Source of the DNA: an uncultured Thermoleophilia bacterium
GTDB lineage: Bacteria > Actinomycetota > Thermoleophilia > UBA2241
Assembly (NCBI GenBank): GCA_963715985.1
Contig: CAVQSP010000014.1
Span: forward strand, 320,001-384,000
Direction: 5' to 3'
Length of the DNA stretch: 64,000 nt
The translations under genes and the position numbers were made by a program. The notes beneath the pieces were generated by a model. It was not told the origin of the DNA and did not search any database. It saw only the letters and a list, made by a program, of their open reading frames with translations. This document shows positions 1 through 64,000 of the stretch, one piece after another. The number at the start of each line of letters is the position of its first letter. The first letter of the stretch is position 1.

Positions 1-224
1 TCGAGCGCGCCCATGCCGCCGGCATGGAGCTGTACGGCGGCGGCCAGTTCGAGCTCGGCGTGGGCCGCGACCACATCCAGGCTTTGGCCAGCCTGTTCTA
101 CCCCGATGGCCCCAACGACGTGGCGCCGCGCGACTACCACGGCGCGGCGCGGGCCGGCGTGCCCGCCAGCCCTCTGCAGCCGCTCGAGCAGGCGGCGGGG
201 TTCGTGTTCTCCTTCCGTCGCTGA
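1..224 (+). CDS. 3' end of a conserved hypothetical protein (possibly enolase-superfamily-like)
   Basis: Frame open from the window edge, ending ...YGGGQFELGVGRDHIQALASLFYPDGPNDVAP...; strong GC3 bias. Confidence 0.55.
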   Translation, partial: ERAHAAGMELYGGGQFELGVGRDHIQALASLFYPDGPNDVAPRDYHGAARAGVPASPLQPLEQAAGFVFSFRR

Positions 225-322
225 TCTCTGCGGCCCCCTCTCCTGCGATGTAGCCTGAGGCCGGCAGCGGTCGCAGCCGGCGGCTGCGTCCGGGCGTACA
301 TCGCGAGGCGGGGGGTCGGGCT

Positions 323-2164
323 GTGACGGAGGGTCCGTGGGAGGCCGCGAGTGCGGCGAGTCGGCCCGCCGCCATCGTCGGCCGGCGGGACGAGCTCGCC
401 CTCGCGATGGCGGTGCTCGCGGACGGCCGCCACCTGCTGATCGAGGGGCCGCCCGGCGTCGGCAAGACGGCCCTCGCCGCGTGCGTCTGTGAGCGCCTGG
501 GGCGGGCGACCGTCCGCGTGGACGGCGACCACGGCGTGTCGGCCGACCGGCTCGCCGGCTGGTTCGACCCGCCGCTCGTGCTGCGCGCCGGATATCGCTC
601 CGACGCCTTCACCGCCGGCCCGCTGGCCGCGGCCATGAGCGAGGGCCGGATCCTTCTCGTCAACGACCTCGACCGGCTGCCGGAGGCGGCGCAGAACCTG
701 CTCCTGCCGGCGCTCGACGAAGGGCTCCTCCAGGTGCCGCGCCTGGGCAGTGTCCGCGCCGCGCGCGGTTTCCTCGTGGTGGCCACGCGTGGCTCTGGCC
801 GGAGACGCGGGTGCGGCGCGTGTGCGCGGAGGCGCTCCGCGACCGGTTCGAGCTGTTGCTCCCTCGGCTACCAGAGCGAGAAGGAGGAACGCGAGATCGT
901 GAGGGCGCGGACCGGCTGCGAGGACGAGGACCTGGTGCGCGCGGCCGTCAGGATCACGCGCGCCACCCGCGTCCACCCGGCGCTCTCCCGGGGCGCGTCC
1001 GTGCGTGCCGCCATCTCGATGACGGCGCTGGCCGGCGAGCTGGGGGGCGTGAGCAGGCTGCGCCGCGCGGCCGCCGCCGCCCTGTGGGCGCGTGTCGAGC
1101 TTGACGATGCCTGTGGACGCCCGCTGGCGGACGTGATCGACGAGCTCGTCGAGGCGGCCGTCGCCGGCCGCGCGCAGCCGGCGGAGCGCCGGGCAGCCAC
1201 CGTGCGGCGTCATGACGGCGAGGGGACGGATGCCGAGTCGGGCGCGGAGTCACGCTCGAGTGAAGCGCCCGCTGCGCCCGACCCGGCGGCCGCCTGCGGC
1301 CTGGAGGCGCGCCGCGACCTCGCCGCGCGCCTCTCGCTGGACCTCCGCGACCTGGACGGCTGGGACATGGCGGCTCGCCTCTCGGCCGGCCGCCTCCCCG
1401 GCGAGACCGCCGGCGCCCGGCTCTGCGCGGAGCAGCTTGCGGCTGCGGCGGTGCTGGCCCGGGCACAGCGGCTCGTCGGCCCCCTGCGCGCGAGCACGCG
1501 TCCGGTGCGCGAGAAGCTCGCGGAGCCGCACCTGGGCGAGCTGTGCCTCGAGAACACGCTGGAGAACATCCTCGGCAAGCCGTGGGCCGAGGAGGGTGAC
1601 CTCGTGGTGGAGCGCCGCGAGGAGCGCCGGCGCGAGGCGGTGCTGATGCTCGACACCTCGCTGAGCATGGCCGGCGAGAAGATGGCGCTGGCCGCAGTGG
1701 CCGCGGCGGCGCTGGCGCTCAAGCTGCACGCCGGCGACCTCGCGCTGGTGCTCTTCGCCGACGAGGCGCGCGTGGTGGTGCGGCTGCGCGAGGAGGTGTC
1801 CGCCCGCGAGCTCGTGCGGCGCATGCTCGCGCGGCCGTGCGGCGGCGCCACCGACGTCGCGGCCGCGCTGGAGCTCGGGCAGGCCGAGCTGCGGCGCGGC
1901 CGCGACCCTCGCCGCAGCGCCGTGCTCGTCAGCGACGGCGTGTACACGGCCGGGCCGGACCCGCGCGCCGCCGCCGCCGGCTTCCCGGCGCTGCACGTGC
2001 TCCTGACCGGGACCGAGCGCGTCGGCGGAGGCTACTGGATCTCGCCGCGGCGCATGGCCGGCCGCGACGTAGCGGCGGCCGGCGGCGGCCGCGTGGTCCC
2101 CGTGGAGAGCTTCCGGGCGCTGCCGCGCCGCATGGTCGACCTGGCCGACCACGTGCTCCGCTGA
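323..2164 (+). CDS. MoxR-family AAA+ ATPase fused to a C-terminal vWA domain
   Basis: Walker A GPPGVGKT, variant Walker B VNDLDR, vWA MIDAS DTSLS and SDG; the EALRDRF segment is in another frame near 800-865 (compensating indels). Confidence 0.8.
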   Translation: MTEGPWEAASAASRPAAIVGRRDELALAMAVLADGRHLLIEGPPGVGKTALAACVCERLGRATVRVDGDHGVSADRLAGWFDPPLVLRAGYRSDAFTAGPLAAAMSEGRILLVNDLDRLPEAAQNLLLPALDEGLLQVPRLGSVRAARGFLVVATRGSGRRRGCGACARRRSATGSSCCSLGYQSEKEEREIVRARTGCEDEDLVRAAVRITRATRVHPALSRGASVRAAISMTALAGELGGVSRLRRAAAAALWARVELDDACGRPLADVIDELVEAAVAGRAQPAERRAATVRRHDGEGTDAESGAESRSSEAPAAPDPAAACGLEARRDLAARLSLDLRDLDGWDMAARLSAGRLPGETAGARLCAEQLAAAAVLARAQRLVGPLRASTRPVREKLAEPHLGELCLENTLENILGKPWAEEGDLVVERREERRREAVLMLDTSLSMAGEKMALAAVAAAALALKLHAGDLALVLFADEARVVVRLREEVSARELVRRMLARPCGGATDVAAALELGQAELRRGRDPRRSAVLVSDGVYTAGPDPRAAAAGFPALHVLLTGTERVGGGYWISPRRMAGRDVAAAGGGRVVPVESFRALPRRMVDLADHVLR

Positions 2165-2257
2165 GGCCGTGAGGCTGGTACACTGGCGCATCGTCGTGCG
2201 CCGGAGACGGCTGCCCCAGCGGTCGCGCCGGCCGGTCCGGACCCCGGAGGGAGACAC

Positions 2258-2797
2258 GTGAGCGACACGTCACACGAGCAGTTGCGCGAACGGGCGCTCG
2301 CCGCCGGTGCCAGCGACGCCGTCGTGGTCGGCCCATCGACCATCGTCACGGCCGAGTGGGTGCGCATGAAGTGCCTCTACGGCTGCACCCCGGGCGGCTG
2401 CCTCAACTGCCCGCCGCACTCGCCCACACCGCGGGAGACGCGCCGCCTCCTCGACGAGTACGAGACCATCCTGCTGCTCCGTTTCGACGTCGACTCCACG
2501 CGCACCGAGTGGCTCGCCTCGAGCGCCTGGGTCCACGACACCGCCTTGCGGCTGGAGCGCGAGCTCTTCCTGGAAGGGTTCTACAAGGTGTTCGCCATCG
2601 CCGGCGGGCGCCCGTGCGATCTGGAGGAGGACTGCGGCCGCCCCGAGACCTGCGCCAGCCGCGAGGGCCTGCGCCCGGGTCCTGTGGCCTGCGGCATCGA
2701 CGTGTTCACCACCAGCGCCAACGCCGGCTGGCCGTTGGCAGTGGTACAGGCGCCCGGCGAGCCGTATCATCGCTACGCACTCATCCTCGTCGCGTGA
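2258..2797 (+). CDS. DUF2284-family Cys-rich predicted metal-binding protein
   Basis: EWVRMKCLYGC...CLNCPPHSP, GGRPCDLEEDC, ACGIDVFTT; RBS GGAGG. Confidence 0.8.
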   Translation: MSDTSHEQLRERALAAGASDAVVVGPSTIVTAEWVRMKCLYGCTPGGCLNCPPHSPTPRETRRLLDEYETILLLRFDVDSTRTEWLASSAWVHDTALRLERELFLEGFYKVFAIAGGRPCDLEEDCGRPETCASREGLRPGPVACGIDVFTTSANAGWPLAVVQAPGEPYHRYALILVA

Positions 2798-2860
2798 CAG
2801 AAGGCCCGCGACGCACCGATCCACTGCAGTCTGACACCGCCGGACCCTGAGGTTGACCAT

Positions 2861-3772
2861 ATGACCCCCATCGAGAAGATCAAGCGCGAGCACGGCATCA
2901 TCGGCCGCGACCAGGAGCTCGCCATGGCACTGGCCGTGCTCGGCGCCGGCCGCCACCTGCTCCTCGAGGGGCCGGTGGGCGTGGGCAAGACCACAGTGGC
3001 CCTCGCCGTGTGCGCCCACCTCGGCCGCGACACCGTACGCGTGGACGGCGACGACCGCTACTCCGAGAGCAAGCTCACCGGCTGGTTCGACCCGCCGCTG
3101 GTGCTCAAGCAGGGCTACCGCGAAGAGTCGTTCTTCCCCGGCCCGCTGGTGGAAGCCATGCGCGGCGGCCGCGTGCTGTTCATCAACGAGCTCAACCGCA
3201 TGCCGGAGTCGGTGCAGAACGTGCTGCTGCCGGCACTCGACGAGCGCATCCTGCAGGTGCCGCACATCGGCCAGGTGCGTGCCGCCGAGGGCTTCCAGGT
3301 GGTGGCCACGCAGAACCCCGTGGAGTACGTGGCCACCGGACACCTCTCCGAGGCGCTCCGCGACCGCTTCGAGCACCAGGCGCTGCTCTACCAGTCCGCG
3401 GCCGAGGAGACGGACATCGTGATCGCCGAGACCGGCAGCGACGACCTCGGTCTGGTGACCACCGCGGTCCGACTCACCCGCGGCACGCGCCTGCACGCAC
3501 GCTTCCGCAAGGGCTCGTCCGTGCGCGGCGCCATCGCCACGGTGGCCATCGCCGAGGGCCTGTGGGCCACGAACCAGGACGCCTGCGGCTCCGTGAGCCG
3601 CGAGGTGCTGCGCCGCGCGGCCGAAGCCGCCCTCACCACGCGTGTGGACCTGCGCGACGATATCGACGCGGAGTTCGGCACGGCCCTCGACGAGCTCTTC
3701 GACCTCGTCGTCGACAAGGGCCTGGATCCCGACGAGGTGCTGGGCACAGCGGAGGCCTCCCCAAAAGTGTGA
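2861..3772 (+). CDS. MoxR-family AAA+ ATPase
   Basis: GPVGVGKT, FINELNR, VVATQNP, LSEALRDRF. Confidence 0.9.
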   Translation: MTPIEKIKREHGIIGRDQELAMALAVLGAGRHLLLEGPVGVGKTTVALAVCAHLGRDTVRVDGDDRYSESKLTGWFDPPLVLKQGYREESFFPGPLVEAMRGGRVLFINELNRMPESVQNVLLPALDERILQVPHIGQVRAAEGFQVVATQNPVEYVATGHLSEALRDRFEHQALLYQSAAEETDIVIAETGSDDLGLVTTAVRLTRGTRLHARFRKGSSVRGAIATVAIAEGLWATNQDACGSVSREVLRRAAEAALTTRVDLRDDIDAEFGTALDELFDLVVDKGLDPDEVLGTAEASPKV

Positions 3773-4698
3773 GCGCCTCCGGCAAGGGGCTCGACCAGAT
3801 GCGGAAGCGCCCCAGGACCAGGCCGGTGCAGACGCGCGAGCCGCCGCCACCGGAGCACGACGTCGCTATGGAGGCGCTGTCCAAGCGCTACCGCATGGAG
3901 GTGGACGACCTCGACGGCTGGTCGGTCGCGGTCAACCTCACCAAGACCGGCTGCCGCATCGTGGACCCGACGCTGCGTCACTACGCCGAGAAGCTGGCGG
4001 CGCGCGCCGTGCTGGCCCGCGCCCACCGCATCGTCGGCCCGCTGCGCGGCACCACGCACGTTGTGCGTGAGCGGCTCCGCGAGCCGTTCGCCGGCGAGAT
4101 CGACCTCGAGGCCACCATCGACAACGTGCTCGGCAAGGAGTACCCGGAGATCGGCGACTGGGTGGTGAAGCACCGCGAAGAGCGGCGCCACCAGGTGGTG
4201 CTCATGGTCGACACGTCGCTCTCCATGTCGGGCGAGAACATGGCCATCGCTTCAGTCGCCGCCGCCGTGCTGGCCCTCAAGCTGCACCCCGAGGACCTCT
4301 CCGTCGTCGTGTTCGAGAACACGGCCAAGGCGGTGACGCATCTGGAGGTCGCGGACGCGCCCGAGACGGTGGTGGAGCGCATGTTGGACCAGCCGGTGAA
4401 CGGCTATACCAACATCTCGGCCGCCCTGGAGCTCGGCGCGAGGGAGCTGGAGCGCGGCCGCAACCCCCGCCGCAGCGGCCTGCTCATCACCGACGGCGTC
4501 GTGACGGCGGGCGGCGACCCGGTGCACCTCGCGCACCGCTTCCCCAAGCTCTTCGTCCTGCTCACGGAGGACTACAAGTCCAACCCCAGGTTGTGCCGCG
4601 AGCTGGCCGACGCCGCCAAGGGCGACGTCTTCCCGGTCAACACGTTCCGTGAGCTGCCCTCCCGCCTGCTGACGGTGGCCAACCGCGTGCTGCGGTAG
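3769..4698 (+). CDS. vWA-domain protein (CoxE-like partner of MoxR)
   Basis: GTG overlaps the MoxR stop; MIDAS DTSLS, GYTNI, LITDG. Confidence 0.85.
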   Translation: MSASGKGLDQMRKRPRTRPVQTREPPPPEHDVAMEALSKRYRMEVDDLDGWSVAVNLTKTGCRIVDPTLRHYAEKLAARAVLARAHRIVGPLRGTTHVVRERLREPFAGEIDLEATIDNVLGKEYPEIGDWVVKHREERRHQVVLMVDTSLSMSGENMAIASVAAAVLALKLHPEDLSVVVFENTAKAVTHLEVADAPETVVERMLDQPVNGYTNISAALELGARELERGRNPRRSGLLITDGVVTAGGDPVHLAHRFPKLFVLLTEDYKSNPRLCRELADAAKGDVFPVNTFRELPSRLLTVANRVLR

Positions 4699-4746
4699 AC
4701 TGTGCGCGGGGCGCCACCGCGCCCCTTCACGCGCAAGGAGACAGTG

Positions 4747-5250
4747 GTGGCAGTGTTCGGACCCCCCAACGTCGCCAAGCTCGAGGCAGTCGGCAAGATC
4801 GACGGGCTCGTGCGGGCGGCCAAGTACAAGAAGGACCCGGCCGTGGCCGCCGACGCGCGCCGCGCCCTCACGGGCTTCCTGGACAAGGTCATCCAGCGGC
4901 TGGACACCAAGAACATCGTGCAGCTCGACACGGCCCGCGAGGCCCTCGTCATCATCGGCCCGCCGGCCCGCGACCGCCTCATCTTCATCCTGCAGCAGGG
5001 CCACCTCCACCGCCGCCAGGATGCCGCCTATGTTCTGGGCATGATGGGTGACTCCGAGGCAGTCCAGCCGTTGTGCGTAGCCATGCACAACCCCGACGCG
5101 CTGCTGCGCATGATCATCGTGGAGGCGCTGGGCAAGATCGGCGACCCGGCGGCCACCGACACGCTGCGGCGGGCCCTGGGCGACCCGGAACCTCGCGTGG
5201 CCACCGCGGCGTCCAAGGCGCTGAAGAAGCTCCGCGTGGAGCCTTCTTGA
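4747..5250 (+). CDS. HEAT/PBS-lyase repeat protein
   Basis: Repeats AAYVLGMMGDSEAVQPL and EALGKIGDPAATDTL; RBS AAGGAG. Confidence 0.8.
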   Translation: MAVFGPPNVAKLEAVGKIDGLVRAAKYKKDPAVAADARRALTGFLDKVIQRLDTKNIVQLDTAREALVIIGPPARDRLIFILQQGHLHRRQDAAYVLGMMGDSEAVQPLCVAMHNPDALLRMIIVEALGKIGDPAATDTLRRALGDPEPRVATAASKALKKLRVEPS

Positions 5251-5422
5251 CGCACCAGCGTTGCCCGTGGGTACACTCGCAGTGACGCGGGCGCCGTGGA
5301 GCGCGCCCGCATCACAGGGCGTGAGGAGGTCCGTTGCAGTCTGTCGCTGTCGTCCTGCACTCGTGGTCTGAACCGAGCGCCGCCCGGACGGCGGGCGACG
5401 GCCCGATGAGGAGCGAGGCCGC

Positions 5423-7207
5423 GTGAGCGTGCTGACGCTGGACGGGCCGGCCTTCTCGAGGGCCCTGCGTGGCGGCGCCCTCGCGGTGATGCGCGAGCAG
5501 GAGGTCCTCAACCGCATCAACGTGTTCCCGGTGCGCGATGCGGACACCGGAGCCAATCTCGCGGCGACGCTCAAGGCGGCTGCGGCCCGTCTGGGAGCGG
5601 CCTCGGCCGTGGGCGTGGGGGAGGCGGCCCGTGTGGCCGCCGACGGCGCCCTCGAGGGCGCCCGCGGTAACTCCGGCGCCATCTTCGCGCAGTTCCTCCA
5701 CGGCCTCGCCGGCGGCATGGCACCGCACCAGCAGGTCGACGGGGTCCAGTTCGCGGTCGCCGCCGGCCTCGGCACGGACTCCGCCTACTCCGCCTTGCAG
5801 GAGCCGCGTGAGGGCACCATCCTCTCCGTGTTGCGCGCCTGGTCGCGCGAGCTCACGCGCCGGGCCCACGAGGACGAGTTCGTCGAGATGATGCACGGCG
5901 GCCTCGTGGAGGCGCGGGCGGCGCTCGCCGAGACGGAGCACCAGCTCAAGGTCCTGGCCCTCAACCACGTGGTGGACGCAGGCGGCCAGGGGTTCGTGTA
6001 CTTCCTCGAGGGCCTGCTCGAGTCGTTGCGCGGGCGTAGCCCGCAGTGGGCGCCGGCGGAGGCATCGCCGCGCGGCATCCCTCCGTTCTCGCCCGGCCAC
6101 GATGAGGTCGACGACCGGTATCGCTACTGCAGCGAGGTCCTTCTGGCGCCGGATGACGGCCGGGCGCTGTCGCGCGACGCCGTCATGGCCGCGGTCGGGG
6201 GGCTCGGCGATTCCCTCGTGGTGGCGGGCGGCGAGCGGCGGCTGCGCGTGCACCTGCACACCAACGAGCCGCAGCGCTTCATCGCCACCGTCGCGAGCCT
6301 CGGCGTGCTCGAGCGCAGCAAGATCGACGACATGGTCCTGCAGCAGCTGGCCGGGCGCGAGTCCACGGTGGCGCTGGTCACCGATTCCACCACGGACATG
6401 CCCGAGGAGGACGCCTTCAAGCTCGGCGTCGTCACGGTGCCGCTCACGCTCGTGCTCGGCGACGAGGAGTACCTCGACGGCGTGGACATCACGGCGGAGG
6501 GGTTCGTGAGGCGCGTCAGCGACAGCTCCCTCGCACCTCACTCCTCGCAGCCGGCGGCGTCCGACTTCGCGGAGACCTACCGGCGCCTGCTCGAGTACCA
6601 CGACGGCGTACTCTCCGTGCACATCGCCGGCGCGATGTCGGGCACGGTGCAGGCTGCGCGCGCCGCGGCCCGCGAAGTCGACCCCGAGCGCGTTCGCGTG
6701 GTGGACACGCGCTCCGTCTCGGTGGGCTCCGGGCTGGTCCTGGAGGCCGCGGGAGAGGCGGTCGCCGGCGGCGCCGGTCTCGACGAGGTGGCCGCCGCGG
6801 CCGAGCAGGCTGCGCGGGACGTGCGCGTGTTCGGCGCCCCGGCCTCGCTCGAATTCGCCGTGCGCGGCGGCCGCGTGAGCCCCCGCATGGCGCGCACGCT
6901 GAAACGTCTTCACTTGGCCCCCATCATCGTCTTCGACGAGACCGGCAGGGCGGGCAAGGGAGGGGCTGCGCTCGGGTTCGATCGCGCCCTGGACGCCATC
7001 GTCAAGCGCGCCCTGCGCTACGCCGGCGGCGCTCCGGCCCGTGCCATGGTCGTGCACAGCGGCGATCCGGCGGGCGCCGCGCACGTTTCCGCCCGCCTGC
7101 AGGCCGCTCTGGGCGGCGACGTGCCCGTGGTCCGTGCGGGGGCGGTGCTCACCAGCCACGTCGGGCTGGGCTCGGTCACCGTCGCCATCCGCCGCCTGCC
7201 CGGCTGA
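5423..7207 (+). CDS. DAK2 (FakA-like) plus DegV (FakB-like) fusion protein
   Basis: LNRINVFPVRDADTGANL, GARGNSG, VVDAGGQG, VHLHTN; C-terminal DegV LVTDSTTD, SSQP, SGT, HVG. Confidence 0.88.
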   Translation: MSVLTLDGPAFSRALRGGALAVMREQEVLNRINVFPVRDADTGANLAATLKAAAARLGAASAVGVGEAARVAADGALEGARGNSGAIFAQFLHGLAGGMAPHQQVDGVQFAVAAGLGTDSAYSALQEPREGTILSVLRAWSRELTRRAHEDEFVEMMHGGLVEARAALAETEHQLKVLALNHVVDAGGQGFVYFLEGLLESLRGRSPQWAPAEASPRGIPPFSPGHDEVDDRYRYCSEVLLAPDDGRALSRDAVMAAVGGLGDSLVVAGGERRLRVHLHTNEPQRFIATVASLGVLERSKIDDMVLQQLAGRESTVALVTDSTTDMPEEDAFKLGVVTVPLTLVLGDEEYLDGVDITAEGFVRRVSDSSLAPHSSQPAASDFAETYRRLLEYHDGVLSVHIAGAMSGTVQAARAAAREVDPERVRVVDTRSVSVGSGLVLEAAGEAVAGGAGLDEVAAAAEQAARDVRVFGAPASLEFAVRGGRVSPRMARTLKRLHLAPIIVFDETGRAGKGGAALGFDRALDAIVKRALRYAGGAPARAMVVHSGDPAGAAHVSARLQAALGGDVPVVRAGAVLTSHVGLGSVTVAIRRLPG

Positions 7208-7339
7208 GCTCACGCCTCGCCGACATCGCGTCGCGCCCGGGGCGCAAAACACCGGCTGCGTGATGTTTTCGCCGCCGTGCCCCCGGGAAGTGACTCCACG
7301 GGTCCCTGCTGGGCCCGCCGTTCCTACCCTGGAGGACCG

Positions 7340-8473
7340 ATGGCCGTTCGCATAGGCGTGCCCCGCGAGACCGCGACGGGCGAGACGCGTGTGGCCCTGG
7401 TGCCGGCGGTGGCCGAGAAGTACGCGGCTTTGGGCGCAGAGGTCCTGCTGGAGAAGGGCGCCGGGCAGCTCAGCCACCTCTACGACGCCGAGTACACGGC
7501 GGTCACGCTCGTGGACACCGCCGCCGAGGCGCTCGGCGCCGACGTGGTCCTCAAGGTCGATCCACCCTCGCCGGCAGAGACCGCGCAGATGCGCGAAGGC
7601 GCCGTCGTCGTCGGCCTGCTGCATCCGTACAAGGCCTTTGAAGACATCACCGCGCTGCGGGACCGCAAGGTCACGAGCTTCGCCTTGGAGCTGCTGCCGC
7701 GCATCTCGCGCGCCCAGTCCATGGACGCTCTCACCTCGCAGGCGTCCATCGCCGGGTACAAGGCCGTGCTCATGGCCGCGTGCATGGCCGGCCGCTACTT
7801 CCCGATGCTCACCACCCCGGCCGGCACGCTGCGCCCGGCCAAGGTCGTGGTGCTCGGCGTCGGCGTGGCCGGGCTGCAGGCCATCGCCACGGCCCGGCGT
7901 CTCGGCGCCGTGGTGGAGGCCTACGACGTGCGCGCCGCCACGCGCGAGCAGGTGCAGTCGCTGGGCGGGCGCTTCATCGACACCGGCATCGACGCCGAGG
8001 CCGAGGGCGGCTACGCCCGCGAGCTCACCGACGAGGAGAAGGCCAAGGCCCAGGAGATCGTCGACAAGCACCTCGTGGATGCCGACGCGATCATCACGAC
8101 GGCCGCCATTCCCGGCCGGCCGTCGCCCAAGCTCGTCAGTGCCGCCGTGGTCGACCGCATGAAGCCGGGCGCGGTGATCATCGATATGGCCGCCGAGGGC
8201 GGCGGCAACTGCGATCTCACCAGGCCCGGAGAGCAGTACAACCATCCCAACGGCGTCTTCATCTATGGGCCGCTCAACATCCCCGGCATGCTGCCGGTGC
8301 ACGCCAGCGACCAGTACGCGCGCAACCTCATGCACTTCCTCACGCCGTTCATCGTGGAGGGCGAGCTCAAGCTGGACTGGAGCGACGAGGTGCTGGCGGG
8401 CAGCGTCCTCACGCACGACGGCGCCATCGTCAACGAGCGCGTCCGTGCTCTGGTGGAAGGAGAGGCGCCATGA
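7340..8473 (+). CDS. pntA: NAD(P) transhydrogenase subunit alpha, part 1
   Basis: ETRVALVP, SRAQSMDAL, GVGVAGLQAIATARRLGA, TTAAIPGRPSP. Confidence 0.95.
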   Translation: MAVRIGVPRETATGETRVALVPAVAEKYAALGAEVLLEKGAGQLSHLYDAEYTAVTLVDTAAEALGADVVLKVDPPSPAETAQMREGAVVVGLLHPYKAFEDITALRDRKVTSFALELLPRISRAQSMDALTSQASIAGYKAVLMAACMAGRYFPMLTTPAGTLRPAKVVVLGVGVAGLQAIATARRLGAVVEAYDVRAATREQVQSLGGRFIDTGIDAEAEGGYARELTDEEKAKAQEIVDKHLVDADAIITTAAIPGRPSPKLVSAAVVDRMKPGAVIIDMAAEGGGNCDLTRPGEQYNHPNGVFIYGPLNIPGMLPVHASDQYARNLMHFLTPFIVEGELKLDWSDEVLAGSVLTHDGAIVNERVRALVEGEAP

Positions 8474-8813
8474 TCAGCGGCTGGGCGGCGCTGTACATCT
8501 TCATCCTCGCCGGCTTCGTCGGCTACGAGGTCATCTCGCGGGTGCCGGTGATCCTGCACACGCCGCTCATGAGCGGCTCCAACTTCGTGCACGGCATCGT
8601 GGTGGTGGGCGCCATGGTGGCGCTCGGTAACGCCACCACGACGCCCGAGCGCATCCTCGGCTTCATCGCGGTACTGCTGGGCACGGCCAACGCCGTCGGC
8701 GGCTACGCCGTCACCGAGCGCATGCTCGAGATGTTCACGAGCAGCAAGGACAAGGGACGCAAGAAGGCCGACGAGGTCGACACGGCGGCGGCGGCGAGAG
8801 AAGGCGGGCTGCG

Positions 8814-10205
<1,392 letters not shown>

Positions 10206-10283
10206 CGAGCTGGGCTCGCGCCGGCCAGGGTGACGTTCCCCGTCACCCGTTGAACTCGGACACCGCCCCGCCACACTGAGGCG

Positions 10284-11258
10284 GTGTCGGAGCTCATCAC
10301 CCAGATGCAGGCCGCCCTGCGTGCCCGCCACTACAGCCGCCGCACCGAGCAGTCCCATTGCCGCTGGGTGCGTCGGTACATCCGCTTCCATGGCCTCAGG
10401 CACCCGGCCGGCATGGCCGAGCCGGAGATCAACGCCTTCGTCACCCATCTTGCGGTCGAGGACAAGGTCAGCGCCTCGACGCAGACGCAGGCGCTCTCCG
10501 CGATCCTCTTCCTCTACCGCCACGTGTTGCATCGGGAGGTCGGAAGACTCGCCGGCCTCGTCCGCGCGTACGAGTCCACGCACCTGCCCGTCGTCCTGAG
10601 CAGGGAGGAGGTCCGGGTGCTCCTAGACGAGCTCGAGCGCCGAGGCCCGGCCGGCTTCGAGGTCTGGCTCATCGCGTCCCTGCTCTACGGCGCAGGCTGC
10701 GCCTCAACGAGTGCCTGCGCCTGCGTGTGCTCGACCTCGACCTTGCGCGCGGCGAGCTCGTCGTGCGCGACGGCAAGGGCGGCAAGGACCGCGCCACGAC
10801 ACTGCCACGTGCCCTGGAACCGGCGCTGCGCGACCAGTTGCGCCACACGCGCGCCGTGCACGAGGCGGACCTCGCCGCCGGCTGGGGACGTGTCCAGCTC
10901 CCCGACGCCCTCGCGCGCAAATACCCGCGCGCCCCGGCCGAGTGGCGCTGGCAGTGGGTCTTTCCGCAGCAACGCCGCTGGATCGACCGCCGCACGGGGG
11001 ATCAGGGCCGTCACCACGTCCACCCGACCATCGTCCAGCGCGCCGTCCACGACGCCGTCCGGCGCGCCGGCATCGACAAGCACGCCACTTGCCACACCCT
11101 CCGCCACTCCTTCGCCACGCACATGCTCGAGACCGGCTACGACATGCGCACCATCCAGGAGCTCCTCGGCCACAAGGACGTCGGCACCACCATGATCTAC
11201 ACCCACGTCCTCCATGCGCGGCGGCCAGGGTGTGCGCAGCCCGCTCGACGCGCTGTGA
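10284..11258 (+). CDS. intI: Integron integrase IntI (apparent frameshifts at ~10695 and ~11215)
   Basis: [46 protein letters not shown], integron-specific insert [53 protein letters not shown], and GVRSPLD in a shifted frame. Confidence 0.95.
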
Positions 11259-11289
11259 TGACTCCCCCGCGCTCCTTGGCATCAGAGCA

Positions 11290-11306
11290 ATAAAGGTATA
11301 CTTTAT
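11290..11306. promoter_or_regulatory. Palindrome ATAAAG-GTATA-CTTTAT, probable BrnA operator/promoter
   Basis: AT-rich perfect 6-bp inverted repeat containing TATACT and abutting the brnT start. Confidence 0.55.
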
Positions 11307-11590
11307 GGAGAGTAAAGGGAGCGAGCCGCAGTTCGAGTTCGACGAGCGCAAGAGCCGCCTCAACAGCCTCAAGCACGGCATCGACTTCGTCGAGGCGCAG
11401 GCGCTCTGGCTGGATGAAGCGCTTCTCGAGGGTCGTGGTCGCGGAACGGGAGAGACCCGGCTTCTTATGATCGGACGGATCGAAGCGGAGACACTGGGCG
11501 GCGGTCATCACCTACCGGGGACCGTCCATCCGGATCATCTCGGTGCGGAGAGCACGCGCGAGGGAGATCGAGGCATATGAAGGCCAGTGA
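11305..11590 (+). CDS. brnT: BrnT-family toxin (apparent frameshift ~11490)
   Basis: FEFDERKSRLNSLKHGIDFVEAQALW, then HWAAVITYRGPSIRIISVRRAR in a shifted frame. Confidence 0.88.
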
Positions 11591-11813
11591 CTTCGACAAG
11601 AAGTTCGACGACGGCGTCGAGGACATCATCGACGACATCGACCCCACCAGCTGGAGGAGGCCCAACCGAGAGGTCAGGCGCGTGAACGTCGACTTCCCTG
11701 TGTGGATGGTCGAGTCGCTGGATCGCGAGGCCCAGCGACTGGGCGTCACCCGCCAGGCGGTCATCAAGGTCTGGATCGCCGAGCGCCTGGAGCAACAGGC
11801 GAAAGCGAGCTGA
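11577..11813 (+). CDS. brnA: BrnA-family (CopG/RHH) antitoxin
   Basis: MKASDFDKKFDDG...RRVNVDFPVWMVESLDREAQRLGVTRQAVIKVWIAERL; overlaps the toxin. Confidence 0.88.
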   Translation: MKASDFDKKFDDGVEDIIDDIDPTSWRRPNREVRRVNVDFPVWMVESLDREAQRLGVTRQAVIKVWIAERLEQQAKAS

Positions 11814-11879
11814 CCGGATCGCGCCTCACCCGCCTCTCGCAGTCTGCATATGCCACCCCTGCGAACTCGGTAGTACAGT

Positions 11880-11941
11880 CCTACGCAGAAGTCGGCAGGC
11901 TCACGCAAGCTCATACATGTACTGCCGAAAGCTTGTTAGCG
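11880..11941 (+). other. Candidate attI site, core GTTAGCG at 11935-11941
   Basis: GTT core not preceded by an attC hairpin, just before the first cassette; 6/7 complementary to the first cassette R'' (CCCTAAC). Confidence 0.5.
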
Positions 11942-12014
11942 GTACACCGGTCGTGAGGCCAATGTCCACCACTCGGGTGTTGCGCCCGCCGGGCGCACGG
12001 GGGAGACTGTCGAC

Positions 12015-12245
12015 ATGCGCACCACCGATCTCGAGATCGCCAAGCTCTCCCTCGCTGAGCGCATCCAGCTCGCCGAGGACCTCTGGGACAGCGTCGCCGC
12101 CGAGACCGGTGGGTTGCCGCTCACCGAGGCGCAGACGACGGAGCTCGACCACCGCCTCGCCCAGCTCGCCCGCGATCCTGAGGCCGGCGACCCCTGGGAG
12201 GTCGTGCGCGGGCGCATCCAGGAGCGCCTCGACAAGGCCGGATGA
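12015..12245 (+). CDS. Addiction-module antitoxin (TIGR02574-like)
   Basis: LSLAERIQLAEDLWDSV...ELDHRL...PWEVVR. Confidence 0.85.
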   Translation: MRTTDLEIAKLSLAERIQLAEDLWDSVAAETGGLPLTEAQTTELDHRLAQLARDPEAGDPWEVVRGRIQERLDKAG

Positions 12246-12544
12246 CCCTGCGCCTCGTCGTCCGCGCGGCCGCCGAGGCGGACGTCCTCGAAGCGGCACT
12301 CTGGTACGAACAGCGCTCCCCAGGTCTCGGCACAGAGTTCCTGCGCGCCGTCGACGTCACCCTCGCCGAGATCGCGCGCATGCCCGAACGCTTCCCGCTC
12401 GTCTACTGCGAGTCGCGCCGTGCGCTGCTGCGCCGCTTCCCGTATGGCGTCTTCTTCGTCGCCGCTCCCGATCTGGTCAGCGTGGTCGCCTTCATGCACG
12501 CGCGCCGCGACCCACGCCGCTGGGAGGAGCGCGTCGGTGGATGA
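12242..12544 (+). CDS. RelE/ParE-family toxin
   Basis: AEADVLEAALWYEQRSPGLG...RRALLRRFPYGVFF...HARRDP; ATGA overlap. Confidence 0.88.
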   Translation: MTLRLVVRAAAEADVLEAALWYEQRSPGLGTEFLRAVDVTLAEIARMPERFPLVYCESRRALLRRFPYGVFFVAAPDLVSVVAFMHARRDPRRWEERVGG

Positions 12545-12545
12545 C

Positions 12546-12633
12546 CCCTAACAAACGCATCAACCTGACGGCCACGAGCTACACTGCGGAAGTGAGGGTT
12601 GTTCGCCGCAGGCCTATGCGCAGCACGTTGGGC
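12546..12633 (+). repeat. attC site 1
   Basis: CCCTAAC..CGCATCAACCTG..CAGGCCTATGCG..GTTGGGC. Confidence 0.85.
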
Positions 12634-12654
12634 AAACACCGGTGGAGGTTGGTC

Positions 12655-13134
12655 GTGATCGGACGTCGTCTCCTCGCAGCCTGCGCCGTCGCACTTGCCT
12701 TGTGTGCCGTGCTGCTGCTTTCCGCCTGCGGCTCCGGCAGCGAAGCGACGCCAGGTCCGCAGCCCACTTACGGCACGGCACGCGAGACCGTGGTCGCCTT
12801 CTACGAGGCGCACGCCGAGGGCCGCGAGGCCGACGCCTACGCGCTGCTCTCCGATCTGCATGACCCCAGCCTGACGCTCGACCAGTACGTGGGCGAGACG
12901 CGCTGGCGGCGCGACCTGCAGCTGCAGGAGGTGGGCCCGGCCGAAGCCGAGAGCTCCGCAGGCCGTCCCGAGTACTACGAGAGCCTGCACGACCTGCGGG
13001 AGGTCATGGTCGAGTTCTACCAAGCGCACGACGCGGAGGCCCGCGAGAGCGGAGACGCGACCGAGTTCGTGACGGTCGCGCGGGAGAGCCCGGACGGCCC
13101 TTGGCGCATCGTCGAGATCGGTACGGGGCCGTGA
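12655..13134 (+). CDS. Lipoprotein, NTF2/DUF4829-like (cassette)
   Basis: Signal peptide with lipobox LSAC; ends PWRIVEIGTGP; RBS GGAGG. Confidence 0.7.
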   Translation: MIGRRLLAACAVALALCAVLLLSACGSGSEATPGPQPTYGTARETVVAFYEAHAEGREADAYALLSDLHDPSLTLDQYVGETRWRRDLQLQEVGPAEAESSAGRPEYYESLHDLREVMVEFYQAHDAEARESGDATEFVTVARESPDGPWRIVEIGTGP

Positions 13135-13152
13135 AGGGAGCGGTGGAGTGTT

Positions 13153-13239
13153 GCCCGACAAGCGGATCAAGCTGATTCGTCAAAGCGTCGCGGCAAGACG
13201 GAGCCGCGGCGCTCGCAGCTTATCCGCGGTGCGTTAGCC
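13153..13239 (+). repeat. attC site 2
   Basis: GCCCGAC..GCGGAT(C)AAGCTG..CAGCTTATCCGC..GTTAGCC, with the classic extrahelical base. Confidence 0.9.
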
Positions 13240-13281
13240 CGAACCGATTCTGTCCACACACCCGTAGGGAGACTTCTCGCA

Positions 13282-14028
13282 GTGGACATTCCACGGATAT
13301 TCAACATCACTGAGAGTGCTCACCGCATCCACAACCCGATCACACCCGAGAAGCTTGCCACTCTCGGCGCGGCGCTGCGTCTGGAATCGGGGGTCCGAGT
13401 GCTCGACCTCGGCAGCGGTTCGGGGGAGATGCTGTGCACCTGGGCGCGCGATCACGGCGTCATCGGCACCGGCATCGACATGAGCCGGTTGTTCACCGAG
13501 CAAGCGAGACTCCGTGCTGAAGAACTCGGCGTCGCCGATCAAGTCAAGTTCATCCATGGCGATGCTGCCGGCTATGTCTCTGACGAGAAGGCCGATGTGG
13601 CAGCCTGTGTCGGTGCCACTTGGATCGCTGGGGGAGTTGCCGGCACTATCGAGCTTCTGGCGCGGAGCCTGCGCACCGGAGGGATCATCCTCATCGGCGA
13701 GCCCTACTGGCGGCAGTTGCCGCCGACGGAAGATGTTGCCACGGGGTGTCTTGCCAACTCGATCTCCGACTTTCTCATGCTTCCAGGACTTCTCGCGTCT
13801 TTCGGCCACCTTGGCTACGACGTTGTTGAAATGGTTCTCGCTGACCAAGACGGCTGGGACAGATACGAGGCGGCCAAGTGGCTCACCATGCGCCGATGGC
13901 TTGAAGCCAATCCCGACGACGAGTTCGCGAAGGATGTTCGAGCCAAACTGACCTCGGAACCCGAGCGCTACGCCGCTTACACGCGCGAATACCTGGGCTG
14001 GGGTGTGTTCGCGCTGATGCCGCGGTGA
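13282..14028 (+). CDS. Class I SAM-dependent methyltransferase, YjhP-like (cassette)
   Basis: MDIPRIFNITESAHRIHNP, VLDLGSGSGEMLCTWA; visibly lower GC than flanks. Confidence 0.88.
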   Translation: MDIPRIFNITESAHRIHNPITPEKLATLGAALRLESGVRVLDLGSGSGEMLCTWARDHGVIGTGIDMSRLFTEQARLRAEELGVADQVKFIHGDAAGYVSDEKADVAACVGATWIAGGVAGTIELLARSLRTGGIILIGEPYWRQLPPTEDVATGCLANSISDFLMLPGLLASFGHLGYDVVEMVLADQDGWDRYEAAKWLTMRRWLEANPDDEFAKDVRAKLTSEPERYAAYTREYLGWGVFALMPR

Positions 14029-14108
14029 CGCGTTGGCGCATCCGGCGGATCGTCAACGTCCAAGGTCATTGGCGGTCGGCGTGGGCCCAGATTGGCTACA
14101 CGCGGTCG

Positions 14109-14193
14109 GGCTAACAGAGGCATCAACCTGACGGCCAGAAGGTAAACTGACCAGAAGGCGCCTGCGCCGCAGGTCATGCCTAACACGTTGGGC
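14109..14193 (+). repeat. attC site 3
   Basis: GGCTAAC..GGCAT(C)AACCTG(A)CGGC..GCCGCAGGTCATGCC..GTTGGGC. Confidence 0.9.
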
Positions 14194-14231
14194 ACATCAC
14201 GACGCGGCCACGGGCCACATCGCCTCTGTGT

Positions 14232-14729
14232 CTACGGTGTCTGGGCGCGCGCTTTGATGATCTCGATCGCGGCCTTGCCGGTCATGTGCTCGATGGCGAG
14301 CTCTATCACGCACACTCTCTTCCATTCGCCATCGATCTCGGAATCCGCCGCTTCGAGGTAGTCGGGAGAGTACTTCTTCGCGAGGGATTCGAGGGCGTGT
14401 CTCTTCTCACTGTCCTCTGTGAGGACCCTCGCCCTGCCGAAGACGATGGCACTTCGGAAGTGCGTGGTGAACGTGCTCTGCACAACGTCGTCTGCAGCTA
14501 TCACGCAGAACGAGGCCTTCTCGTTCCGCTCGATAGCATCGATCTTGTGGCCGGCCTTCGCAGAGTGAAGGAAGAGCTTGCCGTCTTCGTAGGCGAAGCT
14601 CAGGGGGACCGCATAGGGATAGTCGTCATCACCGTGTACCGCCAAGACCCCCGAGGTGCAGGACTGCAGCATGGCGATCGTTTCCGTCTCCGGGAGTTCT
14701 TGCCTCTTGCGCCTCATCCCTCTGAACAT
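14232..14729 (-). CDS. Nim-family 5-nitroimidazole reductase / PNPOx-like flavoprotein (inverted cassette)
   Basis: MFRGMRRKRQEL, YPYAVPLSF, HSAKAGHKIDAI, FTTHFRSAIVFGRAR, IEHMTGK. Confidence 0.85.
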   Translation of the reverse strand: MFRGMRRKRQELPETETIAMLQSCTSGVLAVHGDDDYPYAVPLSFAYEDGKLFLHSAKAGHKIDAIERNEKASFCVIAADDVVQSTFTTHFRSAIVFGRARVLTEDSEKRHALESLAKKYSPDYLEAADSEIDGEWKRVCVIELAIEHMTGKAAIEIIKARAQTP

Positions 14730-14847
14730 GGTGCTTCTCTCTCTTCCGTAGTACTGGCCAGTGGAGGCTGGCATCCGGGCGCGCAGCCACGTTCGACAGC
14801 TCACATACTAGCCGAAGCTGTGGCGCCCTGAGGGGGACTGAAGCGAC

Positions 14848-14937
14848 GCATGACAAGCGCATCGAGCAGATTGTTCCGCAGGCTATGATGTCGGCGACAG
14901 CGCAGCGAGCCAACTGCTCATGCGCGAAACGTCAGGC
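14848..14937 (+). repeat. attC site 4 (GAC/GTC)
   Basis: GCATGAC..GCGCAT(C)GAGCAG..CTGCTCATGCGC..GTCAGGC. Confidence 0.85.
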
Positions 14938-14950
14938 CCACGGAGTGCCG

Positions 14951-15730
14951 TTGAAGCGACCGCGTCTCATGGTCCACACTGTGGCCTCAGCCGATGGCCG
15001 GGTGTCGCTCGGCGCCAATCGTACGGGATTCGACGATGTTGGCGACGAGCGCTGGCAGGCGATCTGGGCTTCTGACACCAGCCTGGAGGAGAGTGTTCGC
15101 GCCCTCGTGTCTCGCTATCAGCCCCAGGTGCTGCTTGAGGGCAGCGGCTCGTTCGTAACGGAGGGCGCGAGTCTCTCGGAACTCCCTCCTGCGGAACTCG
15201 GCCCAGCGGAGCTGCATCGGGACTTCCTGCCCGGTGAGGTGGTGCACGCTCCGGACCACCGCGGATGGTTCGCGGTAGTGGATGGACGCGGGCGGATGCG
15301 GGCCGGGGTGAAGGAGTTCCCCGGTTGGGAGGGATGGCGCACGCTTCACCTCGTCTCCCATGCCACCCCGCCCGAGTACCTCGCCTTCCTCAGACGCTGT
15401 GGGATCCCCTACCTCATCGCGGGACGCGGGCATGTCGACCTCGAGCAGATCATGGCGAAGCTGAGGTCCCTCCTCGGCGTCAATTGCGTCGTTTGTACTG
15501 CCGGGAGCAGGCTGAACGGCGCTCTGCTGCGAGCGGGCCTGGTCGACGAGGTGAGCCTCGTGCTTCTGCCGGCGGTGATCGGGGGGTCCGAGACGCCGCA
15601 GCTGTTCCGCTGCGCTGAGCTGGGTCCTTCGGACTCGCCCACTCATCTCGAGTTGTTGTCCGTCGAGGGTGAATCCCAAGGGCGCGTCTGCCTCCGCTAT
15701 CGAGTCGTCGGAACGTCGAGCGAGGCCTGA
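14951..15730 (+). CDS. RibD C-terminal / DHFR-fold reductase (cassette)
   Basis: HTVASADGRV, GSRLNGALLRAGLVDEVSLVLLPAVIGG; stop lies in R'' of attC5. Confidence 0.85.
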   Translation: MKRPRLMVHTVASADGRVSLGANRTGFDDVGDERWQAIWASDTSLEESVRALVSRYQPQVLLEGSGSFVTEGASLSELPPAELGPAELHRDFLPGEVVHAPDHRGWFAVVDGRGRMRAGVKEFPGWEGWRTLHLVSHATPPEYLAFLRRCGIPYLIAGRGHVDLEQIMAKLRSLLGVNCVVCTAGSRLNGALLRAGLVDEVSLVLLPAVIGGSETPQLFRCAELGPSDSPTHLELLSVEGESQGRVCLRYRVVGTSSEA

Positions 15731-15814
15731 CAAGCGCATCAACCTGGCGCGTCTGGGCGCTGCGGTCGTATCCTCCGGCCGCAGCCCGTGCAGGTCATCC
15801 GCGGTGCGTTGGGC
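15725..15814 (+). repeat. attC site 5
   Basis: GCCTGAC..GCGCATCAACCTG..CAGGTCATCCGC..GTTGGGC. Confidence 0.88.
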
Positions 15815-15845
15815 AGAGCGGCGCATGGGTGAGGGTGAGAGGCGT

Positions 15846-16316
15846 ATGCGGACTCAGACGGTAAACGGCCCTTGGTGGGCGGCGCTCACCGTATGGGCCG
15901 TCGTCAACACCGTCAACCTGCTCCAGTCCGTCGGGTTCCTTTCAAGGATTCCGGCTGGCAGCATGGCGACCAACCAGCTGCTCGGCTACGTGATGATCGC
16001 CCTCGCGGCACCGGCGGGGCTCGCTCTCGTCGTGTTCTTGCGCGCTCGGGCAGGCTGGCTGCAATTGAGCGGCCCGATCGTCTACCTCGCCTTCGTCGCA
16101 CTGATGATCATCGTTGACTACGTCTCACCCATCGAGTGGCGATCTCCCGCGCGCTACGAGATCCTGGCGCCATATCTCCTGCTGTTCTTCGGGGCGATCT
16201 TGTTGATGGGCCTTCCCATGTACTGGCGTAGTCGCGCGTTCTGGATGGTGACGGTGGGGACTACTGTCCTATTGCTCGGTTCGATGGTACTCGCGTTGCG
16301 CGGAGGAGTGGGCTGA
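15846..16316 (+). CDS. Hypothetical membrane protein (cassette)
   Basis: About five hydrophobic helices; bounded by attC sites. Confidence 0.7.
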   Translation: MRTQTVNGPWWAALTVWAVVNTVNLLQSVGFLSRIPAGSMATNQLLGYVMIALAAPAGLALVVFLRARAGWLQLSGPIVYLAFVALMIIVDYVSPIEWRSPARYEILAPYLLLFFGAILLMGLPMYWRSRAFWMVTVGTTVLLLGSMVLALRGGVG

Positions 16317-16331
16317 TGCAGCCGGGCTCGC

Positions 16332-16416
16332 GCCTGACAAGGGCATCGAGCAGAATGCCAGAAGGCAGACTGACCTGAGAGGGTATCCGCGCCTGCTCAT
16401 GCCCAATACGTTGGGC
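16332..16416 (+). repeat. attC site 6
   Basis: GCCTGAC..GGGCAT(C)GAGCAG..CTGCTCATGCCC..GTTGGGC. Confidence 0.9.
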
Positions 16417-16490
16417 GTAGCAGGCTCGCAGCGTCTTCCACGGCCGAGGCGGGGTAGTATCCTTGTCGTGATGTCTTAGGGAGGTGAGTG

Positions 16491-16702
16491 ATGTCGGTCG
16501 TCTTTCGAATCGAGTTTGAGCGCGAGACGGACGGGCGCTGGATCGCCGAGGTAGTCGAGCTGCCTGGCGTGTTCGCCTACGGCGCGACCGAGGACGACGC
16601 CATCGCTCGCGTGCAGGCGCTGGCCCTGCGCGTCGTCGCTGACCGGCTCGAGAACGAGGAAGCCGGCGCGAGTATCGGAACATCTCCTTCGCCGCTGCGT
16701 GA
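16491..16702 (+). CDS. hicB: HicB-family antitoxin (apparent frameshift near the end)
   Basis: IEFERETDGRWIAEVVELPGVFAYGATEDDAIARVQALALRV. Confidence 0.85.
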
Positions 16703-16911
16703 GCGACTGGCTCAGCACGCGCGCCAACGCTCGTCCTCGCCGCCCTCCTGCGCATCGGCTGGACGGTCGAGCGACAGACCGGCTCACACAAGGTCCTCTC
16801 GCGCCCGGGCAGGCTCAAGCTCGTCTTCGCCTTCCACGACCGCGAGGGATCGGGCCGCGGATGCTCGCGCGCCACGCCAAGCACAGCGGCCTGAGGCCCG
16901 GGGACCTGTGA
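16699..16911 (+). CDS. hicA: HicA-family toxin (apparent frameshifts)
   Basis: VLAALLRIGWTVERQTGSHKVL..FAFHD..IGPRMLAR..KHSGLRPGDL across frames. Confidence 0.8.
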   Translation: MSDWLSTRANARPRRPPAHRLDGRATDRLTQGPLAPGQAQARLRLPRPRGIGPRMLARHAKHSGLRPGDL

Positions 16912-16921
16912 GAGTGAGCAC

Positions 16922-17009
16922 GCCCAACCAAGCGCATCGTGCAGAACGCCACGGGGTCTGCCGCACGGCGACAGGCACGCCGCGTCTGCCCATGCGCGAT
17001 GCGTCGGGC
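16922..17009 (+). repeat. attC site 7
   Basis: GCCCAAC..GCGCATCGTGCAGA..TCTGCCCATGCGC..GTCGGGC. Confidence 0.8.
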
Positions 17010-17079
17010 ATCACGAGCCGCGTCAACGGTTGCTCACAGTCAGCCGTGGTAGCGGGCCACAGCACCAAGGAGAGCCCTC

Positions 17080-17475
17080 ATGACAGTCGATCGCGAGAAG
17101 GTCAGCAGGATGGCTGCAGCCTACACGGCGGCCTGGAATTCCGGCTCACCAGACGCCGTTGCGTCCTTCTATGCTCCAGATGGGCAGATCGTCATCAATC
17201 GCGGTCAGCCGTGGGTCGATCGCAAAGGCATCTCTGAAATGGCCGCGGGCTTCTTCGCCGACGTGCCAGATCTTCAGTTGACGTGCGACGAGGTGCGTTG
17301 TGCTGGCGATCATGTCGCGTATTTCTGGACCTTTGCCGGGACACACGCAGCCACGAAGAATCCACTTCGAGTCGTCGGCTGGGAAGAGTGGGATCTCGAT
17401 GCCGACTTGAAGGTCATTGCATCGCGGGGTTGGTACGACTCCGCCGACTACGAACGGCAGACCACGGCCAGATAG
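17080..17475 (+). CDS. SnoaL/NTF2-like protein (cassette)
   Basis: YTAAWNSGSPDAVASFYAPDG, WTFAGTH, GWEEW, SRGWYDSADYERQ. Confidence 0.85.
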   Translation: MTVDREKVSRMAAAYTAAWNSGSPDAVASFYAPDGQIVINRGQPWVDRKGISEMAAGFFADVPDLQLTCDEVRCAGDHVAYFWTFAGTHAATKNPLRVVGWEEWDLDADLKVIASRGWYDSADYERQTTAR

Positions 17476-17577
17476 ATGAAGGGCGTTCCCGGCATGGACT
17501 GCATCAATCCCTACGGCGGATCGTAGTAACGCAGAACGCCGCAGAACATCATGACAGCGCGCTCTTGAGGATGTGAT

Positions 17578-17620
17578 GCCCAACCACTCGGTCAAGCGGA
17601 CCCGCCTGCGGCAGTCCGTC
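17578..17620 (+). repeat. Truncated attC (left half only), divergent family
   Basis: GCCCAAC-CACTC-GGTCAAGCGGACCCGCCTGCGGCAGTCCG, with no matching L'/R' arm. Confidence 0.6.
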
Positions 17621-17635
17621 CGCCGGACCGCAGAC

Positions 17636-17962
17636 ATGTCGAAGGACAGTCTTCCGCCAGGCTCACCGTGGAGACCCCATCGTCGTAGGCAGCGCGTAGG
17701 CATGAGACTGTGGCTGGGCTATCTCCCCGGCGTCATCGTGCTCGGTTGGCCACTCTCGAGGGCGCTTGGATCCGGGCTCGCGTACCTGGCCGTTGCACTG
17801 GCCTGGATGGCAGCGGGCCTGCTCGTCCAGTTCTGGGCAGGGTCCTTTCGCTGCCCTCGATGCGGGAACCCCTTCTACCGGAACGGGGGTATCAGGGCTC
17901 GTGGGCACGCAGGTGTGCTCATTGCGGCCTCCTCATATGGGCTGAGTGTCGAGAATGCCTGA
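17636..17962 (+). CDS. Small membrane protein with CPRC zinc-ribbon motif (cassette; possible frameshift)
   Basis: Two TM helices then FRCPRCGNPF; a second CAHC motif in a shifted frame. Confidence 0.55.
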   Translation: MSKDSLPPGSPWRPHRRRQRVGMRLWLGYLPGVIVLGWPLSRALGSGLAYLAVALAWMAAGLLVQFWAGSFRCPRCGNPFYRNGGIRARGHAGVLIAASSYGLSVENA

Positions 17963-18043
17963 CAAGGCGTTCGAGCTGAGTCACGTAGTCGGCGCGCAAG
18001 ACTGTGGCGTGGGCTCTCGCAGCTCAACGCCCGGACGTTGGTC
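17957..18043 (+). repeat. attC site 9
   Basis: GCCTGAC..GGCGTT(C)GAGCTG..CAGCTCAACGCC..GTTGGTC. Confidence 0.88.
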
Positions 18044-18112
18044 ACAGCCTTCTCCACTGGTGGCGTGGGTGCGTTAGTGGTACCGTTCCCAGTAGCATAG
18101 GAGGTAGCGTCA

Positions 18113-18388
18113 ATGGCATCAGTACCCGACATCGTCCCCATCACCGACCTACGCCAGAACGCCTCGGGCGTCATCAAGCGCGCCGCCGACACGCAGCAGC
18201 CGGTGTTCATCACCCAGCGCGGCCGCGCGGCCGCCGTCGTCGTCAGCGCCAGGGCCTACGAGCGCACGCAGCACGAGCTCGAGATCCTGCGCCTGCTCGC
18301 CCACGGCGAGGCCGAGATCGAGGCCGGCATCGGGCACGCGCTCGCCGACGTGCTCGACGAGGCCGACGAGCTGCTCGGCAGGCCGTGA
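18113..18388 (+). CDS. Phd/YefM-family antitoxin
   Basis: IVPITDLRQNASGVIK..PVFITQRGRAAAVVVS. Confidence 0.9.
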   Translation: MASVPDIVPITDLRQNASGVIKRAADTQQPVFITQRGRAAAVVVSARAYERTQHELEILRLLAHGEAEIEAGIGHALADVLDEADELLGRP

Positions 18389-18691
18389 GCCGCGGGGTCC
18401 TCTTCACGCCTGCCGCCCGCGAGCAGTTCCTCGCGACGCTGGCCTACATCGCTGCCGACGACCCGGCCGCGGCGCGAGGTCTGCGCGACCGCGCCGCCGC
18501 CTCACTCTCGCGCCTCGCCGACTACCCCGAGTCGGGCCGCGTGCTGCCCGAGTTCCCGACCTGCCGTTTCGCGAGGTCGTCGTACCGCCGTACCGCTTCT
18601 TCTACCGCGTGAAGGACGACGCGGTCTGGGTCGTCGCAGCCTGGCACTCAGCCCAGCTCCAGCAGAGCCGGAGGATGTTGGGCGGGACTGA
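18385..18691 (+). CDS. RelE/ParE-family toxin (apparent frameshifts)
   Basis: FTPAAREQFLATLAYIAADDPAAA..YPESGRVLPEF/FREVVVPPYRFFYRV..VAAWHSAQL. Confidence 0.85.
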
Positions 18692-18773
18692 CAAGCGGAT
18701 CTGTCGAGGCGCCTGCGCGCGGTATCCTTCAGCCGCGAGCGCGGGCTCGCAGGTCATGCGCGGTGCGTTAGTC
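18686..18773 (+). repeat. attC site 10
   Basis: GACTGAC AAGCGGATC..GCAGGTCATGCGCGGTGC GTTAGTC. Confidence 0.8.
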
Positions 18774-18786
18774 CGAACTCCGGAGA

Positions 18787-19416
18787 GTGGTTGCTGTGTA
18801 CCTCGCCAAACCAGAGGTCCCGACCGGCCAGGGAGTCCTGGTCCTGCACTCGTGGTGGGGCTTGAACGGGTTCTTCCGCGACCTGTGCGACCGGCTGGCA
18901 TCAGACGGCTTCGTCGCACTCGCGCCGGATCTCTACGACGGCAGGACCGCGAGCACCATCGGTGAAGCGAAAGCCCTACGTGCAAGGGTGGGCGCCTCCA
19001 GGAAGGAGTCCGCCTACCGCTACCTCATCCGCATGATCGGCGAGCTCGAAGCGCAGGCTGCCGGGGACCTTGCCCTGCTCGGCTTCTCGATGGGCGGACA
19101 TTGGGCCTACTGGCTCTCTCGGCGCCCTGAGCTTCCCATCTCGAAGACGGTGACGTTCTATGCCGCACGCGACGGGGACTACTCGACAAGCCGCTCAGCC
19201 TTTCTCGCTCACTTCGCCCAGACTGATGAGTGGGTGTCGGCTACCGATGTGCGCAAACTCGAGCGCAGCTTGGCCAAGGCCGGTCGCGAGCATGTGTTCC
19301 ACACCTACGAGGGCACCGGGCACTGGTTCTTCGAGTCCGACAGGCCTGAGTACGACCCTGAGGCCGCGGCGCTCGCATGGGAGAGGACGCATGCCTTCCT
19401 GCGGAGGTCGGGCTGA
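18787..19416 (+). CDS. Dienelactone hydrolase family protein (cassette)
   Basis: VLVLHSWWGLN, ALAPDLY, GFSMGG, YEGTGHWF, AALAWERT. Confidence 0.9.
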   Translation: MVAVYLAKPEVPTGQGVLVLHSWWGLNGFFRDLCDRLASDGFVALAPDLYDGRTASTIGEAKALRARVGASRKESAYRYLIRMIGELEAQAAGDLALLGFSMGGHWAYWLSRRPELPISKTVTFYAARDGDYSTSRSAFLAHFAQTDEWVSATDVRKLERSLAKAGREHVFHTYEGTGHWFFESDRPEYDPEAAALAWERTHAFLRRSG

Positions 19417-19501
19417 CGAGCGCATCAGGCTGACGCGCAGCAAGCGCCGGCGTCGTGTTCTGGGACCGTCGCACGCGCAGCTCATGCGCGGAGCGTTCGG
19501 C
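19411..19501 (+). repeat. attC site 11
   Basis: GGCTGAC..GCGCATCAGGCTGACGCG..CGCGCAGCTCATGCGC..GTTCGGC. Confidence 0.85.
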
Positions 19502-19550
19502 GCACCACGGCCGCCGGCGCTCATAGGCAAGGTGGGGTAGGGAAGACCGC

Positions 19551-19919
19551 ATGGACGCATTGCTCTACGTCGCAGCCGCGTTGACCGGCCTCTGGGGGAT
19601 CGCCCACCTCTTCGCCACTCGCGGCGTCGTGGCCGGCTTCGGCGAGCTCACGGCGGACAACCGCCGCATCATCACCATGGAGTGGATCGTCGAGGGCGTG
19701 GCCTTGGTCTCGCTCGCCTCCCTTGTCGCCGCGGTCACCGCCGTCGATGCGGCCGCAAGGGTCTCCTCGGCGGCCTACGCCGTCGCCATCGCCACGCTGC
19801 TCGTGCTGGCGCTCGTCTCGCTCGCGACCGGCTTTCGGGTCGCCTTCCTGCCCTTCCGCCTCTGCCCCTTCATCTTCACGCTCTCCGCGGTCCTGATCGC
19901 TCTGGGCGCCTGGCGGTGA
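19551..19919 (+). CDS. Hypothetical membrane protein (cassette)
   Basis: Four TM helices; WGIAHLFATRGVVAGFG..DNRRIITMEWIVEG. Confidence 0.75.
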   Translation: MDALLYVAAALTGLWGIAHLFATRGVVAGFGELTADNRRIITMEWIVEGVALVSLASLVAAVTAVDAAARVSSAAYAVAIATLLVLALVSLATGFRVAFLPFRLCPFIFTLSAVLIALGAWR

Positions 19920-19946
19920 CGGGGCGCTCGCCGGCAGCGGGCGGGC

Positions 19947-20036
19947 ACCGAACAAGCGGCATCGAGCTGATGCGCCGCAGGGTCTTCAGCACCCGGGGAG
20001 CGCTGCGTGCGCAGCGTCATCCGCGGTGCGCTAGAC
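19947..20036 (+). repeat. attC site 12
   Basis: ACCGAAC..GCATCGAGCTGATGCGC..GCGCAGCGTCATCCGCGGTGC GCTAGAC. Confidence 0.75.
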
Positions 20037-20064
20037 ACAACAGAAGCCGTGACCGCGGCGTGTA

Positions 20065-20096
20065 CGATACGTTATACTGTACGTCATAGCGTATCG
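20065..20096. promoter_or_regulatory. Imperfect 11-bp inverted repeat around TATACT, probable TA promoter/operator
   Basis: CGATACGTTAT-N10-ATAGCGTATCG directly upstream of a Phd antitoxin. Confidence 0.55.
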
Positions 20097-20112
20097 AACC
20101 ACGGAGGCCCCC

Positions 20113-20394
20113 ATGCCGCTCTTCCGCCCATCCGTCGACGTCCGTCCCGTCACCGAGTTCCGCGCCCACGCCTCGGAGGTGCTCGAGCAGGTCCAGTCCA
20201 CGAAGCGTCCGGTGGTGCTCACCCAGCACGGCCGCAGCGCCGCCGTGCTCCTCGACGTCGAGCTCTACGAGGACCTTGTCGAGGAGGTCGCCCTGCTCCG
20301 CGACCTGTGCGCCGCCGAGGCGCAGCTCGACGCCGGCATGGTGGTGCCGCACGAGGAGGTCGAGGCGCGCCTCCGGGAGCGCTACGGACGGTGA
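20113..20394 (+). CDS. Phd/YefM-family antitoxin
   Basis: DVRPVTEFRAHASEVLEQVQSTKRPVVLTQHGRSAAVLLDV. Confidence 0.9.
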   Translation: MPLFRPSVDVRPVTEFRAHASEVLEQVQSTKRPVVLTQHGRSAAVLLDVELYEDLVEEVALLRDLCAAEAQLDAGMVVPHEEVEARLRERYGR

Positions 20395-20687
20395 GGCTGG
20401 TCTGGTCGCGGCTCGCCGACCGGCAGGTCGACGAGGTGCTTGCCTCCATTGCCGCCGACGATGTCGCCGCTGCCGCGCGCTGGCTCGATGAGCTGCTCGA
20501 ACGGGTCGCCGACCTGCGCCGCTTTCCAGACACCGGGCGCATCGTCCCCGAGATCGGGCGTGACGACCTGCGCGAGCTCCTGATCGGCTCCCATCGCGTC
20601 ATCTACCGCCGCAGCAGCGGCGCGGTCGAGATCGTCGCGCTCCGTCATCAGGCGCAGCGATTCGACGAGGACGGACTTGCGCGGTAG
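20391..20687 (+). CDS. ParE/RelE-family toxin
   Basis: RLVWSRLADRQV..FPDTGRIVPEIGRDDLRELLIGSHRVIYR; GTGA overlap. Confidence 0.88.
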   Translation: MRLVWSRLADRQVDEVLASIAADDVAAAARWLDELLERVADLRRFPDTGRIVPEIGRDDLRELLIGSHRVIYRRSSGAVEIVALRHQAQRFDEDGLAR

Positions 20688-20692
20688 CGTGG

Positions 20693-20782
20693 GTCTGACC
20701 AGCGCATCGACCAGATGCGCCCAACGGTGTCTGTAGGAGAGTCCAGGCGCAGCCCGCGCAGGTCATGCGCGGTGCGCCGGCT
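20693..20782 (+). repeat. attC site 13 (degenerate R')
   Basis: GTCTGAC..GCGCATCGACCAG..GCAGGTCATGCGCGGTGC GCCGGCT. Confidence 0.75.
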
Positions 20783-20804
20783 GCACCAAGGCAGGAGGGT
20801 CTTC

Positions 20805-21260
20805 GTGAGTCGGGTCGACGATGCGGCGCAGCTCTTCACAGACGGCAAGTCCTGTTCGCAGGCCGTGTTCGCCGCGTTCGCCCCGTCACTCGGAATGGAT
20901 GCGGCTGAAGCCCTCAGGCTCGCTGCGGGCTTCGGTGGCGGCATGCACATCGGCGGCACGTGTGGAGCGGCAACGGGGGCGGTGCTCGTGCTCGGGCTCC
21001 GGTATGCCGGCGACGACTGCGATGCGGGCCGCAAGACGGTCATGGCCGCAGTCGACGCGTTCTTCGCGCGATTCCTGGCGCAGGTCGGTGCAACAGACTG
21101 TCCCGCGATCCTGGAATGCGACATTCGCTCGTCAGAGGGGGCGGAAACCGTGCGAGAAAAGGGCTTGCGTGAAGCGCGATGCCTGCCCGCAGTATGTGCG
21201 GCGGCCCAGATCCTCGAGGAGATGCTGGAGTCGGACCGCCCAACAAGCGCATCAACCTGA
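20805..21260 (+). CDS. C-GCAxxG-C-C family putative redox protein (cassette)
   Basis: SCSQAV, GFGGGM..TCGAATGA, TDC, RCLPAVC. Confidence 0.88.
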   Translation: MSRVDDAAQLFTDGKSCSQAVFAAFAPSLGMDAAEALRLAAGFGGGMHIGGTCGAATGAVLVLGLRYAGDDCDAGRKTVMAAVDAFFARFLAQVGATDCPAILECDIRSSEGAETVREKGLREARCLPAVCAAAQILEEMLESDRPTSAST

Positions 21261-21324
21261 CTCGCCCACGCGCTGCGCTTCGCTGTCCGCGCGGCGCTCG
21301 CAGGTCATACGCGGTGCGTTAGGC
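21238..21324 (+). repeat. attC site 14
   Basis: GCCCAAC AAGCGCATCAACCTG..CAGGTCATACGCGGTGC GTTAGGC. Confidence 0.9.
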
Positions 21325-21339
21325 CCACAAGGGGGTCGC

Positions 21340-21785
21340 ATGTCGGGGCTCGAGCTGAAGGTCCCTCCGGATGTAGTCTGGCTCGCAGTCGGGGTGATAA
21401 TGTGGCTCGCCTCGAAGGTGACGCCGGGGCTCACCTTCAGATTGCCGCTCCGGCTTCTCGTGGCTGGCGCATGTGTCGCCCTCGGCGTGGGACTCGTCGT
21501 TGGCGCCCGGGTCATGCTGGACCGCGCGCACACGACCTGGCATCCGACCGAGCCCGAGCGCACCACGAGCTTGGTCAGCGGCGGGGTCTTCCGGTTCAGC
21601 CGCAACCCCACATACCTCGGAATGCTGCTCGTCCTCGTCGGTTGGGGGGTGGTCCTGGCCAACCCGCTCGCGTTTGTCCTCGCGGCGATCTTCGCGTTGT
21701 GGATGAGCCGCTATCAGCCCCGGAGGCAGAGGTCAACGGCATTCGGTATGTCGCCATGCGCAAGGAGCGTCCTGCGCGTGGCTGA
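21340..21785 (+). CDS. Isoprenylcysteine carboxyl methyltransferase / PEMT-family membrane protein (3' frameshift)
   Basis: LELKVPP, TTWHP, SLVSGGVFRFSRNPTYLG. Confidence 0.85.
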
Positions 21786-21869
21786 CAAGATGGCATCAAC
21801 CTGACTCGAGAAAGCGATCGCGGCAAGACGAAGCCGCGGCGCTCCGAGGTTATGCGCGGTGCGTCAGGC
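21780..21869 (+). repeat. attC site 15 (GAC/GTC)
   Basis: GGCTGAC..GCATCAACCTG..AGGTTATGCGCGGTGC GTCAGGC; interior nearly identical to site 2. Confidence 0.85.
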
Positions 21870-22814
21870 AGTCCTGTTCACCGTCACTGCCACGTTGCCC
21901 CGCTTGTGCCCAAGCTCCACGTACCTGTGGGCGGCGACGATCTGGTCGAACGCATAGCACCTGTCGTTGACCGGTGTGATCCGCCGCGCTTCCACGAGTC
22001 CTCTCACCTTGTCGAGGCGCTGGGAGCTCAACTCGAGGGACCCATCGTCGATCGAGACGAACGTGCCGCCGTCCGCAAGCGCTCGCCGGCACGCCTCCTT
22101 GAGCGCGGATGTCCTTCGCTTTCCGACCGCGTCGAGCACGACGTCGTACCGTTCCAGCTCTGACAGCGACTGCTCGTCGGTGTAGTCCAGCACTCGGTCT
22201 GCTCCCAGCGCGGTCACGAAGCGAGCATTGCGTGCGCTGCACACACCAGTGACGTCGGCACCGAGATGCTTCGCGTACTGCACCGCGATCGTCCCCGCGG
22301 TGCCGGACGCCCCGTACACGAGCACCTTCTGGTTCGGTCTGACGCCGGCCTTGTCGAGATACTGCAACGCCAGCAGACCACCGTACGCGGCCGAGGTAGC
22401 TTCTTCGTGGCTGGTGTTGGCCGGCTTCAGCGCGATGCAGCCCTGCTTCGAGTCGTCTTCCTTCATGCACTTGTAGTCTGCATACGCGCCGAGAGAGAAG
22501 CCGGTGAGGCCGAAGACCTGATCGCCGGCCTTGAAGCGCCTCGTCCTCGCGCCCACCTGCACGACTTCTCCGGAGAGCACCTCACCGATGATGGGGTGCC
22601 TCGGCCTGGTGATGCCGAGCATCAGGCGCATCGGAATGCGGAAGCGCAGTGGGATCTGCGAGCCCCTGATGAAGAGGTCGCTGTTCGTCACCGAGGTGGC
22701 GTAGATCTTGATCAGGACTTCGTCGTCTCTTGGCACGGGCCTCTCGTACTCCACGATCTTCAGCACGTCGGGAGGGCCGTACTTCGTACAGGCGATAGCC
22801 TTCATGGTCTCCAT
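21864..22814 (-). CDS. NAD(P)-dependent MDR-family (quinone oxidoreductase-like) dehydrogenase
   Basis: MKAIACTKYGPPDVL, VLVYGASGTAG, GADRVLDYT, AHRYVELGHKRGNV. Confidence 0.9.
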   Translation of the reverse strand: METMKAIACTKYGPPDVLKIVEYERPVPRDDEVLIKIYATSVTNSDLFIRGSQIPLRFRIPMRLMLGITRPRHPIIGEVLSGEVVQVGARTRRFKAGDQVFGLTGFSLGAYADYKCMKEDDSKQGCIALKPANTSHEEATSAAYGGLLALQYLDKAGVRPNQKVLVYGASGTAGTIAVQYAKHLGADVTGVCSARNARFVTALGADRVLDYTDEQSLSELERYDVVLDAVGKRRTSALKEACRRALADGGTFVSIDDGSLELSSQRLDKVRGLVEARRITPVNDRCYAFDQIVAAHRYVELGHKRGNVAVTVNRTA

Positions 22815-22841
22815 GGATACTCCTTCGTGATGCGGTAGCTG

Positions 22842-23574
22842 CTAGCTCGCAGGGCTCGGGTCGGTCAGGCAGGGTGCTCCGGAGTCGACGAGCCTTCACG
22901 CCCCTCACGAGGAGCCACAGCGACAGCCCCACTTCGGCGACGAAGCTCACGACGAGCCCGGGAGAGGTGATCGCGGGGTGGGCCGGCAGTAGCAGGGCCT
23001 GAACGAACCAGATCAGGACGGCGATCCCGTCAAGCAGCAGAAGGACGCCCAGGAACCGGGGAAGGTAGCCGGACTTGTAGACCAGGTAGCCGAGCGGGAA
23101 CAGCCACGTGCCGAAGAACAGCTGGGCGGTGACGAAGCCCGTCTTGTACACGTTGATGGACAGGTACCCCAGCCCCTCCAGCTGGGCCGCCGAGTAGGCC
23201 TGCATGTGACTGCCCGCGTCGCCCATCAGGAGCGCGGAGAGCAGCGGGAACATGCTCGCGCACTGTATGGCGACACCGACCGTGTTGAGCAGGAGGAAGA
23301 GCAGCGCCAGATGCTTGTTGACCGGTCGCAGAAGGACGTAGAGACCCCAGGCGGCCATGAGGAAGAGGAACGCCGAGATCAGCCCGACGACAAGAGCCAG
23401 GCGGAAGGATGATGGGTTCGTGACGACCGACTGGTAGACCTGCTGCGCGCTGCCCAGCCCGATGTGCCCCAGCCTGTCGGCGAGCACGGACGTCAGGATG
23501 AACGCGAGGTAGCAGCCGCCCGTGATCCTGGCCAGCCTGTCCGGCGCCAGGCGATCTGTGATGCTGTGGGACAT
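22842..23574 (-). CDS. DUF4386-family membrane protein (3' end approximate)
   Basis: ARITGGCYL, LYVLLRPVNK, FFGTWLFPLGYLVYKSGYLPRFLG, LWLLVRGV. Confidence 0.85.
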
Positions 23575-23609
23575 TGCGGTCCCTCCTCTTCTGTCGTTCG
23601 ACGTGCGGA

Positions 23610-23924
23610 TCACGAGATGCTCGCTGACGGCTTGGCGCCCGTCTCTTTCCGAGCGGCGGTGGCGTTGGAGTGGGGAGTCCTGGGGCACGGGGCCCGTGCG
23701 ACGGAGAGCAGCGGCACGCCCAGATCGCGGATCCTCCTCAGCAGGCCATGCAGGGCGGCCTGATCGGCTACCGGTCCGCTGAGGAGCGTCGTGCCGTCCT
23801 CTTTCGGCGTGACGGTCAGGCCCTCGAACCAGTCTGACCATTCGCGGTCGAGATGGCCTTCGATCCTGATCTCGTAGATCGTCGGCTGCCCTGGATCAGG
23901 TTGGGGATCAGGTGTGCTCGGCAT
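23610..23924 (-). CDS. Small conserved protein typically found next to MalT-like LuxR regulators
   Basis: YEIRIEGHLDREWSDWFEGLTV..GPVADQAALHGLLRRIRDLGVPLLSV. Confidence 0.8.
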   Translation of the reverse strand: MPSTPDPQPDPGQPTIYEIRIEGHLDREWSDWFEGLTVTPKEDGTTLLSGPVADQAALHGLLRRIRDLGVPLLSVARAPCPRTPHSNATAARKETGAKPSASIS

Positions 23925-24019
23925 CGGCCTGTGTCCGTTCTCGCGGGTGATGACGGTGCGTGCCACCAGCTCGGTGTACGGGCAGGCTAGGCGTGCCGGA
24001 GTGCCTGCGGTAGACACTT

Positions 24020-24055
24020 CGGTGTGGGTCGGAGTGTTGTTCTGAGTGTTGTTCT
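24020..24055 (-). promoter_or_regulatory. 12-bp tandem repeat AGAACAACACTC x2 plus a degenerate third copy; candidate regulator sites
   Basis: GAGTGTTGTTCT at 24032 and 24044, between the regulator and its downstream operon. Confidence 0.5.
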
Positions 24056-24106
24056 GGGGTGATGAGGAGCGGAGCGCGGAGGCCGGCGGGGCGCGGGGGG
24101 CTGCGT

Positions 24107-26780
24107 CTACAGCAGGCCCAGCTCCCCGGCGCGGGCGACGGCCTCGGTGCGCCGCTGCACGTTGAGCTTCTCGAAGATGCGGCGGTTGTGGCCCTTGACC
24201 GTGTCCAGGGCCAGGAAGAGCCGCTGGCCGATCTCCCGATTCGAGAGGCCTTGGGCGATCAGCCGCAGGACTTCGAGCTCGCGTTGGCTGAGCGGCTCGG
24301 CCGACGACGAAGGACCGGGAGCGGGGGATGCCGGAGCGGAGGCTGCCGGTCGTCCGCCCTTCGTCTCCCGCCGGAAGGCGGCCAGGAGCCGGCCTACGTA
24401 GTCCGGCCGGATACCCTGCGCGGCCGCCGCGGACAGGAGCTCCGCCATCGGAGCCCCTTCATCCACGAAGAGACGGATGAAGCCGCCGGGCTCGGCCAGC
24501 GCCAGCGCCTCGCCCAACGAGTGCGCCGCCGCGCCCTCGTCCGCCCCGCCCTCTTCCTCGAGCGCGTGCTGGGCAACGGCTTGCAGCACTAGCGTCCTCA
24601 GCCGTTCGTCCGCCCAGCCCTGGGCCTGCAGGCGCTGGCCCAAGGGTCCCAGCACCGCCAGCGCTGCGCCCGGATCGCCCTGGGCGATGAGCACGCGCGC
24701 CTGGCTGTGCGGGAGGTCGTACTGCCCGGCAAGTCGAGCGGCAGCGGCGACCTGGTCCTGTCTGATCAAGATGAGGACCTGCGCGGCGGCGATCTCCGGC
24801 AGCCGCATGATGAAGGCGTTGTCCTGCGCGGATCGTTGCGCCTCGGCCAGCATCGTCGCCGCGCCCTCCGCATCGCCCCGGGCCAGTGCCACGCGGGCGA
24901 GGAAGACGTCGCCGGCGATGGATCGGTCGATCGCGCGGTCGTAGAGCCGGGCCAGATCCCGGCTCTGCTGCGCGTGCCGTTCGGCGGCATCCAGGTCGTC
25001 CCACTCGTAGGAGATGGAGGCCAGGCTGAGATGCGCTTCCTCGACGTTCGGCAGCGGCTGGTCGCCGGCGAGCTCCAGCACTCGCCGGTAGCTCTCGGCC
25101 GCCTGGTGGAGCTGGTTGTCCAGCTCCTGCACCTTGCCCAGGGCCTCGGACGCCAGCATCCTCGAGAACACGTGCCCGGATCTCTCGGCGAGCTCGACAC
25201 ACTCCCGGCAGGCGCGAGCGGCGGCCGACCCGATCGCCCCCAAAGAGCTGGGCGTACGTCGCCGCCCACGCGGCGGTGAAGCGGAAGGGCAGGTTCTCGG
25301 GGCGCAGGTACTCCTGGGCACGACGTGCCTGGGCGGCCATCGTCTGGACGTCGTAGCGGGTGAACGCCAGGGTGGCCCTGGCACAGGCTATCTGCCCGAT
25401 CAGGTCGCGGACCTCCTCGTCGAGGTCAACGCCCTGCAGCGCCTGCTCGGCCGCCTGCAGCTTCTCCTCGACCCCCGTCGTCTGCGCGGCCATCAACGTC
25501 ACCGTGGCGGAGCGCACCAGCAGCCGGGGTCGTGCCTCGAGCACCGCTCCTGGGAGGGAGGCCAGCCAGTCCAGGATGGGCATCAACACGCTGCGCAGAT
25601 GCAGGTCCATGTCCGAGCTGTCGATGAGACGCTCCGCGCGCTCCACGTCGTCGGCTGCCGTCGCGTGCTGGAAGGCCTCGAGGAGCCGGCCCTCGCGCTC
25701 GTACCATTCACTGGCCCGGAGGTGCAGGTCGGCGATCTCCTCCGCCGAGGCACTCTGCCCCAGCCGGCGCTGCAGCAGGTCGCCGAAGAGATGGTGGTAG
25801 CGGAACCAGCGCCGTTCGTCGTCCAGAGGGATGATGAACAGGTTCGCGCGCTCTATGGCCCGCAGGGTCTCATCGCTCGCGCCGGCCGGGGCGCGCAGGA
25901 GCGCGTCGCACAAGGGGCCGCACAGGCGGTCGAGGACGGACGTGCGCAGCAAGAACGTCTGGACCTCGGCGGGCTGTCGCTGCAGGACCTCCTCGAGCAG
26001 GTAGTCCAGCACGAAGCGGTGGCTCCCGGTGAAGGAGCGGATGAAGCCGGCGGCATCCGGGAGTCCCTGGAGGGAGATGGCCGCCATCTGCAGTCCGGCG
26101 ATCCAGCCCTCGGTGCGGGTCTCCAACGCCTCGATGTCGTCTGCTGAGAGGTCGAGACCCGCCGCCCGCTTGAGGAACTCGGTGGCTTCAGCGGGCGTGA
26201 ACCGCAGGTCGGCGGCGCGCAGCTCGGTCAGCTGGCCGCGGGCGCGCAGCCGGGCGAGGGGCAGACGTGGGTCCTCGCGGGTGGCGATGACGAGATGCAT
26301 CCGCGGCGGCAGGTGCTCGAGCAGAAACGCGAGGGCCTCGTCGTCCGGCCTGGAATCGAGCACATGGTAGTCGTCCAGGATGAGCACGAAGTCGTCGGGG
26401 ACGGTGCTGAGCTCATTGACGATGGTCGTGAGGATCGACTCGATCGGCGGCGGCTGAGGCGACTGGAGCGCGACCATCACCCCGCTGCCGATCTCCGGTG
26501 CGATCGTCCGCGAGGCGGCGACGAGGTAGGTCAGGAAACTCGAGGGATCGTCATCTCTCTGATCGAGCGACAGCCAGGCGACCGGTCGCCCACACCCGAC
26601 GGCCCATTCGGCGACCAGTGTGGTCTTGCCGAAGCCCGCGGGTGCAGAGACGAGGGTCAGCTGCCCGTGCGTGCCCTCGTTCAGCCGCTCCATCAAGCGG
26701 GGGCGGGCGACTACGCCGGGCCGAGGCGGCGGGACGTACAGCTTCGTCAAGAGAAGTGGGGCAGGCGCTCCGTTGGTCAC
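24107..26780 (-). CDS. MalT-like STAND ATPase / LuxR-HTH transcriptional regulator (apparent frameshift ~25235)
   Basis: LLTKLYVPP, APAGFGKTT, LILDDYH, TEGWIAGLQ, WFRYHHLF, C-terminal LSQRELEVLRLIAQGLSNREI. Confidence 0.92.
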
Positions 26781-26945
26781 AGCCGCTCCAGGAGCCGAGT
26801 CACGGCAAACTCAGGACCAGTCTATCCGTTCCTGCCTTGCCGTTCCCTCCGAGTAGGCGGAGCGCGCCCATCCCCGGACGGTGGGGATAGCGTATCGTTC
26901 CACTTCAGGAAGGGCCATGTTGCAGGTGGTCTCTGGATTCGCGCT

Positions 26946-27032
26946 ACCTGACGATCGCGTCAACCTCGCGCGGCCCAGCGCCGCGATACACTGCGGTCGC
27001 AGCGCGCGCAGGTCTTGCGCTGCACGTTGGAC
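26946..27032 (+). repeat. attC site 16
   Basis: ACCTGAC..CGCGTCAACCTCGCGCG..CGCGCGCAGGTCTTGCG..GTTGGAC. Confidence 0.75.
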
Positions 27033-27062
27033 CGACATCACAGGAGACGCATCGGGGGGACC

Positions 27063-28034
27063 ATGAAGGCAGTCGTGCAGACCGAGTACGGCACGCCGGA
27101 CGTCATGCGGCTCGCGGACGTCGACACTCCCTCAGTCCGCGAGAACGAAGTCCTCGTGCGCGTTCGTGCCGCCTCCGTGAACCCGCCGGACTGGGCCGGA
27201 GTGCATGGCGCGCCGTACATCGTCCGCCTGGCCTTCGGGCTGCGCAGGCCCAAGCTCGGCATCCGCGGCACCGACCTGGCGGGCACAGTCGAGGCGCTCG
27301 GCGCGAACGTGACACGGCTGTCTGTCGGTGACGAGGTCTTCGGCGTCGGCGTCGGCACCTTCGCGGAGTATGCGGTCGCAAAGGAAGAGCACCTCGCGCC
27401 GAAGCCGGCCGGCATCACGTTCGAACAGGCTGCAGCCACGGGGATGGCCGCATTGACCGCGCTCCAGGCGCTGCGTGACGCCGGTCGCATCCGGGCGGGA
27501 CAGAAGGTGCTCATCGTCGGCGCCGGCGGCGGGATCGGCACGTTCGCCGTCCAGATCGCGAAGTCCTTTGGCGCGCACGTGACCGGCGTCTGCAGCACGT
27601 CGAAGCAGGAGCTGGTCCGCTCGCTCGGCGCCGACAACGTCATCGACTACACGGCGGAGGACTTCACGCAGGGCGGAGAACGCTACGACCTCATCTTCGA
27701 CAATGTGCTGCGACACTCGCTGTCCGAGCTCCTGCGTGCGCTCAATCGCAGCGGCACACTCGTGCCCAACGGCGGTCAGTTCTACAAGCGCTGGTTCGGG
27801 AGCGTCGGTGTCCTCATGGTCAAGGCGCCGCTGCTCTCGCTGTTCGTGCCGCAGCGGATCCGCGTGTGCACGGAGCGCCCAAGGCAGGACGATCTGCTCG
27901 TTCTGAAGCAACTCATCGAGTCCGGGAAGCTGATGCCGGTCGTCGGCCGGACGTACCGTCTGGACCAGGCCGGCGAAGCCATCTCCCACTTCGGGGAGGG
28001 GCACGCAGAGGGCAAGGTCGTCATCACTCCCTGA
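27063..28034 (+). CDS. NAD(P)-dependent MDR-family dehydrogenase (cassette)
   Basis: MKAVVQTEYGTPDV, AASVNPPDW, VLIVGAGGGIGTFAVQIAK, GHAEGKVVI. Confidence 0.9.
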   Translation: MKAVVQTEYGTPDVMRLADVDTPSVRENEVLVRVRAASVNPPDWAGVHGAPYIVRLAFGLRRPKLGIRGTDLAGTVEALGANVTRLSVGDEVFGVGVGTFAEYAVAKEEHLAPKPAGITFEQAAATGMAALTALQALRDAGRIRAGQKVLIVGAGGGIGTFAVQIAKSFGAHVTGVCSTSKQELVRSLGADNVIDYTAEDFTQGGERYDLIFDNVLRHSLSELLRALNRSGTLVPNGGQFYKRWFGSVGVLMVKAPLLSLFVPQRIRVCTERPRQDDLLVLKQLIESGKLMPVVGRTYRLDQAGEAISHFGEGHAEGKVVITP

Positions 28035-28058
28035 GGCTGGGGAGCGGACCCGCCTGCG

Positions 28059-28147
28059 GTCCAGCAAGCGCATCGACCCGACGTGCCCAAGCCTTCTGTA
28101 GTGACCTCAGACCGCAGCCCGCTCAGGCCATGCGCGGTGCGATAGAC
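28059..28147 (+). repeat. attC site 17 (degenerate)
   Basis: GTCCAGC AAGCGCATCGACC..CAGGCCATGCGCGGTGC GATAGAC. Confidence 0.7.
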
Positions 28148-28174
28148 CGCCCACTCAAGCCAGACGACTCGCCC

Positions 28175-28570
28175 TCAGCTCGCGGCCTTGCGCACGATGG
28201 CGGCGAGCTTGGCCTCGGTCGCGTCGTCCAGCGCGGTGAAGAACCAGGCCGATTCACGGAGCTGGTGCGGCGCGCCCTCCTCGAGGCTGAGGTTCGCCTT
28301 GTCGGTGAGGCCGAACGTCATGTATGTGTCCGCGCGGAAGAAGCAGACGACCGGACCGTCCTTCGCGTACGCCGGCATGCCGTACCACGTGGTCGCCTGC
28401 AGAACGGGCGCGCTGCGCAGGACGAGTGCGTGGAGACGCTCGCCCATGGCGCCGTAGGGTTCCGGCATCGCGGCGATCTTCGCGAGCGCTGCAGCCTCGC
28501 TGTCACCCTTCTTCACAGCCGGCTTCGCGGCCTTCTTCCTCGCCTCTTTGCCCGCCTTGTTCTCAGCCAT
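28175..28570 (-). CDS. DUF1801-family protein (inverted cassette)
   Basis: ALAKIAAMPEP, TWYGMPAYAKDG, YMTFG. Confidence 0.82.
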   Translation of the reverse strand: MAENKAGKEARKKAAKPAVKKGDSEAAALAKIAAMPEPYGAMGERLHALVLRSAPVLQATTWYGMPAYAKDGPVVCFFRADTYMTFGLTDKANLSLEEGAPHQLRESAWFFTALDDATEAKLAAIVRKAAS

Positions 28571-28733
28571 TGCTACTCCCGCTTCCGGTGTCTTGTCGTT
28601 GGGGCTCCAAGTCCGGTTGCCGCTCGGACCCGCGATCGGGGTCGCGGCATCTCACGGAGCTCGTATGTGATACCCGCACGGCTCGGTGGCCAAGAGCACC
28701 GCTCGCCCGGAGGCTCGCGGCACGCCGGTGGCC

Positions 28734-28816
28734 GTCCGACAGGCGCATCGAGCGGACGGCGCACGCTACACTGGTCCCATCGCGCGTGAGCGCCGCTCAT
28801 CCGTGGTGCGTTCGAC
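28734..28816 (+). repeat. attC site 18
   Basis: GTCCGAC..GCGCAT(C)GAGCGG(A)CG..CGCCGCTCATCCG..GTTCGAC. Confidence 0.8.
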
Positions 28817-28847
28817 AGACCCAAGACCCTCGGCAGGAGAGGACTCC

Positions 28848-29835
28848 GTGTCCGTTCAGCCTGACATCCATCGCCACGTGTGCGTCTTCGGCGTCGGCGG
28901 CGTCGGCGGCTACTTCGGCGGCCGACTCGCGTGGTGGCTGGCGAGTCAGACTGCTCCGACCTGGCACGTCCATTTCGTCGCGCGTGGCGCGCATCTGGCC
29001 GCGATCGACAGTCGCGGTCTTGAGCTGGACACTCCCGGCGCGCGGCTGACGTGCGTGCCTGCTTCTGCGTCTTCGGACATGAAGCGCTTGCCCGTTCCCG
29101 ACGTGGTGCTGCTGTGCGTCAAGGGCTACGGCCTGGACGAGGCGCTGCGGCAGATCGCCGCCCACTGCGGCGAGGACGCCGTGGTCATCCCGCTGCTGAA
29201 CGGCGTGGACATCCACGAGAGGATCCGCGTTCATCTCCCCAAGGCTCGCGTGCTTCCCGCGTGCGTCTTCGTCGGCACTCACGTGGACCGGCCCGGGGTC
29301 GTCTCACAGGCGGGCGGCGACGGGGTCATCGTCCTCGGCGGCGACCCCGATGACCCTGACTTCGTGCCGGTGTCGTTCCTCTCGCTGCTCGAAGATGCCG
29401 GCATCCGTTTCACCTGGTTCGACGACCCCCGCCCCGCGATCTGGGAGAAGTACGTGTTCATCTCGGCGCTTCGGGCTGGTGACCGCCGCTTCGCGGAAGA
29501 CCCTCGGCGCTGTCCTCACAGACGCCCGTCTCCTCGAGGATGCTCGCGAGATCATGCGCGAGGTCGCCAGTCTCGCGGTTCGCGAGGGTGTCGTTCTCGA
29601 TCCCGAAGTCGTCTCCACTGCCGTGGCCAAGGCACGTGGATTCCCCTTCGAGACAAAGACGTCGTTTCAGCGAGACGTGGAGTCGGGGGGCCAGGACGAA
29701 GGTGACCTGTTCGGGGGTACGATCCTTCGTCTGGGGAGGCGGCACGGGGTGCCCACCCCGACGACACAGCGCGTCTACGCTCAGGTGCGTGAGGGCGCAA
29801 CAGGGGCACTCTCGGCCGAGCGCAGCTCCGGGTAG
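28848..29835 (+). CDS. panE: 2-dehydropantoate 2-reductase family (apparent frameshift ~29470)
   Basis: GVGGVGGYFG, LCVKGY, PLLNGVD, IWEKYVF, KTSFQRD. Confidence 0.85.
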
Positions 29836-29892
29836 AATCCGCACATGGCGGTGACCCCCACGTGTCATAGGCCTCGGGACCAAGGAAGAGAA

Positions 29893-30297
29893 ATGGGCGT
29901 GAAGAAGAGCGGATCGCAGGAGAGCACGTCTCCTTCGCAGCTGATAGACGCGAGGATCAAGGAGCTGGGCGACTGGCGTGGCGAGATGCTCGGCCGGCTC
30001 CGCACCTTGGTCAAGGAGGCCGATCCCGAGATCATCGAGGAGTGGAAGTGGAGAGGAGTCCCGGTCTGGTACCACGACGGGATGGTCTGCACCGGCGAGA
30101 CCTACAAGGACCATGTGAAGATGACCTTCGCCAAGGGCGCGGCTCTGGAGGATCCTTCGGGTCTCTTCAACTCCGGTCTCGACGGGAACGTCAGGCGGGC
30201 CATCGACTTCCATGAGGGCGAGCAGATAGACGAGCAGGCGTTGAAGACTCTCGTTCGCGCCGCCGTCACTCTGAACAAGTCCACAGCCCGAAGCTGA
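29893..30297 (+). CDS. DUF1801-family protein
   Basis: LIDARIKELGDWRGE, EEWKWRGVPVW, MTFAKGAAL, RRAIDFHEG. Confidence 0.88.
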   Translation: MGVKKSGSQESTSPSQLIDARIKELGDWRGEMLGRLRTLVKEADPEIIEEWKWRGVPVWYHDGMVCTGETYKDHVKMTFAKGAALEDPSGLFNSGLDGNVRRAIDFHEGEQIDEQALKTLVRAAVTLNKSTARS

Positions 30298-30337
30298 TCC
30301 ACGGACTGGCGATAGGCCGCAAGGCCCGCCCATTGAC

Positions 30338-30421
30338 GCCTGACAAGCGCCTCGCGCGGGCGGCCGGAGCCTGAAGCCACCTGTAGGCGCGTAGGCCGCC
30401 GTCAAGGCACTCGCGTCCGAC
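30338..30421 (+). repeat. attC site 19 (highly degenerate; last in the array)
   Basis: GCCTGAC AAGCGC..GTCCGAC; same length class, weak arms. Confidence 0.5.
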
Positions 30422-30526
30422 GAGCGTGCCGCTCCTACCGCGCGGCAAGGCTCACCGCCGGAGAGTCGCTCCGGCCTGCGCTAGGGTGTCCGTATCACTT
30501 GCTCGCAGTCGCCGTTGCACGATACG

Positions 30527-30551
30527 ATATCGACTTGTCATCAGTCGATAT
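30527..30551. promoter_or_regulatory. Perfect 9-bp inverted repeat, probable operator
   Basis: ATATCGACT-N7-AGTCGATAT just upstream of the MFS gene. Confidence 0.6.
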
Positions 30552-30569
30552 GGCAACCCCGCACACCGG

Positions 30570-31901
30570 ATGCGACCCACGGACGACGCCTCGACACGCA
30601 TCACCATCTCGGTCAGCTTCTACCGCGGCTGGCTGGTCACGTTCGCTGCGGCGGGGATGGGCCTCGTGCTCGGCATCCTGTACGTGTGGAGTGTGGTGAG
30701 GGCCGGCATCCCCGCCTCGTGGGGCTGGAGCAAGGCCGACATGGCCCTTCCGTACTCCACGATGTGCGCCTTCTTCGCGATCACGATGATCCCGGCCGGC
30801 CGGCTCCAGGACCGTTTCGGGCCGCGCATCGCGCTGCTCGTGGGCGGGTCTCTCGCCGGCCTCGGGTGTGTGGTGTGCGGGCTCGGAGGCTCGTCGCTGG
30901 CCGTGTACGTCGTCGGCTTCGGCCTGCTCACGGGCAGCGGCGTCGGCTTCGGCTACGCCGCCACCACGCCGGCGTCGCTCAAATGGTTCCCGCCCGAACG
31001 CACAGGGCTCATCGCCGGCATCGTGGTGGCCGGCTTCGGCCTCGCGCCGGTCGTGCTCGCGCCCCTGTCTGCCTGGCTGCTGGACGCCTTCGCCACCACG
31101 ACGGCGGCCGGGACTGTGGAGAAGGGCGTCCCGGCCACCATGATCGCCCTCGGCGTGCTCATCTGGGCGGTGGTCGGCGGGCTTTCGCTGTTCGTGCGCA
31201 ACCCGCCCGAGGGTCTGCTGCTGGACCCGCCACACGCCCGCCGGCAGGTCGCGGGGCGGCCGGTCGCGGCCGACTTCTCGTGGCAGGCCATGCTTCGCAC
31301 CGCTCAGTTCTGGCTGCTCTTCACCATGTACTTCTTCGGCGCCGCCGCGGGGCTCATGTTCATCTCCGTGGCCTCGGACCTCGGCAAGCACGCCCTGGGC
31401 ACGCTGGCCTTTCTGGCGGTGGTGGTGCTCGCCGTGGGCAACAGCAGCGGCCGCATCCTCGCCGGCGTGGTGTCCGACAGGATCGGCCGCCAGTGGACGC
31501 TGCTCGCCGAGTTCGTGTGCCAGGGTGTGGTGGTCGCCGCGCTCTACGAGCTCAGTGGAAGCGGCGGCACGTGGCCGGCCGTCCTCGCCGTGGTCTTCCT
31601 GCTCGGCTTCAACTACGGGGCCAACCTGGCCGTCTTCCCGGCCGTCTGCAAGGACTACTTCGGCCTCCGCGACTTCGGGCTCAACTACGGCTGCCTCTTC
31701 GCCGCCTTCGGCACGGCCGGGCTCATCATGCCGTGGCTCAACGGCTTCATCCAGGATGCCACCGGCTCCTCGGACCTGTCGTACGCTCTCGTCGTCGGCC
31801 TCATGGCCCTCGCCGCCGTGCTGGCCGTCGTGAGCCGTCTCGTCGGCCGGCCCCGCCTGCGCCCGGTGCCGGCCGGGCTTCCCGATGCAGGAGTGCGGTA
31901 G
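30570..31901 (+). CDS. OFA (oxalate/formate antiporter)-family MFS transporter
   Basis: LGILYVWSV, AGRLQDRFGPR, KWFPPERTG, GRILAGVVSDRIGR, DYFGLRDFGLNYG. Confidence 0.88.
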   Translation: MRPTDDASTRITISVSFYRGWLVTFAAAGMGLVLGILYVWSVVRAGIPASWGWSKADMALPYSTMCAFFAITMIPAGRLQDRFGPRIALLVGGSLAGLGCVVCGLGGSSLAVYVVGFGLLTGSGVGFGYAATTPASLKWFPPERTGLIAGIVVAGFGLAPVVLAPLSAWLLDAFATTTAAGTVEKGVPATMIALGVLIWAVVGGLSLFVRNPPEGLLLDPPHARRQVAGRPVAADFSWQAMLRTAQFWLLFTMYFFGAAAGLMFISVASDLGKHALGTLAFLAVVVLAVGNSSGRILAGVVSDRIGRQWTLLAEFVCQGVVVAALYELSGSGGTWPAVLAVVFLLGFNYGANLAVFPAVCKDYFGLRDFGLNYGCLFAAFGTAGLIMPWLNGFIQDATGSSDLSYALVVGLMALAAVLAVVSRLVGRPRLRPVPAGLPDAGVR

Positions 31902-32714
31902 ATGGCCATCGTCACGATCTCGAGGGGCACGTACACCGGCGGCATCGCCGTGGCCGAGGCGCTCGCCGCCGAGCTCGGCCACCCCTGCGTGAGCCGCGAG
32001 GTCGTGAGGGACGCGGCGCAGGAGTCGGGCGTGGCGGAGGGCAGCCTGCAGGCCACGCTCGAGGAGCCGCCGCGCTTCTGGCAGAAGACGCCCGGCAAGA
32101 TCCCCGCCCACCTCAACCTGGTGCGCACGGCGCTCCTGAAGCGCGCGCAGGGCGGCGATCTCGTCTATCACGGCTACGCCGGGCATCTCCTGCTGAGAGG
32201 GGTCCCGCACGTGCTGCGCGCGCGCATCATCGCCGACGACGCCTCGCGCGTGGCCGCGGCGATGCGCGACAAGGGCCTCACTGAGAAGCAGGCCATCGAG
32301 TTCGTGCGCAAGCTCGACGTACAGCTCGCCAAGTGGACCAGGTTCCTGTACGGCGTCGACTGGCAGGACCCGTCCCTGTACGACGTGGTGCTCGACCTCG
32401 AGCGCATGAGCGTGGAGGAAGCGGCGGCGACCCTCGCAGGTATGACTCGTCTGGACGCGTTCCAGCCGACGGCGGAGGGCCGCAAGGCCTTCGCCGACCT
32501 GCTGCTGAGCAGCACGGTGTGGGCGGCGCTCAGCGCGGATCCGCGCACCCGGTCCGCCAACATCCGCGTAGCCGCCGCCGGCGGCGCTGTTTTCATCTCT
32601 GGCTCAGCGGGCAACGAACGCGTACTGAGAGCCGTCACGGAGGTGGCTTCGCAGGTTCCCGGCGTCACCGACGTCACCAGCGAAGTCGGTGTCGGCGCGC
32701 ACTGGCAGTGGTGA
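31902..32714 (+). CDS. Cytidylate kinase-like protein with C-terminal BON domain
   Basis: MAIVTISRGTYTGG, YGVDWQDPSLYDVVL, ASQVPGVTDV. Confidence 0.85.
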   Translation: MAIVTISRGTYTGGIAVAEALAAELGHPCVSREVVRDAAQESGVAEGSLQATLEEPPRFWQKTPGKIPAHLNLVRTALLKRAQGGDLVYHGYAGHLLLRGVPHVLRARIIADDASRVAAAMRDKGLTEKQAIEFVRKLDVQLAKWTRFLYGVDWQDPSLYDVVLDLERMSVEEAAATLAGMTRLDAFQPTAEGRKAFADLLLSSTVWAALSADPRTRSANIRVAAAGGAVFISGSAGNERVLRAVTEVASQVPGVTDVTSEVGVGAHWQW

Positions 32715-32735
32715 GCGGAGAGGAGCGATGGACCC

Positions 32736-33095
32736 ATGAGCGAAGCCGGAGTGGTGGGCAGCAAGGACGACGTGGCCGTGGTGGTCATGGCCGGCGAGGG
32801 CATCGCCGACGTGGGCAAGCGCGTGCTGGTGTCGCCGGCCGAAGGCTGGGACGGCTGGGTCATGCGCCTCTTCGACGTCGGGCCCGGTGGCCACACGCCG
32901 CGCCACGCGCACCCGTGGCCGCACATCAACTTCGTCGCCGCGGGGTCGGGCACGCTCCACGTGGGTGGCCGGGACCACCAGCTGGTGGCGGGCAGCTATG
33001 CCTACGTGCCCGCCGACGTGGAGCACCAGTTCCTCGCCGCCGACGGTGAGCCGCTCTCCTTCGTCTGCATCGTCCCCGCGGAGGGCGACTACTGA
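32736..33095 (+). CDS. Cupin-domain protein
   Basis: GGHTPRHAHPWPH, VPADVEHQF. Confidence 0.85.
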   Translation: MSEAGVVGSKDDVAVVVMAGEGIADVGKRVLVSPAEGWDGWVMRLFDVGPGGHTPRHAHPWPHINFVAAGSGTLHVGGRDHQLVAGSYAYVPADVEHQFLAADGEPLSFVCIVPAEGDY

Positions 33096-33218
33096 GCCTG
33101 CGGACCGGCCGCGCGGCCCGTCCTTGAAAAGCGCGGCCGTGGGGAATCTACTAGCGGTCAGCCGTACGGCCCACGACAACGACGATGCCCGCGCCAGGGC
33201 GAAGCTGGCGCAAGGAGC

Positions 33219-34379
33219 GTGATCACGATGCCCGGTGCCTCCGCGAGTCGGCTGGCGCAGCTTCACAGATTCGGCCAGAGCCCCTGGCTCGACCACATCG
33301 ACCGCGAGCTCGTGGCGCGCGGCGGTCTCAAGCGGCTGGTGGATCGCGACGCTCTCGGCGGCGTCACCACCAACCCGGCCATCTTCGAGAAGGCCGTGGC
33401 CTATGGCAAGGCATACGACCAGCAGATCCTCGAGCTCGCCCATGACGGCCTCGGCGCGGCCGAGATCCTCGACCGCCTCGCGGTGGACGACGTGCGCGCC
33501 GCCTGCGACGTGCTCGCCCCCGTGTACATGGGCAGCGGCGGCGAGGACGGCTTCGTGTCCATCGAGGTCGCACCCTCGCTGGCCTACGACGCGGCGGCCA
33601 CCATCGTCGAGGCACAACGCCTGTTCGCGGCCGTGGACCGGCCGAACGTCATGATCAAGATCCCCGGCACGGCGGAGGGCATCCCCGCGGTGCTCGAGGC
33701 CATGCGGCAGGGGCTCAGCATCAACATCACGCTGCTCTTCACCGTGGGGCACTACGAGGCGGCGGCCGACGCCTACCTGGACGCGCTCGAGTACCGCCTG
33801 CGGCGCGACCTCACGATCCGCGCCCTGTCCTCGGTGGCCAGCGTCTTCGTCTCGCGCGTGGACACGCTCGTGGACGCGGCCCTCGACGAGCGCATCGCCG
33901 CCGCCGGAGACGACCGGCGCCGCCTCGAGGCGCTCAAGGGCCGGGCCGGGGTGGCCAACGCCAAGGTCGTGTACGAGCGCTTCCGCAGCTACCTGGGCGG
34001 CCGCGACTGGCAACTCATCGCCGCCTCCGGCGCCAAGATCCAGCGGCTGCTGTGGGCCAGCACCGGGGTCAAGGACCCCGGGTATCCGGACGTCATGTAC
34101 GCCGACGAGCTCATCGGCGACCACACGGTGATCACGCTTCCCGAGGCGACGTGGAAGGCGTTCAACGAGCACGGCACGCCGGCACGCACGGCGGACCGCC
34201 ACATCGAGGACGCTCACCGCGTGGTCCGCGAGCTGGGCCGCCTCGGCATCGACGTGGACCGCCTCGGCGCGCAGCTGCAGGCGCAGGGCGTGGAGCTCTT
34301 CCGCGAGGCGTGGGACAGGGCCGTGGCGGTCGTCGAGGCCAGGCGCGCCGCGCTCCTCGGCCAGGAGGTGGGCACGTGA
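33219..34379 (+). CDS. tal: Transaldolase
   Basis: GQSPWLD, GVTTNPAIF, VSIEV, NVMIKIPGT, NITLLF, VASVFVSRVD, QRLLWASTG. Confidence 0.93.
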   Translation: MITMPGASASRLAQLHRFGQSPWLDHIDRELVARGGLKRLVDRDALGGVTTNPAIFEKAVAYGKAYDQQILELAHDGLGAAEILDRLAVDDVRAACDVLAPVYMGSGGEDGFVSIEVAPSLAYDAAATIVEAQRLFAAVDRPNVMIKIPGTAEGIPAVLEAMRQGLSINITLLFTVGHYEAAADAYLDALEYRLRRDLTIRALSSVASVFVSRVDTLVDAALDERIAAAGDDRRRLEALKGRAGVANAKVVYERFRSYLGGRDWQLIAASGAKIQRLLWASTGVKDPGYPDVMYADELIGDHTVITLPEATWKAFNEHGTPARTADRHIEDAHRVVRELGRLGIDVDRLGAQLQAQGVELFREAWDRAVAVVEARRAALLGQEVGT

Positions 34380-36053
34380 GCGTTCCCGACTTCACGGAGG
34401 CCGTGCGCGAGCGCCTGGCCGCCCTCGCCGCCGAGGACGTGCCCGAGCGCCTCTGGCAGGCGGACACCACGCTCTGGAAGGACGGCGACGCGGACCATCA
34501 GAAGATCGTCGCCGACTCGCTCGGCTGGCTCAGCGTGTTCGAGGCGGTCCGCGACGAGATCGGCGGCCTGCGCGCGTTCGTGGACGAGCTGCGCGCGGAG
34601 GGGTACCGCTCGGCGGTGCTGCTCGGCATGGGCGGCTCGAGCCTCGCGCCGGAGGTCATGCACGCCATCCTGGGCACGCGGCCCGGGTTCCTCGACCTGC
34701 ACGTGCTGGACTCCACCGACCCGGTCGCTGTGGCCGCCGTGGAGGCCGCGGTGGATCTGGAGACGACGCTGTTCATCGTCGCCAGCAAGTCCGGCGGCAC
34801 TACCGAGACGGCGTGCTTCCACGCCTACTTCTACGAGCGTTATGCAGGAGCTGGACGGGGAGCACGCCGGCCACCACTTCGTGGCCATCACCGACGAGGG
34901 CACGTCGCTCGAGCAGGAGGCGCTGGCGCAGCACTTCCGCGCCGTGTTCGTCAATCCGGGCGACATCGGCGGGCGCTACTCTGCCCTGAGCTTCTTCGGC
35001 ATCGTGCCCGCCGCCCTCATGGGCGCGGACCTGGAGCGCCTGCTCGACGGCGTCCGCGCGATGGCCGTAGCCTGCGGCCCGGACGTGGCCCCCGGCGACT
35101 CGCCCGGGCTGCGCCTCGGCGCCGCCATGGGCGAGCTCGCCCTGCGCGGCCGCGACAAGCTCACGCTCGTCTTCGAGGGTCCTCTGGCGCCGCTCGGCGC
35201 CTGGGTCGAGCAGCTCGTCGCCGAGAGCACCGGCAAGGAGGGCACCGGCGTCCTGCCGGTCGACCTCGAGCCGCTCGGCGAGCCGGAGGTCTACGGCGAC
35301 GACCGCGTCTTCGTCGCCGTGCGCCTCAAGGGGCAGCCGGATCCGGCGGCGACGGCGGCTCTGGCGCGGTTGCGCGACGCCGGCCACCCGCTGCTCGAGC
35401 ACGAGCTCGCCGACGAGTATGACCTCGGCGGTGAGTTCCTGCGCTGGGAGATCGCCACGGCCATCGCCGGTCACGTGCTCGGCATCGATGCCTTCGACCA
35501 GCCCAACGTGCAGGAGAGCAAGGACATCACCAAGCGTCTGCTCGAGGAGTACACGGAGATTGGCGAGCTGCCGGCCACCGCTCCCGCGGCGGACGGCGGC
35601 CGGCTCGTGTACCCGGTGGCCGACGAGGAGCTCCCGGCCGCGCTGGCCGCGTTCTTCGCGCAGGCCGCGGCCGGGGACTACGTCGCTCTGCAGGCCTACG
35701 TCACGCCGGGGGACGCCGCCTGGGAGGGCCTGCAGGCCCTGCGCCTGCGTCTGCGCGACGGCCTCCGCGTGGCCACCACCCTGGGCTACGGCCCGCGCTT
35801 CCTGCACTCCACCGGCCAGCTGCACAAGGGTGGGCCCAACACGGGCCTCTTCCTGCAGCTCCTGGGCCACGACCCCGAGGACCTCGCCATTCCGGGCCGG
35901 ACGTACAGCTTCGGTGTGCTCAAGCGCGCACAGGCCCGCGGCGACCTCACGGCGCTGCGCGCTCACGACCGCCGCGCCGTGCGCGTGTGTCTCGGCGACG
36001 ACGCGGCCGCCGGGCTCGCACTGCTGACCGGCCTTCTCGACGGGGTACTCTGA
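34376..36053 (+). CDS. pgi: Glucose-6-phosphate isomerase (apparent frameshift ~34840)
   Basis: LGMGGSSL, ASKSGGTTET, IGGRYSALS, EQLVAESTGK, FDQPNVQESK, GPRFLHSTGQLHKGG. Confidence 0.92.
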
Positions 36054-36096
36054 GTCCGGCGACGGAGGCGGCAGAGCCGTGGCGGTCCGGTAGGAG

Positions 36097-36282
36097 ATGA
36101 CGGTGGAGGACAACCTCCGCTTCGTCGCGGCGTCCGGGTTCGACGAGAGTCCGGACGAGGTGGAGGGCTGCGGCATGGCGGTCATCGGGGTCGCTGTGGA
36201 ACACAAGGTCACGGACATCCACGAGGCGCGCGCTCGGCTGGACGCCGAGGCAGAGCCCAGCCCGTGGCCAGACAGCCGGTGA
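36097..36282 (+). CDS. Small hypothetical protein
   Basis: RBS AGGAG, GC3 bias, stop overlaps the next gene. Confidence 0.4.
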   Translation: MTVEDNLRFVAASGFDESPDEVEGCGMAVIGVAVEHKVTDIHEARARLDAEAEPSPWPDSR

Positions 36283-36794
36283 GGCCTCGCCGCTGGGCGC
36301 TGCGGCGGCTGACGGCGGCCGACGCCCCAGCGCTCTTTCGCACCGTCGGCGATCCTGAGGCCATGCGTTTCTGGGCCCCGGGACCAGACTCCAGCGTGGC
36401 GGCCACCCGCGAGCGCATCGCCGCCATCGAGGCGCACTGGCAGGCCCACGGCTTCGGCGATCGGGCCGTGGTGAGTCGCGGCCTCGTCGTCGGGTTCGCC
36501 GGTCTTCACCTGATCCCCGACGTGGATGAAGTCAACATCGGCTGCGCTCTCGAGCGGTCGGCATGGGGCCGCGGGCTGGGGACGGAGGTGTATCGACGGC
36601 TTCTCGACTGGGGGTTCGGCCGTCTCGGTCTGCCCGAGGTGGTCGCCGTCATCGACCCCGAAAACGAGGCCTCGATCGCCCTGGCACGCACCTGCGGGCT
36701 GACGCTCTGGAAACGCTTCGAGTGGACCGGGCATGACCGGCTCGCCTACCGCGTCACCGCGGACGACTGGGCCGCGCGGGCGCGCCGGGCATAG
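36279..36794 (+). CDS. GNAT N-acetyltransferase (RimJ/RimL-like)
   Basis: LRRLTAADA, AWGRGLGTE, IDPENEASIALA. Confidence 0.85.
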   Translation: MRPRRWALRRLTAADAPALFRTVGDPEAMRFWAPGPDSSVAATRERIAAIEAHWQAHGFGDRAVVSRGLVVGFAGLHLIPDVDEVNIGCALERSAWGRGLGTEVYRRLLDWGFGRLGLPEVVAVIDPENEASIALARTCGLTLWKRFEWTGHDRLAYRVTADDWAARARRA

Positions 36795-36970
36795 CGGGCC
36801 GTCCGGCTCACGGGTGCGGCCCGCTGGGTGCCGGGTCCGGCCGGCGGCCGCCCGGGCGCACGACCCGATCCGGACGGGACGACCCCCGCGGGTTTGTTCC
36901 TCAATCTCCCCGGGCACGACCCCGACGACGTCGGCGTGCCGGGCGCGCCCGGAGGGACGAGGAGGTACTC

Positions 36971-37873
36971 ATGGACATGGCCATGGTCGGGCTCGGCCGT
37001 ATGGGCGGCAACATGGCGCGGCGCCTGTTGCGCGGCGGCCACCGCGTGGTGGTCTGGAACCGCACCTACGCCAAGGCCGAGGAGCTCGGCGGCGAAGGCG
37101 CCGAGCCGGTCCGTGAGCTGACGGACGTGGTGGCCGCGCTGCCCATGCCGCGCGTCATCTGGCTCATGCTCCCCTACGGCGGCCCGACGCAGGAGGCCAT
37201 CGACGAGCTCGTGCCGCTCCTCGATGAGGGCGACATCCTCATCGACGGCGGTAACTCCCCCTTCCAGCTCGACATCGAGCGCGGGGCCGCCCTGGCGGAC
37301 AAGGGCATCCGCTATCTCGACGCCGGCACCAGCGGCGGCGTTTGGGGCCTGGAGGTCGGCTACTGCCTCATGGTGGGCGGCGAGCGCTCGGCCTTCGACC
37401 ATATCGAGCCCATGCTGAAGACCCTCGCGCCGCCCGGCCACGGCTACGAGTACTGCGGCGGCCACGGCTCCGGCCACTTCGTGAAGATGGTCCACAACGG
37501 CATCGAGTACGGCATGATGCAGGCCTACGCCGAGGGCTTCGAGCTCCTCGAGGCGACCGACTGGGACCTCGACCTCGCCGCCATCGCCGACCTGTGGAAC
37601 CAGGGCAGCGTCGTGCGCAGCTGGCTGCTGGAGCTGGCCGCCGACGCCTTCAAGAAGGACCCGGGCCTGGAGAAGATCACCGGCTACGTCGAGGACACCG
37701 GCGAGGGGCGCTGGACGGTGGAGCAGGCCATCCAGCACAGCGTGCCCATGCCTGCCATCTCCGCAGCCCTGTTCATGCGCTTCCGCTCGCGGCAGCCCGA
37801 CACCTTCAGCGGCAAGGTCCTGGCCGCGCTGCGCAACGAGTTCGGCGGCCACGCCGTCCAGGAGAAGGGATGA
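36971..37873 (+). CDS. gnd: Decarboxylating 6-phosphogluconate dehydrogenase, short type
   Basis: GLGRMGGNM, DAGTSGGVWG, GHFVKMVHNGIEYG, GEGRWTV, LRNEFGGH. Confidence 0.95.
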   Translation: MDMAMVGLGRMGGNMARRLLRGGHRVVVWNRTYAKAEELGGEGAEPVRELTDVVAALPMPRVIWLMLPYGGPTQEAIDELVPLLDEGDILIDGGNSPFQLDIERGAALADKGIRYLDAGTSGGVWGLEVGYCLMVGGERSAFDHIEPMLKTLAPPGHGYEYCGGHGSGHFVKMVHNGIEYGMMQAYAEGFELLEATDWDLDLAAIADLWNQGSVVRSWLLELAADAFKKDPGLEKITGYVEDTGEGRWTVEQAIQHSVPMPAISAALFMRFRSRQPDTFSGKVLAALRNEFGGHAVQEKG

Positions 37874-37924
37874 ACGCCGTAGGACCTTCATCGTGTGGCG
37901 CGCCGCAGGAGCGCCGCGCGCACA

Positions 37925-39619
37925 ATGAGCGACGGCAGCGACTCGCCGCGCTACCGCGACGACGCCCCCGAGCCGCATATCGGCTACGAGGACGCGGACC
38001 GCTTCGGCGACGACGAGGGGCTGCGCATCGGCGGCCTGCCGCGGCTCGAGGAGGCGCCGTCGCCCTTCGGCGGCGAGCGCAACCCCGACTCGTGCAGCCT
38101 CGTCATCTTCGGCGTCACCGGCGACCTCACGTACCGCAAGCTCATCCCGGCGCTCTACGACCTCGGCTGTCACGGCGTGCTCCCGTTCGGCACCACGCTG
38201 GTCGGCTACGGCCGGCAGCCGCTCGACGACGACACGTTCCGTGAGCTCATGCGCAAGGCCATCGACGACCACTACGGCGAGGACGTCGTGGACGGCTCCC
38301 TCTGCGAGCGCATCCTGATGACGCCGAGGTACGTGCAGGGCGAGTTCGGCGACCCTGAGGGCTACACGCGCCTGGCCGCCACGCTGCAGGAGCTCGACAC
38401 CCGCGGCGGCCGCGGCAACCGCATGTTCTACCTCGCCACGCCGCCGAGCCAGTTCGAGCCCATCATCACGCAGCTCGGTGACAGCGGCCTGGCGCGCCCC
38501 GGCGCGTACGACGGCGCCCACGCCGAGGGCGAGCCCCGGCCCGGCTGGACGCGCATCGTCATCGAGAAGCCGTTCGGCCGCGACCTCACCACCGCGGAGG
38601 AGCTGGACCGAGTGATCGCCCGCGTCTTCGACGAGCGGCAGGTGTACCGCATCGACCACTACCTGGCCAAGGAGACGGTGCAGAACCTGCTGGTGCTGCG
38701 CTTCGGCAACGGCATCTTCGAGCCCATCTGGAACCGTCGCTACGTGGACTTCGTCGAGATCACCGCCGCGGAGACCCTGGGCGTGGAGCACCGCGGCCCG
38801 TACTACGAGGAGGCCGGGGCGCTGCGCGACATGATCACGCCGCACCTGATCCAGTTGTTCTCGCTCGTGGCGATGGAACCGCCGGTGGCGTTCGACGCCG
38901 ACGGCGTGCGCGACGAGAAGCTCAAGGTGCTGCGCGCCGTGCGGCCCATCCCGCACCACTTGGTGTCCCAGTGGGCGGTGCGCGCCCAGTACGTACAGGG
39001 CATCATCGACGGCGAGGAGGTGTCGGCGTACCGGGGGGAGGACCGGGTGGCGCCCGACTCGCACACCGAGACCTACGCCGCCGTGAAGTTCCTGGTGGAC
39101 AATTGGCGCTGGCAGGGCGTGCCGTTCTACCTGCGCACAGGCAAGCGCCTGGCCCGCCGCGTCACCGAGATCGCCATCCACTTCAAGCTGCCGCCGGTGC
39201 GGCTCTTCCGTGATGTCGCGGTCGGGCACGGCCTGCAGCACAACGTGCTCGTCCTCCGCGTCCAGCCGGACGAAGGCTTCTCACTCGGCATCGAGTCCAA
39301 GGTGCCCGGTCACGCCGTGGCCCTGCAGCCGGTGGCGATGGACTACTCCTACGGCACGACACTGCACGAACTGCCGTTCAGTGCCTACGAGACCGTGCTC
39401 GTTGACGCGATGGAGGGCGACATGACCCTGTTCACCCGCGGCGACCAGGCCGAGGAGGCCTGGCGGGTCGTCGGCCCCATCCTCGACGAGTGGGCTGCCA
39501 AGCCCGACCGTGAGATACCGATCTACGAGGCCGGTAGCTGGGGGCCGGAGGCGGCTGACTCGCTCATCGCCGCCGACGGCCACGCCTGGCGCCGACCATG
39601 GAAGGAAGGCGAGTCATGA
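37925..39619 (+). CDS. zwf: Glucose-6-phosphate 1-dehydrogenase
   Basis: IFGVTGDL, IEKPFG, RIDHYLAKETVQN, RWQGVPFYLRTGK. Confidence 0.95.
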   Translation: MSDGSDSPRYRDDAPEPHIGYEDADRFGDDEGLRIGGLPRLEEAPSPFGGERNPDSCSLVIFGVTGDLTYRKLIPALYDLGCHGVLPFGTTLVGYGRQPLDDDTFRELMRKAIDDHYGEDVVDGSLCERILMTPRYVQGEFGDPEGYTRLAATLQELDTRGGRGNRMFYLATPPSQFEPIITQLGDSGLARPGAYDGAHAEGEPRPGWTRIVIEKPFGRDLTTAEELDRVIARVFDERQVYRIDHYLAKETVQNLLVLRFGNGIFEPIWNRRYVDFVEITAAETLGVEHRGPYYEEAGALRDMITPHLIQLFSLVAMEPPVAFDADGVRDEKLKVLRAVRPIPHHLVSQWAVRAQYVQGIIDGEEVSAYRGEDRVAPDSHTETYAAVKFLVDNWRWQGVPFYLRTGKRLARRVTEIAIHFKLPPVRLFRDVAVGHGLQHNVLVLRVQPDEGFSLGIESKVPGHAVALQPVAMDYSYGTTLHELPFSAYETVLVDAMEGDMTLFTRGDQAEEAWRVVGPILDEWAAKPDREIPIYEAGSWGPEAADSLIAADGHAWRRPWKEGES

Positions 39620-40365
39620 GTATCGAGATCCTCCCCGACGCCGAAGCTGTCGGGATGCGCGCGGCCGACCTGCTGGCCATGGCCGCCCAGGAGGCGGCGG
39701 CGGCGCGCGGCCGCTTCGCCGTCGCCCTCAGCGGCGGCGAGACGCCGCAGGTCCTGTATCGCCTGCTGGCGCGCCAGCAGTTCAGCCAGAAGGTCCCGTG
39801 GCGGCGCGTCCACCTGTATTGGGGCGACGAGCGTTGCGTGGCGCCGGACGACCCGGCCAGCAACTACGGCATGGCACGCGACACGTTCATCAAGCACGTG
39901 CCCATCGCCCCGGCCAACGTGCACCGCATGCACGGCGAGGACGAGCCGGAGGCGGCGGCGAAGGCCTACGAGGCCGAGCTCCGGGCGCTGGCTGCCCAGG
40001 AGCGGCCCGCCAGCGGCACCCCGGTCTTCGACCTGGTGCTGCTGGGCCTGGGCGCCGACGGGCACACGGCGTCGCTCTTCCCGCGCAGCGACGCCCTGAC
40101 CGCCGAGGACCGCTTCTGCGTGGCCACCCAGGCGCCGGACGGGTCGCCGCGCCTCACCGTCACGGCGCCGGTCATCAACGCCGCGCGCCGCGTGTGGTTC
40201 CTCGTGAGCGGCGCCGGCAAGGCCGGCATGCTGGCCGAAGTCCTGGAGGGTCTGCGGGCGCCGCTGGCCGTGCCCGCTCAGGGCGTGGCGCCGGTGCACG
40301 GCACGCTCACCTGGCTCATCGACGAAGCTGCGGCCGCCGAGCTCAGCCCAAACGTGACCGGCTGA
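39616..40365 (+). CDS. pgl: 6-phosphogluconolactonase
   Basis: ALSGGETP, WGDERCV, LGLGADGHTASLFP. Confidence 0.93.
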   Translation: MSIEILPDAEAVGMRAADLLAMAAQEAAAARGRFAVALSGGETPQVLYRLLARQQFSQKVPWRRVHLYWGDERCVAPDDPASNYGMARDTFIKHVPIAPANVHRMHGEDEPEAAAKAYEAELRALAAQERPASGTPVFDLVLLGLGADGHTASLFPRSDALTAEDRFCVATQAPDGSPRLTVTAPVINAARRVWFLVSGAGKAGMLAEVLEGLRAPLAVPAQGVAPVHGTLTWLIDEAAAAELSPNVTG

Positions 40366-40433
40366 GGGGCCCGCGCGCCGGCAGCCGGCCGCGTGTCGGC
40401 GCATCACCGCTCGTGACGAAGGAAGGAGAAGAC

Positions 40434-40716
40434 ATGTCCGACAGCTACGACGTCCTCGCTGCCGACGGCTCGGTGCTGCAGTACCGGGCGGACCAGTTCA
40501 GCGAGTTCACCGAGGCGCGCTCGCGCGAGCAGCACGACAAGCTCGTCGCCGACGGCTGGCTGGCCCTCGACGAGCGCATCGAGACGGGGGAGATGCCCGA
40601 ACACCCGTCGGCGCTCGAGGAGGCGTTCACCGAGCACGTCGTGCCCGCCCGAGCCTGCACCGCACATCACGGTGTTCATCCTCGGGCGCCTCAAGCCCGG
40701 GGAAGAGGGCGCTTAA
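40434..40716 (+). CDS. Small hypothetical protein (apparent frameshift)
   Basis: RBS AAGGAG, strong GC3 bias; TAA at 40714 in a shifted frame. Confidence 0.45.
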
Positions 40717-40774
40717 GGTCGTCTGAGGAGCGGGGCGCGAGGGCGCGTCGGCGGCGCCGCTCGCGCCGCGCCGA

Positions 40775-40815
40775 GTATCGATACGACAGACGTCATACCA
40801 TTGAGCTATCGATAG
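40775..40815. promoter_or_regulatory. Two TATCGATA-core palindromes, probable antitoxin operators
   Basis: GTATCGATAC (40775) and CTATCGATAG (40806) upstream of the AbrB-VapC pair. Confidence 0.6.
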
Positions 40816-40854
40816 GGTAGCGGTATGATGACGGTGAGCGACGAGGAGGTCTCC

Positions 40855-41064
40855 GTGGCGCGCGCCGTCATCTCACCCAAGTTCCAGATCGTGATCCCCA
40901 AAGAGATCCGTGAGCGGCTGGACCTCAGGCCCGGCCAGCAGGTGGCGCTCATCGAGCGCCAAGGGCTCATCACCATCGTCCCGCAGCGGCCCATCAGCGA
41001 GCTGAGGGGGATCCTCAAGGGCGCGCCGACCAACGACTATCGCGACGAGACCGACAGGTTCTGA
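40855..41064 (+). CDS. AbrB/MazE/SpoVT-family antitoxin
   Basis: ISPKFQIVIPKEIRERLDLRPGQ. Confidence 0.88.
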   Translation: MARAVISPKFQIVIPKEIRERLDLRPGQQVALIERQGLITIVPQRPISELRGILKGAPTNDYRDETDRF

Positions 41065-41075
41065 GGGCACTCGAG

Positions 41076-41454
41076 ATGCGGGTACTGGACTCGTCCGTCT
41101 GGGTGGAGTTCTACGCCGGCGGCGCCTTGGCTGCTCGGTGCGAGCCTCTTGTGCGCAACGAGCGCGAGATCGTGACGCCGGCTCAGGTGCTGTACGAGGT
41201 CTATCGCTGGGCGCGGCGTCACGGCGACGACACCGTCGCCATGGAGATCGTGTCTCACCTGGAATACACGCGCTTCGCCCCCGTCGATGTCACCACAGCA
41301 ATCGTCGCCGTCGACCTGAGTCTGGATCACGGTCTGGCGGCGGCCGACGCACTCATCTATGCTGTGGCGCGCCTTGAAGGGTGCGAACTCGTCACGCTGG
41401 ACGGCGCACTTTAGCGGCCTTCCGGGGGTCGTTCTGATCGAGGCCGAACAGTGA
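41076..41454 (+). CDS. vapC: VapC/PIN-domain toxin (frameshift near the end; as read it stops at 41414)
   Basis: VLDSSVWVEF, VLYEV, LAAADALIYAVA, LVTLD. Confidence 0.85.
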
Positions 41455-41502
41455 GCTGCGCGCCACCGATGTCTAGGTTCCCGGCCTCGGTGGTAAACTC
41501 GT

Positions 41503-41888
41503 GAGGCAAGCCAGGTGGCCGCGGCGGCCCCGCGTCACGATCCTCTTCGGAGCTCGTGAGGCGCCCGTCGAGGAAAGTCCGGACACCGCAGAGCAGGGCG
41601 CTGGCTAACGGCCAGCCGGGGAAACCCGAGGGAAAGCGCAACAGAGAGCAGACCGCCAGCGGCCCCTTTCGAGGGGTGCGGGTAAGGGTGAAACGGTGAG
41701 GTAAGAGCTCACCAGCGGTCCTGGTGACAGGCCGGCTCGGCAAGCCCCGCCCGGTGCAAGGCCAAATAGGGGAGTGTTTGAGGGTTGCTCGCCCGAGACT
41801 CCCGGGTTCCGGCCGCATGAGGCGCGCGGCAACGTGCGTCCCAGATGGATGGTCACCCACGACAGGATCCGGCTTACGGCTTGCTACT
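41503..41888 (+). ncRNA. rnpB: RNase P RNA, bacterial type A
   Basis: GAGGAAAGTCCGGACACC, GGAAAGCGCAACAGA, AAGGGTGAAACGGTG.GGTAAGAGC, CAAGGCCAAATAGG, ACAGGATCCGGCTTA; P1 GCAAGCC/GGCTTGC. Confidence 0.97.
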
Positions 41889-41889
41889 G

Positions 41890-41924
41890 AAAGGCCCCTC
41901 GTTCCAGCTGGACGAGGGGCCTTT
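41890..41924. terminator. Bidirectional intrinsic terminator hairpin
   Basis: AAAGGCCCCTCGT-loop-ACGAGGGGCCTTT between rnpB and a convergent gene. Confidence 0.8.
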
Positions 41925-41936
41925 CCATTGCCGGGC

Positions 41937-42212
41937 TCACCGCGCCACGGTCTCGACTTCATCGACCACAGAAGGGCCATAGCTGTCGCTGAAGCGCTCA
42001 AGGACGCCCGACGCCAGCAGCCGGCTGCGAGCGGTTAGGGCGTCCTCTCGCGAGCCGTACTCGATCTGGATGTACACCTCACCGGGGTCGTCCAGCGTGC
42101 GGAAGATCCGGTAGCCGCGAGCCGCCTCGCGGGCGCGGGGCACGTCCTTGTCGAACGACTGCTTCCAAGCGGAGTACTCGCCGACGTTTATGCGGGTGAT
42201 GATGAACGCCAT
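41937..42212 (-). CDS. Small dimeric alpha/beta-barrel (cyclase/ABM-like) protein
   Basis: VGEYSAWKQSFDKD, YRIFRTLDDPGEV; divergent from TetR. Confidence 0.7.
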   Translation of the reverse strand: MAFIITRINVGEYSAWKQSFDKDVPRAREAARGYRIFRTLDDPGEVYIQIEYGSREDALTARSRLLASGVLERFSDSYGPSVVDEVETVAR

Positions 42213-42287
42213 CGGTGGCCTTTCGACGGCAGCGCCAGACAGATCATGACGCTGGCAGAGTATTGATTACAGTGATACTATACCCAA

Positions 42288-42932
42288 ATGGCGGACGAGC
42301 AGAAACGGAGCTACGACTCGCCGCGGCGGCGGCGGCAGGCGGCCGACACCAGGAGCGACATCCTCGAAGCTGCGCTGCGGCGCTTCGCGGCGAAGGGGTA
42401 CGCCGGCACGTCGATGGCGGCGATCGCCGCGGACGCCGGCGTCGCCGCGAAGACGGTCTACCTCGCGTTCGGCTCCAAGAGCGGTCTCCTGCTGGCCCTG
42501 TGGCACCGGCTGCTGCGTGGCGACGAAGAGCCGGTGCCGGTCGGCGAGCGCGCGTGGTATCGCGAGGTCCTCGAGGAGACGGACCCCCGCGGTGTACTAC
42601 GTCTCAACGCGCGCAATTCGAGAGCGGTCAAGGAACGAGCCGGGACGCTGCTCGAGGTCCTGCGCGGAGCCGCGCAGGTCGATCCGCCGGTCCAGGCATT
42701 GTGGCGGCGTATCGAGCGCGAGTTCTACGAGAACCAGCGCGCCGTGGTCGTGAGACTCGAGGAGATCGGGGCGCTGCGTCGCGGCCTGGACGCGGCGCGT
42801 GGCGCCGACATCCTGTGGACGCTCAACCACCCCGCCGTGTACGCGTTGCTGGTGGGGGAGCGTGGCTGGACGGCGGCCGAGTACGAGGAGTGGCTGGCGG
42901 ACGGCTCGTGCGCGCAGCTGCTCCAGCCCTGA
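42288..42932 (+). CDS. TetR/AcrR-family regulator
   Basis: RSYDSPRRRRQAADTR..GYAGTSMAAIAADAGVAAKTVYLAFGSK. Confidence 0.92.
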   Translation: MADEQKRSYDSPRRRRQAADTRSDILEAALRRFAAKGYAGTSMAAIAADAGVAAKTVYLAFGSKSGLLLALWHRLLRGDEEPVPVGERAWYREVLEETDPRGVLRLNARNSRAVKERAGTLLEVLRGAAQVDPPVQALWRRIEREFYENQRAVVVRLEEIGALRRGLDAARGADILWTLNHPAVYALLVGERGWTAAEYEEWLADGSCAQLLQP

Positions 42933-42962
42933 TCCTCGCGGCCGCGCATCGCGGCCGCCGGC

Positions 42963-43673
42963 TCAGTGTGGTCGAGCGGCCACGGCTTTCTGGACTGTGC
43001 GCGAGGCGCGAGCAGTGCCCTCGCCGATCGCCATGCCTACGAGTGCCCCGGCCAGCACGTCGCCCGGGTAGTGCACGCCCGTGTGCACGCGCGAGTACGC
43101 CACCACGGCCGCCAGGGTGCGGAGGGGCAGGCCGAGCTCGGGCCGGGAGGCGGCCACGGCCTGCGCGAAGGCGAAGCCCGAGGCCGAGTGCCCGGAGGGG
43201 AAGGACGCCGAGTCAGGCATGCGCACGTGGCGGTCGGCCACGGCCTCGTGTGTGCCGCGGTCGGGCCGCTCGCGCCGGCCGACGTACTTGAGCGGCACAT
43301 TGACGATGAACGAGTTGAGGCCCACGGCGGCCGCGCCGGTGACGGCGGCGCGGCGACCCGACCTGCCACCGAAGGCGAACAGCGCGGCGGCGATCACGAG
43401 CCAGAGCTTGGAGTGGTTCGCGAACCGCGAGAGGCGGCGTAGCGGCACGTCGAGCGTGGGCGTGGGCGTGCCCTCCACGGCGCGGTAGACGGCGAGGTCG
43501 ACGGCCTTGAGCTCGTCGAGCACGCGCTTCGGCAGCGACCGGGGTGGCTGTGGGCGTGCCTCGCCTGCGTCCTCCGGTGGGACGCCGTTGACGCTGGGGT
43601 CGTCTGACTGGCCGTCGTCGGTCACAGCGGCGATGCTACCATCGCGCCGGCGACCGGGCGAGGGCTCAGACAC
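42963..43673 (-). CDS. PAP2-family phosphatase
   Basis: KYVGRRERP, SFPSGHSAS, YSRVHTGVHYPGDV. Confidence 0.9.
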   Translation of the reverse strand: MSEPSPGRRRDGSIAAVTDDGQSDDPSVNGVPPEDAGEARPQPPRSLPKRVLDELKAVDLAVYRAVEGTPTPTLDVPLRRLSRFANHSKLWLVIAAALFAFGGRSGRRAAVTGAAAVGLNSFIVNVPLKYVGRRERPDRGTHEAVADRHVRMPDSASFPSGHSASGFAFAQAVAASRPELGLPLRTLAAVVAYSRVHTGVHYPGDVLAGALVGMAIGEGTARASRTVQKAVAARPH

Positions 43674-44997
43674 CGCCGACCGGGCGCCCGAGGGCGACGC
43701 GCCACACGTCCGCCGTCAGCGAGCGCAGGGGCTTTGAGCGCGCCGCGGGCGAGTAGCCGATCGCCTGGGCGTGCAGCCGGATGCGCAGCACGCGCGGACG
43801 CGACGAGAACACGAGCGGAGGTTCCATCTCCAGCGACTCGCCATCCAGGCCCACGGCGATGGGCGAGGCCGAGTCCACCGTGAGCGCCCGGGTGCTCCAG
43901 GCGAGGTAGCCGTCGTAGCGGTCGGGCCGGCCGGCTGCGAACTCGGCGATGAACGTAGTGGCGGCCAGGGCGTTGGGGACGAGCAGGGCGAAGACGCCGA
44001 GCGTGCCGGTGTCCAGCCGGGGGCGCGAGGCGATCGTCCCGATGGTCGTGCCGTAGGGCCCGTTCGAGATCTGCAGCACGTGGGCGCCCTCGTGCACGGC
44101 GCCGTCGGGGTCGGTGAAGCGCAGGTCGAAGGGCTCGGAGTCGGGGCCGAGCATCTCCGGCAGAGCCGCCAGCGTGGTCTCTCGCTTGGCATCGCGATAC
44201 TCGGGCGAACTGACGATCGTCGCGTAGAGACCCAGAGAGACGTTGTTCACGAACACGCGGCCGTTGACGTCGGCGAGGTCGATGGCGTGCTCGAAGGCCT
44301 CGCCGTACGCGTCGAGCGCCCCGATCACGTCCGTGCGGTCCAGGCCGAGGTCCAGGGCGAAGTGGTTGCGCGTCCCCGCCGGCACGACGACCATCGGCAC
44401 GCCGCGCTCTGCGGCGATGCTGGCGACGAGGGCCTGAGAGCCGTCCCCGCCGGCCATGCCGATCACGTCGGTCCCGCGGTCGATGGCGTCCCGCGCGAGC
44501 TGGAGCAGGTCATCGCCGGGCGTGAGCACCACCGGCTCGATCCCGCGTGCTTTGCACTCGTCGACGAGGTGGAACCGCTCCGCCTTCCCGCCCCCCGACT
44601 TGAGGTTCATGATCAGCGTGCCGCGCCGGGCCGCGGGCACCGGTGTGCCCGGTGTGGCGCTCTGCTTGAGGGTGCGCACGTCGCGGGACAGCGAGTACTT
44701 CGCCAGACCCGCGGCGATCAGCAGGGCCGCGACCCTTACGGCCAAAGAGAGGATGCTCAGGCGGCCCTTGGAGACCTCGGCCAGGACGATCCCGGCGGTC
44801 GCGGCCACGGCCACGGCCACGCCCACCCACCGCCACGCTCCCTTGCGCGTGAGCGCGTCCCAGACGGCGATGCCGACGATCACGAGCAGGGCGGCCTGGA
44901 GGAGGAAGAGCAGCGGCTGGTCCAGGATGACGGCCAGTGTCGTCGCGAGCACTGCGACGACGATCACGATGGCGGCCAGCGCCGCCACGCGGCGCAT
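43666..44997 (-). CDS. Diacylglycerol-kinase-family protein with N-terminal TM helices (start uncertain)
   Basis: MNLKSGGG, AGGDGS, PAGTRNHFALDLG, VFVNNVSLG, GLDGE. Confidence 0.9.
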   Translation of the reverse strand: MRRVAALAAIVIVVAVLATTLAVILDQPLLFLLQAALLVIVGIAVWDALTRKGAWRWVGVAVAVAATAGIVLAEVSKGRLSILSLAVRVAALLIAAGLAKYSLSRDVRTLKQSATPGTPVPAARRGTLIMNLKSGGGKAERFHLVDECKARGIEPVVLTPGDDLLQLARDAIDRGTDVIGMAGGDGSQALVASIAAERGVPMVVVPAGTRNHFALDLGLDRTDVIGALDAYGEAFEHAIDLADVNGRVFVNNVSLGLYATIVSSPEYRDAKRETTLAALPEMLGPDSEPFDLRFTDPDGAVHEGAHVLQISNGPYGTTIGTIASRPRLDTGTLGVFALLVPNALAATTFIAEFAAGRPDRYDGYLAWSTRALTVDSASPIAVGLDGESLEMEPPLVFSSRPRVLRIRLHAQAIGYSPAARSKPLRSLTADVWRVALGRPVGGV

Positions 44998-45171
44998 GGC
45001 CGTCGGGCGGCGCGACGCGCCGCTCACGCGCGTGCCTCGCCGCTGTCTGTGCTTCGTCTCACCGTCTCCTCCGCCCTGGCTCACGTGACGACGCGATTGC
45101 TGGCACAGAATGGACGTTGCAGGCACGCGTCCTGGCTTGGTCCGATTCGCGCGCCCGGGTATGCTCGCGCC

Positions 45172-45741
45172 ATGCGACCGACCGCCACACGGCTGGCTGC
45201 CTCACTCGGGCTCGCACCCCACCCCGAGGGCGGGTACTTCCTCGAGACGTATCGCGCTGCCCACACGCTCAGCACGCCGCGTGGCGAGCGGGCGGCGTCG
45301 ACCGCGATCATCTTCCTGGTCACGCAGGACTCGGTCAGCCGCCTGCATCGTCTCGCCGGCGACGAACTGTGGGTCTACCAGGGGGGGCTGCCGCTCGAAC
45401 TGGTGACCATCGACGTCCAGGGCGCGCTGGAACGGCGCGTGCTCGGGGACCTGGAGGAGATCGTCCGCAGCCGCGATCACGCCGTGCCGGCCACGGAGGA
45501 GGTCCCGGTGGGATCGCCGGAGGGGTCGCGGGACTGGCTGACGCAGGCGCTGGTGCCGGCGGGCAGCTGGCAGGGCGCCCGCATCGCGGGCGGCCCGCAC
45601 CTGCCGGCCGAGTACGCCTGGGCGCTGGTCAGCTGCATCGTCACCCCCGGCTTCGACTACGCCGACTTCGAGATCGGCGAGCGTGAGGCGCTGCTCGCCT
45701 CTTACCCGCAGCACGAGGGGACGATCCTCGAGCTGACCTGA
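45172..45741 (+). CDS. DUF985 cupin_5 protein
   Basis: LAPHPEGGYFLETYR, SRLHRL, LVSCIVTPGFDYADF. Confidence 0.88.
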   Translation: MRPTATRLAASLGLAPHPEGGYFLETYRAAHTLSTPRGERAASTAIIFLVTQDSVSRLHRLAGDELWVYQGGLPLELVTIDVQGALERRVLGDLEEIVRSRDHAVPATEEVPVGSPEGSRDWLTQALVPAGSWQGARIAGGPHLPAEYAWALVSCIVTPGFDYADFEIGEREALLASYPQHEGTILELT

Positions 45742-45834
45742 GGGCGGAGGGACCCGGCTGCCGTCTGCCCCGCGGCGCCGCCGCCGCGGGGCCCGCCCGG
45801 GTCCGTCCGGACCCCGTGATACGCTCGCCGCCGT

Positions 45835-48800
45835 ATGAGCGAAGAGACGGATCAGGACTCGCGGGCGGCTCTCGAGCGGCCGCTTCCCGGAGCTGGAGGA
45901 CGCGCTCTGCGAGCGGGTCCGCGAGCTCCGCGGCGGCGGGCGGCTCGACCCCCTCGCGGTCGTCGTCGGTTCGGCGGCCGTCCGCACGAGGGTCGGCGAC
46001 CTCCTCGTGCGCCGTCTCGGCGCCGTGGCCAACGTGCGGGTCGTCACGCTCGCGCGGTTCGCCGCCGACCTCGTCGCGCAAGGCGGCGCGGCGGCGCCTG
46101 ACGCGCTCGGTGGCCTCGCGCGTGAGCGCCTCGTGCGCCGTACTCGTCGCAGCCCGGCCGGACCTCGGGTACTTCGCCCCGGTCGCCCAGCGGCCGCACT
46201 TCGCGCAGGCGCTGGCGGCCACGTTCGCCGATCTCCGGGAGGCCTGCGTCGCGCCGGACGCGCCGTGGGCCGAGGCCGTCGCCGAAGCGGCCACCGGGGA
46301 GTCCGCGCAGGCAAAGGCCGCAGATCTCGCACGGCTCTACAGCGACTACTGCGCCGGACTCGAGCGGCGCGGCCTCACGGACGCCGCCGGCGTGCAGCGC
46401 GCGGCCGCGGCTATCATCGCCGCCGGTCCAGGAGGCGCGGGTCCGCCGCCCGCGCACGTCATCGTCTACGGTCTGTACGACCTCAACCAGGCGCAGGAGC
46501 AGCTCCTCCGCGCGCTCGTCGCCGCGGGCGCCGACGTGTTTGTCCCGGTGCCCCGCGGAGGGACTCGCGACATGCGCGGCCGCGCTGGCCGCCGCCGTCT
46601 CGGCCGGTCTCCGCGAGAAGCGGCTGCAGGCTCCGCCGTCCGCGTGCAACCGCGATGCCGTCGCCGCCGTCTGGGCCGTGCGCGGCGAGGGCGACGTCGC
46701 GGCGGACCGGCTCCGTCTCGAGCAGGACGACCCCAGCCTGGCCGTGGTCTCGGTCAGCGACCAGCGCGCGGAGATGCGCGAGGCCGCCCGCGAAGTCCTC
46801 GCCGCGATAGGGGAGGGTGGAGCGGCCGCATGGGACTGCGCCGTCGTCGTCCCGCACGGCGACGACGTCGAGCACGCGGCGGCCGCACTCAAAGGGGCGG
46901 GCCTTCCGGTCGCTTGCCGTCTTCCGGACCGCTCCGCCGGTCCGCGCGTGCTCCTTCGACTCGCGGACTGTCTCGCTCCACAGGCCGGCGGCGCCTTCGC
47001 GCGGCGAGCCGTCGTCGACCTCCTCACTGCGGCCGGTCTGCGCGAGGGAGCTTCCGAGGCCGGCGACGCGGCCCTGTGGCTCGACGAGGCGCGTCAGGCC
47101 GGAGTGGTGAGCGGTCTCGACCAGTGGACCGAGCGCCTGCCGCGCCACGTGGCAGGCCTGCACCAGCGGGTCGCCTCTCTGACTGCGCGGGGCGAGGCCG
47201 GGGCAGGCGAGGAGGACGACGCGCCGTACAAGCTCGCCGTCGCCCGTTCGCGTCTTGACGCCGCGAGGGCTCTCGAGGCCACCGTCTCGGCGCTGGCCGG
47301 CGCGTGTGCCGAGCCGCCCGCTCCCGCTGCCTGGGGCCAGTGGGCCGAGTTCTTCGCCCGCGTGGTGGAGGCTGTCTTCGACCCAGCTGTCGCGGACGCG
47401 GCGCGCGATGCAGCGGCACGGCTTCACGCTCTCGCCGTGCTGGGCGAGGAGGTCGAGCTCGTCGAGGCTGCGCTCGCTCTCCGCGACGTGCTGGCCGGCG
47501 CCGGCCTCCCGCACGGCAGGGTGGGCCGCGACGGGGTAGCGGTGCTTACGCCGCTCGAGCTTCGCGGCCTCAGCTTCCACACGGTGGTGTTCACCGGCCT
47601 CGCGGCCGGCGGGTTCCCGTCGCGCGGCCGCCCGGATCCGCTGTTCGGCGACGCCGAGCGGCGGGCGGTCGCCGACGCGCTCGGCGTGCGGCTTCCGCTC
47701 GCCGAGCTGCGCGACGCCGAGTCCACGCTGCTCTTCGCGTTCTGCTGCGAGGCGGCCCGTGACCGCCTCGTCCTCCTCGCGCCCCGGTCGGACGCGACCG
47801 ACGGGAGGCCACGCCTGCCCTCCCGGGTCCTGTTGCGGTTGGCCTCGCTGGCGGCAGGCGCCCCTGTCGGCGTGGACGAGTTCCTCGCCGGCGACCCGCT
47901 GCGGCCCGTGTGGCGGCGCACATCGGGTGCCCCGCGCTTTGAAGGGGGCGGGGTGTGGGTGGACCGGCGCGAGCGCGACACGGCAGCCCTGCTCGCCTTC
48001 ACGGCCGCCGGGCGGCGCGCGGCCGCCCGCGAGTACCTCGCCGGCGTGATCGGCGACGACGCCGTCGTGGCACGAAGGCTCGGTGCCTGGCGCTCCGCGT
48101 CAAGCCCCTTGCCGGGGCCGTGGGACGGCCTCCTGGGCGAGGACGCCCGCCGTGAGCTTGCGGCGCGTCACCCCTTCACCGGCGAGCTGTCGCCCACGGC
48201 GCTCGAGCGGTACGTCTCGTGTCCGTTCGCCTATCTGCTGCAGAACGTCTTCGGGATGAGGGCCCCGGAGGAGCCTGCCGACGCGCTCGAGATGGACGCG
48301 GCCGAGTTCGGCAGCCTCGCGCACGCCATCCTGCACGATGTCTACGCGCGCGTCATCGAAGGCGATCTCGGGGCCGACGAGGCAGGGGAGGCGCTCGAGC
48401 ATGCCTGGGGCCTGCGGTGCGCGGAGGCCGAACGCGACGGGGTCACCGGGGCGGCGCTCGCCTGGGAGGTCCGCCGCGCCGTGCTTCTCGAGGACCTGCG
48501 CGAGTCGCTGCGCCGCGATCCCGTCTTCGCGTCGGCCGACGGCCGCCCGCTGCACGTGGAGTGGAGCTTCGGCGAGAAGGCACGGGCGGCCCGTCGCGCT
48601 CGAGCTGGAGGACGGCTTCACCGTCCGGTTCAGGGGGCGGCTGGACCGGGTGGACGTCACCGCGTCGGGCGCGCGCGTCATCGACTACAAGTCGGGCGGC
48701 GGCGGCACCGAGCGCAACCGTCTCAAGGAGGGCCTCAGCGTCCAGCTTCCCGTGTACATGCTGGCGGTGCGTCAGACCGCGGACGAGGACTACCCGGCCG

Positions 48801-49093
48801 TCTCCTGCCTCTATCGGCTCGTCACGCGTCGCGGAGGCTTCGAGGACCTGCCGCTGCCCCAGGACGAGCAGGACGCCGAGGCGCGCCTGCGGCGCCTCGT
48901 CGGCGGCGCCGTACGGCTGGTCGGCGACGGCCTGTTCCCGCGCACCACGCGCCAGCGCTGCGAGTACTGCGATGTGAGCTATGCGTGCGGCACCGCTGCC
49001 TGGGTGCGCGCGCGCAAGCGCGAGGCGGCTGCGCTCGCGCCGGTGGTCGCCCTGCAGGCCCCTGAGCACAAGGGGGACGGCGATGGCTCCTGA
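45835..49093 (+). CDS. AddB-like subunit with PD-(D/E)XK nuclease and Fe-S Cys motifs (several apparent frameshifts)
   Basis: LSPTALERYVSCPF, FGSLAHAIL, RGRLDRVD, VIDYKSG, QLPVY, CEYCDVSYAC. Confidence 0.82.
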
Positions 49094-52000
49094 GCGCACC
49101 ATCCACGACCTCCGGACGCGCGAGCTGGTCACGAGCGAGCTGGGCACCACGTTCCTCGTCGAGGCATCGGCCGGTACGGGCAAGACGCGCGTGCTCGTGG
49201 ACCGCTACCTGCGCTGCGTTCTTGATGCGGAGCGCGGGGCCGGCGATGTGCGCAAGGTCGCGGCCATCACGTTCACGGAGAAGGCCGCCGCCGAGCTGCG
49301 CCAGCGCATCCGCGAAGACCTCGAGCTGCGCGCCCAGACCGCCCCTGCCGGCTCGGACCTCGCGGCGCGCATCGCCGGTGCGCTCGACGCTCTGGACGAC
49401 GCGCCCATCGGCACCATCCACGGGTTCGCCGGACGGCTGCTGCGCGAGTTCCCCGTCGAGGCGCGCGTCGACCCCGCCTTCGAGCAGCTGGACGAGCTCG
49501 GTGCCGGCCTGGAGCGCGAGCGCCTCTGGGAAGAATGGGTCACGGGCCTCGCCGCGAGCGACGCGGCCGCGTCGCCCGGCCGCAGGCGTCTCTCCAGGCT
49601 TCTGCGTGCGGGGGTGCGGCTCGACTCCGTGCGCACGCTCGCCATCGGGCCAAAGGGCGTGTTCGGCGAGCGGTACGACCTGGACCCGGCGACCCAGCTT
49701 GCGGATCAGCCGGATCTGAGCGCGGGACTCGGGCGCCTTGCCGCACCGCTGCAGGCCCTCGCGGGTTTCTGTGCCGTCGCCTGTCTGGACCCGTCGGACA
49801 AGGGCTATGTGGCCGCCGCAGACCTCGTCGATGCGTGCCGGCGGCTCGCGGACGAGCCGCCGGCCGACCTCGACCAGCTGGCGGCGGCCCTCTACCGCCT
49901 GCCGGTCCGCGAGACGGCCTCAGCGCCGGGGGGTGCCAAGGGCAACTGGGACGCCGCCCGCGGCGGCAAGGACGCCCTTCAGCTGCACTACCAGGCGCTC
50001 GTCGCCGAGGTCGCGGTGCTCCGGGACGCCTATGCGGCCTTCCTCACCGGCCTCGCCGTCGCCGTCGCCGACGAGTTCTCGCGCTGGGCCGGCGGCACGC
50101 AGCTGGCGTTGGGCCGTCTGGACTTCACCGACCTCCTCGGCTGCCTGCGCGACCTCCTCAAGCGCGACATGGGGGCACGGCGGGCGCTCCAGCGGCGGTT
50201 CCGCTACGTGCTGGTCGACGAGTTCCAGGACACCGACCCTCTGCAGGCGGAGATCGTCTTCTTCCTCTGCGAACATGAGCCGCTGGCGACGGAGTGGCAG
50301 GAGGTGGTGCTCGAGCCGGGCAAGCTGTTCGTGGTCGGCGACCCCAAGCAGTCCATCTACCGGTTCCGGCGCGCGGACATCGCCATGTACGACCAGGTCA
50401 AGCGCCTCGTGGCGGCGCAACCGGCCGGCGGGGGCGCGTTCAACGTCATCTCGCCAGAACTTCCGCACCACACCCGCGGTCACCGACTGGGTCAACCGTG
50501 TGTTCGACGGAGTCTTCGAGAGCGACAGGCAGGAGGGCCGCCAGCCGGGCTACGTGCCGGTGCAGCCGTTCCGCCCGCCCGACGGGCACGGCGGGGTCGC
50601 CGTGCTGCTCGGCAGACCGTACACGAGCGCGGCCGGCGAGGCCGAGAGCGCCCGCCGGGACGAGGCCGCCGCCGTGGCGTCACTCCTCCTCGAGATGCAC
50701 GACGGCGCCGGCGAGCGCTGGCAGGTGCAGGATCGCGACGGCGCGCCGGCCGGCGCTGCCGAATCGTGGCGCCCGATCCGCTGGGGCGACGTCGCGCTGC
50801 TCTTCCGCGCCACCACCGGGCTCGAGACCTACGAGCAGGCGTTCCGCGCCGCCGGCGTGCCCTACCGCGTGGAGGGCGGCAAGGCCTACTTCTCGCGTCG
50901 TGAGGTGGACGACGCGCTGCTCTGCCTGCGGGCCGTGGACGACCCCAGCGACGGCCCGGCGGTCTACGGGGCGCTGCACTCGAGCCTGTTCGGCTTCAGC
51001 GACGACGAGCTCTTTCTGTTCTGGGCCCACGGCGGCAGGTTCGAGCTGTACGCCGCCGCGCAGCCGGAGGGGCACGCGGAGATCGTCACCGCGCTGGCCA
51101 CGCTGCGCGAGCTGCACGAGCAGCGCACAGCATGTGAGCCGCACGAGCTGGTTGCGGAACTCGTGCGCCGTACGTGCGCGTACCGAGTTCCTCGCCGGCG
51201 CCGGACCAGGGGCCGCCCAGGCCATCGCCAACCTCGACAAGCTCATCGACCGCGCCGAGGCGTTCGCCGGCGCCGGCGGCGGCGGGCTCGGCGCCTTCCT
51301 TGCGTGGGCAGCCGAGGCCGGAGACGCCGCCGGGGAGCAGGAGTCCCAGGTCGACGACGACGGCGACGTGGTGCACCTGCTCACCATCCACAAGGCCAAG
51401 GGCCTCGAGTTCCCCGTCGTCGTGCTCATCGGCGGCGCCCTCGGGACGGGAGGCGGCAGGGGCGAGCCCATCGTCGACCGCGCCGCGCGCCGTCTGTCGG
51501 TCAAGCTCAAGGTGGAGCTGCCGGGGATGCCGCCTCGCGACCTCGAGCCTCGGGAGTACACGATGCTCAAGGAGCGCGAGGCCGAGATGGAGGCCAGCGA
51601 GATGCGCCGCCTGCTGTACGTCGCGGCCACGCGGGCACGTGACCGGCTGGTGGTGGCGTGCTTCGGCAAGCTCACCAACAAGGACGGCTCGCCCTCCGCA
51701 GTGCTCCTCGGGCCCCTCGCCGGCGTGTTGCCCGAACCGGCGGCCATCACCGAGGCGTTCGACCATGAGGGCATGCTCGTGCTTCCGCCGGGTACGCCGC
51801 CGGACCGCGAGCAGCCGGACACGGCTCCCGACGGCGGCCCTGCTCTGGCCGAGCGCGCTGCGTGGCTGCGAGAGAGGCAGGAGTTGCTGGTCCGAGCCGC
51901 GAGGCCGGCTCTTGCCACGAGCCCCAGCGGCCTCGAGCGCGTCGACGAGGAGGTCCGCACGGGCGGGCCGGGCGCGCCGCCCGGCCGGGCCCGAGCGCTG

Positions 52001-52597
52001 GCTCTGGGCTCGGCGGTCCACCGCGTCATGGAGCTCTGCGACCTTCAGGACGAGGGTACCCTTGCGTCGGCGGCCGCTGCCGCTGCCGCCGAGCTGGGGA
52101 GGCCGGATCTGGCCGAAGACGCGGCGAGTCTCGCCGCCGCCTGCTGGCGTTCCGCTCCCGTCCGCGCGGCCGCCCGCGCCCAGGCCGCGGACCGCGGCGC
52201 CGTGCACCGCGAGCTGCCTCTCGGTGCGCTCGTCGGCGACGTGGTCGTCAATGGCGCCGTCGACCTTCTGTACCGCGACGACGGCGCCTGGGTGGTCGTC
52301 GACTACAAGACCGATCGTGCCGACGAGCCTGGGGTGCTGCTGCAGCGCTACAGCCCGCAGGGCGCCGCTTACGCCGTCGCCGCGGAGGCCGTGCTGGGCC
52401 GCGGCGCCGTGCGTGAGGTCGTGTTCGTGGCGGCGCGCGCCGGCGGCCTCGACGTGCACGTGCCCGTGGACGACGCGCTGCGCGCGTCCGCCGTCACGGA
52501 CATCGCCACTGCCGCCGGCGCCGGTCACGCCGTCGCCGAGCACGAGCTCACGGGCGAGCCCGTCGTCTCCGACCAGGGCGGCGCCGTCTCGGGCTGA
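49083..52597 (+). CDS. AddA/UvrD-like helicase-nuclease (apparent frameshifts ~50450 and ~51180)
   Basis: ASAGTGKT, ITFTEKAAAEL, TIHGF, LVDEFQDT, VGDPKQSIYRFR, TIHKAKGLEF, LLYVAATRARD, VVDYKTD. Confidence 0.9.
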
Positions 52598-52966
52598 CCG
52601 CGCCTCGTGCCCCTCGTGCGGCGGACCGCTTCAGCCGCGCCCCCTTCTCTGCCGATACTCACCCTGGCGCTTGCGCGGGTACCGGTGGAGCCGCGGGGTC
52701 GCCTCCAGAACCCATCCGGATGTGGTACATCCCCGAGAAGCAGACCACGGTGATCGCCTTCTTCAACGAGACCTCGACGTTCACACCGCGCTGTGAGGTC
52801 CGAGGGCAGATGGCCCTGCAGAAGCTGCTGCTCACCGCCTTCGAGGTGATCTGAGCGGCGGCGGCGGTCGCGACCGCGTGCCCCGCGCCGCCGCCGCGAA
52901 CCTCCGCGTGCCTCAAAGCCGCCGGGATGTGGAACACTCGCTCCAGACCACCCAAGGAGAGCGAGC

Positions 52967-53464
52967 ATGGCTACCATCCAGAAGATCACCCCGAACCTCT
53001 GGTTCGACGGCCAGGCGGAGGAGGCGGCGCGCTTCTACGTCTCCATCTTCCGCGACGCCGAGATACGCAAGATCAGCCACTACGGCCCCAACGCCCCCAT
53101 GCCCGAGGGCACCGCGCTCACCGTGGAGTTCACGCTGGAAGGGCAGACATTCACGGCGCTGAACGGGGGTCCGCAGTTCACCTTCAGCCCGGCGATCTCG
53201 TTCATCGTGCACTGTGCGACGCAGGATGAGGTCGACCACTATTGGGACCGTCTCACCGAAGGCGGCGACCCGCAGGCGCAGATGTGCGGCTGGCTCAGCG
53301 ACAAGTACGGAGTGTCGTGGCAGATCGTGCCGGAGGCGCTCGGGCGGTTCATGACCGATCCCGACCCGGCCCGGGCAAGCAGGACGATGCAGGCGATGCT
53401 GCAGATGAAGAAGCTCGACATCGAAGCGCTGCGGCGCGCCCACGATGGGGAGGAGGAGGCCTGA
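52967..53464 (+). CDS. VOC/PhnB-like (3-demethylubiquinone-9 methyltransferase family) protein
   Basis: KITPNLWFD, ALNGGP, CGWLSDKYGVSWQIVP. Confidence 0.92.
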   Translation: MATIQKITPNLWFDGQAEEAARFYVSIFRDAEIRKISHYGPNAPMPEGTALTVEFTLEGQTFTALNGGPQFTFSPAISFIVHCATQDEVDHYWDRLTEGGDPQAQMCGWLSDKYGVSWQIVPEALGRFMTDPDPARASRTMQAMLQMKKLDIEALRRAHDGEEEA

Positions 53465-53466
53465 CC

Positions 53467-54141
53467 GTGGCGCGAAGAGCGTCCGCCGAGCCGGACCCCG
53501 GCGCGGCGTCGGGACTGGGTCTCCCCGCCGGCGACTTCTCGGCCTGGCTCGCGCGCATGCGTGCGGGCCTGCATGAGCACACCGATACCGATGTGCCCTG
53601 CGGCAGCTGCTGCGCCTGCTGTTCCACGTCCCACTTCGTCCACGTGGCGCCGGACGAACGCGACGTGCTGGCGCTCGTCCCGCGCGAGCTCCGCTTCCCC
53701 GCGCCGGGGCTGCCCGCGGGCCACGTCGTGCTGCCGTACGACGAGCGCGGGCGGTGCCCGATGCTGGCGACCGACGGTCGCTGCAGCATCTACGAGCACC
53801 GCCCGCGCACCTGCCGCGTCTACGACTGCCGGGTGTTCGCGGCGGCCGGCATCGACGCCGACCACGACGCCATCACGGCGCGGGCCCGCCGCTGGTGCTT
53901 CGCCTATCCGGCGGAGCAGGACCGCGAGGAGCACCAGGCGGTCGTGGCGGCGGCGCGCTTCCTGCGCGACCACGCCGCCGCCTTCCCTCCCGGATTCGTC
54001 CCGGACGCGCCGCGGCTCGCCGTCCTCGCGGTGGAGGTGAGCAGCCTCTTCCTCGGCCGTCCCGCCGGCGGCGAGGCCGAGCCGCCGGACGCGAGCCTCG
54101 TCGCCGCCATCGAGCGCGCGGCGCAGCGCCTCGTCCCATGA
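53467..54141 (+). CDS. YkgJ-family CxxCxxCC cysteine-cluster protein
   Basis: VPCGSCCACCST, CPML, CSIYEHRPRTCRVYDCR. Confidence 0.85.
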   Translation: MARRASAEPDPGAASGLGLPAGDFSAWLARMRAGLHEHTDTDVPCGSCCACCSTSHFVHVAPDERDVLALVPRELRFPAPGLPAGHVVLPYDERGRCPMLATDGRCSIYEHRPRTCRVYDCRVFAAAGIDADHDAITARARRWCFAYPAEQDREEHQAVVAAARFLRDHAAAFPPGFVPDAPRLAVLAVEVSSLFLGRPAGGEAEPPDASLVAAIERAAQRLVP

Positions 54142-54798
54142 CGTGCGGCCCACACCTGGGTGACGAGATCCCCGCCGGGGAGTTCGCGGCCTGGCTGCGA
54201 GACACGCGCGCGGCGCTCGACGAGAAGCGCGAGGCTGACGTCCCGTGCGGGCCCTGCAACGCCTGCTGTCGCACGGCCCACTACATCCACGTCCGCCCCG
54301 AGGACAGGCGTGCGCTCCGTCAAGCTGCCGCGCGCGTACCTGTCGCCTGCCCCGGACCTGCCGCCGGGCAACCTGGTCCTCGGCTACGACGAGTCCGGGA
54401 GGTGCCCCATGCTCGTGGGCGGCCTGTGCTCGATCTATGCCGACCGGCCGCGCGCCTGCCGCACCTATGACTGCCGGATCTACGCGGCCGCAGGCATCGC
54501 GGCCGACCGGCCGGACATCGACGCCCAGGCGCGGCGCTGGACGTTCGCCTTTCCGTCCGCGCGGGACCGCGAAGAGCAGGCCGCCGTGCGCGAGGCGGTC
54601 GCCTTCATCCGCGAGCACCCGGAGTCGTTCCCCAGCGAGGCGGCCCATCGCCAGCCCCTTCGTGTCGCCGTGCTCGCCGTCGCCGTCCACGAGCAGTTCC
54701 TGCCCGGACGGCACCACGTGTGGCGCCGCGCCGACCCCGACCGTCGCAGGGTCCGTGTCATTGCCGATGCACATGAGCTTCTGTTCGGCGACGGTTGA
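54138..54798 (+). CDS. YkgJ-family paralog (apparent frameshift ~54320)
   Basis: VPCGPCNACCRT, CPML, CSIYADRPRACRTYDCR. Confidence 0.82.
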
Positions 54799-55146
54799 CC
54801 CGTTCCGCGACCCCGCATAGCATCGGCCCTGTCCCCGGCGCCCGCCGGAGGCGCACTGCGACCGAGGAGGCGGTGATGGGCAAAGAGCTCTCCATCCTCG
54901 CGCACGACACGGTCGACCAGCCTCCTCCAGCTTCTCTCCTCTAGCCGCACGCCGCGCGTCCGCCGACGCGCAGCGCGGCTCCCGCACGCTCGCAGCCGGC
55001 GAGCCTCCACCATGCGACCCGTGCCTGTGGGGCTGCCTGTGGCCTCACCGCATCGCATGGTCGAGTCACGCCGCGGGCTGTATATTCCGTATGCATCCAT
55101 GAAAATCGGCGCCGTAGCGCGTTCGATACGCAAAGAGGAGTGAGCC

Positions 55147-56157
55147 ATGATCAAGGTCGCTGAGTGGGGCACCGGCATGATGGGCCAGGGTCTTCTGGGC
55201 TACATCCTGGACCGCCCGAAAGACATCGACCTCGTCGGCGTGATCGTCACCAACCCCGCCAAGGAGGGGAAGACCGTCGGCGAGCTGCTGGACCGCCCGT
55301 GCGACGTCAAGATGACCACCGACTTCGAGGCCGTGCTGGCCAAGAAGCCGGACGTCGTCTGCATCAACACGCAGTCCAACCTGAACGAGATCGAACCGCA
55401 GGTCATCCCGGCGCTCAAGGCCGGCTGCAACGTGATCTGCATCGCCGAGAAGCTCTCCTACCCGTGGGCCAGCGACCCGGAGCGCGCGGACCTGTTCGAC
55501 CGCGTCGCCAAGGCGAACGGTGTCAGCATCCTCGGCACCGGCATCAACCCGGGCTTCGTGCTCGACGCGCTCATCGTCATGTGGAGCTCCATCTGCTTGC
55601 GCGTGGACAGCATCGAGGCCTCCCGCGTCAACGACCTCTCGCCGTTCGGTCCGACAGTGATGGTCGGCCAGGGCGTGGGCACCACCGTGGAGCAGTTCGA
55701 GAAGGGTGTCGCCGACGGCAGCATCGTCGGCCACATCGGCTTCCCCGAGTCCATCGAGCTCATCGCCAGGGCGCTGAACTGGACGATCGACGAGATCGTC
55801 GAGACGCGCGAGCCCATCGTGACCGAGGTGGAGCGCTCCACGCCGCACGTGCACGTGCCAGCGGGCTGGGTCGCCGGCTGCAAGCAGGTGGGCAAGGGCT
55901 ACGTCAACGGTGAGCTCAAGATCCACCTCATCCACCCGCAGCAGATCCACCCCGAGATGGCCGGCCAGGGCACCGGCGACTACATCAAGATCGTGGGCGA
56001 CCCCAACGTGAACATGGTGAACTCCCCCGAGATCCCGGGCGGCAAGGGCACGTACGCCAGCACCGGCAACTACATCCCGCTGATGAAGGACGCAAAGCCC
56101 GGCATGCTGACCGTGGTCGACATGCCGCTGCCGCGCTTCTGGACGCCTACCGCCTGA
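55147..56157 (+). CDS. ord: 2,4-diaminopentanoate dehydrogenase
   Basis: WGTGMMG, ILGTGINPGFVLD, RVNDLSPFGPTVM, GHIGFPES, PEIPGGKGT; upstream of ortAB. Confidence 0.9.
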   Translation: MIKVAEWGTGMMGQGLLGYILDRPKDIDLVGVIVTNPAKEGKTVGELLDRPCDVKMTTDFEAVLAKKPDVVCINTQSNLNEIEPQVIPALKAGCNVICIAEKLSYPWASDPERADLFDRVAKANGVSILGTGINPGFVLDALIVMWSSICLRVDSIEASRVNDLSPFGPTVMVGQGVGTTVEQFEKGVADGSIVGHIGFPESIELIARALNWTIDEIVETREPIVTEVERSTPHVHVPAGWVAGCKQVGKGYVNGELKIHLIHPQQIHPEMAGQGTGDYIKIVGDPNVNMVNSPEIPGGKGTYASTGNYIPLMKDAKPGMLTVVDMPLPRFWTPTA

Positions 56158-56162
56158 GAGGG

Positions 56163-56534
56163 GTGACCGCGTTGACAGACGACGTCCGCGCCCGCGAGGG
56201 CGACTGGGTCGAGGTCGAGGCCACGCTGCTCGACCCTGCCGACCGCAGCACCAACCTGCCGCCGGAGACGGCGGACAAGCCGCTCCGGATGTGGATCAAG
56301 GGCTTCGCCCTGGGCGCAGCCTCTCTGGGCGAAGCCCTCACCGTCGAGACCATGACCGGCCGCCGCGTCGCCGGCGTGCTCTCCGCCGTCAACCCCGGCT
56401 ACTTCATCACCTACGGCAACCCGATCGCGGAGCTCACGCACGTGGGCCGCGACCTGCGCGCCCAGCTCGCGGCCTTCAGGGCGGCAGAGGCCGGCGGCCC
56501 CGGCGGCGCGCCGGCCGCAGGCGGTGAGCGCTGA
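56163..56534 (+). CDS. ortA: 2-amino-4-oxopentanoate thiolase subunit alpha
   Basis: GDWVEV, LPPETADKPLRMWIKG, TMTGR, YGNPIAEL. Confidence 0.9.
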   Translation: MTALTDDVRAREGDWVEVEATLLDPADRSTNLPPETADKPLRMWIKGFALGAASLGEALTVETMTGRRVAGVLSAVNPGYFITYGNPIAELTHVGRDLRAQLAAFRAAEAGGPGGAPAAGGER

Positions 56535-57946
56535 TGGCCACACGATTCGACGCCATCATGGCGCGCCGCGGCGAGATCATGCGCAAGGCCCTGGGCATGG
56601 ACTACGACGAGTTCGAGCTCAGTCCCATCGCCTTCGACTACGAGCGCATGATGGCCGCAGGCGGCTACTCTCTCGAGGAGATCGTCGCCATCCAGGCCAA
56701 GGCCGGCGTCGGCAACACGCCGCTGCTCGAGCTGCGCAACCTCACCGACCTGGTGCGCAGCGTCAGCGCGCCCGGCATGGGTGCCCGCATCTTCGTCAAG
56801 GACGAGGCCGCCAACCTCGCCGGCGCCTTCAAGGACCGCCGCGCCAGCGTCAGCATCCATGTGGCCAAGGCCAAGGGCTACGAGGGCGTCATCGCGGCGA
56901 CGTCGGGCAACTACGGCGCCGCCGTCGCCAGCCAGGCGGCGCGCAACAGCCTCAAGTGCATCATCGTCCAGGAGACCTTCGACAGTCGCAAGGTCGGCCA
57001 GCCGGAGATCCTCGAGAAGGGCCGTATCTGCGAGTCCTACGGGGCGGAAGTGCTCCAGCTCACCGTCGGCCCCGAGCTCTTCTTCCACATGGTCGAGCTC
57101 CTCGATGCCACCGGCTACTTCGCGGCCTCGCTGTACAGCTCGTTCGGGGTGAGCGGCATCGAGACCCTGGGCCTGGAGATCGCCCGCGAGATGGAGGCGC
57201 TCACGGGGGCGCCGCCGACGCACGTCGTGGTCACCCACGCCGGCGGCGGCAACACCACCGGCACAGCTCGCGGCCTCAAGCGCGCCGGCGCCACGCAGAC
57301 GCAGATCGTCAGCGCCTCCGTGGACCTCAGCGGCCTGCACATGGCCAGCGATGACGACTTCAACCGCAAGAGCTTCACCACCGGCCACACCGGCTTCGGC
57401 GTGCCGTTCGCCACCTGGCCGGACCGCGCCGACGTGCCGCGCAACGCGGCCCGGCCGCTGCGCTACATGGACCGCTACCTCACCGTGACGCAGGGCGAGG
57501 TGTTCTACATCACGGAGGCCATGGCCAAGCTCGAGGGCCTCGAGCGCGGCCCGGCCGGCAACACGGCCATGACCGCGGCCGTCAGCCTGGCTCGCGACCT
57601 TCCGCGTGACGCCACCGTGGTGGTGCAGGAGACGGAGTACACCGGCGCCGGCAAGCACCACTGGAGCCAGCTCAACTTCGCCAAGCAGATGGGCGTGGGC
57701 GTGTGCAGCGGGGACCCGAAGAACAACGTCCCGGGCAAGGTCATCGTGATCCCCGAGCGGCTGGAGCAGATCCGCGCCAAGGACTTCGACGTGGCGCGCA
57801 TGCGCGCCAGCTACATCCGCAACGCGCTCAAGAACGCGCCCGAGGGCTACGTGCCCACGACGGACGACATCGCCTTCCTGGCGGTCGACACCAACTCCGA
57901 CGCGGCCGCCGTTGAGGCAACGCTCGCCGGGCTCAGGGAGGCCTGA
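56534..57946 (+). CDS. ortB: 2-amino-4-oxopentanoate thiolase subunit beta (PLP)
   Basis: GVGNTPLLEL, KDEAANLAGAFKDRRA, ATSGNYGAAVASQAA, VVQETEYTGAGKH. Confidence 0.93.
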   Translation: MATRFDAIMARRGEIMRKALGMDYDEFELSPIAFDYERMMAAGGYSLEEIVAIQAKAGVGNTPLLELRNLTDLVRSVSAPGMGARIFVKDEAANLAGAFKDRRASVSIHVAKAKGYEGVIAATSGNYGAAVASQAARNSLKCIIVQETFDSRKVGQPEILEKGRICESYGAEVLQLTVGPELFFHMVELLDATGYFAASLYSSFGVSGIETLGLEIAREMEALTGAPPTHVVVTHAGGGNTTGTARGLKRAGATQTQIVSASVDLSGLHMASDDDFNRKSFTTGHTGFGVPFATWPDRADVPRNAARPLRYMDRYLTVTQGEVFYITEAMAKLEGLERGPAGNTAMTAAVSLARDLPRDATVVVQETEYTGAGKHHWSQLNFAKQMGVGVCSGDPKNNVPGKVIVIPERLEQIRAKDFDVARMRASYIRNALKNAPEGYVPTTDDIAFLAVDTNSDAAAVEATLAGLREA

Positions 57947-57947
57947 C

Positions 57948-58310
57948 ATGGCGCGTGAGGACACCTACCTGCAGATCCGCGGCCACCTGGCCGAGCTCAA
58001 CGACGCCGAGCTGGAGGCCAGGTTCTGGGAGCTGGCGCAGCAGGTCGTCGACCCCTTGGTCGAGCTGGCGCGCACGCACACGTCGCCCAGCATCGAGCGC
58101 TCGGTGCTGATGCGCATGGGCGTGGACTCGCCGACCTGCATGGCCGTGGTCGGCGAGTGCGAGAAGCGCGGCCTGCTCGGCCACGGCGCAGGGCACGTCG
58201 TGCTGCACTGCAGCACGACCTGGGGCTGCGCCGCGCCCGAGGCCGCCCGCCGCCTCGCCGGCGGCGAGGGCTGGGACCTGGCCGAGCAGAAGTGGGGAGG
58301 GGCGCGATGA
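57948..58310 (+). CDS. oraS: D-ornithine 4,5-aminomutase subunit alpha
   Basis: RFWELAQQVVDPL, HTSPSIERSVLMRMG, GLLGHGAGHVV. Confidence 0.92.
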   Translation: MAREDTYLQIRGHLAELNDAELEARFWELAQQVVDPLVELARTHTSPSIERSVLMRMGVDSPTCMAVVGECEKRGLLGHGAGHVVLHCSTTWGCAAPEAARRLAGGEGWDLAEQKWGGAR

Positions 58311-60607
58311 ATACCCCACGTAGCGAGGGTATCGAGCGGGGCGCCGAAGGTGCACCGCTCCGTCTGCCGCCCCTCGACCCCGACGAGAAGCTGGATGTCG
58401 CCGCTCTGCTCGAAGACCTCGAGCACTACCGCCCGCGGCGCAAGGGCTGGCACTGGCGCGAGCTGGTGCCCGACCAGAAGCTCCACAAGTTCGTCTACAA
58501 GGAGACGTCCACGGGCGTCAAGCGCAGCATCCCGCTGCCGGCCGCCCACTACTTCGGCGACATCGACCCGCAGCCCGACTGCGTCGTGACCACGGAGATC
58601 GCCTCCGGGCGCTTCGAGGACGACATCCGCCGCATGCGCATGGCGGCCTGGCACGGCGCCGACCACATGATGGTCATCCGCACGGCCGGGCAGAGCCATA
58701 TGGACGGGCTCCTCGAGGGCACACCCGAGGGCGTCGGCGGCATCGCCGTCACGCGCAAGCAGGTGCGCGCCACGCGCAAGGCGCTCGACCTCATCGAGGA
58801 CGAGGTGGGCCGGCCCATCAACTTCCACTCCTACGTGAGTGGAGTCGCCGGCCCCGAGATGGCCGTGATGTTCGCGGAGGAGGGCGTGAACGGCGCCCAC
58901 CAGGACCCGCAGTACAACGTCCTGTACCGCAACATCAACATGTATCGCAGCTTCGTCGACGCGGCGGTGGCCAAGCACGTGATGGCCAGCGTGCGCATGG
59001 CGCAGATCGACGGCGCCCACAACGCCAACGCCACCGCCGTCGAGGCCTGGAACGTGATGCCCGAGCTGCTGGTACAGCACGCCATCAACTGCGCCTATTC
59101 GGAGAGCGTCGGGATGCCCAGGGAGGACATCTGCCTGAGCACGGTGCCGCCCGACGCGGCGCCGGCGCCTTGCATGCGCATGGACCTGCCCTACGCCGTC
59201 GCGCTCCGCGACTTCTTCGGCGACTACAAGATGCGCGCCCAGGAGAACACGCGCTACATGGAGGCCGACGGCCGCGACGCCACCGTGAGCCACGTCATGA
59301 ACCTCATGATCAGCCGGCTCACGAGCGCCGACATCCAGAGCACCATCACGCCCGACGAGGGCCGCAACGTGCCCTGGCACTACAACAACGTGGCGGCCGT
59401 CAACACAGCCAAGCAGAGCCTCGTCGGCATGGACGGCCTGCGCGAGATGGTCAAGATCGACCGTGAGGCGCCGGAGCTCAGGGCCAAAGTGCGCGAGATC
59501 AAGGAGCGCGCCGTCCTGTTCCTCGAGGCGATGCTGCATGAGGGCGGCTACTTCGCCGCCGTCGAAGAGGCCTACTTCGTCGACTCCGGCATCTACCCCG
59601 AGACGCACGACGACGGCATCGCCCGCAAGAGTGACGGCGGCGTGGCGGCCGGGACCATCGTCGAGCGCGCCGCCGACTACCTCGCCCCCGTGTGCCACCA
59701 CTTCGGCGAGAACCACCTGCCGGAGGGGTACGGCGACGCGTCTTCAGGCGGCGCGACGGCTTCGCCCGCCGCCGCCCACAAGCCCTGCGACCTCATCGGC
59801 GGCTGCACGCTGTGCGACGCCGACAAGGTGCCGTTCATCGACGAGCTCGACCCCGAGGACAACGTCAACGTGCGGCTGGCGCAGACGGCGGAGCTGCGCG
59901 AGAAGGGCCTCATCAAGCCCGAGGTCGAGTGGGCCGCCGACGGCTGGGTGGTGGTCACGCTCTTCCTGCCGGCCGCGCCTCGCGTGGCGCAGGCCGCGGC
60001 CCTCGAGTTCGGCCGCGCCATGAACCTGCACGACTGCGAGGTCATCAACAAGCAGGTCATGCACCCGGCCGAGGGCACGCTGATCGAGATGAAGGGCCGG
60101 CTGGACGCCGTCGTCGACCCGGCCCGCCTGGTGATCCCGCCGGAGCCGGTGGTGATGAAGGACGCGGAGATCAAGGCGTTCGTCACCGAGCGCAAGCTCA
60201 AGTGCGTGGCCGCCACCGTGGGCGAGGACGAGCACTCGGTGGGTATGCGCGAGATCATCGACATCAAGCACGGCGGCCTCGAGAAGTGGGGCTTCGGCTG
60301 CGAGTACCTGGGCACGTCGGTGCCGGTGGAGAAGGTCCTCGACGCCGCCATCGAGCACGCCGCCCAGATCGTCCTCATCTCGACCATCATCACGCACGGC
60401 GACATGCACCGGGACAACATGGAGAAGCTCGCCGACCTGGCCGTGGAGAAGGGCGTGCGCGACAGGCTGCTGCTCATCTCGGGCGGTACGCAGGTGACAG
60501 ACGAGCTGGCGCGAAGCTGGGGCATGGACGCCGGCTTCGGGCGCGGCGCCAAGGGCATCCACGTGGCGTCGTTCATCGTCGAGACGATGCGCGAGCGGGG
60601 GATGTGA
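58307..60607 (+). CDS. oraE: D-ornithine 4,5-aminomutase subunit beta (PLP/AdoCbl)
   Basis: EIASGRFEDDIRRMRMAAWHGADH, ITPDEGRNVPW, B12 motif GEDEHSVG..IDIKHGG. Confidence 0.95.
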   Translation: MNTPRSEGIERGAEGAPLRLPPLDPDEKLDVAALLEDLEHYRPRRKGWHWRELVPDQKLHKFVYKETSTGVKRSIPLPAAHYFGDIDPQPDCVVTTEIASGRFEDDIRRMRMAAWHGADHMMVIRTAGQSHMDGLLEGTPEGVGGIAVTRKQVRATRKALDLIEDEVGRPINFHSYVSGVAGPEMAVMFAEEGVNGAHQDPQYNVLYRNINMYRSFVDAAVAKHVMASVRMAQIDGAHNANATAVEAWNVMPELLVQHAINCAYSESVGMPREDICLSTVPPDAAPAPCMRMDLPYAVALRDFFGDYKMRAQENTRYMEADGRDATVSHVMNLMISRLTSADIQSTITPDEGRNVPWHYNNVAAVNTAKQSLVGMDGLREMVKIDREAPELRAKVREIKERAVLFLEAMLHEGGYFAAVEEAYFVDSGIYPETHDDGIARKSDGGVAAGTIVERAADYLAPVCHHFGENHLPEGYGDASSGGATASPAAAHKPCDLIGGCTLCDADKVPFIDELDPEDNVNVRLAQTAELREKGLIKPEVEWAADGWVVVTLFLPAAPRVAQAAALEFGRAMNLHDCEVINKQVMHPAEGTLIEMKGRLDAVVDPARLVIPPEPVVMKDAEIKAFVTERKLKCVAATVGEDEHSVGMREIIDIKHGGLEKWGFGCEYLGTSVPVEKVLDAAIEHAAQIVLISTIITHGDMHRDNMEKLADLAVEKGVRDRLLLISGGTQVTDELARSWGMDAGFGRGAKGIHVASFIVETMRERGM

Positions 60608-60653
60608 GGCCGGCGGGACCCGGACCGGTACAGCCGACAGGAGGAAGGGGCGC

Positions 60654-60875
60654 ATGGCTCGTCTGTTGATGATCCTGACGTACATCGCCGGTGGTGTCGG
60701 CGTGGCGGTGGGCTTCTACGTGCTCGGTCAGGGGTCCGGGCATGGCGAGGACGCCCTCATCGCCGTCACCATCGGCTTCTGCGTCGTGATGGGCGGCCTC
60801 AGCTGGGTGCGCCACTTCCTGCTCGTCGTCATCGCGGCCACCGCCCTGGCAGACGCCGGGGTGCGCCCGTTGTGA
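60654..60875 (+). CDS. Small membrane protein
   Basis: RBS AGGAGG; two to three hydrophobic segments. Confidence 0.5.
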   Translation: MARLLMILTYIAGGVGVAVGFYVLGQGSGHGEDALIAVTIGFCVVMGGLSWVRHFLLVVIAATALADAGVRPL

Positions 60876-60883
60876 GGGGGGAC

Positions 60884-61411
60884 ATGGCACCGTTCGTCAT
60901 CATCGCGGTGGGGCTCATCGCCGCTACCATCCATCTGTTCGTGAGCCGCACGCCGCGTACCGCCGACCGCGTCCTCGCTCTGTATCTGCTCTACACGCTG
61001 CTGCTCGGCGTCGGTATCGGCGGTCTGTTCTCGGCCGTCGGCCACCTGGCCTTTGCGGACAGGGTGGCCGAGCAGCTGGGATGGCCCAGCGGCACGGGCT
61101 TCCAGACCGAGGTGGGTCTCTTCGACCTGGCCTTCGGCGTTCTCGGCGTGTGCTGCATCTGGTTCCGCGACCAGTGGTGGAACGCCACGGCGATAGGATG
61201 GGCGATCTTCGGTGTCGGCGCCGCGGCCAATCACCTCCTCGACGTCACCGCGAAGGGCGACAGCGCCAGCGGCAACGTCGGCTCCCTGGTCCTCGACCTG
61301 GTCGTCCCGGCGCTTCTGCTGGGCCTGCTCGTCGCCCTTCGGGTGGCGCAGCGCGGTCGCGCCCCGTCCGTCACGGCGGGATCCGCTTCGTCCGCGGCGG
61401 GCGGCGATTGA
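60884..61411 (+). CDS. DUF6790-like membrane protein
   Basis: GHLAFADRVAEQLGWPSGTGFQTEVG. Confidence 0.7.
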   Translation: MAPFVIIAVGLIAATIHLFVSRTPRTADRVLALYLLYTLLLGVGIGGLFSAVGHLAFADRVAEQLGWPSGTGFQTEVGLFDLAFGVLGVCCIWFRDQWWNATAIGWAIFGVGAAANHLLDVTAKGDSASGNVGSLVLDLVVPALLLGLLVALRVAQRGRAPSVTAGSASSAAGGD

Positions 61412-61450
61412 CCGCGTGACCGAGTGTCGAGCGCGTCCGGCAGATCGCGA

Positions 61451-61666
61451 TCAGGCTTCCTTGTGGTACTTGAACGACGCCTTCACCTTGGCCCTGTAGG
61501 CCACGACCTTGTTGTCGACGATGTGAAGGTCGAGCTGGGTGACCTCCGCCACGCGCAGGTCCTCGAGGTGCGAGGCGGCCTCTTCCACCGCCGTCTTGGC
61601 CGCCTCCTCCCACGACGTGTCGCTGGTGCCGATGATCTCGATCACCTTGTAGACGCTGCCGGCCAT
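61451..61666 (-). CDS. Dodecin-family protein
   Basis: SVYKVIEIIGTSDTSWEEAAKTAV..YRAKVKASFKY; RBS AAGGAGG. Confidence 0.92.
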   Translation of the reverse strand: MAGSVYKVIEIIGTSDTSWEEAAKTAVEEAASHLEDLRVAEVTQLDLHIVDNKVVAYRAKVKASFKYHKEA

Positions 61667-61771
61667 GGCTCCTCCTTCGCGACATGTGGATGGTCCACGC
61701 TCATCCTGCCCGTCGCCGGCGCGGAAGCAGCGTTGGGTCCGGCGGTCAGGGCCACGGGCGGTGACGGTCCC

Positions 61772-63130
61772 GTGACCGTCACTGAGCCCTCCGCCGGCAT
61801 GCCGGTCGACGCGCTCGTCGCGGAGATCGGCTCCACCACCACCGTGGTCTCCGCGTTCGCCGGGCTGCGGGAGCCGTCCTCGACGCCCCACCTGGTCGGG
61901 CAGGGCGTCGCCGCCACCACGGTGGCCGACGGCGACGTGACCATCGGTGTCGGCGCCGCCCGGGCGCAGCTGGAGGCGGCCACAGGGCCGCTGGCGCCCT
62001 CCGTCACGCTGGCGACCAGCTCTGCGGCCGGCGGCCTGCGCATGACGGTGCACGGCCTCACGCAGCGCATGACGGCCATGGCGGCGCGCGAGGCCGCCCT
62101 GGGGGCCGGCGCGGTGGTCAAGTACCAGACCGCCGGCCTCCTGCGCGACCGCGACCTCCGCGAGATCGAGGCCGTTCGCCCCAACCTCATCCTCCTCGCC
62201 GGCGGCGTGGAGGGCGGCGACTGCGACACGGTGCTGGAGAACGCCCGTCGCCTCACCGATCTCGAGACGCGGCCGATCGTCGTGTACGCCGGCAACTCCG
62301 TGGTGTGCGCCGACGCTCAGGAGGTGCTGGAGACCGCCGGCTTCAAGGTCCGGCTCACCAGCAACGTGTACCCGGGCATCGACGAGCTGGACATCGTGCC
62401 CGCCCGGGCGGTCATCCACGACGCCTTCGAAGAGCACATCGTCCACGCGCCGGGCATGGAGCGCATCGGAGAGGTGGTCGGCGGGCGCATCCTGCCCACG
62501 CCGGGTGCGGTGCTCCTCGCGGCCGAAGTGCTGGCCGCTGAGGCCGGGGACCTCGTCGTCGTCGACGTGGGCGGCGCGACCACCGACGTGCACTCCATCA
62601 CCGACGGCAGTCCGGAGATCGCGGCGCTGATGACCGAGCCGCAGCCGCACAGCAAGCGCACGGTGGAGGGCGACCTGGGCACGTACGTCAGCGCGCCGCA
62701 CGTCGTGGAGATGCTGGCGGCGCAGGAGCGGCCCGTGCATCTGCCGCCGCCGCTGCCCTCGACGCGTGAGGAGATCGCGGCGGCGGTGACGCTGACGCAC
62801 TTCGCCGCCGTGACCGCCGTCCAGCGGCACGCCGGCAAGCTCACCCACCTCTACACGCCGAGTGGGCGCCAGACGGTGGCGCGCGGACGCGATCTGACGG
62901 CGTGCCGTCTGCTCATCGGCACGGGCGGGGCCCTCACGAGGCTGCCGGGCGGTGGAGCCATCCTTGCCGACGCGCGCGCGAGGACGGGCGGCGGGGAGAG
63001 GCTGCTGCCGCCGCCCGATGCGCGCATCGCCCTCGACGCGGACTACGTCTTCGCCTGCTGCGGCGCCTTGCTCGCGCACTTCCCACCTGCGGCGGTGCTG
63101 GCGCTCCTGCGCCGCAGCGCCGGCATCTGA
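61772..63130 (+). CDS. GlmL/MutL-related ornithine aminomutase reactivase
   Basis: VAEIGSTTT, ATSSAAGGLRM, VDVGGATTDVHS, KRTVEGDLG, IGTGGALTRL. Confidence 0.9.
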   Translation: MTVTEPSAGMPVDALVAEIGSTTTVVSAFAGLREPSSTPHLVGQGVAATTVADGDVTIGVGAARAQLEAATGPLAPSVTLATSSAAGGLRMTVHGLTQRMTAMAAREAALGAGAVVKYQTAGLLRDRDLREIEAVRPNLILLAGGVEGGDCDTVLENARRLTDLETRPIVVYAGNSVVCADAQEVLETAGFKVRLTSNVYPGIDELDIVPARAVIHDAFEEHIVHAPGMERIGEVVGGRILPTPGAVLLAAEVLAAEAGDLVVVDVGGATTDVHSITDGSPEIAALMTEPQPHSKRTVEGDLGTYVSAPHVVEMLAAQERPVHLPPPLPSTREEIAAAVTLTHFAAVTAVQRHAGKLTHLYTPSGRQTVARGRDLTACRLLIGTGGALTRLPGGGAILADARARTGGGERLLPPPDARIALDADYVFACCGALLAHFPPAAVLALLRRSAGI

Positions 63131-63624
63131 GTCGCGCGCCCCGAGCAGGTCGCCGCTTCGCCGCAGGCACGCTACGCTGCCTGGGCGGGCGATCGACTCG
63201 TTCATGATTGTGCGGCCCCTGCCGATAAGCATTTCGAGGCGCTCGGCCGCCGCTGCGTGCTCGAGCTGGTCTCAGTGACCCGGGTACGTGATAGAGTGCG
63301 CAACCGCAGGCTGACAACAGTGAGGCTAGACAATTGAAGCCACGGTTACGATGTGTTTAGATTACCGCGTCGCGAACTCGGGGATGAGGAGGTTGAGTGT
63401 CGGAACGAGCACAGGCGATGTCCCCAACCGCCGCAGAGGGTTAGGCTACACAGGCCCGCGGCCCCGGATGAAGGGAGAGGTCCATTCCCGTCGAAGAGGA
63501 CGCTGACCGCCGCCTCGGCGGCTGATATTCACCATGCTGCCGGCGCGGTATACCGCGGCGGTAGTTGAGATATAGTGAGACAGAGTGTGGAAATGCGCTT
63601 CAGGGCAAAGAAACTAGGAGGTCC

Positions 63625-64000
63625 ATGGTGATGAGGAGTTCAAGCAGCTCCGGTAGCGTGAAGCGGTTGTGGCGCATCGGTGCCTTCGTCCTGCTGATCG
63701 CACTGCTCGCCGCCGGCGCCGCGTTCGCGGCCCCGGCCGCGCAGGCGCTGGGCAGCATCGAAGGCACGCTCACGGCCGCCACCGGTCCGGGCGCCGGCAG
63801 TGCGCTCGAGAACATCAGTGTCTACGCGTTCGACCCCGCCGACGTCTCCGCCTACGCGCTGCCCAACCTGGCGCTTGCGGTCGACTCGGCCACGACCGGC
63901 GTCGACGGCAGGTACCACCTCGACGTCCCCAACGGCACCTACGCCGTCTGGTTCAGCGACGGCCTCATGCAGCTGCCGCCGGTGCCGACGGTCAACGACT
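63625..64000 (+). CDS. 5' part of a secreted protein with a carboxypeptidase-regulatory-like domain
   Basis: RBS AGGAGG; signal peptide ..AAPAAQA; GSIEGTLT, TTGVDGRYHL..GTYAVWF; open to the window end. Confidence 0.7.
   Translation, partial: MVMRSSSSSGSVKRLWRIGAFVLLIALLAAGAAFAAPAAQALGSIEGTLTAATGPGAGSALENISVYAFDPADVSAYALPNLALAVDSATTGVDGRYHLDVPNGTYAVWFSDGLMQLPPVPTVND

Follow-up and report, generated by a model that had tools for sequence, protein, structure and literature searches.

The window, by which we mean the whole 64-kb stretch of DNA that was analyzed, holds a chromosomal integron, a gene-capture platform in which 18 gene cassettes accompany an integrase gene and an insertion site (Table 1). 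In all probability, it is a sedentary chromosomal integron with an inverted-integrase layout, native to a lineage of Thermoleophilia (Actinomycetota). It adds a new member to a known integron type, in a host clade where it was unexpected. From the known mechanism of the family, IntI would act as a tyrosine recombinase with an integron-specific extra domain, would bind attC sites whose bottom strand (the minus strand in this case) is single stranded and folded into a hairpin, and would recognize two flipped-out bases. Circular cassettes would be inserted by IntI at attI just downstream of intI and excised through recombination between two attC sites. By analogy, we infer that recombination may be active in this strain.

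Table 1. Features of the integron and its flanks (positions in the window).
Feature	Position	Strand	Support or remark
pntB (left flank)	8823..10205	+	NF006974 matches 8823-9119, 9161-9286, 9270-10184; three pieces, two frame changes
intI, integron integrase, GTG start	10284..11258	+	TIGR02249 in two pieces; three-frame reading
brnT-like toxin (frameshifted) and RHH antitoxin	11305..11813	+	PF04365 BrnT E 1.3e-8; PF01402 RHH E 7.9e-4 (weak)
Candidate attI	11850..11939	+	conserved element ending in GTTAG (11935-11939); proposed crossover G11935/T11936
Cassette 1: Unstab_antitox and ParE toxin	11936..12633	+	PF09720 E 7.5e-16; PF05016 E 2.2e-5
attC1	12546-12633	+	60.9 bits
Block of cassettes 2-3	12634..14193	+	
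Cassette 2: putative lipoprotein	12592-13134	+	
attC2	13153-13239	+	83.1 bits
Cassette 3: SAM methyltransferase	13282-14028	+	Methyltransf_31 E 1.7e-11
attC3	14109-14193	+	71.4 bits
Block of cassettes 4-7	14194..17009	+	Pfam
Cassette 4: PNPOx-like	14235-14804	minus	Pfam
attC4	14848-14937	+	63.2 bits
Cassette 5: RibD_C	14885-15730	+	Pfam
attC5	15725-15814	+	80.8 bits
Cassette 6: 170-aa membrane ORF	within 14194..17009		
attC6	16332-16416	+	75 bits
Cassette 7: HicB-like and HicA (HicA frameshifted)	within 14194..17009		Pfam
attC7	16923-17009	+	65.8 bits
Block of cassettes 8-11	17010..20036	+	Pfam
Cassette 8: SnoaL-like and 129-aa ORF	within 17010..20036		
attC8	17957-18043	+	63.4 bits
Cassette 9: Phd/YefM and ParE (ParE frameshifted)	within 17010..20036		Pfam
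attC9	18686-18773	+	54.2 bits
Cassette 10: dienelactone hydrolase	within 17010..20036		Pfam
attC10	19411-19501	+	74.9 bits
Cassette 11: 122-aa membrane ORF	within 17010..20036		
attC11	19947-20036	+	59.6 bits
Block of cassettes 12-14	20037..21869	+	Pfam
Cassette 12: Phd/YefM and intact ParE	within 20037..21869		Pfam
attC12	20693-20782	+	73 bits
Cassette 13: C_GCAxxG_C_C protein	within 20037..21869		Pfam
attC13	21238-21324	+	86 bits
Cassette 14: PEMT/ICMT-like methyltransferase	within 20037..21869		Pfam
attC14	21780-21869	+	68.1 bits
5.1-kb stretch: Zn-ADH, DUF4386, 135-aa ORF, MalT/LuxR-type regulator	21870..27032	four genes minus	Pfam
attC15, closing the 5.1-kb stretch	26946-27032	+	
Block of cassettes 16-18	27033..30421	+	Pfam
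Cassette 16: quinone oxidoreductase	within 27033..30421		Pfam
attC16	28059-28147	+	77.3 bits
Cassette 17: DUF1801	within 27033..30421	minus	Pfam
attC17	28734-28816	+	65 bits
Cassette 18: ketopantoate reductase-like and DUF1801	within 27033..30421		Pfam
attC18	30338-30421	+	52.4 bits
Right flank: MFS transporter, cytidylate kinase-like/BON protein, small ORF, transaldolase	30426..34379	+	Pfam

The NCBIfam integron-integrase model TIGR02249 matches 10296-10697 over profile positions 2-129 (135-138 bits) and 10697-11242 over positions 130-311 (272.7-275 bits; cutoff, 265), and Xer models score far below it. The integron-specific [10 protein letters not shown] stretch, which the first-pass annotation had noted in IntI, was found, with ALARKYP inside the second piece, and by its TIGR02249 score this tyrosine recombinase has the additional domain specific to integron integrases. 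Residues 8-319 of a congener IntI align with PDB entry 2a3v (IntI4) with an E value of 5.4e-90. In this assembly, the reading frame of the gene is broken twice by a single base, near 10695 and again at 11215, which leaves three frame pieces. The locus had been called a complete integron; intI, a candidate attI, and an attC array are indeed present, but intI is broken here.

The breaks could mean that intI is a true pseudogene and the array a decaying relic, with an attC cluster rearranged only by an integrase from elsewhere, which we consider unlikely. This gene is the sole intI in the genome, and interrupted copies are common in the genus: of 14 relatives' loci examined, intI is interrupted in six (L022 and L009 by an in-frame TAG; L029, L030, L031, and L032 by frame changes) and intact, with 318 to 331 amino acids, in seven, and the IntI of L027 reads MIHTHVL in place of the MIYTHVL of other congeners at the catalytic tyrosine. 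However, alignment with seven intact congeners showed that the catalytic motifs are all retained within the frame pieces, and a metagenome contig from run X3 does not have the letter at 11215, which restores the reading of the intact congeners. No contig was seen spanning the first frameshift near 10695. The same type of indel breaks pntB, also the only copy in the genome, and several cassette genes. Like that at 11215, the indels near 16847 in hicA and near 25223 in the MalT/LuxR-type regulator gene are absent from independent contigs, which differ by exactly one letter (one letter longer in run X4 at 16847; without one letter in runs X2, X3, and X4 at 25223). Because an independent contig is without one of the shifts and similar indels occur in pntB and several cassette genes, assembly error is likelier than decay, and the two intI frameshifts most probably arose as consensus errors in the assembly.

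The reading of a sedentary integron native to its host draws on the chromosomal setting and on relatives. The integron lies inside an 810-kb contig with housekeeping genes on either side, between pntB and the MFS/pentose-phosphate block, as first described, and none of the scanned ORFs matched a transposase family, in keeping with the earlier remark that no IS or transposon is present. Most contigs with the same locus are titled Thermoleophilia, and the window's Zwf has mainly Actinomycetota among its nearest clusters, which agrees with the Thermoleophilia-like host proposed before. Loci with the pntB-intI unit, whose IntI proteins are 77 to 100% identical to a same-genus query, are titled Thermoleophilia bacterium (L033, L035, L036, L038, and L069), Actinomycetota (L034), or Deltaproteobacteria (L037). 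A search of sister genomes for intI beside pntB had been proposed; the junction was found in at least eight same-genus genomes, with the order pntA-pntB-intI conserved and cassettes in other positions. The relatives' arrays have 4 to 29 attC matches each (11 fetched stretches of 14 to 20 kb) and are followed by the same right-hand genes, MFS and CMK/BON genes in L032 and a transaldolase gene in L025, L030, and L031. This shared slot, the array length, and the homogeneity of the attC sites mark the integron as sedentary.

IntI was found in 26 of 49 other species of the genus, in 43 of 79 genomes of the host family, above the cutoff in 53 of 401 sampled genomes of the host class (concentrated in two families), and, again above the cutoff, in 24 of 401 genomes evenly sampled from the phylum, the window's own included. 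In the IntI tree, the window protein belongs to a 19-row clade (SH-aLRT, 95%) in which 17 rows are labeled Actinomycetota, and the same label is borne by 24 of the 26 loci in which the attC family scores at least 50 bits. The shared slot, the frequency of IntI in the genus, and this clade uphold the earlier view of a native, long-resident integron. Its description as GC matched stands only in part, because its G+C content is 66.8% versus 71.6% in the flanks, about 5 points lower. This difference, the 7.3% contamination of the bin from which the genome comes, IntI relatives at 63 to 70% identity across many phyla, and the non-actinobacterial titles of L037 and L056, which have the same attC family, could point to a chimeric or misbinned contig or to an element recently acquired by horizontal transfer from a Gram-negative donor. 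Such an origin is highly improbable, however, given the place of the integron within its contig, the junction and right-hand genes shared with other species, the distribution of IntI in the genus, the Actinomycetota-labeled clade, and the presence of this attC family on two further large contigs in the bin.

The first-pass annotation held that, apart from acquired class 1 elements, complete-genome surveys find integrons essentially absent from Actinobacteria. One such survey agrees, in that the accessible text on IntegronFinder 2.0 (PMC9024848) records no actinobacterial RefSeq complete genome with a complete integron, but our sample shows that the phylum is not empty. We lean toward the view that entire Thermoleophilia families, along with several further uncultured lineages of Actinomycetota, acquired integrons long ago and have passed them on vertically, with an IntI, attC, and attI lineage specific to the phylum. 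If this is true, the textbook absence of integrons from Actinomycetota would stem from the sampling of cultured genomes, and recombination of attC as single strands would work in high-G+C actinobacterial cells.

A covariance model was built from the 18 attC candidates in the window and run on all 64 kb with filters off. Exactly the 18 uniform sites noted before were recovered, all on the plus strand between 12546 and 30421, 83 to 91 nt long and scoring 52.4 to 86 bits; the best other match in the window reached 17.5 bits, a gap of about 35 bits to the background. These scores are partly circular because the same 18 sites built the model, and independent support comes from 159 matches in 13 of the 14 relatives' loci searched and from covariation in the hairpin. 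In the 18 sites, 82.2% of cells are paired, versus 26.7 to 41.5% with partners slid. Changes on both sides were seen in 13 of the 23 modeled pairs, and the covariation score was reached by none of 500 shuffles. The claim that the repeats fold as attC sites is therefore supported by covariation, but fold energies alone do not separate them from shuffles (z, -3.4 to +1.5, with most sites no better, in DNA of 67% G+C).

The extrahelical bases of attC sites are G and T. On the plus strand, the 5' arm bears an unpaired C in all 18 sites and an unpaired A in 14 of them; individual folds show these letters as G and T in the minus-strand 3' arm. Such unpaired positions match the extrahelical bases described for attC in the accessible text of PMC12614218, which also supplied our list of attC features (R and L boxes, unpaired central spacer, extrahelical bases, and variable loop). 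The central spacer is asymmetric in the alignment (2 nt versus 5 nt). Because the top and bottom strands fold equally well (means of -20.2 and -19.7 kcal/mol), the strand was assigned solely from where the unpaired bases lie. Outside the array, the 4.35-Mb genome has six further matches at E values up to 1, four of them at 45 bits or more; sites of the family outside the array lie on the large contigs C11 and C20 and elsewhere on C14. That the repeats are intergenic palindromes, such as REP-like elements or terminators, lying by chance beside a Xer-like recombinase gene would fit their undistinguished fold energies but can be practically dismissed, since the recombinase passes the integron-specific model and not the Xer models, the 18 repeats are all co-oriented, regularly border single small ORFs or toxin-antitoxin pairs, and have GTTRRRY-type end boxes and fixed unpaired positions, matches elsewhere in the genome are so few, and the same ORF-plus-repeat units stand in other orders in relatives.

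The candidate attI aligns in 11 of 12 sequences (the window and 10 of 11 congener loci) and was not found in L025 among the 11 congener loci searched. The 11 sequences diverge directly past its GTT(A/G)G, and the second copy of cassette 1, on contig C11, has its left end at this same GTTRG. These comparisons suggest that the element is attI, the cassette insertion site beside intI. The brnT/brnA pair precedes it and is not a cassette; the same brnT/RHH pair also lies 3' of intI in L025, as does a related brnT-like stretch in L030. A scan of 10100-12700 for the cassette promoter Pc with the sigma-70 consensus, which does not model actinobacterial promoters, gave no matches, and no LexA-box-like motif was found near intI.

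The 18 cassettes contain 27 ORFs with a coding signal or Pfam match, besides the pair before attI, close to the 28 or so estimated earlier. ORFs on the plus strand are found in 15 cassettes, and toxin-antitoxin pairs are found in four; the pair before attI is a fifth. The 5.1-kb stretch has no internal attC and no attC-model match above 14 bits, and in L023 two attC sites enclose the ADH and DUF4386 genes, there on the forward strand. Sequence comparison indicates that cassettes have turned over both between species and within this genome. Cassette 3 is 86 to 95% identical at other array positions in L021, L027, L031, L044, L057, L032, and L022, and cassettes 9 and 10 are the first cassettes in L023 and L026, respectively. 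Cassette 1 has its copy on C11, which matches the window at 98.8% identity over 644 nt, starting at 11932, and is unrelated upstream of that point. Metagenome contigs, placed at 90% likeness and possibly derived from other species, join cassette 10 to 13 (19437 to 20752) and cassette 13 to 3 (21265 to 13209), in both cases inside attC sites.

The layout is that of inverted-integrase (reverse) integrons, with intI and attC on one strand and the array on the 3' side of intI, both in the window and in relatives (191 of 191 attC-model matches in 80 related loci). The layout was reportedly described by Boucher et al. in 2007 from Treponema and other Spirochaetota, Planctomycetota, Chlorobi, and Cyanobacteria. 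Our clade differs in its host phylum and in having its own attC family and attI element, and some of its members carry brnT/brnA between intI and attI. The inverted type is defined in the accessible part of PMC13323075, and that of 10.1101/2022.02.06.479319 mentions the reverse orientation in Spirochaetota. The first-pass annotation had made no point of the co-orientation of intI with the cassettes.

Like the Vibrio cholerae superintegron (VchIntIA/IntI4, VCR), the integron is sedentary and chromosomal, its attC sites are homogeneous and specific to the lineage, and it has many cassettes with toxin-antitoxin pairs, but its array is far smaller and its sites, of about 87 nt, are G+C rich. The Vibrio intI is divergent from its array. 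With class 1 mobile integrons (IntI1, Tn402), to our knowledge the only ones usually reported from Actinobacteria, for example, Corynebacterium, it shares the recombinase family and the cassette logic but differs in its fixed chromosomal slot. Class 1 identity was rejected, as the IntI1-type model NF011946 scores 107.2 and 204.9 bits on the two pieces versus a cutoff of 435, and no match to transposition, qac, or sul families was found among the scanned ORFs. Contig C11 resembles CALIN/attG-type secondary insertions (attG sites are mentioned in the accessible text of PMC12614218) in having two attC-bearing cassettes without an integron integrase of its own, the first being the copy of cassette 1, which starts exactly at GTT; it differs in that this cluster, outside the window, is just a by-product of the window integron.

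The gene behind pntB encodes an integron integrase (IntI), which matches the NCBIfam integron-integrase profile TIGR02249 in two pieces. The second piece by itself, at 272.7-275 bits, is above the profile cut-off of 265 bits. Xer models scored far below TIGR02249 on the same gene, and the integron-specific stretch containing ALARKYP was found in the window's IntI. A profile search of the source genome showed this to be its only integron integrase. The IntI of a congener could be aligned end to end with the Vibrio IntI4 structure (PDB 2a3v) at an E value of 5.4e-90. The coordinates of the features are collected in the table.

Features of the integron and its surroundings in the window
Feature	Position	Strand	Remarks
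pntB	8823-10205	+	sole pntB of the genome; three pieces, two frame changes ~130 nt apart
Inverted repeat	10255-10290		G+C-rich, after the pntB stop; the intI GTG start falls within it
intI, integron integrase	10284-11258	+	TIGR02249 in two pieces
TIGR02249 piece 1	10296-10697		profile 2-129
TIGR02249 piece 2	10697-11242		profile 130-311
Candidate attI, end of conserved element	11935-11939		GTT(A/G)G
attC array	12546-30421	+	18 sites
Cassette 3	13158-14191		SAM methyltransferase
Long unit	21870-27032		four minus-strand genes: Zn-ADH, DUF4386, 135-aa ORF, MalT/LuxR-type regulator
Toxin-antitoxin pairs in cassettes			Unstab_antitox/ParE; HicB-like/HicA; two Phd/ParE (Pfam)
Small enzymes in cassettes			SAM methyltransferase, PNPOx-like, RibD_C, SnoaL-like, dienelactone hydrolase, C_GCAxxG_C_C, PEMT/ICMT-like, two Zn-dehydrogenase family, ketopantoate reductase-like (Pfam)
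Other cassette genes			two DUF1801 proteins; several small membrane or unknown ORFs (Pfam)
RNase P RNA	41503-41891		bacterial class A, 273.2 bits; only Rfam match in the window

In the assembly, the reading frame of intI switches twice, near 10695 and at 11215, and both places are uninterrupted in the intact IntIs of congeners. Single-base changes of the same kind are seen in pntB, brnT, hicA, one parE, and a MalT-type gene, and upstream of pntB, pntA and the small pntA-B subunit gene are open frames. We placed Logan contigs from four wetland metagenome runs on positions 8800-28799. The letter at 11215 is missing from one contig of run X3, and the reading then equals that of the intact congeners. 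At 16847, the exact break of hicA, a contig of run X4 carries one extra letter, and at 25223 in the MalT-type gene, contigs of runs X2, X3, and X4 have one letter fewer. Contig cover is low over ~10134-10800, and the break near 10695 is outside all listed differences. Errors in the assembly consensus are thus, from the sequences compared, the likelier source of the intI frameshifts. That intI is a true pseudogene appears less likely, although interrupted copies in 6 of 14 loci examined in relatives speak in its favour. A joint from 10205 to 11224 was not read as an intI-less allele, as its shorter side has only 25 letters. A sigma-70 consensus scan of 10100-12700, which does not model actinobacterial promoters, gave no match, including before intI, and LexA-like motifs occurred 20 times (15.7 expected), never before intI. 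One relative's otherwise intact intI (L027:3034-3987, genome G004) reads MIHTHVL instead of the MIYTHVL of the others, with a histidine at the position of the catalytic tyrosine.

The attC candidates were obtained by repeat finding and fuzzy matching, and a covariance model was then built from these 18 sites. With filters disabled, the model found exactly these 18 sites in the whole window, all on the plus strand, of 83-91 nt and 52.4-86 bits, scores that are partly circular because the sites themselves built the model; the best match beyond them reached 17.5 bits. In relatives' loci, the model found 159 sites, in 13 of the 14 loci searched. From the raw alignment, RNAalifold obtained no more than 12 pairs (-2.06 kcal/mol), and a hand-set structure was used instead and tested by pair counts. 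In this hairpin, 82.2% of cells are paired, versus 26.7-41.5% when the partners are slid by 1-3 columns; both-sided changes occur in 13 of the 23 pairs, and the observed covariation score was equalled by none of 500 shuffles. The 5' arm of the plus strand has unpaired columns holding C in all 18 sites and A in 14, and in folds of single sites they correspond to G and T in the 3' arm of the minus strand. We take the extrahelical bases of attC to be G and T. The position of the unpaired bases identifies the plus strand as the attC top strand, in agreement with the plus-strand ORFs of 15 of the 18 cassettes. Most single sites in this G+C-rich DNA fold no better than shuffles, the energies of top and bottom strands are alike, and wobble counts (31 versus 25) do not separate the strands. 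The energies being uninformative, the structural case rests on covariation and the fixed bulges. Extrahelical bases, an unpaired central spacer, and a variable loop belong to attC as described in PMC12614218, and the window sites have them arranged alike.

The DNA behind intI was aligned for the window and 11 loci of the same genus. Of these 12 sequences, 11 (all except locus L025) share a ~100-nt conserved element that ends in GTT(A/G)G, and after it the sequences part company. A second copy of cassette 1 on another contig of the genome, C11, is 98.8% identical over 644 nt from 11932 on, with unrelated DNA upstream. Since this copy starts at GTT, the duplicated cassette physically ends at the very crossover that the comparison proposes. 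The conserved element is accordingly put forward, on sequence comparison, as a candidate attI. In the window and in L025, intI and attI are separated by a brnT/brnA pair, and L030 has a related brnT-like stretch behind intI; as the pair sits before attI, also in a relative, it is not a cassette.

These results confirm the IntI, 18 uniform attC sites, and cassettes of the first-pass annotation through the TIGR02249 matches, the 18 model sites, and the covariation, and they support the folding of the repeats as attC. The "complete integron" also claimed there stands for the IntI, the candidate attI, and the attC array, but intI is not one intact frame here.

The integron lies within a contig of 810 kb; the bin to which it belongs measures 4.35 Mb (22 contigs, 88.8% completeness, 7.3% contamination). 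G+C is 66.8% in the integron, 71.6% in its flanks, and 70.0% in the genome. No tRNA gene was found in the window, and the nearest clusters of its Zwf are mostly from Actinomycetota. Seven intact IntIs of congeners were aligned and served as the query against one genome per species, and at least 509 relatives were found. In seven loci, IntI shares 77-100% identity with the query protein from the same genus; these loci are labelled Thermoleophilia bacterium (L033, L035, L036, L038, and L069), Actinomycetota (L034), and Deltaproteobacteria (L037). The IntI of L076, labelled Actinomycetes, is 71% identical. In eight same-genus loci, pntA-pntB is immediately 5' of intI, and the genes after the same-genus arrays are transaldolase, or MFS with CMK/BON. 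Left and right junctions recur in these loci, so assembly chimerism does not explain those seen in the window. Xer-like recombinase matches with identical scores were noticed at C14:806210-810018, on the window's own contig, and C20:58555-62376, on another (66.8 bits; 61.3 versus 61.4), and the bin may contain a duplicated stretch, consistent with its 7.3% contamination.

A quick, unrooted maximum-likelihood tree, from which no transfer direction was inferred, was built from the window's IntI and the best 80 of the at least 509 relatives. The clade that holds the window's IntI has 19 rows (95% SH-aLRT), 17 of which have Actinomycetota labels. Such labels are found on 40 of the 80 relatives (18 Thermoleophilia, 11 Coriobacteriia, 7 Actinomycetes, and 4 unclassified) and change 7 times on the tree, versus 25.9 times in shuffles. 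In the 80 loci, all 191 attC-model matches are on the intI strand and 3' of intI, which gives the whole clade the inverted-integrase layout. Of the 26 loci with matches of at least 50 bits, 24 have Actinomycetota labels, and loci with other labels, L037 and L056 aside, reach 37.1 bits at best, a comparison limited by short flanks in many loci. An integron type with inverted integrase has already been described (PMC13323075). The interpretation as a native Actinomycetota integron is supported, with the correction that its orientation is that of this known type.

In the host's class, IntI above the cut-off was found in 53 of 401 sampled genomes, the source genome included. They cluster in the host family (43 of 79) and a second family (12 of 61), and four further families, each sampled with 28-79 genomes, gave no match. 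In the genus itself, the count is 26 of 49 genomes. An even sample of the phylum gave 24 of 401, in about ten families, the source genome and the unpublished G480 and G541 included. The integron platform at a fixed locus is present in about half of the species within one genus and family.

The element has the defining features of an integron that were tested and is of the sedentary chromosomal kind with inverted-integrase layout, whereas it fails the defining features of class 1 integrons. The IntegronFinder 2.0 paper reports that the complete genomes of Actinobacteria in RefSeq yielded no complete integron and calls the gap intriguing (PMC9024848). A review names Actinobacteriota among the phyla with integrons detected but gives no details (PMC8618304), and a 2026 field study gives ~0.2 integron-type recombinases per Actinomycetota genome, termed a virtual absence (PMC13323075). 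Our search of the literature on integrons in Thermoleophilia, Actinobacteriota, and Actinomycetota brought up no account of an element like this; the supplementary tables of surveys may list some. The novelty is where the integron sits taxonomically, not its mechanism. With a full platform in a fixed chromosomal place and with attC and attI sequences of its own, the window offers material for testing integron recombination in high-G+C actinobacteria, for asking what limits integrons in cultured classes, and for studying the functions of cassettes, which here encode toxin-antitoxin pairs, small enzymes of redox and methyl-transfer chemistry, and membrane proteins.

The 18 cassettes are 535 to 1605 bp long, apart from one of 5163 bp. 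Among the scanned ORFs, no transposase family was matched in Pfam, in line with the unit having been described as free of transposons, and no drug-resistance family was matched among the scanned cassette ORFs. A 5.1-kb block within the array, 21870-26945, has no internal attC; an inserted transposon appears unlikely, as the scanned ORFs matched no transposase family and no inverted attC was found. In the relative's locus L023, ADH and DUF4386 genes are on the forward strand with attC on either side, and in L027 a related MalT/LuxR-type regulator gene lies past the last attC match on the opposite strand.

Cassettes of the window recur elsewhere. Sequence 86-95% identical to cassette 3 is present at other array positions in seven relatives' loci, cassette 9 is the first cassette of L023, and cassette 10 is that of L026. 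Metagenome contigs join cassette 10 to 13 and 13 to 3 within attC sites, at 90% likeness, and their source may be another species. More attC sites of the family are found in the source genome on C11, C20, and elsewhere on C14. On C11, positions 614328-615748 hold a two-cassette cluster that lacks its own integron integrase: the 98.8% copy of cassette 1 (Unstab_antitox/ParE) is followed by an attC of 70.7 bits, and a MazE/MazF-like pair, named from ORF sequences, by one of 45.3 bits. Just upstream is a fragment that reads like the C terminus of a tyrosine recombinase. In the four wetland runs, summed contig depth is ~660-5400 over 12802-14135 and ~0.1-560 over the rest; cassette 3 or a close relative is very abundant in those samples.

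Follow-up and report, generated by a model that had tools for sequence, protein, structure and literature searches.

Substitution at one attC base pair in the integron array of an uncultured member of the Actinomycetota

An uncultured member of the Actinomycetota carries an inverted-type integron on its chromosome, in which the first A of the attC R'' triplet, a normally invariant base, is G in most of the sites. The substitution is peculiar to one genome and is no general feature of bacteria rich in GC, and only a single pair, R'' position 5 with R' position 3 (5:83), stands out. The leading explanation, to which we give about an even chance, is that constraint on this one base pair was truly lost or altered, in this lineage alone, the integrase no longer enforcing it.

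The integron and its sites

Within the window, the whole stretch of 64,000 nucleotides that was analysed, pntB, intI, a brnTA pair, a candidate attI and the cassettes all lie on the + strand (Table 1). The attC sites were extracted by hand and aligned, and a covariance model was built from them; with filters off it recovered exactly 18 sites, all on the + strand with scores of 54-88 bits; the runner-up, on the - strand, scored 19 bits. This upholds the original prediction that they are real attC sites. Its triplet counts were exact: R'' ends in GAC at 12 sites, AAC at five and AGC at one, and R' begins with GTT at 11, GTC at four and GCT, GCC and GAT at one each. Folded as the bottom strand, attC 4 forms the R box and the spacer, and a G is bulged out of its L box. 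The 5 kb of minus-strand genes within the array is not a typical cassette, and no attC was found inside it with the same model.

Table 1. Features of the integron in the window; core boxes are given as R''/R', and L numbers denote loci of relatives
Feature	Coordinates	Strand	Core boxes	Remarks
pntB	8808..10205	+		conserved chromosomal flank; Pfam PNTB match; three-frame translation
intI	10284..11258	+		integron integrase, same strand as cassettes; PF13495 and PF00589 in different frames
brnTA	11305..11813	+		toxin-antitoxin pair between intI and attI; brnT 11305-11590 (one frame break), brnA 11577-11813
candidate attI	11834..11941	+		crossover between G and TTAGCGG at 11935
cassette 1	11936..12633	+		antitoxin 12015-12245 (Pfam Unstab_antitox); ParE toxin 12242-12544 (Pfam ParE_toxin)
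attC 1	12546..12633	+	CCCTAAC/GTTGGGC	58 bits
attC 2	13153..13239	+	GCCCGAC/GTTAGCC	84 bits; L022 orthologous cassette GCCCAAC
attC 3	14109..14193	+	GGCTAAC/GTTGGGC	ends methyltransferase cassette common across genus
attC 4	14848..14937	+	GCATGAC/GTCAGGC	L158 orthologue GCCCAAC
attC 5	15725..15814	+	GCCTGAC/GTTGGGC	TGA 15728 stops RibD_C protein 14945-15730; L051 orthologue GCCTAAC
attC 6	16332..16416	+	GCCTGAC/GTTGGGC	no orthologous cassette found in relatives
attC 7	16922..17009	+	GCCCAAC/GTCGGGC
attC 8	17957..18043	+	GCCTGAC/GTTGGTC	TGA 17960 ends ORF 17573-17962
attC 9	18686..18773	+	GACTGAC/GTTAGTC	orthologues AAC in 8/8
attC 10	19411..19501	+	GGCTGAC/GTTCGGC	TGA 19414 stops dienelactone hydrolase 18787-19416; orthologue (L049/L159) GGCTAAC
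attC 11	19947..20036	+	ACCGAAC/GCTAGAC	L046 orthologue ACCGAAC
attC 12	20693..20782	+	GTCTGAC/GCCGGCT	ends ParE-containing cassette; orthologues GTCTAAC in 3/3
attC 13	21238..21324	+	GCCCAAC/GTTAGGC	top score of array, 87.6 bits
attC 14	21780..21869	+	GGCTGAC/GTCAGGC	TGA 21783 ends ORF 21402-21785
minus-strand genes	21870..26945	-		Zn-dehydrogenase-like protein, DUF4386, STAND-type NTPase
attC 15	26946..27032	+	ACCTGAC/GTTGGAC	TGA 26949 ends ORF 26295-26951
attC 16	28059..28147	+	GTCCAGC/GATAGAC	ends Zn-dehydrogenase cassette
attC 17	28734..28816	+	GTCCGAC/GTTCGAC	L046 orthologue GTCCAAC
attC 18	30338..30421	+	GCCTGAC/GTCCGAC	last and most degenerate; 54 bits (window-trained model), -0.2 bits (relative-trained profile)

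Over 106 nt the candidate attI shares 74.5% identity with L046:10623-10727, a segment that separates the end of intI from the first cassette of that locus, and the parDE cassette that begins at 11935 in the window stands behind an attC R' in L048. The segment would thus be an attI with its GTT kept. A brnTA module likewise follows intI in L042; in the window the Pfam BrnT_toxin match is partial and the RHH/CopG matches are weak.

Canonical triplets in relatives

The window-trained model matches 48/53 genomes of the same genus and 54/60 of the same family, and this genus-wide attC family normally has the canonical core triplets, AAC and GTT. In two samples of relatives' sites, which overlap in part, AAC is present at 169/181 and 287/295, GAC at 8/181 and 4/295, and GTT at 175/181 and 289/295 (the second sample comprising 18 arrays from 16 genomes), against which the predicted dominance of GAC in the R'' of the window is borne out. 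Arrays of relatives with 36-51 sites have no GAC. Further afield, the attC sites that adjoin related integrases, in cyanobacteria and in other lineages, are AAC/GTT in 20/20 cases.

Seven of the GAC cassettes (2, 4, 5, 9, 10, 12 and 17) have orthologues, and these read AAC in 16/17 rows, the remaining row being misaligned; A>G therefore arose in parallel in this lineage, independently in at least seven cassettes after their divergence from the orthologues.

The interpretation offered with the original prediction, that of a GC-adapted dialect (TAA to TGA) with relaxed IntI specificity, such as hosts of high G+C would typically have, is supported in part only, and it is the dialect that fails. 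The genome does have 70% G+C (the sampled loci of relatives average 66%, attC masked), and TGAC is the reading at 10 of the 12 GAC sites, with about five of those TGA being gene stops. Still, a dialect of this sort is very improbable when same-genus relatives keep AAC at 93-97% and GTT at 97-98% of their sites, when the sites in other lineages are canonical throughout, and when cassettes show no net GC drift (206 substitutions from AT in the relative to GC in the window, 219 the reverse); moreover, CGAC is the reading at two of the GAC sites, and at five TGAC sites the TGA does not stop the main ORF. Relaxed IntI specificity is possible if limited to this lineage, and an inactive integrase fits equally well.

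The suggestion that TGA within TGAC is the gene stop stands for 15728, 17960, 19414 and 21783, with 26949 an additional case, so that about five cassettes have genuine stops of this kind; for two, the RibD_C and dienelactone hydrolase proteins, Pfam support extends up to the final residues. The frame at 18689 stays open over 100 codons but is apparently shifted against orthologues, the shift lying near 18560 relative to L042 and L046. The covariation proposed between GTC at the start and GAC at the end of a cassette does not hold up statistically. Three such cassettes exist (5, 8 and 15) rather than two, and GAC ends 3/3 TC-starting as against 7/11 TT-starting cassettes (Fisher p = 0.51), not significant because GAC is so common in the array.

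One position beyond the neutral expectation

Position 5 retains the family consensus in 5/18 sites, compared with 390/432 cells over 24 other conserved columns, and the other triplet positions are conserved in 16/18, 18/18, 18/18 and 15/18. As a near-neutral proxy we took A at third codon positions of a relative, of which 27/105 (26%) correspond to G in this genome. Position 5 exceeds this both over all sites (A>G in 12/17, p = 1.5e-4) and in orthologous cassettes (7/11, p = 0.0095), changing about 2.7 times faster than the proxy, while the conserved A/T columns, with 19/144 cells changed, fall under the proxy of 26-31%. This weighs against a simple loss of constraint, as a dead integrase should let all conserved attC positions drift at the neutral rate, and neither pure relaxation nor a known hot spot covers both the slow columns and the fast one.

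It is improbable, though somewhat less so than a dialect, that the substitution is an artefact of consensus or base calling, with A misread as G at this position of the hairpin owing to a base modification specific to the strain or to a poor local consensus. Several assembly frame breaks lie within 9-19 kb, bin contamination is 7.3%, the four read runs examined yielded only related fragments, and the attC changes and a histidine codon of intI described below alike belong to the classes A>G and T>C; an error tied to a single double-stranded motif would, in addition, look like GTC/GAC pairing. Yet identical contexts received different calls (for example GCCCAACAAGCG versus GCCCGACAAGCG; GGTGCGTTAGGC versus GGTGCGTCAGGC), and G at R'' (12/17) outnumbers C at R' (5/18; p = 0.018) despite the identical double-stranded motif. 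Genome-wide the TAAC share of TAAC plus TGAC, 0.033, equals the TAAG share of TAAG plus TGAG, 0.032. Outside attC, AAC>GAC occurs in 15/167 with no motif-linked A>G, and the 273 A>G differences have no flanking motif (largest KL 0.13 bit); a context test, with TA>TG in 40/292 and TAA in 5/18, likewise spoke against an effect of sequence context. GAC is also present, though infrequent, in the arrays of relatives and, in other assemblies, among the eight mixed orthologues of cassette 3 (AAC three, GAC two, AAT, GAT and one with an insertion). The long arrays of relatives that lack GAC show that the hairpin itself is not the cause of error.

When the bottom strand folds, the changed base, taking the substitution as real, is T3 of the uncleaved GTT arm, and A to G at R'' therefore leaves 8/18 sites with a C.A mismatch on that strand, two bases away from its scissile phosphate. 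On the top strand the C.A mismatch is a G.T wobble. Part of the speed of position 5 may be due to A>G being the commonest substitution direction for A in the genome, and to its keeping an overlapping TAA stop as TGA together with top-strand pairing. Against this, A>G at the second A would equally keep the stop (TAG) and a wobble pair, but is seen once versus 12 times for the first A.

Position 5 may simply be the quickest part of a general erosion of the sites. The array is eroding: Watson-Crick cells of the L box number 163/198 (82%) here versus 1721/1804 (95%) in relatives, and a profile trained on canonical relatives finds 18/18 sites at a median of 29 bits versus 65 for held-out relatives, G at position 5 costing about 5 bits per site. 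Rfam gave no attC match on this array or on that of a canonical relative. R'' positions 1-4 pair better with the R' of the preceding site (54/68) than with that of their own (44/72), and the cassettes were therefore once mobile. In the cassette of attC 7, GCCCAAC goes with a GTTGGGC start whereas the orthologues have GCCGAAC with a GTTCGGC start, a compensated change inside the cassette.

The integrase

The likeliest cause of the change is that the integrase of the lineage stopped enforcing the T3 base pair. The catalytic part of IntI matches VchIntIA (2a3v, E = 1.9e-53) across the IntI-specific insertion and keeps the K160 equivalent; the nearest integrases, 66-86% identical, are from MAG records titled Thermoleophilia, Actinomycetota or Coriobacteriia, then Cyanobium/Synechococcus. 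Its frame is broken near 10697 and near 11213, whereas both domains lie within one ORF in 73/80 related loci, and the genome has no other IntI. Aligned with Y26 of VchIntIA (Y37 of IntI1), codon 10356-10358 reads CAT (His) where 63/63 related IntI have Tyr; the histidine replaces an invariant residue lying against the GTT strand. The link from this integrase to the attC change is one that we infer, and several points tell against it. The frame breaks may be assembly errors, as pntB has two that compensate (near 9140 and 9272, with 9149-9274 in another frame than its flanks by tblastn with relatives' ORFs), brnT one and one cassette one, although none were seen across some 5 kb of genes between 2.8 and 8.5 kb. 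The His codon is a single T>C from Tyr, the same class of change as in attC, and with two unique integrase substitutions, others having up to three, this genome is not an outlier. In L057, furthermore, where the integrase is intact and retains the Tyr, 3/7 sites have GAC.

Co-adaptation would put the same facts together differently: once its frames are read correctly, the Tyr>His integrase would be active and prefer or accept a C in place of T3 on the uncleaved arm, and cassettes bearing GAC would have been favoured at the cassette level. The array would then represent a recombination system that was re-targeted in nature. That only the 5:83 pair has changed, and beyond the proxy, with the remaining triplet positions conserved, suggests direction and not relaxation alone; the unique substitution falls at a residue reported against the GTT strand, and the frame breaks, shared with pntB, may be errors. 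Frumerie et al. 2010 (PMC2811028) report that IntI1 recombines an attC with GTC/GAC in one partner with wild-type attI at the wild-type level, and the candidate attI here would have GTT. With GTC in both partners, however, recombination fell 150-fold and GTC was uncleaved in vitro, GTC/GAC sites being left uncleaved in attC x attC complexes, and Y37F in IntI1, at a residue under 5 A away from the GTT strand, lowered recombination more than 1e5-fold (PMC2811028). Tyr>His is therefore more likely to be damaging. The eroded L-box pairing and profile scores would be unexpected in an active system, and a chance hit has an estimated probability of about 0.17 (2 unique changes, 88 invariant columns, about 8 named cleavage-site contacts). 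On balance co-adaptation is unlikely, though less so than an artefact, and continued recombination of the sites would be conjecture; loss or change of constraint remains our preferred account.

Comparison with known integrons

The same pair, T3/A1' of G1T2T3, was engineered in class 1 attC cleavage-site mutants, in a paper that calls GTT conservation absolute in all integrons characterised by then and discusses K171, whose equivalent is conserved here, and Y37 against this part of the site (PMC2811028). Those mutants were laboratory-made with both arms changed to stay paired, whereas the changes in the window are natural and mostly one-armed (8 GAC/GTT versus 3 GAC/GTC sites); the C3.A1' mismatch found here lies outside the set of mutants tested in that paper.

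With sedentary chromosomal integrons that have inactivated integrases the array shares a fixed locus (pntB is upstream of intI also in L051, L048, L042, L046 and L039), a homogeneous host-specific attC family, toxin-antitoxin cassettes and a broken-frame integrase gene beside a degenerating array. Pseudogenes of intI are noted by Cury et al. 2016 (PMC4889954), with reference to work on Xanthomonas. In integrons of this kind decay would be expected across the site, unlike the single position changed faster than the neutral proxy in 12/18 sites here. Gene orientation likens the window to the inverted integron-integrase group, for example of certain Treponema (PMC4889954), in which intI is on the attC strand, though the host phylum differs. 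The same orientation is found in every IntI-anchored locus of relatives with attC.

The array and its core triplets

The 18 attC units of the array, 83-91 nt long and on the + strand, were delimited from direct-repeat families and by hand extraction, and all share one layout: a 7-nt R'', a short spacer, L'', a variable middle, L', a further spacer and a 7-nt R'. In an alignment of the 18 (A1) the R and L helices are paired in 83.6% of cells, against 24-38% with slid partners, and covariation is 0.278 against 0.148 after shuffling, with none of 500 shuffles reaching as high. Several bottom-strand folds, for example that of the site at 14848, have the bulged G in L'' of textbook attC form. Applied without filters to the full window, a covariance model derived from A1 (R1) recovers the same 18 sites at 54-88 bits and no further + strand match below E = 0.01. 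The cassette boundary lies inside R' (G|TT) with the cassette start complementing its own R'', and for R'' positions 1-4 pairing is seen in 54/68 cells with the R' of the site before, as opposed to 44/72 with their own R', a trace left by cassette insertion through crossover at G|TT.

The triplet counts of the original prediction are exact. R'' ends in GAC in 12 sites, in the canonical AAC in only 5/18 and in AGC in one, while R' begins with the canonical GTT in 11/18, GTC in 4, and GCT, GCC and GAT once each, so the triplets conserved in integrons are not conserved here. The covariation of GTC with GAC that was also proposed is not significant (3/3 versus 7/11, p = 0.51).

Elsewhere in the genome there are four more R1 matches (C20:254003-254089, C11:614942-615028, C11:615689-615748 and C14:179300-179386), which are solitary or in small clusters, on other contigs or far upstream, and have no integrase nearby. 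The three that are full-length have R'' AAC, AAC and GAC; the match at C11:615689 is partial.

Features of the integron region (window positions)
Feature	Position	Remark
pntB	8808-10205	upstream of intI; two frame breaks in assembly
intI	10284-11258	same strand as cassettes; frame breaks near 10697 and 11213 in assembly
brnT/brnA toxin-antitoxin pair	11305-11813	between intI end and candidate attI
Candidate attI	11834-11941	ends G|TTAGCGG; 74.5% identity to L046, a relative's locus
attC array	12546-30421	18 sites, + strand
Methyltransferase cassette	13240-14193	
Block within array	21870-26945	5 kb; minus-strand genes; no attC inside
RNase P class A RNA, bacterial	41503-41891	273 bits

A state of one array

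The triplet pair AAC/GTT is treated as the sole fixed sequence feature of attC, and both detection tools and models of mechanism rely on it. The window is 64-77% G+C, and the deviation had been attributed to a GC-adapted attC dialect. Full-length sites of relatives, gathered with a profile made from A1, are of the same attC family and 93-98% of them have the canonical triplets. A first sample of 181 has R'' AAC in 169, GAC in 8, AGC in 3 and AAA in one, with R' GTT in 175, GCT in 3, GTC in 2 and ACT in one; in a second of 295, taken from 18 arrays of 16 same-genus genomes and overlapping the first in part, AAC occurs 287 times and GAC 4 times, GTT 289 times and GTC twice. Relatives' arrays of 36 and 51 sites are entirely free of GAC, and the sole other GAC-enriched array, at L057, has it in 3 of 7 sites. 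In cyanobacteria and other lineages, the sites that R1 places beside integrases related to this one have AAC and GTT in 20/20 cases. A census of the patterns GACAAGCGNATC and AACAAGCGNATC in 101 genomes, a rough guide only, gave 17-44 AAC matches in large arrays and 4 in the window's genome; the GAC pattern, being an ordinary coding word, has a background of 0-10 matches also where a genome lacks the attC family.

Since relatives and cyanobacterial sites alike are canonical, the non-canonical state belongs to the window's array, and it is not a property of the lineage or of high G+C generally. Nor is there a GC-ward bias in the cassettes themselves: their bodies show 206 AT to GC changes relative to relatives and 219 the reverse (A to G at 9.5% of A), on which amelioration of the array was dropped as a cause. 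The observation of a GAC-dominated R'' stands; its interpretation as a GC dialect does not.

Are the G calls real?

An error of the assembly consensus would be one source of the G calls, and the consensus is imperfect, with two frame breaks each in pntB and intI and one each in brnT and cassette 9. The genome assembly (4.35 Mb in 22 contigs, the window being C14:320001-384000) has 88.8% completeness and 7.3% contamination. Such an error nevertheless has a small chance of lying behind the calls. The genome-wide ratio TAAC/(TAAC+TGAC), 0.033, matches the 0.032 of TAAG/(TAAG+TGAG); AAC to GAC changes outside attC are 15/167 and TA to TG changes 40/292; the 273 A to G differences have no flanking motif; and the same context has different base calls among the window's own sites. 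Furthermore R'' is changed in 12/17 sites and R' in 5/18 (p = 0.018), though the two share the same double-stranded word. These checks of window and genome gave no sign of a motif-linked A to G error, and a methylation-type motif was discarded on the word shares, the AAC to GAC changes outside attC and the missing flanking motif. A hypermutable TA or TAA context was likewise discarded on the TA to TG figure.

The frame breaks, which may be real decay or a poor local consensus, cluster at 9-19 kb (about 9140, 9272, 10697, 11213, 11500 and 18560), including those in brnT (11305-11590) and in cassette 9; between 2.8 and 8.5 kb, some 5 kb of genes match relatives' ORFs in single frames.

Each of 20 sequencing runs contains 0.16-0.24 of the sampled words. 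Four of them (X1-X4) gave short related contigs only, of 90-99% identity and none across the whole stretch. Such contigs in X1-X3, matching 14703-15720, have among the differences listed 14850 A to C with a GCCTGAC-like R'', and 14932-14933 TC to AT, so that R' is GAT for GTC. Junctions between different attC sites of the window's array occur in several related run contigs. With other junctions and other triplets in these contigs, cassette order and triplets vary in related populations.

Point changes at position 5

In alignment coordinates the affected base is position 5, the first A of the R'' AAC, whose partner is position 83, the third base of R'. Many cassettes have orthologues in relatives at 72-96% identity, and of the 17 orthologue rows for the seven GAC cassettes that have them (2, 4, 5, 9, 10, 12 and 17), 16 have AAC and the remaining one is misaligned; for cassette 9 it is 8 of 8. 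Beside the position 5 changes the cassette-specific positions 1-4 are unchanged and few changes occur nearby. The changes are therefore single, isolated substitutions, unlike conversion tracts, and gene conversion between attC sites was dropped as a cause. Cassette 7 has a compensated pair, GCCCAAC/GTTGGGC here and GCCGAAC/GTTCGGC in relatives.

The consensus of the relatives is kept at position 5 in 5/18 sites, at position 83 in 13/18 and over the other 24 conserved columns in 390/432 cells. As a near-neutral proxy, of 105 third-codon positions with A in a relative, 27 (26%) have G in the window. GAC in 12/17 sites exceeds that proxy (p = 1.5e-4), as do the 7 of 11 orthologous cassettes that changed (p = 0.0095), a test from which cassette 3 was excluded because its orthologues are mixed; T to C at position 83, 5/18 against a 15% proxy, is not significant (p = 0.12). 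Selection for stop codons is inadequate as a sole cause, as no more than about 5-6 of the 12 GAC sites serve as ORF stops and two have CGAC. Position 5 outpaced the neutral rate, while its neighbour changed only once.

The integrase and the class of integron

Over its catalytic part IntI matches VchIntIA (2a3v) at E = 1.9e-53, including the IntI-specific KYP..W.W..FP segment, and the catalytic residues R, K, HxxR, H and Y are visible with the Lys equivalent to K160 kept, so this is an integron-type tyrosine recombinase with the IntI-specific extra segment. PF13495 is in the frame starting at 10284, PF00589 in that of 10358 and the last 14 residues again in the first frame; with domains split in this way the gene is broken at two places and there is no intact integrase reading frame in this assembly. 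A second integron integrase was not found in the genome, other matches (42-56% identity) extending over no more than residues 84-172, a portion of the catalytic domain, and that idea was dropped.

At the position of VchIntIA Y26 this IntI has His (codon 10356-10358), where Tyr is present in 38/38 aligned and 63/63 motif-bearing relatives. Unique substitutions number 2 in this integrase and up to 3 in others; because that number is unremarkable, the coincidence of the His with an attC contact stays at the level of suggestion. For IntI1, Frumerie et al. (PMC2811028) report that Y37, the equivalent residue, is within 5 Å of the GTT strand and that Y37F lowers recombination >1e5-fold. The same paper gives GTC/GAC attC with wild-type attI a wild-type level of recombination, with GTC in both partners lowering it 150-fold and GTC being uncleaved in vitro.

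An extra attC considered at 11807-11941 has no attC fold and matches the post-intI region of L046, and was re-read as a candidate attI. Its L046 counterpart has the same relative place, between intI and the first cassette. The brnT/brnA pair is thus outside the cassette array, and L042, another relative's locus, is arranged alike.

The closest integrases, with 66-86% identity over the catalytic domain, are from metagenome-assembled genomes titled Thermoleophilia, Actinomycetota or Coriobacteriia; those of Cyanobium and Synechococcus come next. R1 has matches in 48/53 other same-genus genomes and 54/60 of the family, and in 5/40 remaining genomes of the class, mostly with marginal E-values. In the window and in every integrase-anchored locus with attC matches (L041-L080), attC is downstream of intI on its + strand, the same-strand orientation of the inverted integron-integrase group, an arrangement already known (PMC4889954). 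Five relatives' loci likewise have pntB ahead of intI, so the element is sedentary, and the shared locus and the attC family found throughout the taxon are those of a sedentary chromosomal integron. The criteria of Cury et al. (PMC4889954) are 100% of the pan-genome or >19 attC sites, against which the window's array has 18.

Across this uncultured genus of actinobacteria, complete integrons are the norm, with intI and, in the stretches covered, up to 51 attC per array, yet the IntegronFinder 2.0 paper (PMC9024848) has them lacking in Actinobacteria among complete genomes. No report of integrons encoded by Thermoleophilia was found in literature judged by title and abstract. Rfam searched over the whole window at the gathering threshold gave only RNase P, which is ordinary, and no attC; at E <= 1 over 11500-31000 it gave zero matches, and on a relative's canonical array (L125) a chance miRNA match only. 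Being blind to a canonical array too, it is unusable as a standard attC model.

Erosion or a possible re-targeting

Position 5 is not the only place where the sites depart from their relatives. L-box cells are Watson-Crick in 163/198 cases in the window and 1721/1804 in relatives, and under a profile from nine canonical arrays held-out relatives reach a median of 65 bits, the window's sites one of 29 (-0.2 to 67), with about 5 bits lost to the position 5 G. Among conserved columns, 19/144 A/T cells (positions 5 and 83 excepted) and 23/288 G/C cells are changed, which exceeds the level in relatives but stays below the neutral proxy. The best reading, to which we give about an even chance, is that the constraint on one core-triplet pair has really been lost or altered in this lineage, in a chromosomal integron that is eroding and whose integrase, altered at the matching contact, is possibly dead.

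The changed base is exactly T3 of the non-cleaved GTT arm in the folded bottom strand, and with the His at a contact to that arm it could point instead to active co-adaptation of integrase and sites. Set beside the wider decay of the sites, this is unlikely. For its specific form, a natural re-targeting in one actinobacterial lineage in which Tyr to His at the GTT arm came first and the cassette pool then moved to GTC (R'' GAC) cassette by cassette, we see a rather small chance. If true, it would be the first natural co-evolution of an integron integrase with the 'invariant' core triplet.

Either way, a whole array deviates at one defined base pair and its closest relatives do not, providing a natural contrast set, with either AAC or GAC in the same cassettes and either Tyr or His in one integrase family, that opens to direct test the question of what conserves the third base pair of the triplet. 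Decay, as in the reading given the even chance, would reveal which position fails first after integrase loss, and adaptation would mean that integron core-site specificity can evolve in nature.

Cassette contents

The first cassette is an antitoxin/ParE pair; among the products of the others are a methyltransferase, a RibD_C protein, a dienelactone hydrolase, a Zn-dehydrogenase and a second ParE. The block within the array has genes for a Zn-dehydrogenase-like protein, a DUF4386 protein and a STAND-type NTPase of 773 aa (AAA_16/NACHT/TPR); it appears to be either DNA inserted into the array or an unusual cassette with several genes. The methyltransferase cassette is present at 90-96% identity in many genomes of the genus (L141-L147, L057), often off the main arrays, and its R'' decays variously across orthologues, with AAC, GAC, AAT, GAT and one insertion.
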